Positions 1 through 32,000 are shown, counted from the first letter of the stretch. The stretch is 32,000 nucleotides of DNA from Tannockella kyphosi (GCF_021054785.1 NZ_CP088239.1:90001-122000); one strand, 5' to 3'. The notes: generated from the letters alone by a model not told the origin. Program-made: numbers and translations.

Positions 1-2394
1 CAAAACAACAATCCTAATGAATATTTATTATATGAGTTTTTAGATGAATATGATTTAGAAGCAAATATTGTTTATTTTGATGATAATGATTATGAAAAAG
101 TAATGCAGGAAAATGATTATGATTTTTGTTTATGTTCTTCATTACAAACAATGGATAGTTTATCTCCTGTTGCTAAATTAGGGACTACAAGTTTCTATTA
201 TGTAACGGATATTAATAATACAGAATTAATGGATTTAATAGATGATGGAATGACTGAAATAGAACAAAAAGAATATTTGTTTCAAGAAAAATTATATTTA
301 GAATATTATGATTACTCTTTGTTATCTGCTAATTATGTTACCAATGAAGAATATGCATTGTTGCAAGAAAAAGAAATGTATTATATTGGTGTAGAAAATT
401 TTGATAGTCCTATTTGTTATAAAGATGAAAATGGTGATTTTCAAGGAATTTCTATTGATGGATTATCACTGATAATGGATCAAGCAGATGTTCCATATAC
501 GATAGTAGAAATAACACAAGAAACATCGAGTGAAGAATATGATAATTTGGACTTTTATTTACTAGCGAATGATGAAAGTCTTGGAATGATTGCGAGTGAT
601 ACGTATTATTCTTTATCCATGGTATTAATAGAACCATTTTCTAATGAAAATGCTGAATTTAATACAATCGGTACAGTGGATTACTTAGGTATTGATGAAA
701 CTAATTTACCTTATGAGTGTGTTGGAGAAACAGTCCTAACTTTTACAAATGTAACAGATATGATTGATAGTTATAATGATGGAGAAATTGATAGTTTTAT
801 TTTAACGAGTGCTTCATTAAATTTATTTCGAAATGAAATAGCTTCTTTGGATTTTATAAGTACTACTATTTATAAAAAACTAGATTTAGTTTTGATGTTT
901 CCAGAAGATTATTCAGATGATTTAATTGATATTTTTAATAAAGTTATTGGACAGATAGATACTACTCAATTAGATACATCACTATTGTTTCATTCTACGG
1001 AAGAATCAAATGATACGTTGTTAGATTATTTAGAAGATAATCCTTGGGTTGCTAATATAGCTATTGTTTCTATACTTCTTTTTATTGCTTTATCAGAATA
1101 TGGTCGTAGAAAAACATTAAAGAAAGTATTAGAATATGATGAACTGACAGGTCTTTATTCAAAGCATAAATTTATTAAAGAGGCTAAAAAGATTCTTGCT
1201 AAAGGAGAAAATAATCTTTATACGATTGTTACTATTGATATTGATAATTTTAAATATATTAATGAATTATATGGATATGAAACAGGTTCTAAAGTTATTC
1301 AAATTTTAGGGAAATGTATAAAGGAAGATGCTGGTCATGCATTGTTATTTGCTAGACACGAAGCAGATAAGTTTATCTTATTGCTAAGGAATGATGATGA
1401 GAATCATGAATTAAGTTTTACTTTGAAGAATAATGATAAATTGATGAAGATGTTTCATCCTTATATTGGAGATACCTATACGATTACTTTTAGTATTGGA
1501 GCATATCTTATTGAAAATACAGAGGATAATTTAGATTTTATGATTGATTGTGCAAATATTGCACGTAATTTAGGAAAAGAAGCTGTTGATGCAACGATTC
1601 ATGTGTTTTCAAAAGAAATGGATGTTCATCGAATTAAGATAAATGAAATTGTTGCTTCTATGAAGCAAGCAATAGTAAATGAAGAATTTATTTTGCAGTA
1701 TCAACCAAAGGTTGATATGAATTCAAGGGTTATTGTTGGTGGGGAAGCATTGGTGAGATGGAAAAAAGGAGGGGATCTAATACCTCCGAATGATTTTATT
1801 AGTATCTTTGAAAAGAATGGGTTTATTGAAACATTAGATTATTATGTGTTAAGTAAAACTTGTGAATTTATTAAAAGTAATCCATTTGTACCAAAAATAT
1901 CTGTTAATATATCAGCTGTTACCATTATTAAAAAACAAGCTGTTAAAAATATTATGGATACGATTGATAATTATGCTATTCCTTATTATAAAATTGATAT
2001 TGAAATAACTGAAACAGCATTTATGGAAAATATGAAAGAAATATTTGATAATGTACAACAACTTAGAGATAAAGGAATAAGTATTTCTATTGATGATTTT
2101 GGTGTAGGTACTTCTTCTTTGAGTAGATTAAAAGATATGTCAGTTGATACATTAAAGATTGATAGAGAATTTATTATTGATTGTATTGAAAATGATAGAG
2201 GAAAGAAGATCATTAATAGTGTTATTCTATTAGCGAAATCACTAGATTTAGAAGTAGTAGCCGAAGGTGTTGAAACAAAAAGCCAAGAAGAATTCTTAGC
2301 TAGTCTAGGTTGTGATATAGGACAAGGATATTATTATTCTAGACCAGTTGATGGAGAAGAGTTTATTAAACAATTAGAAAAAACAGCGGAGTAG
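1..2394 (+). CDS. Membrane signalling protein: extracytoplasmic sensor region + TM + degenerate GGDEF + intact EAL (likely c-di-GMP phosphodiesterase); 5' end probably outside the window
   Basis: Frame 1 is open from nt 1 (QNNNPNEYLLYEF...), and there is no good SD before the ATG at 103, so that Met is probably internal. TM segment 'WVANIAIVSILLFIALS'. The GGDEF position reads 'ARHEADKF'. EAL motifs are present: 'GGEALVRW', 'EITE', 'DDFGVGTSS', 'KIDREF', 'AEGVE', 'GQGYYY'. Stop at 2392-2394. Confidence 0.85.
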   Translation, partial: QNNNPNEYLLYEFLDEYDLEANIVYFDDNDYEKVMQENDYDFCLCSSLQTMDSLSPVAKLGTTSFYYVTDINNTELMDLIDDGMTEIEQKEYLFQEKLYLEYYDYSLLSANYVTNEEYALLQEKEMYYIGVENFDSPICYKDENGDFQGISIDGLSLIMDQADVPYTIVEITQETSSEEYDNLDFYLLANDESLGMIASDTYYSLSMVLIEPFSNENAEFNTIGTVDYLGIDETNLPYECVGETVLTFTNVTDMIDSYNDGEIDSFILTSASLNLFRNEIASLDFISTTIYKKLDLVLMFPEDYSDDLIDIFNKVIGQIDTTQLDTSLLFHSTEESNDTLLDYLEDNPWVANIAIVSILLFIALSEYGRRKTLKKVLEYDELTGLYSKHKFIKEAKKILAKGENNLYTIVTIDIDNFKYINELYGYETGSKVIQILGKCIKEDAGHALLFARHEADKFILLLRNDDENHELSFTLKNNDKLMKMFHPYIGDTYTITFSIGAYLIENTEDNLDFMIDCANIARNLGKEAVDATIHVFSKEMDVHRIKINEIVASMKQAIVNEEFILQYQPKVDMNSRVIVGGEALVRWKKGGDLIPPNDFISIFEKNGFIETLDYYVLSKTCEFIKSNPFVPKISVNISAVTIIKKQAVKNIMDTIDNYAIPYYKIDIEITETAFMENMKEIFDNVQQLRDKGISISIDDFGVGTSSLSRLKDMSVDTLKIDREFIIDCIENDRGKKIINSVILLAKSLDLEVVAEGVETKSQEEFLASLGCDIGQGYYYSRPVDGEEFIKQLEKTAE

Positions 2395-2418
2395 TAATAA
2401 ACTACTTCGCTATTTTTA
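2386..2418. terminator. Hairpin between convergent genes (possible bidirectional terminator)
   Basis: GCGGAGTAGT (2386-2395), loop AATAA, ACTACTTCGC (2401-2410), with one mismatch. It is followed by TATTTTTAT and overlaps the stop of the GGDEF/EAL gene. Confidence 0.55.
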
Positions 2419-3135
2419 TTGAATAGATTGATTGTTTAATAGTTGTTCAAATATGTCTGACATTGATTCTTGAAATACTAAATTTGCTTCTACCTTTAAG
2501 GGACTTTTATTCATAACAACTAATTTATTTCCTTGATAATATTGGATAAAACCAGCTGCTGGATAAACATGTAAAGAAGTTCCTGCAATAATAAGCATAT
2601 CACAATTCTTAATTGCACTAATAGCTTCATTAATAATATTTTCATTTAATGATTCTTGATATAAGACAACTTCTGGTCGAATAATACCACCACATTGACA
2701 AGTAGGAATATCTGTTTGTAAGATAGCTTCTACAGAATATTCTTTATGACATTTCATGCAATAATATTTTCTTGCATTGCCATGTAATTCCAATACTTTG
2801 GTACTTCCTGCAAGTTGATGTAAACCATCAATGTTTTGTGTAACAATAGCACTCAATTTACCTTCTTTTTCTAACTGACATAAGTAATGATGGGTACTAT
2901 TAGGTAAGGCATCTAGATGCAATAGGTTTTCTTTGTAGTAATGGTAGAAATCTTTAGGAAAGTTCATAAAGAAATGGTGACTTAAAAGAGTTTCAATAGG
3001 AAGTGTATTATTTTGATACGATAATCCTTCTTTGCTCCTAAAATCAGGTATTCCGCTATCGGTAGAAACTCCAGCACCACCAAAAAATACAATTGAATTA
3101 CTTTCTTGTATCATTTTTTTAAATTCTTCAATCAC
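2416..3135 (-). CDS. cobB: NAD-dependent protein deacylase, Sir2 family
   Basis: Motifs 'FFGGAGVSTDSGIPDFRS', 'TQNIDGLH', 'LELHGN', and Zn cysteines 'CMKC...CQCGG'. The track ORF starts at 3174, but a GTG at 3135 follows GAGGTG plus 6 nt and gives the usual short N-terminus (VIEEFKKMIQESNSIVFFGG). Confidence 0.9.
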   Translation of the reverse strand: MIEEFKKMIQESNSIVFFGGAGVSTDSGIPDFRSKEGLSYQNNTLPIETLLSHHFFMNFPKDFYHYYKENLLHLDALPNSTHHYLCQLEKEGKLSAIVTQNIDGLHQLAGSTKVLELHGNARKYYCMKCHKEYSVEAILQTDIPTCQCGGIIRPEVVLYQESLNENIINEAISAIKNCDMLIIAGTSLHVYPAAGFIQYYQGNKLVVMNKSPLKVEANLVFQESMSDIFEQLLNNQSIQ

Positions 3136-3168
3136 TATTATCACCTCTAAAATAGTATAGCATAACGA

Positions 3169-3213
3169 TTGCAACTTATGTAATAATTCTGTATTTCGTG
3201 ATATGCATTATTG
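3169..3213 (+). repeat. Copy A of a 45-bp direct repeat (promoter-like; partner at 5160-5204)
   Basis: TTGCAACTTATGTAATAATTCTGTATTTCGTGATATGCATTATTG versus TTGTAACTTATGTAATAATTCTATGTTTTGTGACGTATCTTATTG. My ungapped hand alignment gives 36/45 identical, with 21 of the first 22. Confidence 0.7.
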
Positions 3214-3375
3214 CAATTTTTGATGACCATGCTATTATGACAAAAGAGGAGCATAGAGAAATAATAAAGGAGACCAACTATGATTTTTCAAGAGAAAAAT
3301 GATAAAAAATTAAATTTCTTTTGAATCATAAAAAAGAGCGCACTAAAAAAGGTAAAATAAGCTATTTTTAAAAAA

Positions 3376-4539
3376 TTATTCTAAGATGAATTTTTCATCA
3401 GGATTATTTAAGACAAAGTAAATATAGTTTACTAGTTTCTTTGAACAATGCCCTAAGGCATTGTAATGAGATTTTCCTTCACTGCGTTTCTTTAAATAGT
3501 AAGTGTTCATAGTTGTTGAATTTTTTGCCACATTATGAGCTGCCCATATAAGCGCATAACGTAGTGTAGCATTTCCTCTTTTAGACATACGTGTTCTCTT
3601 TGCATTAAAATTACCAGACTGTCTTATGATTGGATCTAATCCTGCATAAGCTAGTACTTTACAAGGACTATCAAATCGGTCTATACTAATGATAGCAGAT
3701 AAGATGTAAGCACCTTGAATATAGCCCATACCTGGGATATTCAATATAGCACTGTCTATTTCTTTCATCATTTCAATGATGTTTGCTTCTACATCTTCTA
3801 ACTGCGATTCTAGAAGTTCGATTTGGAGTATGATATTTTTAATTCTAAAAGAGATTGCGTTTGAATGAAAGCCAACGCTATTTTTACTTAACGATTTAAG
3901 GTCTTTGATACGTTCGAGGTTGAAGCCTTTACTGTTTTTAGAAATTAACTTTGTCAAAGCCTCATTTCGAACTTCTTTTATTTCCTTAGCTGTAGCGTAT
4001 CGTTTTAGTAAATTATGGGCTGCATTCGTCTTTAAATTGCCTTTAAAGAAGGATTTAAGCTCTGGGAACACACGATCTAGCTCAGCAGTTAGTTGGATGT
4101 ATAGTTTTGTCTTTTGTTTAGTAAGACGAACTCTTTCATCACAATATACACGTAAGTCAGAAACAAGAAAGTCTTGACCTTGTGAATTGTTGTACTGATA
4201 AGAAAGAAGTTGAGCAATGGACATAGCATCAATTTTATCCGTCTTAGCATTACGAACTGATAAACCACGAAACTGTTTGGATATGATGGGATTAATAAGT
4301 TCACAGTGGTATCCAAGAGTAGAAAGATAAGAATGTAAGTTTTGATGGTAATGAGCAGTAGATTCAAAACCAATTAGAATATCTTCTTTATCAATAGAAG
4401 ATATTTTGGAAAGTAATAAATGAAACCCTTCTTTTGAATTATCAAAAGGAAAAGGTTGGTGAATCACTTCACCATGAGTTGTGATAACACAAGCATAATG
4501 CGTTGTTTTGGCAATATCAATGCCTACGTAATAAGTCAT
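3376..4539 (-). CDS. IS110-family transposase/recombinase (DEDD N-terminal domain + Transposase_20-like C-terminus)
   Basis: N-terminus 'MTYYVGIDIAKTTHYACV', 'IGFESTAHYH', 'KTDKIDA', C-terminal 'IPGMGYIQGAYILSAI...RQSGNF...MSKRGNATLRYAL'. SD AAAGGTGG lies upstream of the ATG at 4539. Confidence 0.9.
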   Translation of the reverse strand: MTYYVGIDIAKTTHYACVITTHGEVIHQPFPFDNSKEGFHLLLSKISSIDKEDILIGFESTAHYHQNLHSYLSTLGYHCELINPIISKQFRGLSVRNAKTDKIDAMSIAQLLSYQYNNSQGQDFLVSDLRVYCDERVRLTKQKTKLYIQLTAELDRVFPELKSFFKGNLKTNAAHNLLKRYATAKEIKEVRNEALTKLISKNSKGFNLERIKDLKSLSKNSVGFHSNAISFRIKNIILQIELLESQLEDVEANIIEMMKEIDSAILNIPGMGYIQGAYILSAIISIDRFDSPCKVLAYAGLDPIIRQSGNFNAKRTRMSKRGNATLRYALIWAAHNVAKNSTTMNTYYLKKRSEGKSHYNALGHCSKKLVNYIYFVLNNPDEKFILE

Positions 4540-4544
4540 AAAAA

Positions 4545-4700
4545 TAGACCACCTTTCTAGAACCTTGTCTATCCATGGCAGTCTATATCTATATCCTTGC
4601 GTGACATAAAAGCATTAACGCTTATCCAACTATAAATTAAAAATATAGAGCCATGGTATTAGTCTCCTTTAAATGGACGAAAGCCATAGTAAAAATCAAA
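4545..4700 (-). ncRNA. Candidate IS110 bridge (guide) RNA in the transposase-upstream leader
   Basis: The leader is non-coding and lies 5' of the recombinase. A long-range stem pairs CCATGGCAGTCTATAT (4573-4588) with ATATAGAGCCATGG (4643-4656). On the minus strand there is a promoter-like TTGTTA, 16 nt, TATGTT around 4698-4725. The 9-mer TCTATATCC occurs twice (4588-4596, 4709-4717). Confidence 0.35.
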
Positions 4701-4791
4701 ACATAGGTTCTATATCCATTATAACAAATATAAGAAAGGAGCGTATGAAATTAGTGAAACAAGGATCATTAATATCATACAAGAAGTAATT

Positions 4792-5142
4792 GTGGAAGGT
4801 AATAATGATGCAGGAAGTTTCATTTTTTTATTTTTTGTAATATGTATAGTAGTAGTTCCAATATTTTATAAGATGCTTAGATGGAGTGTGGTGTACTCTA
4901 AGAATGATGCTGCACTTGTGATAGAAATAAAGGCAAAGGTTGTTTCAAAAAGAGAAGATGTAGCAGGACATATGTATACAGCTGCTCGACGTGTTAAAAC
5001 TACCTATTATGTTACTTTTGAAACTGATAATGAGGAACGTATTGAGTTCGAGATGAGTGGTACAAATCAGGGTATGTTGGTTGTTGGAGATGTTGGAGAA
5101 CTAAGTTATCAAGGGACAAGGTATCTAGGTTTTAAAAGATAA
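4792..5142 (+). CDS. DUF2500-like small membrane-anchored protein (GTG start)
   Basis: N-terminal TM 'FIFLFFVICIVVVPIFY' followed by 'AKVVSKRE...TTYYVTFE...RIEFEMSG...GDVGELSYQGTRYLGF', as in DUF2500/YhhM-type proteins. The only in-frame start before the TM is the GTG at 4792. Confidence 0.65.
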   Translation: MEGNNDAGSFIFLFFVICIVVVPIFYKMLRWSVVYSKNDAALVIEIKAKVVSKREDVAGHMYTAARRVKTTYYVTFETDNEERIEFEMSGTNQGMLVVGDVGELSYQGTRYLGFKR

Positions 5143-5159
5143 AAAATGGAGAGGGAAAA

Positions 5160-5204
5160 TTGTAACTTATGTAATAATTCTATGTTTTGTGACGTATCTT
5201 ATTG
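5160..5204 (+). repeat. Copy B of the 45-bp direct repeat (promoter-like), upstream of the 5262 lipoprotein gene
   Basis: See copy A at 3169-3213. It contains the extended -10-like ATGTAATAAT. Confidence 0.7.
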
Positions 5205-5261
5205 TTATATCTAATTGTTTGTGTTACTTTGATCGTAAATTACGAGAGGGTGGGGAGAACT

Positions 5262-5705
5262 ATGAAAAAGTGGATGAAAGGTATCTTAGGAGTAGTATTT
5301 GTTTTATTAATAAGTGGGTGTGGTCAAGAAGAGGAAGAAGTTGTTTTTGAAGAAGAGACATATGAAAATGAATATTTTATGAATTTTAAGGAAGTAGAAA
5401 ATATGATAGAATATTTATCAATTGATGGTTCTACTGTTATTGAAGTAGAAGATAATGTTGATGAATTATTTTTCTTTTTTGAAAATCAAGAAGATAATTA
5501 TATGGACTATTTACAATTGTTTGTAGATCGTGGATATACACTAGATGGAAGTGATGGGACTACCGTAAGTACTATTTCTACAACTAATGAAGATGTGTGC
5601 ATTGAGTATTATATAGTAAGTGATTCTGTATGGTTTGAAGATGCATATCCTGAAATAGATATTACAGTACAAAATGCAGGGGTACGAATAACTACAATAG
5701 AATAA
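5262..5705 (+). CDS. Acidic lipoprotein, unknown function
   Basis: Signal peptide with lipobox 'MKKWMKGILGVVFVLLISGC'. SD GGGGAG lies before the ATG at 5262, so the track ORF start at 5202 is an upstream extension. Confidence 0.8.
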   Translation: MKKWMKGILGVVFVLLISGCGQEEEEVVFEEETYENEYFMNFKEVENMIEYLSIDGSTVIEVEDNVDELFFFFENQEDNYMDYLQLFVDRGYTLDGSDGTTVSTISTTNEDVCIEYYIVSDSVWFEDAYPEIDITVQNAGVRITTIE

Positions 5706-5726
5706 ATAAAATTTAACTTAAATAAG

Positions 5727-5754
5727 TCTCTTTGTTTGTAAAGAGATTTTTTTT
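5727..5754 (+). terminator. Rho-independent terminator
   Basis: TCTCTTT (5727-5733), loop GTTTGT, AAAGAGA (5740-5746), then T8. Confidence 0.85.
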
Positions 5755-5826
5755 CACTGTACATTTGATCTAACTTTATTTAAAATAGAAGTGAAAGAAA
5801 ATGATGGTAATCAGGAGGAGATTAAA

Positions 5827-6183
5827 ATGATAAATATAATTATAGGAGCAATCATAATAGGGTTAATAGCTTTTGGAGGTTATCGAACATGGTTACAGTT
5901 AAGTGGAAAAAGAACTTGTTGTGGTGGAACAAAGGAAAAAGTAAAAAAGAAAAAGGTAGATGGAGTAATTGGTACTATCTTTATCCACATAGAAGGAATG
6001 CACTGTGCACATTGTGAAGCCACTATTACGAACACATTAAATTCAATAGAGGGAGTTAGTGCAAAAGTAGAATTATCTAAGAATCAAGCAATAGTTTCTT
6101 ATAATAAAGAAATTAGTGATTGCATATTAAAAGAGGCAATTGAAAAGAAAGGTTTTATTGTAAAAAGTATAGAAAGAGTATAA
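5827..6183 (+). CDS. Membrane-anchored heavy-metal-associated (HMA) domain protein with a Cys-rich juxtamembrane segment
   Basis: SD AGGAGG lies before the ATG at 5827. N-terminus 'MINIIIGAIIIGLIAFGG...KRTCCGG' resembles the FeoB-associated Cys-rich membrane peptide. It is followed by the HMA fold motif 'GMHCAHCEATITNTLNSIEGV'. Confidence 0.8.
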   Translation: MINIIIGAIIIGLIAFGGYRTWLQLSGKRTCCGGTKEKVKKKKVDGVIGTIFIHIEGMHCAHCEATITNTLNSIEGVSAKVELSKNQAIVSYNKEISDCILKEAIEKKGFIVKSIERV

Positions 6184-6316
6184 TAACAAATCAAAGATAG
6201 TAGGAAATACGATAAAAGTCCCCATGTAAAAACTTATCTTCATGTACTAGGTCCAGTAGTAAATTATTATAATGAATGTAACTAATGTCTTAAAAGTGTG
6301 TTTTATGCAACATAAA

Positions 6317-6345
6317 TTGACGTGGTAAAAATAGTTATGTACTAT
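6317..6345 (+). promoter_or_regulatory. Sigma-A-like promoter candidate
   Basis: TTGACG (6317-6322), 17 nt, TACTAT (6340-6345), about 45 nt upstream of the 6391 start. Confidence 0.5.
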
Positions 6346-6390
6346 TTAAATATAGATACGTTATGTTATTTTCAAAAGGAGAGAGAAAAA

Positions 6391-6693
6391 ATGGATTATC
6401 TAGGAGGATCAGTGTTTGAATATTGGTTTATGTTTTTAAAGCTTTTGGCAGTACCTTTAATAGTATATTGTATTATTCAATATGCAATTTGTAGATACAA
6501 ACCTAAGTTTAGTAAAATATTACCTATTTTAGCGTGTGTACAGGCAATGATTTTTATTTTTAGATATTTATATCTTTATGCAGTTAGTGGACTAGATTTG
6601 GTCTTGATTGTTAATGGGTTATTTATTAGCTTAACATTAACGAGCCTATTTATCTTATTTCCATGGATTATACAAAAAAGATGTGTTAAATAA
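6391..6693 (+). CDS. Small polytopic membrane protein, unknown function
   Basis: SD AAAGGAGAG lies before the ATG at 6391. There are three hydrophobic segments. No motif was recognised. Confidence 0.65.
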   Translation: MDYLGGSVFEYWFMFLKLLAVPLIVYCIIQYAICRYKPKFSKILPILACVQAMIFIFRYLYLYAVSGLDLVLIVNGLFISLTLTSLFILFPWIIQKRCVK

Positions 6694-6715
6694 TATACAT
6701 GGAAAGGAAAAGAAG

Positions 6716-7135
6716 ATGAAAAAAATAATAGTAATAATAGTAGGAATAGTTTTGTTAGTAGGAGGATATTTCTTATTTACTAATGATCAGAATATGGAAG
6801 GAGAGTATACGATAGAAGAAGTAGTTTATTTAACATCGTTGTCTTCTTATAGTATAGATTATTATAATGATTTAATAAAAGATAGTAGTGTTGTTGTTGG
6901 AGATACTTTTAGTGTGGGAGATGAAGTTATTTATACGGATTATGAATTAATAGAAGATCAATTAGAAACTATTCTATCTGATGAAATCGATGGTTTATTT
7001 GAAAGTGATTATGAAGTGTATTCTATCGTAGCAGATGGGCAAGATGTTCGTTATGGAATGATTAGCCAAGATGAAGATTTGTATTTACTAATCTACATGG
7101 ATGAAGTAATTAATAGTATTTCATTATTAAAATAA
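6716..7135 (+). CDS. Signal-anchored acidic protein, unknown function
   Basis: 'MKKIIVIIVGIVLLVGGYFLF' followed by a D/E/Y-rich domain. The ATG at 6716 follows GGAAAGGAAAAG. Confidence 0.65.
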   Translation: MKKIIVIIVGIVLLVGGYFLFTNDQNMEGEYTIEEVVYLTSLSSYSIDYYNDLIKDSSVVVGDTFSVGDEVIYTDYELIEDQLETILSDEIDGLFESDYEVYSIVADGQDVRYGMISQDEDLYLLIYMDEVINSISLLK

Positions 7136-7167
7136 GTTAAATTGTGAAAATATAATAGATAGTAAAT

Positions 7168-7208
7168 AGCACTTCATTTATTGTTCATGCAATAGATAAG
7201 TGCTTTTT
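7168..7208 (+). terminator. Probable terminator (long loop)
   Basis: AGCACTT (7168-7174) pairs with AAGTGCT (7198-7204) and is followed by TTTTT. The loop is long and partly self-pairing. Confidence 0.45.
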
Positions 7209-7280
7209 AAAAAGAAACGACTAAGAAAAAGGAATTATATATCTGATTATTTTGTGGTATAGAAGCTAGGATATTTTTAC

Positions 7281-7348
7281 TTACTTTATTTCTATGCTTT
7301 GATACGATTAAACTATAAGGGAGTGGTTTGATGAATGTTATTATATAA
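7281..7348 (+). pseudogene. Relic of a LytTR response-regulator gene: promoter/5'UTR plus the first 5 codons (MNVII) then stop
   Basis: 62/65 nt are identical to 20471-20535, which is the 5'UTR, SD and first 5 codons of the intact regulator gene at 20521. Homology ends abruptly at 7345/7346, followed immediately by TAA. Confidence 0.8.
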
Positions 7349-7392
7349 ACTATACTTATTAACTATTAGTTAAGATTTAAAGATATTTATCG

Positions 7393-7420
7393 TAACAATA
7401 TGTTAACAATGTTAAACAAT
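7393..7420 (+). promoter_or_regulatory. Triple direct repeat TAACAAT / TAACAAT / TAAACAAT (candidate LytTR-type activator site)
   Basis: Repeats at 7393-7399, 7404-7410 and 7413-7420, which is 42-70 bp upstream of the -35 below. On the opposite strand they read ATTGTT(T)AAC. Confidence 0.35.
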
Positions 7421-7461
7421 AGATAGATTATAAGATATACATAAATGACAGCGTTGTTGAT

Positions 7462-7489
7462 TTGAGTACGACATTTTAATATTTATAAT
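7462..7489 (+). promoter_or_regulatory. Sigma-A-like promoter of cassette 1
   Basis: TTGAGT (7462-7467), 16 nt, TATAAT (7484-7489), 15 nt upstream of the ATG at 7505, with SD GGAGAG between. Confidence 0.55.
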
Positions 7490-7504
7490 GAATGGAGAGA
7501 AAAA

Positions 7505-8380
7505 ATGAAGAATATTGTGATATTACTTATATTAGTTTTATGTACTGGGTGTCAAAACCAAGGAGAAGTGACAGACGAAGAAATTGATTTTCAAGAAGAT
7601 GGGCAAGTAGAAGAATATTTTTCGTATAGCCATGGAGTAGTTGATTTTAATCTTGAAGAATGGATTGTGGAAGGATCAACAATTGATTTTAATTATTATA
7701 TTGAAAACTTAGGAGATGCTTGTGAAATTGGTCTGTTTTTTTTAATTGATGGAATACCTCAACAAGTAACAATAAATAATGAAACAGGATATATGTATAA
7801 TTTAGATTATGATTCAGGGGAGTATGTTGAATTTGAAGTTTCTATCCAATCGATTGTAATGGAAGAGACAACAGAGGCAAATTTACAACCATGTGTTGTT
7901 TTAAACCCTTCTACGATTGTCACATCATCAACCTATACGTTTGATCACTTGATAAGCTGTACAGCACCTGTTGTACTTAATACAACAAATTTGGAATATG
8001 AAATTATAGAGAATATTGAAACACTTATTCCTAACAGTCGTGAAATTAGTGCGAGTGAAGTAGAAGAATTGGGAGGAGAGAAGATATGGAGTAGTGTTGT
8101 TATTAATCAGAGTAATAACAATGAAGTGTATGTATCAAACTTACCGTTGGACTTAACGATGTACGGTAAAGCAGGTACATATCGATTATTAGTAATGGAA
8201 GACAATACGTTTACTGGTATTTATACTACAGAAATGATAGAACAATCTTATTGTGATATTACTATTGATGCACTTCTAGAAGATACTAAAAATATTTCGT
8301 TTCTTATGATTCCTTTAGAAGAATTTGAAGGTAGCCAATATACTACAGCATTTCAAGCAACAAGGGGGATTGTAGAATGA
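7505..8380 (+). CDS. Lipoprotein, unknown function (cassette 1)
   Basis: Signal 'MKNIVILLILVLCTGC' followed by an acidic mature domain. Its stop overlaps the next start (ATGA). Confidence 0.75.
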   Translation: MKNIVILLILVLCTGCQNQGEVTDEEIDFQEDGQVEEYFSYSHGVVDFNLEEWIVEGSTIDFNYYIENLGDACEIGLFFLIDGIPQQVTINNETGYMYNLDYDSGEYVEFEVSIQSIVMEETTEANLQPCVVLNPSTIVTSSTYTFDHLISCTAPVVLNTTNLEYEIIENIETLIPNSREISASEVEELGGEKIWSSVVINQSNNNEVYVSNLPLDLTMYGKAGTYRLLVMEDNTFTGIYTTEMIEQSYCDITIDALLEDTKNISFLMIPLEEFEGSQYTTAFQATRGIVE

Positions 8381-9459
8381 AAAAACTAATTATTATATGT
8401 TTGTTATTGCTTTCTGGTTGTTCAAGTAACAGTAGCACAGATAGTGATAATGATAACGATTTTGAGCTTGAAGCTGCTGTTTCTATTGATACTATTGAAA
8501 TAGCTGATTATTCTACTGCTTTAGTAGAAGTTGTAAGTGATTATTTGGTTGTTTTATATTATGATGAAAATCAAGATATGCAGTATTATCAGGCAACATA
8601 TGATTGTAAAACATATGAGTTAATAGAAAAAGTGGAAATAGAGTTGGATACCTATTATCCAAGTATTCAAAAAATTGGTGACTATTTTTACTATGGTAGT
8701 GAAAGTATTCTAACATTGTATGACAAAAATTTAGAAATAGTAAAAGAGATTGACATTACTGATTTAGTCATTCTACAGGGGTCATCGCTTTTTTTAACAA
8801 AGCCTTTCATCATTTATGATGATTTAGAGGAAATAGTTTACTACGATAGTGTAAGCTATAGTTTAATCAAAAGGGATTTAGAAACAATGAATGATGAAGT
8901 TATACTTGATCTCAATGAAATAAAAGATGCTCCAACTACCATTACAGAGTTCAGTATGATCGAAGATGATATTGGATTTATTGGAACTATCGATCAGGGA
9001 GATATTTATGTCGGATGTTATGGAACAATCGATACTACAAATAAAAGTACCATGATATATGTACAAGAAGATATTAGCGGCTATTTCAATGAAGAATACT
9101 TATTTGTTTATGACAGTGTGCGAGTAGATAGCAGTGACTATGGAACTGGGGAAGCATTGATATATAATTTTGTGGAAGGTAGTATAAAGGAATTTGATGT
9201 CAGTTTATCGCTTTGTAGTTTTTTTGTTGAAATGATTAATGAAAATATAGTCGTAAGCTATGGTGGAGATACTTTGGATAGTGATGCTTATATTTTGAGT
9301 TTTGGGCAAGAACAGAAAGAATATGAAGATATAATTGATGGAGATATCGTACTTATAAGCTCTGCCTATAATGAGGCAAGAAATACTATTATTGTTAATT
9401 ACAGGACAATAGAGCTAGAAAATTTTGTTGTTGAGTTGGAGATTGATCATGAATATTGA
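8377..9459 (+). CDS. Lipoprotein with beta-propeller-like (DUF5050-like) repeats (cassette 1)
   Basis: Signal 'MKKLIIICLLLLSGC'. Recurring blade-like motifs: 'LVVLYYDEN', 'YFYYGSES', 'IVYYDSVS', 'LFVYDS'. Confidence 0.7.
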   Translation: MKKLIIICLLLLSGCSSNSSTDSDNDNDFELEAAVSIDTIEIADYSTALVEVVSDYLVVLYYDENQDMQYYQATYDCKTYELIEKVEIELDTYYPSIQKIGDYFYYGSESILTLYDKNLEIVKEIDITDLVILQGSSLFLTKPFIIYDDLEEIVYYDSVSYSLIKRDLETMNDEVILDLNEIKDAPTTITEFSMIEDDIGFIGTIDQGDIYVGCYGTIDTTNKSTMIYVQEDISGYFNEEYLFVYDSVRVDSSDYGTGEALIYNFVEGSIKEFDVSLSLCSFFVEMINENIVVSYGGDTLDSDAYILSFGQEQKEYEDIIDGDIVLISSAYNEARNTIIVNYRTIELENFVVELEIDHEY

Positions 9460-10318
9460 GGTTAAACACTTAACGAAATACTATGGAACAAATAAAGTAT
9501 TAGATAATATTTCATTACAGTTAGAAAATGGAGTATATGGTTTAATTGGTCCTAATGGTGCTGGTAAAACAACACTTCTACACATTTTGCTTTCGATACT
9601 AGACTTTGATGAAGGAAAGATTATAGTAAACAATAATGAGATAGAATTTGGGAGTGATGATTTCATTGAAACACTTGGATATTTGCCACAGTACCCTACA
9701 TTTTATCCTGCCTTTGAAGCAGAAGAATTTCTAACATATATGTGTATTTTAAAAGGTATACCGAAAAACATAATTCATCAAAAAGTTGACTCATTATTGG
9801 AAATGGTAAATTTGGAAAAAGATCGTAAGAAAAAGATAAAACATTTTTCAGGAGGAATGAGGCAACGCTTGGGAATTGCCCAGGCACTAATTAATGACCC
9901 TCAGCTACTTATTTTAGATGAACCAACAGCAGGGTTAGATCCAAAAGAAAGAATAAGATTTCGTAATGTAATCGCCAAACTATCAAATGATAGAATTATT
10001 ATTTTTTCATCCCATATCATTTTAGATATTGAATACGTAGCATCAAAAATTATTTTGTTAAAAGAAGGTCAAATAGAAATTGCAAATAACCAAGATGAAA
10101 TATTACAAAACATGCAAGGTAAAATAAGAGAAATAGAAATAGATAAAAAAGAAGTAGATCAATTTTTATCTTCAAAAGTTGCGATTAGGATAAAAGAAAG
10201 CAATCGTGACAACTATTCTATTCGTTTCATTAGTAATGAACAAATAGGAAATGAAGTTGCACCCTCTTTAGAAGACATGTATATGTATTATTTTGGAGAT
10301 ACAAATGATTGTCTATGA
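9449..10318 (+). CDS. ABC transporter ATP-binding protein (ABC-2/CcmA-like)
   Basis: Walker A 'GPNGAGKTT', signature 'FSGGMRQR', Walker B 'LLILDEPTAGLD', H-loop 'SSHI'. The ATG at 9449 (MNIEVKHL) overlaps the upstream stop. Confidence 0.9.
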   Translation: MNIEVKHLTKYYGTNKVLDNISLQLENGVYGLIGPNGAGKTTLLHILLSILDFDEGKIIVNNNEIEFGSDDFIETLGYLPQYPTFYPAFEAEEFLTYMCILKGIPKNIIHQKVDSLLEMVNLEKDRKKKIKHFSGGMRQRLGIAQALINDPQLLILDEPTAGLDPKERIRFRNVIAKLSNDRIIIFSSHIILDIEYVASKIILLKEGQIEIANNQDEILQNMQGKIREIEIDKKEVDQFLSSKVAIRIKESNRDNYSIRFISNEQIGNEVAPSLEDMYMYYFGDTNDCL

Positions 10319-11402
10319 ATATAAGAAACTAATAAACTTAAAATCTATTCTATTTCTATTTGTCCTAATAGTAATAAACTGTGCGTATATTATTCAAACA
10401 AATGATTTTGGTGATATGGAGAGTTATTATCAAGGGTACCAAGAAGTAGTATCTATTGTAGAGGGTCCTATTACACAACAAAATGTTGATTTTATCTATG
10501 ACGAAAGACAGGCTGCTATTGACATTGTCCAAGTTGGTAATTATGAAACAGAAGTGTTTGATGAATCAACGTATACTGGGTATATTTATGCAGATATGAA
10601 TATGCTTGATGAGCTATATCAAGACTTGCAAAGAGTGTATTTGTATGGGTCGAGTATGGATGAAAAAATTACTGTGTTAGAAGAAAATATTGAGAAAAAT
10701 ATAGTGGATGAAGAGTACTATACTGCTTTAATTAATATACTATCCAATCGTCAACTTACAGAATACTATGACACAATGGGAGTAGAAACATATATCAACT
10801 ATTCATTTTCATCTTTACTTTTATTATTTTTTATTGTGATGATTGTCTCAAAGTATATGTATTATGAAAAAGATAATAATATGGATTCCATTATTTTAAC
10901 GACATCTTTGGGAAGAAGAAAACTAAAGGAGGTGAAGATAATTATTATATTTATCTTTATAAGTTTAGTTACCGTTCTTTTTTCTTGCTGTGATTTTATA
11001 ATGCATGATTTTATTTATCAGATAAATGGATTGAGTAACCCAATTTATAGTTTATCTTCTTTTGCATCAACTAGTCTTACACTATCAATATTCCAATTTA
11101 TAATATTACAAACTGTTTTAAAAATAATGGGTTTCCTTTTTGTAGGATTGTTAATAGCTTATTTAGTTTTTTATGTATCTAATCAAACAAGTGTCGTGAT
11201 TTCGATATTACTAGGAATATTTATGATTCAAAAGATTCATTGTTTTTATCAAATTCCACTTATTACCTCGAATTGTGATTTGTTTTTATTTTTCAATTTT
11301 TACATTGATACATTTTATTGGCAAGTAGTTATGGGCTTTGTTAGTTTAGTGTTATTGATTCTAATGTATAGGAAGAAGGTAATATTGGATGCTAAGATAT
11401 GA
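10305..11402 (+). CDS. ABC-2-type permease P1 (N-terminus MIVYEYKKL)
   Basis: GGAG plus 6 nt before the ATG at 10305. One N-terminal TM, then a Y/E/D-rich loop of roughly 130 aa, then 5 TMs. Confidence 0.75.
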   Translation: MIVYEYKKLINLKSILFLFVLIVINCAYIIQTNDFGDMESYYQGYQEVVSIVEGPITQQNVDFIYDERQAAIDIVQVGNYETEVFDESTYTGYIYADMNMLDELYQDLQRVYLYGSSMDEKITVLEENIEKNIVDEEYYTALINILSNRQLTEYYDTMGVETYINYSFSSLLLLFFIVMIVSKYMYYEKDNNMDSIILTTSLGRRKLKEVKIIIIFIFISLVTVLFSCCDFIMHDFIYQINGLSNPIYSLSSFASTSLTLSIFQFIILQTVLKIMGFLFVGLLIAYLVFYVSNQTSVVISILLGIFMIQKIHCFYQIPLITSNCDLFLFFNFYIDTFYWQVVMGFVSLVLLILMYRKKVILDAKI

Positions 11403-13299
11403 GTTAAAGAAAATACTTATTTATCAAAAAAGTTGGATTGTTTTATTCATTTTATTTCTATCTTTTTTTCTAACAGCTTATCAAAATAATGTGCAAGAAC
11501 TAGCAACTTCTTTTTATCAACAAGAATATTATAATCAGTTACAAGGTCAAAATGTATTCGAAATACAAGAATATTTAGAGCTAGAAAAGGAAAATATGGA
11601 TAATATTTCTATTGTTATTATGACGACATTAGAGGATTACCAAGCAGGGATTATTAATCAAGATGAATATATTGAAAGAATGGAACAACAAAATGAATAT
11701 CAATATAAATATGATGCGTTTTCACAGGTACAAGAGTATTATCAATATCTTCAAGATGATTATCTAAGAACGTATATTTATGAAGCAAATATAGAAAATT
11801 ATTTTACTCAAGACTTTCCCTTATTGCTTATTATTGTTTGTATATGGATAAGTGTAACTACTTTTTATAATGAAAAAGAGATGGTTCCACTTATCAACAC
11901 ATCAAAAATAGGACGAATAAAACTAGTAAAAACAAAGATAATTTCTTTGAGTATTTTATTTCTATTAACCATTGTAGTATATCACTCTATCAATCTTTTG
12001 TTTTGTTATGATTGGCAATATAGTAATGACTTATTTGCCGTTGTATCAAGTAGTATGTTTTTTCAAGACAGTTTTTATAATGGAACTTTTTTATCTCTAT
12101 TACTATTACTTGCTCTAATGCAATATATTGCAGTAATTATTCTTGTTTTTATAACACTTTTATTATTTTATATTTTACGTATCCGTATTATCCCTTTTAT
12201 AATAATTTTGTTGATGAGTTATTTACTGCCGATATTTACTTTCTCTTTAGACGTATTGTATTATATTGTGCCGATTGGTTTTTTCAATCCAGTAATGTAT
12301 TATTTAGAATCATTAAAAGGAGTTGAAGTGCTTGGTATGATATTAGTTGTTAGCGTTATTCTTGCATTATTTGTAAGTAAGAAAATAAAGATAATCCCTA
12401 TTTTTGTAGTACTTTTGATGCTTAGTGGTTGTAGCAATCAAATGATAAATGATTCAGATGTGTCATATACAAATGATGATACTTATTCATACAATCAAGA
12501 TGTAGCAATAATTTATAATCAGATTTATAACTTTCATGAAGATGCATATTATTCATTAAATCGAGATGTTACTAAGAATCTTGAAAGTACGGGTATTGGT
12601 TATATGCAAAATCAATTATATTATTATGTTGCAAATCTAGAAGATGAAGTGGTTTTAGTTTGTTTGGATACATCGTCCTATAACCAAGAAATCATTTATA
12701 CCTTTGATTATTATGGTATTGGGTCAATAAATTATATTACATCAATTAAAGTCTATGGAGATGATTATTACATACGATATTATGATCGAATAGAAAAGAT
12801 AGCTAATGGAAAAGCTTCTGTTTATATTGATGGATCAGCAAATATTATTGGTTGGATTAATGAGAATGTTTATTTTATAAATGATGTAAATCAACTCATA
12901 AAGATGGATCAAGAAGGGAATCAAGAAGTAGTATTACAAGAGTTAGTATCACTTGTTAGGATCGTTGATAATACCTTATATTATGTTTCTTTACAAAATG
13001 AATTTTTATATTCTTATGATTTCGAAACAAAAGAAACTCAGTTACTTATTCAACAAAAAATAAATGATTTTGAAATATATGATAATTATATATATTATGT
13101 AACATTAGAAGAAAATGGAATAACAAAAGTAAAATTAGAAGATAATAGCCAAGAGTATTTGTTACAAGACAGAGAAGTATATTTCATTACAATTTATGAA
13201 GGAATCTTTTTTGGTGCAAAAATATCAAATAGTAATCAAATAGGATTTTATTATACAAACTTTGATATGAAAGAATGTATTGAAATAAATTATAAGTGA
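11389..13299 (+). CDS. ABC-2-type permease P2 (MLRYELKKI) fused in frame to a lipoprotein-like beta-propeller (DUF5050-like) domain
   Basis: The permease half spans roughly aa 1-340. It is followed by 'KKIKIIPIFVVLLMLSGCSNQ' (signal peptide plus lipobox, Cys codon 12430-12432). The C-terminal domain carries repeats 'LYYYVAN', 'VYFINDVN', 'LYYVSLQN', 'IYYVTLEE'. Confidence 0.75.
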   Translation: MLRYELKKILIYQKSWIVLFILFLSFFLTAYQNNVQELATSFYQQEYYNQLQGQNVFEIQEYLELEKENMDNISIVIMTTLEDYQAGIINQDEYIERMEQQNEYQYKYDAFSQVQEYYQYLQDDYLRTYIYEANIENYFTQDFPLLLIIVCIWISVTTFYNEKEMVPLINTSKIGRIKLVKTKIISLSILFLLTIVVYHSINLLFCYDWQYSNDLFAVVSSSMFFQDSFYNGTFLSLLLLLALMQYIAVIILVFITLLLFYILRIRIIPFIIILLMSYLLPIFTFSLDVLYYIVPIGFFNPVMYYLESLKGVEVLGMILVVSVILALFVSKKIKIIPIFVVLLMLSGCSNQMINDSDVSYTNDDTYSYNQDVAIIYNQIYNFHEDAYYSLNRDVTKNLESTGIGYMQNQLYYYVANLEDEVVLVCLDTSSYNQEIIYTFDYYGIGSINYITSIKVYGDDYYIRYYDRIEKIANGKASVYIDGSANIIGWINENVYFINDVNQLIKMDQEGNQEVVLQELVSLVRIVDNTLYYVSLQNEFLYSYDFETKETQLLIQQKINDFEIYDNYIYYVTLEENGITKVKLEDNSQEYLLQDREVYFITIYEGIFFGAKISNSNQIGFYYTNFDMKECIEINYK

Positions 13300-13546
13300 T
13301 TATTTAGTCTGTAGGTGACTTAGAAAAGTGGGCTAAAAAACATATCTTATTAAAAAGCAAATCATCCTAGAAAATGTTGAATCTAGAAAAAGATAAAATA
13401 TTTTAAAGAGTGATGTTTAAGCTTTACTACGATAACTTAAAGAATTATAAAAGAAATGGTACTGCTATTATTGAAGTAGGTAGAATGTTTATGATTTTTG
13501 AGAAAATGTATTTTATGCAAAAAAATTGCACTATGTTCCAGGTTGA

Positions 13547-13575
13547 TTGACAATAAATATTGAAAACACTAATCT
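13547..13575 (+). promoter_or_regulatory. Sigma-A-like promoter candidate with a long leader
   Basis: TTGACA (13547-13552), 17 nt, TAATCT (13570-13575), about 275 nt upstream of the ABC ATPase start. Confidence 0.45.
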
Positions 13576-13650
13576 AAAAATATAGATAGAATAATAGTTA
13601 GCTATTTTGAAAAAGTAGTTAGAGAAGTTAAGGGGAGGCGGAGTGTTTTT

Positions 13651-13731
13651 ATGCTTATATTAGAAACAAAAGAGATTCGATTTGATAGGGATCAATTACT
13701 TAGAGGTACTAGAGAAGGTTCATCCCGATAG
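13651..13731 (+). CDS. Candidate 26-aa leader/small peptide MLILETKEIRFDRDQLLRGTREGSSR
   Basis: GGGGAGGCGGAG lies upstream of the ATG at 13651, within the leader of the 13850 operon. No family was recognised. It could instead be a relic of an ABC ATPase N-terminus. Confidence 0.25.
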   Translation: MLILETKEIRFDRDQLLRGTREGSSR

Positions 13732-13849
13732 TATCATACGAAATTAGGATAAAACATTATAAAAAACTACTATCTACAAAGTGTTGGCACACATAGTGAG
13801 GAAAAGTCGATGAAGTTTTTATTTGTAATATTTTGAGTTTGGAGGATCA

Positions 13850-14557
13850 ATGATGATTGAAATTAAGAATTTAGAATTTGGATATAAGAATCAACCTGTT
13901 GTTTTGGATAACATAACAACTAAGATATTAGGGGGTAATATTGTTGGAGTCTTGGGTCATAATGGTGCAGATAAAACTACGTTGTTTAAATTATTATCAG
14001 GGTTATTAAAGCCAAATCATGGAAATATAATGATAGAGGGAGTTTCTCCCAATGTAAATAAAAAGAACAGAGGAATACTTTCTTATATGCCAGAGCATGA
14101 TGGTTTATATGCTAATCTTACTTTGATGGAAAACATACGATTTCGTGGAGAGATATCACATGCATCTAAGGATATTTTAGATGATCAAATTATGGATATA
14201 TTAAAAAAAGTTAAGTTATGGGATAAAAGAAATTATAAAGTAAATGAATTATCGAATGGTATGAAAAAAAGATTATCTTTAGCTGCTGCTTGTTTAAATA
14301 ATCCCAAAATCTTGTTATTAGATGAACCTACCAATGGAGTTGACCAAGAAAGCTTAAAGGCAATGCATGAAATGCTTCTTGCTTTAAAATCACAAGGTTC
14401 AACCATATTAATTAGTACTCATGATTTTCATACTGTTGAAAAAATATGCGATGATTTACTTATTTTAAATCAAGGTAAAATTGTATATGATGGAAACAAT
14501 CTTCCTTTACATAAACTTGAACAAACGTACTTACATTTAACTAAAGGAGACGAATAA
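13850..14557 (+). CDS. ABC transporter ATPase with non-canonical Walker A and signature motifs
   Basis: Walker A reads 'GHNGADKTT' (GAT codon at 13970-13972 where Gly is expected). Signature reads 'LSNGMKKR' (14249-14263). Walker B 'LLLDEPTNGVD' and H-loop 'STHD' look normal. SD GGAGG lies before the ATG. Confidence 0.85.
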   Translation: MMIEIKNLEFGYKNQPVVLDNITTKILGGNIVGVLGHNGADKTTLFKLLSGLLKPNHGNIMIEGVSPNVNKKNRGILSYMPEHDGLYANLTLMENIRFRGEISHASKDILDDQIMDILKKVKLWDKRNYKVNELSNGMKKRLSLAAACLNNPKILLLDEPTNGVDQESLKAMHEMLLALKSQGSTILISTHDFHTVEKICDDLLILNQGKIVYDGNNLPLHKLEQTYLHLTKGDE

Positions 14558-14558
14558 G

Positions 14559-15212
14559 ATGGTAGATGATGTTAGGATCATTTTTAAAAATGAATTCAAT
14601 TGTTTGAAAAATCATAAGGCTACTTTAGTTTGTGTTGTTGGTTGTCTTATTTCAGGATTACTGTTTATCTATCAAAATGGTGCATCAAGTATGGTTGGAC
14701 TCATGGGAGGGATTACCATAATTCCTACTTTCTTTGGAAGTCTTTGTGGGGTACAAATCATATCAGATACTATTGTAAAAGAAAAAAGAGAAAATACATT
14801 AGATATCATACTTTCATCAGGAATTTCGGAATATTCGATTATTATTGGAAAAGTTTTAAATGGCTTGTTTGTAGCTTATCTTGTAGCGATACTCATGATA
14901 AATGTTTTGAAGTTTGGGTTTTATTTTACAACGAATGATTTTAATTACATTACTTTCTATTGGTATGATTTTATAAATCCATTAGTTTTTGGATATCTAT
15001 CATTGAGTGCTTCTATCCAAGCATATCTACTATTAAATGATGAAAAGTTTGCTCCAGTAATAGCCATTGTTGTAGTTAGTTTGATTTTATATGGTTTGAT
15101 AAAGCTACTTAATCTAATCGGTATTTATAATATAGGTATAGTGATTATGCTAGGTGTGTTATTGTGTTTTATAACCACTTTTTTAGCATCAAAAATACTA
15201 AATAAAACTTAA
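14559..15212 (+). CDS. ABC-2-type permease (6 TM)
   Basis: SD AAAGGAG. The gene is coupled to the ATPase gene with a 1-nt gap. Six hydrophobic segments. Confidence 0.8.
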   Translation: MVDDVRIIFKNEFNCLKNHKATLVCVVGCLISGLLFIYQNGASSMVGLMGGITIIPTFFGSLCGVQIISDTIVKEKRENTLDIILSSGISEYSIIIGKVLNGLFVAYLVAILMINVLKFGFYFTTNDFNYITFYWYDFINPLVFGYLSLSASIQAYLLLNDEKFAPVIAIVVVSLILYGLIKLLNLIGIYNIGIVIMLGVLLCFITTFLASKILNKT

Positions 15213-15371
15213 TGGGTAATCTTTGATTATTTTGGTGATTCTTCTTTAAAGCTATTAGATACGTCACATCATTTGAATCATTATGATAACTCAGTTATCT
15301 TTAAGGACAAAATAATTATAAAATGCATTAACAATAGTATGTCACCTAAAATAAATCATATTTATTAAATC

Positions 15372-16070
15372 TTATTTTTTATTCCCATCGAAATAATTAC
15401 TGATTTTATAAAGGATTTCTTTTTTCTTTCCTCTTGGTAACTCAAGTTCATGATCACCTTTCATATACATGATATTTCCTTCTATTTTAATTAACTTATC
15501 TAAGTTAATAATACAGTTTATTTTTAATTTGAAAAAATTATTAGGTAACAATTGTATTAATTCATTGATATGACGGTTATCATATATCGTATTATTATCA
15601 ACTAAAACAAACTGGGTAGTTCGGTAATAGGATTCAATAAATATAATATTATCAAATAATACTTCAATATTTCGTTTTTTTGATTTTGTTAGAATTGAAT
15701 TCTTTTTTTGATAAGAATAAATATCACGAATTGCTAGAGGCAAGTCGATATTGATATTTGCTTTTTGAATAAAATTATGTAACCCAACTTGATGTGTATC
15801 TAATGCATAATCACTATGATTTGAAATAAAAACAATTTTAACATCATTATGATATTGCTTATATTTCTTCGCAATTATAATACCATTAATATCATCATTA
15901 AGGTTGATATCGAAAAACAGGGCATCATAATTACTATTTATAATATCAATGTCACCATAATTATCAAAGTAATCAACTTCGATAAACTTTAATTCATCTT
16001 GTAATGAATTAAATATTTTTTTAATTTGATTTAGTTCTTCGTACTCATTATCCAATACGCAGTATCTCAT
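15372..16070 (-). CDS. LytTR-family response regulator (TCS1)
   Basis: Receiver 'MRYCVLDNE...ALFFDINL...IVFISNH', followed by a LytTR-like C-terminus 'IIFIESYYRTTQFVL...FFKLKINCIINLDKL'. The ATG at 16070 follows AGAGGGA, so the track start at 16109 is an extension. Confidence 0.8.
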   Translation of the reverse strand: MRYCVLDNEYEELNQIKKIFNSLQDELKFIEVDYFDNYGDIDIINSNYDALFFDINLNDDINGIIIAKKYKQYHNDVKIVFISNHSDYALDTHQVGLHNFIQKANINIDLPLAIRDIYSYQKKNSILTKSKKRNIEVLFDNIIFIESYYRTTQFVLVDNNTIYDNRHINELIQLLPNNFFKLKINCIINLDKLIKIEGNIMYMKGDHELELPRGKKKEILYKISNYFDGNKK

Positions 16071-16215
16071 GTTTCTTTTCCCTCTTTTCGATATTGTGAA
16101 ATCTATCATTATTTTAATATATAAATAATAAAAAAGCGTATTTTTGCATCAAAAATGCAGTTTTAGCATAAATTATTCATTTTTTTATAAAATTTAGTAT
16201 AATAAATATATAAAA

Positions 16216-16232
16216 AGCAATTATTATAATTG
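16216..16232. promoter_or_regulatory. 17-bp palindrome in a divergent promoter region
   Basis: GCAATTAT-T-ATAATTGC, located between the regulator start (16070, minus) and the 16590 gene (plus). Confidence 0.35.
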
Positions 16233-16589
16233 CAAACACATCTATTTGTATGTATCACAAAAAATTCCTTTTTTGTTTATAATTTCAACCATCATAAAAA
16301 CAAAGAAATGGAGAAATAAATAGGTGTATCAAATTTTTATTGTTCTTTATAAGTGCAATTCTATATTCGTTCTCAACGATACATGCTTTATCCTTAGATA
16401 CTGGTAGCTATCAAATTAGTAATAATGAAACTGAACAAATCGAGTAAGTAGAGATGATGTTGAATCAATTAGTGTAATTAATATATTGAGGAATATGTTT
16501 ATCCAGATGGTTGAAACTAGATAGATTTATTACTTTGAAAGAGATGTTTTTTTTGTTATTTATAAATAAAAATTGTAAGGAGTGATAGT

Positions 16590-16919
16590 ATGGATACATA
16601 TCAATGGATATTTTCAATGATCAGCAGTTTAGGTGTTTTTTCTGTCTTATTGGGTGCAGTACCGGGTGCAGTGCTTGCGTTAGGAATGCAGTATTTTGTT
16701 TGTAAAAAATATGGTAAATATCGATATATTGTGCCTATTCTTACTTGTATATGGGTATTATTTTATATTGCTATTGCAGGTGTTATGATAACCATCATTA
16801 CAGTGTCTGAGATAATTATGACTAATACAGTCTTCATTGCTTTATCTTTTGTTTTACCTAGAATAATTGTACTAATTATTACAATCATAATGGCAAAGAA
16901 AGCTTCACAACATGATTAA
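16590..16919 (+). CDS. Small polytopic membrane protein, unknown function, antisense to the flanking TCS1 genes
   Basis: SD AAGGAG plus 7 nt before the ATG. Three to four TM segments. No motif was recognised. Confidence 0.7.
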   Translation: MDTYQWIFSMISSLGVFSVLLGAVPGAVLALGMQYFVCKKYGKYRYIVPILTCIWVLFYIAIAGVMITIITVSEIIMTNTVFIALSFVLPRIIVLIITIIMAKKASQHD

Positions 16920-16966
16920 ATACTATATTCTTATCATAAAAACTTATTTTAAGTAGGTAGTAAATA

Positions 16967-18253
16967 TTAATTCTCTTTATTAAAGCGAACACAGACATGA
17001 AAGAATTGTCCTTGTTGATGGTACTCAATTTTGCCATTATATTTTTTTACTATGCATTCAATTGAGGAGATACCATATCCATGGTACCCTTCTTTTTTTG
17101 ATGTTTTATTAATATTAATGGGCTTATTCATGATGACTGTATTCTTTATTTCTATACGATAATGACTATCATCTTCACTACATGCGATAAAGATTTTTTT
17201 AATACCTTCACTTTTACAATTATCAATGGCATTGTCTAGTAGATTACCAAATAATACATATAGATCGAGTTTATCAATAATATCTTTAGTTACATCATTT
17301 TGATAATGTAATTGAATATGACGTTCTTCTATTTTTGATAAATACATTGTAATAATGGAATCAATACTTGTATTGTTTGTCATTAATTTCGGAAGATGAT
17401 TAAAAGTATCCAATGATTTATCTAGCTCTCTTTTTAGTGCAGCTAGATTGTTCTTATCAAGGTACTCTTTTAGTAATAAAAGGTGATGTTTTTGATCATG
17501 TTTCATCCTTCTTGTTTCGTTAATGATATCATTATTTAATTGATAGTTTTGTTTTTGCAACTCTATTTCTTGAATAAGTAGCTTTGAATTTGTTAGTTCT
17601 TTCCATTGTAGTTGATAGCTTATGAACAAGCGATACAGCAAAAAGAAGAATAAAATCATACAAACTATCAAAGAATAAAAGTAAATAGCTGATAAGTTGT
17701 TCATGAAATATGCATCAAATAATATCAAAAAAGTAATACAACCAAAAAATATAACAATATTAAAAATATTTATTTTTTTATAATCTTGTTTTGCAAAAAA
17801 ATGCCCAAATAATTCTATTAATGCAAATAGAATTAGCTTAGATAGCAATAAAATAACTTCGTTGGAAATAGTCAAAAATCCAAATAAAGAAGTTACTATA
17901 AAAGCTAATCCGTTGGAAATAAGCAATAAAGAATTTAAAATAAAAGCATAACAAATTGCATTACCTAAAGCTATATCATTACGATATGAAAGAAAACATG
18001 TAATAAAGAAACTAAATATGGCAAAGTAAAAAAGTGAATTAAAACCATATAAGATAAATAAAGATGAGGTTTCTATAATTTCTTGAGGGTAAAAAAGTGG
18101 AAAGTAAGTAATGTTATAATTGCAACAACAAAGAAAAGAGAAAATAAATAGTGATATAACAATTGTTTTAATAGATATTTTTCTTTTAATTAGACAAATA
18201 AACCTAATAAGTAAAATAACCTCACACAGTATAATAATAGAATGTATTGTCAT
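16967..18253 (-). CDS. AgrC/ComD-like (HPK10-type) sensor histidine kinase (TCS1)
   Basis: Polytopic N-terminus. H-box 'RRMKHDQKHHL', N-box 'LFGNLLDNAIDN', G-box 'KKEGYHGYGISSIE'. SD AAGGAG lies before the ATG at 18253. Confidence 0.85.
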   Translation of the reverse strand: MTIHSIIILCEVILLIRFICLIKRKISIKTIVISLFIFSFLCCCNYNITYFPLFYPQEIIETSSLFILYGFNSLFYFAIFSFFITCFLSYRNDIALGNAICYAFILNSLLLISNGLAFIVTSLFGFLTISNEVILLLSKLILFALIELFGHFFAKQDYKKINIFNIVIFFGCITFLILFDAYFMNNLSAIYFYSLIVCMILFFFLLYRLFISYQLQWKELTNSKLLIQEIELQKQNYQLNNDIINETRRMKHDQKHHLLLLKEYLDKNNLAALKRELDKSLDTFNHLPKLMTNNTSIDSIITMYLSKIEERHIQLHYQNDVTKDIIDKLDLYVLFGNLLDNAIDNCKSEGIKKIFIACSEDDSHYRIEIKNTVIMNKPININKTSKKEGYHGYGISSIECIVKKYNGKIEYHQQGQFFHVCVRFNKEN

Positions 18254-18679
18254 TAGTTTATTCTCCTTTTTCTAGAATAAATAATTTTCATCTTTTTAAT
18301 AACAAAATGTATGTATACTTTTAGTTTACAATAAGCTATGGTTGTTGTCGATTACATTAGATAAAATAATTAAAATAATGGTTTGGTGTTATTCTGTTAG
18401 TTTTCAATTTTCAACATGACCACCTTAAATAATTTTTTTGAAAATATAATTAGTTTTTATATTGTAAAAATCATAAGTAGTTGTTAATAAATAAGCAATA
18501 ATAATTAATGATAAAAACAAAAACCATGTAGTTTTTAATTCTGCGATACAAAAACATGTTTTAACAAACTAGAAATAGATTAGGGAGTAATATATGATGT
18601 ATTTGAAAGGCTGGGGAGATAATGGATAACGAGAAGGAGTTGGAACATCGACTTTTTTCATTATTCAGAAAGGACAATT

Positions 18680-19725
18680 ATGGCAATAACGAGGCTTATT
18701 ACAATGCATCAAAACAAAGGAAAAACAGTAGCTAGAAGTATCAAAGATAGAATTGATTATGCTATTAATTCTCATAAAACAGAAGATGGGAAATATGTAA
18801 GTTGTTATGAGTGTGATCCTAAAACTGCAGCAGGAGAGTTCGTACTTTCTAAACGAATGTATGAAGATCTAACCGGTAGGAAACAAAAAAACAGTGTACT
18901 AGCATATCAAATACGACATGCATTTAAACCAGGAGAAGTATCACCAGAACAAGCGAATGAAATAGGGTATAAACTAGGTATGAGCTTTACAAAAGGAAAG
19001 TATGCTTTTGTAGTAGCAACACATGTTGATAAAGAACATATTCATAATCATATAATATTTAATTCTGTTTCATTAGATAATAAAAAGAAGTTTCGTAACT
19101 TCTTTGGTAGTGCCTTTGCATTAAGAAGACTATCCGATCAATTAAGTTTAGAATATGGTTTATCAATAATAGAATCACCAAAGTTTTCAAGAGGAAGTTA
19201 TGAAAACTGGGCTAAAGTATTTAATGTAAAACAAATGGCAAATACGATAAACTTCTTAAGAGAACATGATTGTTTCACTTATGAAGAACTAGCACAAAAA
19301 GCAACACAAGTAACAAATAAATTTTATGATATTAATGCATCCATTAAACAGTATGAAAAAAAGATAGAAGAGAATAAAACAATACAAAACCATATCTTCA
19401 ACTACTCTAAAACAAGAGATATTTTTATCGCATATCGTAAATCAGGATATTCTAAAAAATTCTATCAAGAACATGAAAAAGAAATCATACTACATAAATC
19501 AGCTAAAGATTATTTTAATTCTTTAGAAACAAAAACAATTCCTAGAATAAATAAACTACGTGAGGAGTATTCTACATTAGTTGCAGAGAAACAAGCAAAA
19601 TATAAGGAGTATAAAGAACTAAAAAAGTAATGAAAGAGATTCTTCTTGTTAAGGAGAATGTAGATAGAATACTAAATATGAATGAAGAAAAGAAAACAAA
19701 AGAAAAATCACAGGGCACGAGATAG
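18680..19725 (+). pseudogene. Relaxase/mobilisation nuclease (MobA/VirD2-type), frameshifted near the 3' end and apparently internally deleted
   Basis: 'IDYAINSHKT', 'ATHVDKEHIHNHIIFNS' (His triad). The ORF stops at 19628-19630 directly after an A6 run (19621-19626). The next frame continues as 'MKEILLVKENVDRILNMNEEKKTKEKSQGTR' to 19725, which looks like the usual C-terminus of this family. Confidence 0.75.
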
Positions 19726-19739
19726 TGTCTTGTGATTTA
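19707..19739 (+). terminator. Imperfect hairpin + T-run after the relaxase
   Basis: ATCACAGGGCAC / GTGTCTTGTGAT (two mismatches), followed by TTT. Confidence 0.4.
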
Positions 19740-19741
19740 TA

Positions 19742-19831
19742 ACCCTATAAGGGTGTAGCTCGATGATTTATCATCGTTCAAAAGGGATTGGGAATATTCC
19801 CAACAAGTGAAAATAGCATATGGGGCCCCAT
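19742..19831. repeat. Cluster of four short palindromes
   Basis: ACCCT-ATA-AGGGT (19742-19754), CGATGAT-TT-ATCATCG (19761-19776), TTGGGAATATTCCCAA (19788-19803, perfect 16-mer), ATGGGGCCCCAT (19820-19831, perfect 12-mer). Confidence 0.8.
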
Positions 19832-19877
19832 GTGCATTGCTTGCTAAAGATAATAATACAGAAATATGCAGGACAAC

Positions 19878-20173
19878 TTACTTGCGATTCATCGTGTTTT
19901 CAGATATCTCTGCTGCTATTATTGCGTATATCTTTTTCTTGTGTGGAATACTGAAATTTGATATGTTAATAATTTCTTCACCTTGTGGATAGAAATAATT
20001 TTCGGTAACATGATAAAATTCAATCAATGAAAAAAATCTAGGTAAAGTAGGACATGTAACATCGTTTTCATATTCTGACAAAGTAGAAATTCCAATAGAT
20101 AAAACATTTGCTGCATCTGTTAAACTATTATTTCTATTAGTGCGAAGTTTTTTAATTTTTCTCCAAACGTCAT
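19878..20173 (-). pseudogene. XRE-family HTH regulator, frameshifted in a homopolymer
   Basis: SD GAGGGTGA precedes the ATG at 20173, giving MTFGEKLK. That frame then stops. One extra A in the A6 run (plus-strand T6 at 20148-20153) would give 'MTFGEKLKKLRTNRNNSLTDAANVLSIGISTLSEYENDVTCPTL...', joining the track ORF at 19878-20081. Confidence 0.7.
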
Positions 20174-20193
20174 TTAAATCACCCTCTAAGATA

Positions 20194-20236
20194 AAACAAC
20201 ATCAGATTTCGGTACAGCCGAAAGTATATGTTGTTT
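20194..20236. other. Nested long hairpin upstream of the XRE pseudogene
   Basis: Outer arms AAACAACAT (20194-20202) / ATGTTGTTT (20228-20236). Inner arms TTTCGG (20207-20212) / CCGAAA (20218-20223). Confidence 0.6.
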
Positions 20237-20322
20237 GTGTTAGAAAAAAGTAAATCAGGCAAAAAAAGAGACAAATATCAATTTATTATATAGAATCAAA
20301 GAATGAGGGGAGGGATAATTAA

Positions 20323-20364
20323 ATGGATAAGAAATTTTATGCTGTTTTAAAAAAATTATTTTGA
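20323..20364 (+). CDS. Candidate 13-aa peptide MDKKFYAVLKKLF
   Basis: Strong SD GGGGAGGG lies 7 nt before the ATG, about 155 bp upstream of the TCS2 operon. It could equally be the stump of a truncated mobile-element gene. Confidence 0.2.
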   Translation: MDKKFYAVLKKLF

Positions 20365-20470
20365 ATAGTTCAATCAAAGGTGCTACGTTAGTGTCGCACA
20401 TAGGGTTGTATCAGCCAGAGGTACCCAAGCAATTGACGAATGAAAAAAATAAAAATAATAGAAATTAAAT

Positions 20471-20520
20471 TTACTTTATTTCTATTCTTTGATACGATTA
20501 AACTATGAGGGAGTGGTTTA
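20471..20520 (+). promoter_or_regulatory. Promoter/5'UTR of the TCS2 operon (intact copy of the 65-bp repeat)
   Basis: Possible TTTACT, 17 nt, TACGAT, then SD GAGGGAG. It is duplicated at 7281-7330. Confidence 0.5.
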
Positions 20521-21213
20521 ATGAATGTTATTATAATTGAGGATGATAAGGATTTTTCGAAAAAATTACATACTGATCTACAAGTTTTTTTTGGAGAAAA
20601 TAAGTGTGATACTGTTATATCTAATGTCTCTGAAAATTTTGATAATGCTATTTCAAATTTAGAGTTTGATATTGCTTTTTTAGATATAGATTTAATACTA
20701 TGCAACGGTATCGACTTGGCTCATAAGATTGCTAAAAAAAATACAAAATGCTTAGTTATTTTTGTGTCTTCTAGAAAAGACTTGGTCTTTCAGTCTTTAA
20801 CAGTGCAGCCTTTTTATTTTGTAAGAAAGCAGTCGTATCAAGATGATCTTAGAATGCTATTTGTATTATTAAGGAAACATCTAAATAGAAACATGATTCC
20901 AGCATTTACGTTACGTAAGACTAAAAAACAAATACCATTACATACCATTTGTTATGTAGAATCTAAATTGCACAACCTATTTATATATACAGAGAAAGAG
21001 GTTTTAACAGAAAGTTACACTTTACAAGATTTTATAAATTACTCGAATGAATTTGGATTTGTTCAAGTACATCGATCGTATATAGTTAATATGGCCATGG
21101 TGGATAGAATATCTGTGGGACAAGTTATGCTCTTTAATGGGATTTCAATTCCTGTAGGCAGAAAATATAAGGTTAATTTTTTAGAAGCATATGAAAGGTA
21201 TTTATTACTATGA
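20521..21213 (+). CDS. LytTR-family response regulator (TCS2)
   Basis: Receiver 'MNVIIIEDD...IAFLDIDL...VIFVSS...FVRK'. LytTR domain 'ICYVESKLHNLFIYT...FVQVHRSYIVNMAMV'. Confidence 0.9.
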   Translation: MNVIIIEDDKDFSKKLHTDLQVFFGENKCDTVISNVSENFDNAISNLEFDIAFLDIDLILCNGIDLAHKIAKKNTKCLVIFVSSRKDLVFQSLTVQPFYFVRKQSYQDDLRMLFVLLRKHLNRNMIPAFTLRKTKKQIPLHTICYVESKLHNLFIYTEKEVLTESYTLQDFINYSNEFGFVQVHRSYIVNMAMVDRISVGQVMLFNGISIPVGRKYKVNFLEAYERYLLL

Positions 21214-22427
21214 TGGAACTATTTGAGATATTTATTATATTTATAGAGAGCATTCTATTTTCTGTTTTTATTACAAAGTACTTTTGTATCGTGGAGATAA
21301 GAAAAAGTATTGCTGTATCAAGCTCTTTATTTTTAATAAGTAGTATAGTATGTAATCTTTTTAATACCAATGGGATTGTATTAGGAGCGATAACCCTGGC
21401 AATTGCTATAGGAACAATTGTTTACTTTCTAAAGAAAATTACTTTTCAAGTAATATATATTCCTGTTCTTTATTATGCACTGATTATTGTTACTTCACTT
21501 CTAGCATTAATTATAATTTCCATCGTAACAGGTATAAGCTCTAATCAAATAATTAACAATACACAGTATTATATCTATATTTGTCTTTTAGCGAAGTTTT
21601 TATTATGTACAATAACAGGATTTATTCTTTATTTAGAAGTGAAGATAAATTTTTCTTTAACCCTTGAAAAATGGGGAATATTACTAGTTAAGGAATTTAT
21701 TTTGATAGGATGTATAGCAATAATATCCACAGGTATTATCACTAATTCTATATCCCTCATTCATCTTGTAGTTATTCTTTTTATGTTGTGTTGTGTGTCT
21801 TTTTTGTCAATATTTTCAGTATATGATACAAACAAAATAAATGAGGAAAAATTAATGCATGAAAAAACATTACAAAGACTTGCGTACCAGCAGGAAAATG
21901 TGAAAATGATAAAGGATTTAAAAGTGGATATTGATGCTATCAATCATCGGATGTTTTATGTTTTAGAAAAAGTAAAACATGAACTTGAGGTTAAAAATTA
22001 TGATAAAGCTATAGGTATCCTCAATGATTATAAACAAGTTGTCATTAAACAAGATATTTTTGTATTGACTAATAATGAATCATTCGATGCATTGTTTAAT
22101 TTGAAAATTAAAGAAATGAAAATGCTAACTGATGTGAAGTGCTGTATTACCATATCCAAACGAGATTTATATGATGGAGTGCATTTTATCAACGGAGTGA
22201 TGTCACTGCTGAACTATGTTTCAAATAGTGAGAAAATTGATATTTATATAAGTGAAAAAGTTAATAGGGTGATAATAAAGTTATATTTTAGTGGGTTCGA
22301 TGAGATAGAAGAAGATGGTTCCTATGCATTTATTGAGAAAGCATTTGGTTTTTGCAAAAGTAGGATAGTGATAGATTTAAAAAGTGAAGTAAAATCTATT
22401 AATATTGTGTTATTAAATGAAGAGTAA
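21210..22427 (+). CDS. AgrC-like polytopic membrane protein with an apparently degenerate kinase core (TCS2 partner)
   Basis: ATGA overlap with the regulator gene. About 6 TMs. The H-box position reads 'DIDAINHRM' (21927-21950), the N-box position 'LLNYVSN', and the G-box position 'DGSYAFIEKAF'. Confidence 0.75.
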   Translation: MMELFEIFIIFIESILFSVFITKYFCIVEIRKSIAVSSSLFLISSIVCNLFNTNGIVLGAITLAIAIGTIVYFLKKITFQVIYIPVLYYALIIVTSLLALIIISIVTGISSNQIINNTQYYIYICLLAKFLLCTITGFILYLEVKINFSLTLEKWGILLVKEFILIGCIAIISTGIITNSISLIHLVVILFMLCCVSFLSIFSVYDTNKINEEKLMHEKTLQRLAYQQENVKMIKDLKVDIDAINHRMFYVLEKVKHELEVKNYDKAIGILNDYKQVVIKQDIFVLTNNESFDALFNLKIKEMKMLTDVKCCITISKRDLYDGVHFINGVMSLLNYVSNSEKIDIYISEKVNRVIIKLYFSGFDEIEEDGSYAFIEKAFGFCKSRIVIDLKSEVKSINIVLLNEE

Positions 22428-22449
22428 ATTAGTAAATAGATTTATTGAA

Positions 22450-22557
22450 ATGAGTATCATTGACGAGAGCGAAGGGCTTACTATGTCTTTCAATTTGGCA
22501 AATATAATAACTACTTTGTTCTTATCACTTATTTTATACCGTTATGAATCAATATAG
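22450..22557 (+). CDS. Candidate small hydrophobic peptide (35 aa, or 24 aa from the internal ATG at 22483)
   Basis: MSIIDESEGLTMSFNLANIITTLFLSLILYRYESI. The internal Met is preceded by GAAGGG plus 6 nt. It lies immediately downstream of the TCS2 kinase-like gene. Confidence 0.2.
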   Translation: MSIIDESEGLTMSFNLANIITTLFLSLILYRYESI

Positions 22558-22766
22558 ATGGATGTCATTGTAAAACAGCTTTATCATGTTTTTTTGACGT
22601 ATGTAATGGTTTTTGAAACACTACTCAATTAAATCATCTTACTTTTTAAAATATTAATTAAACCAAAAGGGGACCAATTGAAATAGAATCCAGTAATGAA
22701 GACGGTATACATTGAAATCATATTAAAGGATTAAGTGAAGTAGGATTGTTTCCATGGTTAAAGATT

Positions 22767-22780
22767 CCCCCCCAAAAAAA
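22767..22780 (+). repeat. C7A7 homopolymer tract
   Basis: CCCCCCCAAAAAAA in otherwise very AT-rich intergenic DNA. It lies inside a 34-codon ORF (22754-22858, MVKDSPPKKCNYRF...). Confidence 0.9.
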
Positions 22781-22961
22781 TGTAATTATAGATTCGTTGA
22801 AATCAAAAACAGTGTTCTGTACAAGAGTGATTGTATATCAAACTTTGAAGCACAATGAATTTAATTAGCAATTGTGAAATAAACTAAAGATTTATATCAT
22901 TTCTTAAAGTGAATGCAACAAAACTTTATTTGTTAAAATATTAGAATTGGTGTTTGTGCAA

Positions 22962-23028
22962 TTAAACAGTTGTTTAAGTAAAAAAAGCGAATATAAAAAG
23001 AATATATAGTACACTAAACTTAAACAAT
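22962..23028. promoter_or_regulatory. TTAAACA / TGTTTAA motif copies upstream of cassette 2
   Basis: Inverted pair TTAAACAG-TTGTTTAA (22962-22977), which resembles the AgrA-type ACAGTTAAG box. A further CTTAAACAAT lies at 23019-23028. The same TTGTTTAA core occurs in the 7393-7420 repeats. Confidence 0.3.
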
Positions 23029-23038
23029 ATAAAAATAA

Positions 23039-23079
23039 TTAGAACAAAGCATTTTACATAGTATAGTGCTTTGTTCTAA
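23039..23079 (+). promoter_or_regulatory. Perfect 13-bp-arm hairpin/palindrome just upstream of the cassette 2 SD
   Basis: TTAGAACAAAGCA (23039-23051), 15-nt loop, TGCTTTGTTCTAA (23067-23079). There is no T-run. The SD GGGAGG follows within 12 nt. Confidence 0.6.
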
Positions 23080-23101
23080 TTGTAAAGAAGGGAGGAATAA
23101 T

Positions 23102-24175
23102 ATGAAAGTTTTTCTGTGTAGTGTTTTGTTGCTGTTATTAAATGGCTGTAGTGTAGTGGAAGAGGATAATGTTGTAATGTCTCAAGAAGATTATTATATT
23201 GTTGGTTTTCATAACTATAATAATTATGGAATGTTTATGATTGGTGATGATTCACAAGGCTTATCTTATTATGACATAGAAAGTAATGCAGTTATTTCAA
23301 TACCTAATAAAACAATATATGATGATTCATTATTGTATCCAGGTGTTGCTAATGGGTTTACTTTGTATAATGATTATTTATATTATACGATTAGTAATGG
23401 AGGATCTATTTTTATTTACCAAATGGACAAAGATGGTACGAATGTAAAGCTATTATTGGAATATGAAAATAAAGAATATGATAGTACGGCAACGGGATTA
23501 ACGTTTATTTTTACTGATAATAAAATGTACTTTACATTGTATTTAGAAAATGCGGTGGCTGAAGGGACAGAGAAATATTATCAAATTTCTTGTTATGATT
23601 TAAATAAGGATGAGTTATTGTTAGGAACGATTGAACCAGCATGTGTAGATTTGGTTGGAGTAGAGGATGACAACATCTATTATATTTATAATGATACATT
23701 TCTTTATGAATGGAATATACAAAGTCAAGAATCAAATTTGATTTATGAGGGGACATATTTAAGAGAAGGGTATCATGGTTCTTTTGAATATACAGAGAAT
23801 AAATTATATTTTGTTGAAAACGAACAAACAGTATATCAATATGATTATCTAGAAAAAGAGTTAATTGAGCTATTTTCAAGTGAAACACCTATTGAAATCC
23901 GATATGTAGATGGAGATTATATATTTTATACGAATGTAACTTTACTTTCAACATTCACTGATGCTACGTTTTATGAGTATGGATACTACAATGTTGATAC
24001 TTTGGAAAACATAGCAGATTATCGTAGTGGTGGAGTGTTTTTTACACCTACTGGTGATAATGATGACTACTTCTTTGGTGCAATAGAAGGAACTGGAAAA
24101 CAAAGTATAATTTTAAAAGAAGATTATTATAATGGCAATTTTGATAAAGCAATACTTATAGAGGAGTATTATTAA
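23102..24175 (+). CDS. Lipoprotein with beta-propeller-like (DUF5050-like) repeats (cassette 2)
   Basis: 'MKVFLCSVLLLLLNGC' after SD GGGAGG, so the track start at 23066 is an extension. Repeats 'LYYTISNGG', 'MYFTLYLEN', 'IYYIYNDT', 'LYFVENEQ', 'YIFYTN'. Confidence 0.75.
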   Translation: MKVFLCSVLLLLLNGCSVVEEDNVVMSQEDYYIVGFHNYNNYGMFMIGDDSQGLSYYDIESNAVISIPNKTIYDDSLLYPGVANGFTLYNDYLYYTISNGGSIFIYQMDKDGTNVKLLLEYENKEYDSTATGLTFIFTDNKMYFTLYLENAVAEGTEKYYQISCYDLNKDELLLGTIEPACVDLVGVEDDNIYYIYNDTFLYEWNIQSQESNLIYEGTYLREGYHGSFEYTENKLYFVENEQTVYQYDYLEKELIELFSSETPIEIRYVDGDYIFYTNVTLLSTFTDATFYEYGYYNVDTLENIADYRSGGVFFTPTGDNDDYFFGAIEGTGKQSIILKEDYYNGNFDKAILIEEYY

Positions 24176-24176
24176 A

Positions 24177-25049
24177 ATGGAACTAGAGATAAGAGGGGTT
24201 AGTAAACAATATCATAATAAATTAGCATTATGTAATTTTTCTATCGTTATGGAAGAAGGTATCTATGCTCTTCTTGGACCTAATGGTGCAGGGAAAAGTA
24301 CGTTGATGAACATTCTTGCGGGATGTTTGGATAAAACAAATGGAGAAATATTAATAGATGGGCAAGACTTAGAAAAACGACTATTTAAAAATATCGCTTA
24401 TATGCCTCAACACCAACAACTGTATGAGGATTTTACAGGACAAGAACTAATGGAATATTTTTCGTTGTTAAAAGGAATGAATAAAAAAGAAGCTAGTAAA
24501 GAAATAGAGAGATATCTAAAAGATGTCGGTTTATATGAGCAAAAGGATATGCTTATTAAAGCTTATTCTGGAGGAATGAAACAACGTATTTTATTTGCTG
24601 CAACTCTTTTAAATAATCCTAAGATACTTATTTTAGACGAAGTAACTGCTGGAATGGATCCAATGCAAAGATTACAAATATTAAATATATTATCTATGTT
24701 TTCTAAAGATAAAATTATTTTATTTGCAAGTCATGTATTATCGGACATAGAAATGATTGCAACGCATTTTATTTTTCTAAAAGAAGGAAAAATTATTGTA
24801 GAAGATACAATGGATGGTATCTTACAAAATTTTGATAAATATGTTTATGAAAAAGAAATAAATTTTCAAGAAGCAGACTTTTTCCAAAAGAAACATCTTT
24901 GTACAAGAGTAAAAAAAGTGAGTAATCAAACATGCTTAGTTCGCTTCTTAAGCGATATACCAAAGGAAAACTATCCTTTAAAAGATGTAGAACTAGAAGA
25001 TGTTTATGTATCTTATTTCTTTGAGGAAATTCAAGATGTTTCGCTATGA
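24177..25049 (+). CDS. ABC transporter ATP-binding protein (paralog of 9449-10318)
   Basis: Walker A 'GPNGAGKST', signature 'YSGGMKQR', Walker B 'ILILDEVTAGMD', H-loop 'ASHV'. Confidence 0.9.
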   Translation: MELEIRGVSKQYHNKLALCNFSIVMEEGIYALLGPNGAGKSTLMNILAGCLDKTNGEILIDGQDLEKRLFKNIAYMPQHQQLYEDFTGQELMEYFSLLKGMNKKEASKEIERYLKDVGLYEQKDMLIKAYSGGMKQRILFAATLLNNPKILILDEVTAGMDPMQRLQILNILSMFSKDKIILFASHVLSDIEMIATHFIFLKEGKIIVEDTMDGILQNFDKYVYEKEINFQEADFFQKKHLCTRVKKVSNQTCLVRFLSDIPKENYPLKDVELEDVYVSYFFEEIQDVSL

Positions 25050-26964
25050 GATAAAAAAATGTACAAAGAATACAGCCTTTAAAAGTATTTGGTTTTTATT
25101 GTGTTTGTTTGCAATTATCATGATATTCCTAGATGCCAAAGATTATCAGAAATATCTTTTAATCGAAGATAATTTTGAATATTTAGAGGTATTAGAAGAT
25201 TATGATACGTATCAAGAACAAATAACAAGTCAATTAGAGAGTAATCAATTAATGTTGGGTGGATCACTATTTCAAACTAGCAACCAGTATTTAAATGAGT
25301 ATGTCACAAACTATGAAAATTATTATAACAAACTTATTGATTATTCTTTTGAATATGTTGAGAATTTAGCCTATAGTATGATTTTAACAAATCATATACC
25401 AATTTATATTACCTTTATTTTTATTGTTTATATGGCAGCGTATTTATTCTTAAAAGAAAAAGAAAACAAGATTAGTGATGTTTTATGTAGCTATCCTAGA
25501 TATCTACAAAAACATCAGTATCATAAATTACTTGCAATACTAATTCTATCTATAGGTACCTTTCTATTCTTAGAAGCAGTAAAGTTTATGATAGCACTAA
25601 GGATGTTAGATATATCTTCGTTTCAAGGATATATACAAGGTGTTAAAGAATATTTATATTGTCCTTTTTCATGGATGATAGGGACTACTATATTTGTTCA
25701 ATTTATTTTGGTGATAGGGATACTTGTTGTTAGTAGTGTAGTAATAAGTGCACTTGTAAATAGAGTGAATAAGTCTATTCTCTTTTATATGAGTGTTACT
25801 TTATTTGTCATCATGGAGTTTCTTTTCTATTTTTATATACCAAATGACTCTGTTTATATCTTTTTCAAGGTTATCAATATTGTAACAATACTTGATATTA
25901 GTAATTTGTTTACTAATTATTATTGTTTTAATTTATTTAATCACTGTATTCTTTATTATCAAGCGATTTGTGTTTTTTTAGGTATCGTGTTCCTACTTTC
26001 AGGATGCTTACTTACAAGAAAAAGTGCGGTGAACAAACAAACAAAACATAAGATAATGAAGATAAAAATAAAGAATAGTATGTTATCTTTTTATGAGATA
26101 AAAAAAGCAATGATTATTAAAAAGGGATTTCTTGTGTTGTTGTTAATAATCATTTATCAAGGATATGCGATAACACATTATGAAGTATATCAAAATCTAG
26201 AAGATTATTATGTACAATTATTTTCTCTTGATTTACAAGGAGATATTGGAGAATCTCAAGAGAACTACTTTTTAGAAACAGAGGAATACTATCAAAGTCT
26301 AGTAAATAATATGATGGAACTAGACGAGCTCTATCAAAATGGAGAATTGGATTTAGCAACATACTATTCATCATATGAAGCTAGTAAGTTAAAATTAGAA
26401 TCAAAAGCATATTATGAAGATGTAAAAGAAAGCTATGAATATGCGGTGAGTGAGGGGAAAACACAGTTTATTTATGAACAAGGATATGTAGAAGCTTTTT
26501 TAGAAAAAGATGTTCTTATACAAAATATTGTATTGATGTTAATTCCTTTATCTTTGATTATTGGGATGTATGCAACTTATGATAATAGAATTAAGATGAA
26601 TAATCTTATTATGCTTTATGAAACTAAAAAAGATCGAGTAAAAAATATTCAAAGAAATATATGCATCCTTATTTCAGTGTTTTTATATCATCTAATCTTT
26701 GTAATAAATAGTTTTCAAATATTAAATTATTTCCAAGCAACACAATATAGCTTTTTAGTAACCAATTTACTATGTTTCAATCTTCCTGTTTCTATATCAA
26801 TTGCTACATTATTATTTATTTTATATGGACTAGGAATCATGTTATCTATGTTAGTAGCTATGTTGTTCTATTGGATAGCTAAAAAGTACAGAAACCCTAT
26901 AAATGCAATATTTATTTTATTAATGATGGTTGTATTAGTAATATTGTTTATATGGATATTATAG
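25036..26964 (+). CDS. Double-length ABC-2-type permease (two fused P1/P2-like halves)
   Basis: The first half starts 'MFRYEIKKC' (ATG 25036 after GAGGAA). The second half starts in frame at 26080 as 'MLSFYEIKKAM', with no SD. Each half has 1 TM, then a Y/E-rich loop, then about 5 TMs. Confidence 0.75.
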   Translation: MFRYEIKKCTKNTAFKSIWFLLCLFAIIMIFLDAKDYQKYLLIEDNFEYLEVLEDYDTYQEQITSQLESNQLMLGGSLFQTSNQYLNEYVTNYENYYNKLIDYSFEYVENLAYSMILTNHIPIYITFIFIVYMAAYLFLKEKENKISDVLCSYPRYLQKHQYHKLLAILILSIGTFLFLEAVKFMIALRMLDISSFQGYIQGVKEYLYCPFSWMIGTTIFVQFILVIGILVVSSVVISALVNRVNKSILFYMSVTLFVIMEFLFYFYIPNDSVYIFFKVINIVTILDISNLFTNYYCFNLFNHCILYYQAICVFLGIVFLLSGCLLTRKSAVNKQTKHKIMKIKIKNSMLSFYEIKKAMIIKKGFLVLLLIIIYQGYAITHYEVYQNLEDYYVQLFSLDLQGDIGESQENYFLETEEYYQSLVNNMMELDELYQNGELDLATYYSSYEASKLKLESKAYYEDVKESYEYAVSEGKTQFIYEQGYVEAFLEKDVLIQNIVLMLIPLSLIIGMYATYDNRIKMNNLIMLYETKKDRVKNIQRNICILISVFLYHLIFVINSFQILNYFQATQYSFLVTNLLCFNLPVSISIATLLFILYGLGIMLSMLVAMLFYWIAKKYRNPINAIFILLMMVVLVILFIWIL

Positions 26965-26976
26965 AAAGGATCTATT

Positions 26977-28458
26977 ATGAAAAAGATATATATAATCACA
27001 ACACTATTTTGTAGTATTTTATTATTATCAGGATGTTCTGATGATACCAAACAAACCTTAGTTATCTATGCCTATAATCCTTTTCCAGATGAACAAATAA
27101 GCACAGAACAAATAGATGCAATCAATGACTATTTAGATTCTTTAGGAAAAGACTATGAAGTAGAGTATCGTGAGGTAGTGGGAAGTTATGAGCAGTTATT
27201 AGATGTAACAGAATACTCACAAGAAATGATGGATGATATGCTTATTAATGGAACGGAGTATTACGTTTTAAAAGAGGATTATTCAACAACACAAAGTGTT
27301 TTAGAATCACAAGAAACAGTACACTTATATCAAATGGGTTACTTTGGTTTTGATGATATTGAAGAAACAAATCTAGTTGATGCAGGGTTAGTTATTAATT
27401 TAGAAGAAATATTAGAAACAGAACAGGGTCAAGTTATCTATGATAGTTATCCTGAACTTGTATGGGATTCTATTAAAATAGACGAGGAAATATACTCGAT
27501 ACCTTCACTGCTTAATTACACAGTAACAAATGCTATGGATAGCTATGATAGTGAATATTATTATCTTGCATTTAATAAAGAGATGTGTGATGAGTTAGGA
27601 TTAGATCCCTCTTCTTGGGATTATAAAATATACGAACATGGTGATGAGTTAATAGATGCTTTGAATCAATTAAGTACGGATGTTTTATATGAAACATTCA
27701 GTTCAGCTGACTTTCAGTCTATTTTCCCATACCTTACTCCTTTAAATGGGACCTTTGATGCATCTCCTTTTGTAGTAGATGAACGTACAGGAACAATAGA
27801 GCTATTAATAGATTGCCAAGAGTATGTAGCGATGTTTGAATTTTTTGATGAAATAAGAGAAGGGGTTACTAATTATCCATCTAATAGTTATGTAGCACCT
27901 CAAGAATCAGTAACTCCACTTTTTGAAGTAGGTGTGTATAAAACAAATGAAAATAGTGATGACTACTATTTTATTGAAAATGATAGTTATTATTTGAATC
28001 AATTGACTTATCGTTCTACTGCAATAGCTTCTTCTAATGATAATATGGAAGATACGTTAGATTATTTATACTTACTGTCTAGTGATGAAACACTAGTATC
28101 TCTCTTACTGGCAATGTATGATGATGGTACTTTAGGTGACTATGGATTAGGTAATAGTTACTTAATAGAAGAGGATATTAATAATCTTTTAACAACACCA
28201 TATCCAGAGAACTTTAGTGTAGAAAGTCATAGTGAGTATTTAGAAACCTTTGAATTATCAACAATATTTAATCAAACAATTTGTTATGATGATTATCTAG
28301 ATGAATTACTCCCATATTTACCATATCATTATTTTCTGATACCAGGTTCTTATGAATCTTCAAGTGGTGATTGGATAGATGTTGATAAATATAATAACTA
28401 TATGGATATTGATTTATTGTATGAAATTAGAGATTATTTAAATCTTTGTATCGACTAA
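26977..28458 (+). CDS. Large acidic lipoprotein (possibly solute-binding-protein-like)
   Basis: 'MKKIYIITTLFCSILLLSGC'. The 470-aa D/E/Y-rich mature domain carries no firm motif. Confidence 0.7.
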   Translation: MKKIYIITTLFCSILLLSGCSDDTKQTLVIYAYNPFPDEQISTEQIDAINDYLDSLGKDYEVEYREVVGSYEQLLDVTEYSQEMMDDMLINGTEYYVLKEDYSTTQSVLESQETVHLYQMGYFGFDDIEETNLVDAGLVINLEEILETEQGQVIYDSYPELVWDSIKIDEEIYSIPSLLNYTVTNAMDSYDSEYYYLAFNKEMCDELGLDPSSWDYKIYEHGDELIDALNQLSTDVLYETFSSADFQSIFPYLTPLNGTFDASPFVVDERTGTIELLIDCQEYVAMFEFFDEIREGVTNYPSNSYVAPQESVTPLFEVGVYKTNENSDDYYFIENDSYYLNQLTYRSTAIASSNDNMEDTLDYLYLLSSDETLVSLLLAMYDDGTLGDYGLGNSYLIEEDINNLLTTPYPENFSVESHSEYLETFELSTIFNQTICYDDYLDELLPYLPYHYFLIPGSYESSSGDWIDVDKYNNYMDIDLLYEIRDYLNLCID

Positions 28459-28575
28459 AATAACAAGACTTTTTTCAAATAAATATTGCTTTATTATAGG
28501 GGATTTTGAGTACCAAATAATAGGTAATTATGCAGTTAGTGTATTTCTATAAGTGATGTATGTAAGGAGATAAAA

Positions 28576-30651
28576 ATGTTAAAAGGGACTGTACGTATTT
28601 CATATCAGAAACGAATACTTTTAGAGTCTTCATCTTTTGAAGCAAAAAAAGGTCAAATAACAACAATAGTAGGTTATAGTGGATGTGGTAAATCCACTAT
28701 TTTAAAAGCATTGCAACGATTAAATAATTTTGTAAGTGATTATTCTATTGATGGACAAGATGTGGATAGCAATACAAATTTATCTGCTTATTTGATAAGT
28801 GTTTTTCAAAAACCAAGCTTTATAGAAGATTTAACAATCAAGGAACAAATAGCTTTTCTTTATCAAACAGAAAGTCAAGATATGTATAAATGGGCTAAAA
28901 AGCTTACTATTATTGATTGTCTTGATAAGTATCCAAGACAATTATCAGGGGGGCAACAAATACGAGTAGCATTACTAATTGGATTATTAAAAAATGCTCC
29001 TTATATGTTGTTAGATGAACCTACAGCATCTTTAGATAAAGAGAACAAACAAGCAGTGATACGAGTTTTACAAGAATACGCAAATTTAGGTAACTGCGTT
29101 ATTTTATCAACACATGATAGTTATATTTATGATAAAGCTAATGTTGTTTATGTTTTTGAAAATAAGAAATTGATAAAACAAAAAGATGATTTTTTACAAG
29201 AAAGTAATTGTGAAATAACTACTAGAGTTAAAAGTAGAAAAAAGCGAAAATATTATTTTTCAAAATTATTAAATAGAAAAAAAACAGAGCATAGATACCT
29301 TACTGGTTTTACTATTTTATCCCTGTTTCTTTTAGTATTCACCCTTCAATATGGAAATATAATAATTGCAAATCAAAATAATGCATTAAGTGCATTGTCA
29401 TCAAAAGAAATTATCGTATCTATTCCTAATAGTGGTATCATTGATAATTCCATCAATCCGACTACAGGAGCTGCAACTCTAGAAAAAGAAGATATAGAAT
29501 TCTTAGAAAGCATAGAAGGAGTAGAGGAGGTAGAATGGAGATTTCAGACGTATTCTTCGGAGACTTTTTTTTCTTTAGAATATAATAATGATGATTTTGA
29601 AAAAATAATAGAATCTAATACGATTATCAAATTTCAAAATTCACAAGAAATAAGTAGCAGTGAAAGTTATTTTCAGTCTGTTTATTACAATCAGATAAGT
29701 TATGATACAGATGTACTTTATCAATTCCAAGAGGAAGGAGTATATCTTTCAAATGAGTTTGCATCTTTATTTAGTGAGGACCTGACAAGTTTTGAAGGAG
29801 CTACTATCGAAATAGATTTATTCATACCAGTATATAATTCTATTGGTAAAGTTTATTCAATGATAGAAGGGACTCCCTTTTATGTAGAAATGGACTCTAT
29901 TATCAAGCAGAGAGTTACGTTAGAAATAGCTGGAATTCTAACGGGGAGTAATATGGGTATTGAAACGATTTATAGTAACCCAATATATGTATCCCAAGAA
30001 ACCCTTTCAAAGTATATTGCAGAAAATCAAAGAGATGAAGAAATAATAACTTATGTAAAAACAATTGATGAAGATAGCTCAATTAGTGTGATTAAATCTT
30101 TAGATCCTTTTGAAGGATATGAACGTGTTGTTGTTGAAACAGGTCCTTGGGAACCTTCATTATATACTATTATTTGTGAAAGTGTTGTTGATGTACCAGA
30201 AGTAACTGAAATTCTAAATGAAGCAGGTTTTAATGCATATAGTAGTTGGAGTGAAGTAAGTAGTTTGTATGATATGGAAGAGAACAATAATTCGATAGTA
30301 AGTATTTTCTTGGCTATTTGTGCAGTTGTTATCCTTATTGTAAATATTGGAATTAAGGCAAATAATCGAAAAGATGAAAAAAGTTATAGTCAGTTTTTAT
30401 TTGATCAATTATATTCAAAGCAAGAAATAAGGATGATAAAGATACGAAAACACATGTATTTCTTTTTTTGCAGAACAATTCAAGCAATTATTTCTATCTC
30501 GTGTTTTATTACATTCCTTAGTTATACTACCTACTTGCCTATAGAAATAAATAAAATAACGGTTCTAATGATAGTAACGATTTTATTTGTTTTAGAGGTT
30601 GTAGTCCCATTAATCGTAGAAGGGAAGATAAAAAATGATAAAGTTAACTAA
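28576..30651 (+). CDS. MacB-like fused ABC ATPase-permease (N-terminal NBD, TM1, large extracytoplasmic domain, 3 C-terminal TMs)
   Basis: Walker A 'GYSGCGKST', signature 'LSGGQQIR', Walker B 'MLLDEPTASLD', H-loop 'STHD'. TM 'LTGFTILSLFLLVFTL', then roughly 300 aa soluble, then three TMs. SD AAGGAG. Confidence 0.8.
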   Translation: MLKGTVRISYQKRILLESSSFEAKKGQITTIVGYSGCGKSTILKALQRLNNFVSDYSIDGQDVDSNTNLSAYLISVFQKPSFIEDLTIKEQIAFLYQTESQDMYKWAKKLTIIDCLDKYPRQLSGGQQIRVALLIGLLKNAPYMLLDEPTASLDKENKQAVIRVLQEYANLGNCVILSTHDSYIYDKANVVYVFENKKLIKQKDDFLQESNCEITTRVKSRKKRKYYFSKLLNRKKTEHRYLTGFTILSLFLLVFTLQYGNIIIANQNNALSALSSKEIIVSIPNSGIIDNSINPTTGAATLEKEDIEFLESIEGVEEVEWRFQTYSSETFFSLEYNNDDFEKIIESNTIIKFQNSQEISSSESYFQSVYYNQISYDTDVLYQFQEEGVYLSNEFASLFSEDLTSFEGATIEIDLFIPVYNSIGKVYSMIEGTPFYVEMDSIIKQRVTLEIAGILTGSNMGIETIYSNPIYVSQETLSKYIAENQRDEEIITYVKTIDEDSSISVIKSLDPFEGYERVVVETGPWEPSLYTIICESVVDVPEVTEILNEAGFNAYSSWSEVSSLYDMEENNNSIVSIFLAICAVVILIVNIGIKANNRKDEKSYSQFLFDQLYSKQEIRMIKIRKHMYFFFCRTIQAIISISCFITFLSYTTYLPIEINKITVLMIVTILFVLEVVVPLIVEGKIKNDKVN

Positions 30652-32000
30652 TATTCATATAGAGTTTGATAAAGTATTACTAGATAATGAAAACTTAGAA
30701 ATATATGATCATGAAATAACCCTACTTTATGGAAAAAGTGGTTCAGGTAAAACAACATTGTTGTATCGTGTTGGATTACTATCATCCAATGAGCAAGAGT
30801 ATATATATAAGGATATTGATATAACTCATTTTAGTGACAAACAAAAAAGTAATCTAAGACAAATGAATATAGGATATGTTATACAAGAGAGTAGTCTGTT
30901 TGAACAATATGATGTGCTTGGTAATATGAAACTGTGTGCTAGTTTTACAGGTAAATCATACACAAAAGAAGAATATCAAAAAATCCTAGATAAATTACGC
31001 TTGGAAATTGAGTTTGAACAACCTATACAAACTTTATCTGGGGGAGAAAAACAACGATTAGCTATTGCATGTGCATTATGCAAAGATGTGGAAATTTTAA
31101 TATTAGATGAACCAACGAGTGCTTTAGACAGTTATAATGCACAAATAATCTTCGAAATACTAGAGGAATTAAAAAAAGAAAAAACGATTCTATTAGTAAG
31201 TCATGATGATCGTGCTAAAGAATATTCTGATCGCATTTATAATCTGGAAGATAAACACTTGTATTTAGAAAAGGAAACTAGTGCAAAAAGTGAAATGAGA
31301 TTAACAAAACTTAAGTATACGTATGCCTTTACTTTTTATAAAAAATATATCAGTTATTTTTTTAATGCATATAAGGGATTTAGTTTATTTATGACATGTT
31401 TATTTTTTCTATCTTCTTTTTTAGTATGTAGTTCATTGCTTTATATTGATGAGTTGACAAATGAGAATATACAACTTATCAAGGATACATCCATCAATCA
31501 ATTGTTTGTGCAAGTAGATAATGAGACGCTAGATTACCTAGAAAATAGTGATTACGTAGAAAGAATCTATCCTTATACAGAGATGAAAGTAGGCGTAGAC
31601 GGAACATATTATGATGTATATCCTTATTATAATCAAGATAGTGTTATTGATTCCTTAGAAGTAAAGCTAAATAATGAAGGGGATACTTATACTAGCAGTG
31701 AGGTGTACAAAAGTATCTTTAATTCAACTCAATCTACTAGTGAGGTAATGACCTTTGATTTTGTTGTACAAGTGGATGATGAATTTGTTGAGTTTGAATA
31801 CGACATAGAAGTAGGAGGTTTTTTAAAAGAAAGTACAAACAGTTATTATGGGAGTGATGACTTCCTTTATGTATCAGAGGAGCTTTTTCAAGAGTTAATG
31901 GATTTGAGTGGAGTACAAACATATGAATACTATACTGTATTTACTACGGACTATGATGCATTAATTTTCACTATTCATATTTTTGAGGAAAATAATTTGT
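30635..32000 (+). CDS. Second MacB-like fused ABC ATPase-permease, 3' end outside the window (not in the ORF track)
   Basis: My hand translation from the ATG at 30635 is open to nt 32000: 'MIKLTNIHIEF...GKSGSGKTT...LSGGEKQRLAIA...ILILDEPTSALD...VSHD', then TM 'GFSLFMTCLFFLSSFLVCS' and an extracytoplasmic domain. It overlaps the upstream stop by 17 nt. Confidence 0.8.
   Translation, partial: MIKLTNIHIEFDKVLLDNENLEIYDHEITLLYGKSGSGKTTLLYRVGLLSSNEQEYIYKDIDITHFSDKQKSNLRQMNIGYVIQESSLFEQYDVLGNMKLCASFTGKSYTKEEYQKILDKLRLEIEFEQPIQTLSGGEKQRLAIACALCKDVEILILDEPTSALDSYNAQIIFEILEELKKEKTILLVSHDDRAKEYSDRIYNLEDKHLYLEKETSAKSEMRLTKLKYTYAFTFYKKYISYFFNAYKGFSLFMTCLFFLSSFLVCSSLLYIDELTNENIQLIKDTSINQLFVQVDNETLDYLENSDYVERIYPYTEMKVGVDGTYYDVYPYYNQDSVIDSLEVKLNNEGDTYTSSEVYKSIFNSTQSTSEVMTFDFVVQVDDEFVEFEYDIEVGGFLKESTNSYYGSDDFLYVSEELFQELMDLSGVQTYEYYTVFTTDYDALIFTIHIFEENNL

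Follow-up and report, generated by a model that had tools for sequence, protein, structure and literature searches.

Two gene cassettes of Tannockella kyphosi (Coprobacillaceae), at positions 7505-13299 and 20521-28458 of the 32,000-nucleotide stretch analysed here (the window), can be assigned to a large, uncurated, widespread and unnamed family of ABC-2 (type V-like) transporters from gut Firmicutes. Taken whole, together with the peptide- or toxin-removal mechanism set out below, we regard this explanation as about evenly balanced between right and wrong. The family unit is composed of one ATPase, two unlike permease halves and a surface β-propeller lipoprotein, and usually has its own two-component regulator. 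In our reading, the Tannockella system is a removal machine of the ABC-2 type that is inducible and includes a lipoprotein subunit.

Gene content of the cassettes and the wider family

All of the ORFs that a preliminary description listed for the two cassettes are present where it placed them, and all features discussed here are on the plus strand. Cassette 1 encodes the lipoproteins L1 (7505-8380, 291 aa, with a signal peptide with Cys) and L2 (8377-9459, 360 aa, lipobox LSGC), an ATPase (9449-10318, 289 aa, including a C-terminal extension of ∼70 aa), the permease unit P1 (10305-11402) and a 636-aa protein in which the permease unit P2 is joined to a propeller (11389-13299); likely starts for the last three are at 9449, 10305 and 11389. 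Cassette 2 comprises a LytTR-type response regulator (20521-21213), a polytopic membrane protein in the kinase position (21210-22427), a lipoprotein (23102-24175), an ATPase (24177-25049, 290 aa), a fused P1-P2 permease (25036-26964, 642 aa) and a trailing lipoprotein, L3 (26977-28458, 493 aa, lipobox LSGC), the last four with likely starts at 23102, 24177, 25036 and 26977. The surrounding region also contains a relaxase fragment and an IS110 transposase.

The earlier identification of both ATPases agrees with ABC_tran matches of 108.9 bits (cassette 1) and 107.6 bits (cassette 2), which, with the best partial NCBIfam matches (GldA, lantibiotic-protection, DrrA and PmtC models, all under cut-off), place them in the ABC-2 (DrrA/GldA/NodI-like) group. 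Described at first as paralogous, the two cassettes do belong to one transporter family but are not close paralogs, since each ATPase is equally or more similar to ATPases of other genomes; to each other the two are 37% identical.

Homologs of the fused permease form 5541 clusters at 50% identity (E ≤ 1e-3) and 2073 at E ≤ 1e-30. The best 150 of the 5541 clusters are all fused proteins of 692-854 aa; fusion is the ordinary state of P1 and P2, and the split in cassette 1 the unusual one. In gut Clostridia the genes are arranged as response regulator, histidine kinase, lipoprotein, ATPase and P1-P2, and cassette 2 follows the same order, with its own gene in the kinase position. We surveyed 80 loci from Lachnospiraceae, Oscillospiraceae and Erysipelotrichaceae-like genomes, 65 of which had sufficient upstream DNA; every one of the 65 has the lipoprotein, 61 have the kinase and 53 have the regulator. 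The relatives' regulators consist of Response_reg and Trans_reg_C domains and their kinases are of the HAMP-HisKA-HATPase_c type. The set of lipoprotein, ATPase and YExKK permease is conserved in these neighbourhoods, but the LytTR systems suggested to co-occur with it are replaced by OmpR-type ones.

Permease units and their relation to known ABC-2 transporters

P1 matches a profile of the family's N-terminal permease half (46.3 bits), and hydropathy analysis gives it a YEYKK helix, TM1, an extracytoplasmic loop of ∼125 aa and TM2-6. P2, the first 330 aa of the fusion protein (11389-12378), matches the C-half profile (26.0 bits). The fused permease of cassette 2, whose second unit begins at nucleotide 26080, matches both, with 48.6 bits for the N half and 74.1 bits for the C half; it is collinear with concatenated P1 and P2, and its second half matches P2 with 21 bits. 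Because P1 and the first half of 25036-26964 fall on one half-profile and P2 and the second half on the other, the homology behind the earlier split/fusion proposal is confirmed: P1 and P2 are separate, overlapping genes in cassette 1 and are joined in cassette 2. Judged from their sequences, they are two different but homologous permease units.

The starts MIVYEYKKL, MLRYELKKI, MFRYEIKKC and MLSFYEIKKA of the four units are exactly as first reported, but they are not unusual: YExKK is a hallmark of the family, in which E7 and K10 are nearly invariant, and we take it to be the N-terminal amphipathic helix common among ABC-2 permeases. Of the five occurrences of the pattern YE.KK in the 32 kb, translated in all six frames, four are at the N-terminus of a permease unit.

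The architecture was not recognised as a known transporter type in the preliminary description, and the permeases indeed match no Pfam or NCBIfam model. No NCBIfam model, the MutE/MutG-type lantibiotic permease models included, matched a permease unit or the relative P0103. The window permeases have no ABC2_membrane match at E ≤ 0.1 and reach 9 bits on ABC2_membrane_4 at E ≤ 10; for relatives the scores are 22.6-30.6 bits against a cut-off of 31.6 (ABC2_membrane_3) and 19-23 bits against one of 27 (ABC2_membrane_4). With regard to the FtsX and MacB_PCD domains of type VII peptide-resistance transporters (BceAB/MacB), no FtsX match was found in P1, P2 or P1-P2.

An AF2 model of 25036-26964, of moderate confidence (pLDDT 63.5), contains helical extracytoplasmic domains. 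When the model was compared with known structures, including ABC-2 proteins with the six-TM fold that lacks domain swapping (Wzm, ABCG, PmtD and NosY), the top Foldseek matches were KpsM, PmtD, ABCG25, MlaE and NosY, none of them significant (E ≥ 0.75); KpsM was the best match, and PmtD gave the best target-normalised TM-scores (0.44-0.49, also not significant). The KpsM match, and the commonness of such ABC-2 exporters, would fit an exporter of an endogenous envelope component (a glycolipid, a teichoic-acid-like polymer or a capsule precursor) akin to TarGH, Wzm-Wzt or KpsMT, with the lipoprotein receiving the product outside, and one relative is located among glycoside hydrolase genes. We consider such a function improbable, as no glycosyltransferase or polymer-synthesis genes are conserved beside the module, the flanks of which are heterogeneous and hold no biosynthetic partner; the dedicated two-component system at most loci is typical of inducible detoxification and not of housekeeping export; and two very diverged copies stand in the region with the relaxase fragment and the transposase.

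The removal machine that we favour has its model in lantibiotic resistance and immunity modules, where a single ATPase is combined with two different ABC-2 permeases and a two-component system, at times also with a lipoprotein (PMC5786555). Each Tannockella cassette has one ATPase and two different ABC-2 units, as do CprABC and LanFEG, whose units act as a heterodimer, with their adjacent LanRK or CprRK systems and, in some cases, the lipoprotein LanI. LanE/G and CprB/C are ∼240-250 aa long, with six TM segments but no large outer domain, and LanI does not have a propeller fold (PMC5786555), whereas the permease units of the Tannockella family, which are usually fused, are 290-430 aa long with an outer domain of 100-190 aa (seen as a loop by hydropathy and predicted to be helical), and the family lipoprotein is a propeller of 360-500 aa. 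Nor do the curated models place the cassettes in the known lantibiotic immunity transporter families: the window ATPases score 178.9 and 160.6 bits on the lantibiotic-protection ATPase model TIGR03740 (cut-off 309.75 bits), all other curated thresholds are missed as well, and the MutE/MutG models are unmatched.

Similar features are found in exporters of B. subtilis, which include type V systems with single-polypeptide membrane parts (AlbCD, SkfEF, EcsAB and YthPQ) and ‘type V/VI hybrid’ exporters with outer domains (LnrLMN, YhaQP, NatAB and YhcHI), among them LnrLMN with two different permeases and a two-component system (PMC11466899). Compared by description, they resemble the Tannockella family in the one-polypeptide halves of type V, in the position of the hybrids' outer domains between TM1 and TM2 and in the C-terminal regulatory domain of some ATPases, but they have no conserved propeller lipoprotein gene. 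Helical outer domains are predicted for the Tannockella units and occur as a coiled-coil in YhcHI (PMC11466899), whereas those of LnrMN, YhaP and NatB are β-rich. The phenol-soluble-modulin exporter PmtCD is likewise an ABC-2 system and clears amphipathic peptides from the membrane; it is without an outer domain, lipoprotein or tandem fusion, and the 110-121 bits of the window ATPases on the PmtC/PmtA models are far under the cut-offs.

Propeller lipoproteins and their partners

P2 is followed by an embedded lipoprotein signal peptide (12379-12432; weak LPAM_1 match), predicted to act as a seventh TM segment, and by a DUF5050 β-propeller module with a periodic blade motif (12433-13299; PF16472, 38.2 bits, cut-off 27), substantiating the lipoprotein-like propeller previously seen at this C-terminus. 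The signal peptide is in frame and intact, with KKIK, the hydrophobic core IIPIFVVLLM and the lipobox LSGC, and positive-inside analysis places its Cys348 on the outer face. NCBI names the product DUF5050 domain-containing, and the fused ORF is identical in four contigs of independent Logan assemblies, two of them from runs SRR26879383 and SRR26879390. The fusion of the propeller to P2 is valid Rosetta-stone evidence that the propeller lipoprotein acts with the pump itself, and the earlier argument that the permease halves and this lipoprotein form one machine holds on that ground. In importers of the OpuA/GlnPQ type, an additional membrane span links the permease covalently to a substrate-binding domain that is normally a separate lipoprotein; these are type I importers with periplasmic-binding-protein folds, whereas the Tannockella propeller is attached to an ABC-2 unit, and by a full lipoprotein signal peptide whose lipobox is intact.

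The cassette 2 lipoprotein 23102-24175 is likely, from its sequence, to be the counterpart of the fused module. It is a probable DUF5050-type propeller (21.5 bits, E = 1.5e-4, under the cut-off of 27) with the blade motif D/N-x-[LIVM]-Y-[YF] every 39-50 aa, as in the P2-fused module, and it stands directly upstream of the ATPase, the canonical family position. The family lipoprotein profile matches designed propellers and NHL repeats in the PDB, and the lipoprotein of one related locus (L001) reaches 29.3 bits on DUF5050 (cut-off 27). L2 of cassette 1 also lies directly upstream of its ATPase, where the family's propeller lipoprotein stands, but the proposal that it is propeller-like finds no Pfam, NCBIfam or profile support: it has no DUF5050 match at E ≤ 10, and hhalign aligns it weakly to the family lipoprotein profile (probability 29%). 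L1 has no Pfam or NCBIfam family, no DUF5050 match even at E ≤ 10 and no match to the family lipoprotein profile.

L3 begins 12 nt after the permease gene and is probably co-transcribed with it for that reason. In the preliminary description the same trailing lipoprotein was fused to P2 in cassette 1 and freed as L3 in cassette 2, within paralogous LytTR-controlled cassettes. Both trailing modules do come after the last permease unit and open with the lipobox LSGC, and the leader of a LytTR gene, 65 nt long, lies ahead of cassette 1. This model is nevertheless very improbable. L3 has no DUF5050 match at E ≤ 10, no match to the family lipoprotein profile, no periodic blade motif and no likeness to the fused module or any other lipoprotein in the window; its AF2 single-sequence model, mixed α/β, failed (pLDDT 31.8); and it has no relatives in Pfam, NCBIfam, the PDB, plasmids or metagenomes. 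The gene after P1-P2 is not conserved among relatives, most of which have OmpR-type regulators, and the DUF5050-like gene of cassette 2 lies where the family has it, upstream of the ATPase. Since the orphan L3 is not the detached equivalent of the fused propeller, the fusion and fission are not ‘reciprocal’.

The constancy of the lipoprotein gene also bears on whether the complex transports anything. In NosDFY-NosL, FtsEX and LolCDE, ABC proteins offer a precedent for mechanotransduction, in which ATP-driven movements of the helical P1 and P2 outer domains would be passed to the propeller (as an enzyme, chaperone or receptor) without transport. An extracytoplasmic partner that is obligatory at all 65 loci and is covalently joined to P2 in cassette 1 would suit such a device, as would the presence of NosY among the top fold matches and the invariant C108, C113, H115 and C120 of the family lipoprotein (numbering of L003), which suggest a metal or catalytic site. 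The Cys/His motif is, however, absent from the window's own propellers, no enzyme family was detected in any lipoprotein, and the fold matches are not significant. In NosDFY-NosL, too, an ABC-2 permease works with a lipoprotein and needs a partner outside the cytoplasm, but NosY is a homodimer without tandem units, its partners are the β-helix NosD and a copper chaperone, and the system serves denitrification and has no two-component system. We regard mechanotransduction as unlikely, though worth keeping in mind.

Regulation and a proposed mechanism

The regulator of cassette 2 is of the LytTR type, as first described (LytTR, 60.6 bits; Response_reg, 35.8 bits). The product of 21210-22427, a 405-aa protein with ∼6-7 TM segments by hydropathy, had been called kinase-like; it has no GHKL, HisKA or any other Pfam or NCBIfam match, and BLASTP against the window's genuine LytTR-type kinase with HATPase_c_5 was not significant (E = 0.41). 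Its gene position and multi-TM N-terminus are what suggest a kinase. Compared with an AgrA/AgrC-like LytTR system, cassette 2 has the receiver and LytTR regulator, with a partner in which the marks of such a kinase, a HATPase_c_5 GHKL domain and a phospho-acceptor His box, were not detected. Although LytTR linkage had been suggested, the family does not share it: because relatives have OmpR-type regulators, with HAMP-HisKA kinases, LytTR control is local to this genome.

Cassette 1 has no adjoining regulator, and its tie to LytTR consists of a 65-nt stretch that repeats the 5′ end of the regulator gene. This copy (7281-7345, ∼160 nt upstream of the cassette) covers the gene's leader, its ribosome-binding site and codons one to five (MNVII, followed by TAA) and is 95% identical to 20471-20535, the genuine 5′ end as aligned. 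A relic ending in MNVII-stop, the missing regulator and a P2-propeller fusion that was found in no other organism could mean that cassette 1 is an unregulated duplicate in decay, in which deletion of the regulator genes left a 65-nt scar and the fusion is an accidental, functionless read-through. We give this a slim chance. The repeat is 95% identical where the ATPases are 37% identical, and is therefore recent, not an old scar; the cassette consists of five consecutive intact ORFs over 5.8 kb of 28%-GC DNA, and these overlap at their starts and stops, as translationally coupled genes typically do; and the signal peptide and lipobox are intact, giving a coherent topology.

In the removal machine proposed here, the working unit would consist of two copies of one ATPase, a pseudo-heterodimeric P1/P2 membrane part and a membrane-anchored propeller lipoprotein at the outer face. 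Each permease unit would have an amphipathic YExKK helix in the cytoplasm, followed by TM1, an extracytoplasmic helical domain of ∼100-190 aa and TM2-6. Cassette 2 keeps the family order but would have exchanged the OmpR-type pair for a LytTR regulator with an atypical membrane partner and gained an orphan lipoprotein; in cassette 1 the propeller is fused behind P2 by way of the signal peptide that it has retained, which would thread the chain back out of the membrane. We infer the direction of transport and the role of the propeller, and by analogy the substrate class, as follows. A membrane-active compound outside the cell (antimicrobial peptide, bacteriocin or lipid-like toxin) would lead the two-component system to switch on the pump, the propeller would bind this compound or hand it over at the outer leaflet, and ATP hydrolysis would drive it out of the membrane, by analogy with LanI and LanFEG or CprABC under LanRK or CprRK. 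The neighbourhood yielded no bacteriocin gene.

The lipoprotein might alternatively partner the kinase. Modulation of a kinase has been proposed for WalA of Clostridioides difficile, a predicted β-propeller lipoprotein encoded beside an OmpR-type two-component system (PMC9210968). Compared by description, the WalA operon differs in having no ABC transporter. Against a kinase partnership, the fusion in Tannockella occurs in cassette 1, where there is no kinase.

A second ABC system adjoins cassette 2 as two tandem genes, 28576-30651 and one running from 30635 to the window end (32000), with ABC_tran and partial L_ocin_972_ABC and MacB matches. The former encodes a MacB-like ATPase-permease fusion with TM1, a large loop and three TM segments by hydropathy, the one FtsX-like topology within the window; the latter, truncated by the window end, begins with an ATPase of the same kind.

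Layout of the two cassettes

The window comes from the chromosome of Tannockella kyphosi (Coprobacillaceae, Bacillota); its GC content is ~28%, and the product of 25036-26964 shows 100% identity to an NCBI entry for this species. All of the genes that the preliminary description had listed for the two ABC/lipoprotein cassettes are present in it. Cassette 1 is composed of the lipoproteins L1 (7505-8380) and L2 (8377-9459), an ATPase (9449-10318; ABC_tran), the N-type permease unit P1 (10305-11402), and a 636-aa protein (11389-13299) in which the C-type permease unit P2 continues into a propeller. Cassette 2 begins with a LytTR regulator (20521-21213) and a 405-aa polytopic protein (21210-22427), followed by a gap of 675 nt (22427-23101), a lipoprotein (23102-24175), an ATPase (24177-25049; ABC_tran), a permease of 642 aa that carries both units (25036-26964), and the 493-aa trailing lipoprotein L3 (26977-28458). 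The cassette ATPases are 37% identical to one another, and each is at least as close to the ATPases of other genomes as to that of the other cassette.

An IS110 transposase (3376-4539, minus strand) and a short MobA/VirD2 relaxase of 316 aa (18680-19630), the latter located between the cassettes, suggest that the region is mobile or has been accreted. A 57-nt repeat (3168-3224 and 5159-5215, 75% identical) lies on both sides of the transposase gene. The window also contains a third, small ABC-2 pair (13850-15212), consisting of an ATPase (13850-14557) and a 217-aa permease (14559-15212). This pair adjoins a genuine LytTR regulator (15372-16109, minus strand) and lies near a genuine GHKL kinase (HATPase_c_5; 16967-18253, minus strand), and a 109-aa membrane protein (16590-16919) is encoded between the regulator and the kinase. 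Immediately 3' of cassette 2 are two tandem genes: 28576-30651 is a MacB-like ATPase-permease fusion whose top ATPase match is a lactococcin-972-type bacteriocin exporter model, and the gene from 30635 has an ATPase at its N-terminus and continues past the end of the window. A MacB/FtsX system likewise directly follows the gene for the fused permease in the metagenomic relative L002.

Split and fused permease units

The four permease N-termini first read from the DNA (MIVYEYKKL, MLRYELKKI, MFRYEIKKC, and MLSFYEIKKA) are exact. A six-frame translation of the window contains the pattern YE.KK five times, and because four of these occurrences are at permease unit starts, the signature is not due to chance. 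Every unit has a short basic N-terminus, a first transmembrane segment (TM1), an acidic loop of 100-130 aa, and five more hydrophobic segments.

Although direct comparisons of the two arrangements are weak (25.6% identity over 207 aa for P2 against the second half of 25036-26964), the suggestion that the halves of 25036-26964 are homologous to P1 and P2 is borne out by intermediate sequences and family profiles. Metagenomic fused homologs connect P1 with the first half and P2 with the second, and the concatenation of P1 and P2 gives a collinear alignment with the fused proteins. A profile of eight Lachnospiraceae homologs was cut at the unit boundary, and the window units were scored against each half (Z = one million). 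The N-half profile matched the first half of 25036-26964 (48.6 bits) and P1 (46.3 bits), with no match to P2 or to the second half of 25036-26964, and the C-half profile matched the second half of 25036-26964 (74.1 bits) and P2 (26.0 bits) and cross-matched P1 (30.8 bits). Together with the intermediate sequences, these scores show that the two units derive from an old internal duplication, and that the separate P1 and P2 of cassette 1 and the P1-P2 protein of cassette 2 are a true split/fusion pair.

The P2-propeller fusion and its likely counterpart

The C-terminal 282 aa of the 636-aa protein match DUF5050 at 38.2 bits (cut-off 27), in agreement with the NCBI protein name. The joint between P2 and this propeller (12379-12432) reads SKKIK-IIPIFVVLLM-LSGC; it is in-frame, follows the last permease helix, lacks a separate start codon, and has every element of a lipoprotein signal peptide, including a canonical lipobox. 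The charge distribution places the N-terminus, the TM2-3 loop (which carries an ABC-2-like E-x-E...GR..K motif), and SKKIK inside, and the acidic 105-aa loop and the lipobox residue Cys348 outside; the chain thus re-crosses the membrane, with its intact lipobox exposed to the lipoprotein pathway. Logan assemblies of sequencing runs contain this 636-aa reading frame on four contigs, and the two places shown come from different runs; it is not an assembly artefact. The fusion was not found in other organisms, and searches of metagenome contigs (for the fusion and for L3) and of plasmids gave no matches.

The outer-face position of the Cys in the topology analysis makes cleavage by the lipoprotein pathway conceivable. 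If the 636-aa protein were a polyprotein precursor, Lgt and signal peptidase II would act at Cys348 after membrane insertion, and one translation product would yield a permease half with seven TM segments together with a lipidated propeller. We regard it as quite improbable that the protein is such a precursor, cut at its internal lipobox, and that the family forms an ABC machine class of its own, with a surface propeller lipoprotein as an obligatory subunit of the tandem ABC-2 permease. To our knowledge, it is without precedent for a polytopic membrane protein to be processed internally as a lipoprotein, and a brief literature search found no such case; the embedded lipobox bears on whether the pathway is able to cleave within such proteins.

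A lipoprotein of cassette 2 also resembles DUF5050. The product of 23102-24175, in the canonical position upstream of the ATPase, scores 21.5 bits (cut-off 27), and it shares with the propeller fused to P2 a periodic blade motif (D/N-x-hydrophobic-Y-Y/F). L3 has neither, and its sequence gave no Pfam, NCBIfam, PDB, plasmid, or metagenome match. Thus, judged by sequence, the module fused to P2 most likely corresponds to 23102-24175 and not to the trailing L3. The fusions had been described as reciprocal between the cassettes, and this symmetry is lost, because the DUF5050-like gene lies upstream of the ATPase. The Rosetta-stone argument that the propeller works on the permease stands on the P2-DUF5050 fusion itself, which is clean, occurs naturally, and ties the lipoprotein to the pump. 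The Tannockella fusions thereby provide a concrete subunit map that can be tested, with P1 beside P2 and the propeller with P2 at the outer face.

Comparisons of the lipoproteins with one another (BLASTP, phmmer) and with the family lipoprotein profile (hhalign) yielded no significant match. A blade HMM derived from the propeller of the P2 fusion failed to distinguish real from shuffled sequences and was dropped. AlphaFold2 on L3 without an alignment gave no usable structure (pLDDT 31.8). By eye, L3 has the look of a solute-binding protein, an impression that neither Pfam nor PDB sequence searches supported. We rejected an importer served by L3 as binding protein, since the permeases are ABC-2-like and not of importer type, and the family shows no conservation of L3.

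The wider family and its regulation

Nearly all matches in word-indexed homology searches were to self, and the family emerged only from an exhaustive profile search, which yielded 5541 clusters at 50% identity (E<=1e-3), 2073 of them at E<=1e-30. The best 150 of the 5541 clusters are all fused proteins of 692-854 aa. No Pfam threshold was reached by any of the ten representatives scanned; a few scored 20-31 bits on ABC2_membrane_3/4, and only one carried a source name, 'hypothetical protein'. NCBIfam gave no match for one relative, and the PDB contains no sequence relative of the family profile.

A scan of one genome per species with an 8-sequence alignment as query, in a sample biased towards one Lachnospiraceae-centred clade, identified 80 loci, almost all in gut Clostridia. 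Carriers include Lachnospiraceae, Oscillospiraceae, Eubacterium ramulus, Acetatifactor muris, Roseburia, and Erysipelotrichaceae-like 'Bacilli'. The conserved module consists of five co-directional genes, encoding a regulator (~224 aa), a kinase (~430 aa), a lipoprotein (~470 aa), an ATPase (~245 aa), and the fused P1P2 permease (~760 aa). Among the 65 loci with at least 4.3 kb of upstream sequence, all have the lipoprotein, 61 have the kinase, and 53 the regulator; the ATPase was counted in 47, a figure that a crude ORF caller made too low. In some loci the ATPase gene is preceded by two or three lipoprotein paralogs in a row (4759-9189 in L016, 7377-9292 in L006), as with L1 and L2 in cassette 1. 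Flanks outside the module are heterogeneous: the commonest Pfam assignments among 150 flanking proteins are ECF sigma factors (nine) and response regulators (seven), no conserved biosynthetic partner was found among them, and the gene after P1P2 is not conserved.

Searched against the PDB, the profile of the family lipoprotein matches NHL repeats and designed beta-propellers. The metagenomic relative L001 connects the partner lipoprotein of the family with DUF5050: its own lipoprotein, encoded 5' of the ATPase, matches both DUF5050 (29.3 bits) and the Lachnospiraceae lipoprotein profile. The Lachnospiraceae propeller lipoproteins (alignment A8) also contain an invariant Cys, Cys, His, Cys set in LCSxAGCxHDTxDC (C108, C113, H115, and C120 in 7871-9280 of L003), which may be an extracellular metal site; the motif is absent from the Tannockella lipoproteins.

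The general architecture has known analogues. The closest described are the CprABC/LanFEG lantibiotic resistance or immunity modules, in which one ATPase and a heterodimer of two different ABC-2 permeases are combined with a two-component system and, in some cases, a lipoprotein (PMC5786555). In Bacillus subtilis, AlbCD, SkfEF, EcsAB, and YthPQ are type V systems with the membrane part in a single polypeptide, and outer domains occur in some type V-like exporters, among them LnrLMN and YhcHI (PMC11466899). The Tannockella/gut-Firmicute family falls outside the lantibiotic families in their membership tests, and its outer domains, usual P1P2 fusion, and propeller partner set it apart from them. 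By analogy, there is about an even chance that the family provides an inducible ABC-2 detoxification mechanism. An AlphaFold2 model of 25036-26964 from a six-sequence alignment (pLDDT 63.5, pTM 0.47) has all-helical outer domains, and its top Foldseek matches in the PDB are the ABC-2/type V membrane domains of KpsM, PmtD, ABCG25, MlaE, and NosY, none of them significant (best E=0.75). The main rival, a NosDFY-like mechanotransducer with the propeller as its effector, appears unlikely.

The analysis thus exposes a very large, uncurated gut-Firmicute module, found in thousands of sequence clusters from gut Clostridia that include the cultivable E. ramulus and A. muris. Neither Pfam nor NCBIfam has a model for its permease or lipoprotein, and we found no published function. 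Should it be an inducible detoxification system, it would represent a major and as yet uncounted class of resistance to peptide antibiotics or host defences in the gut microbiota.

LytTR control had been proposed for both cassettes; it holds for cassette 2, and in this genome only, whereas cassette 1 has no regulator and the family regulators are OmpR-type, accompanied by HAMP-HisKA-HATPase_c kinases. The protein of 21210-22427 has the position of a kinase and a multi-TM N-terminus (~6-7 TM), but no detectable HisKA/GHKL domain, and may be a pseudokinase or another kind of partner. By eye, it contains a His-box-like stretch, IDAINH, with Ile at the position of the AgrC-type phospho-acceptor His. 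In three loci from uncultured 'Bacilli' (L077, L054, L064), two membrane-anchored proteins of ~310 and ~232 aa with polybasic N-termini are encoded between kinase and lipoprotein, taking the place of a recognisable regulator.

A 65-nt direct repeat links the cassettes (7281-7345 and 20471-20535; 95% identical, three mismatches). The second copy belongs to the LytTR regulator gene and comprises the 50 nt ahead of it, the ribosome-binding site, and the initial five codons; the first, ~160 nt upstream of cassette 1, encodes MNVII and then a stop codon. Given 95% identity against ~37% for the cassette proteins, the repeat must be recent, and it could reflect capture of a promoter or leader, a deletion scar that gene conversion has refreshed, or a joint left by recombination. 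Inspection by eye revealed no convincing pair of LytTR-type direct repeats upstream of either cassette, promoter and terminator scans performed no better than on shuffles in this AT-rich DNA, and Rfam had no match in the window. A 46-aa ORF (22417-22557), with no family or Rfam match, overlaps the end of 21210-22427 ahead of the long gene-free stretch; this ORF and the gap 22427-23101 could represent a small peptide gene or decayed sequence. Directly 5' of the ribosome-binding site of the lipoprotein gene at 23102 is a perfect 15-nt inverted repeat, AATTAGAACAAAGCA ... TGCTTTGTTCTAATT (23037-23051 / 23067-23081), with a 15-nt loop and no T-run after it, which could serve as an operator, attenuator, or RNA hairpin.
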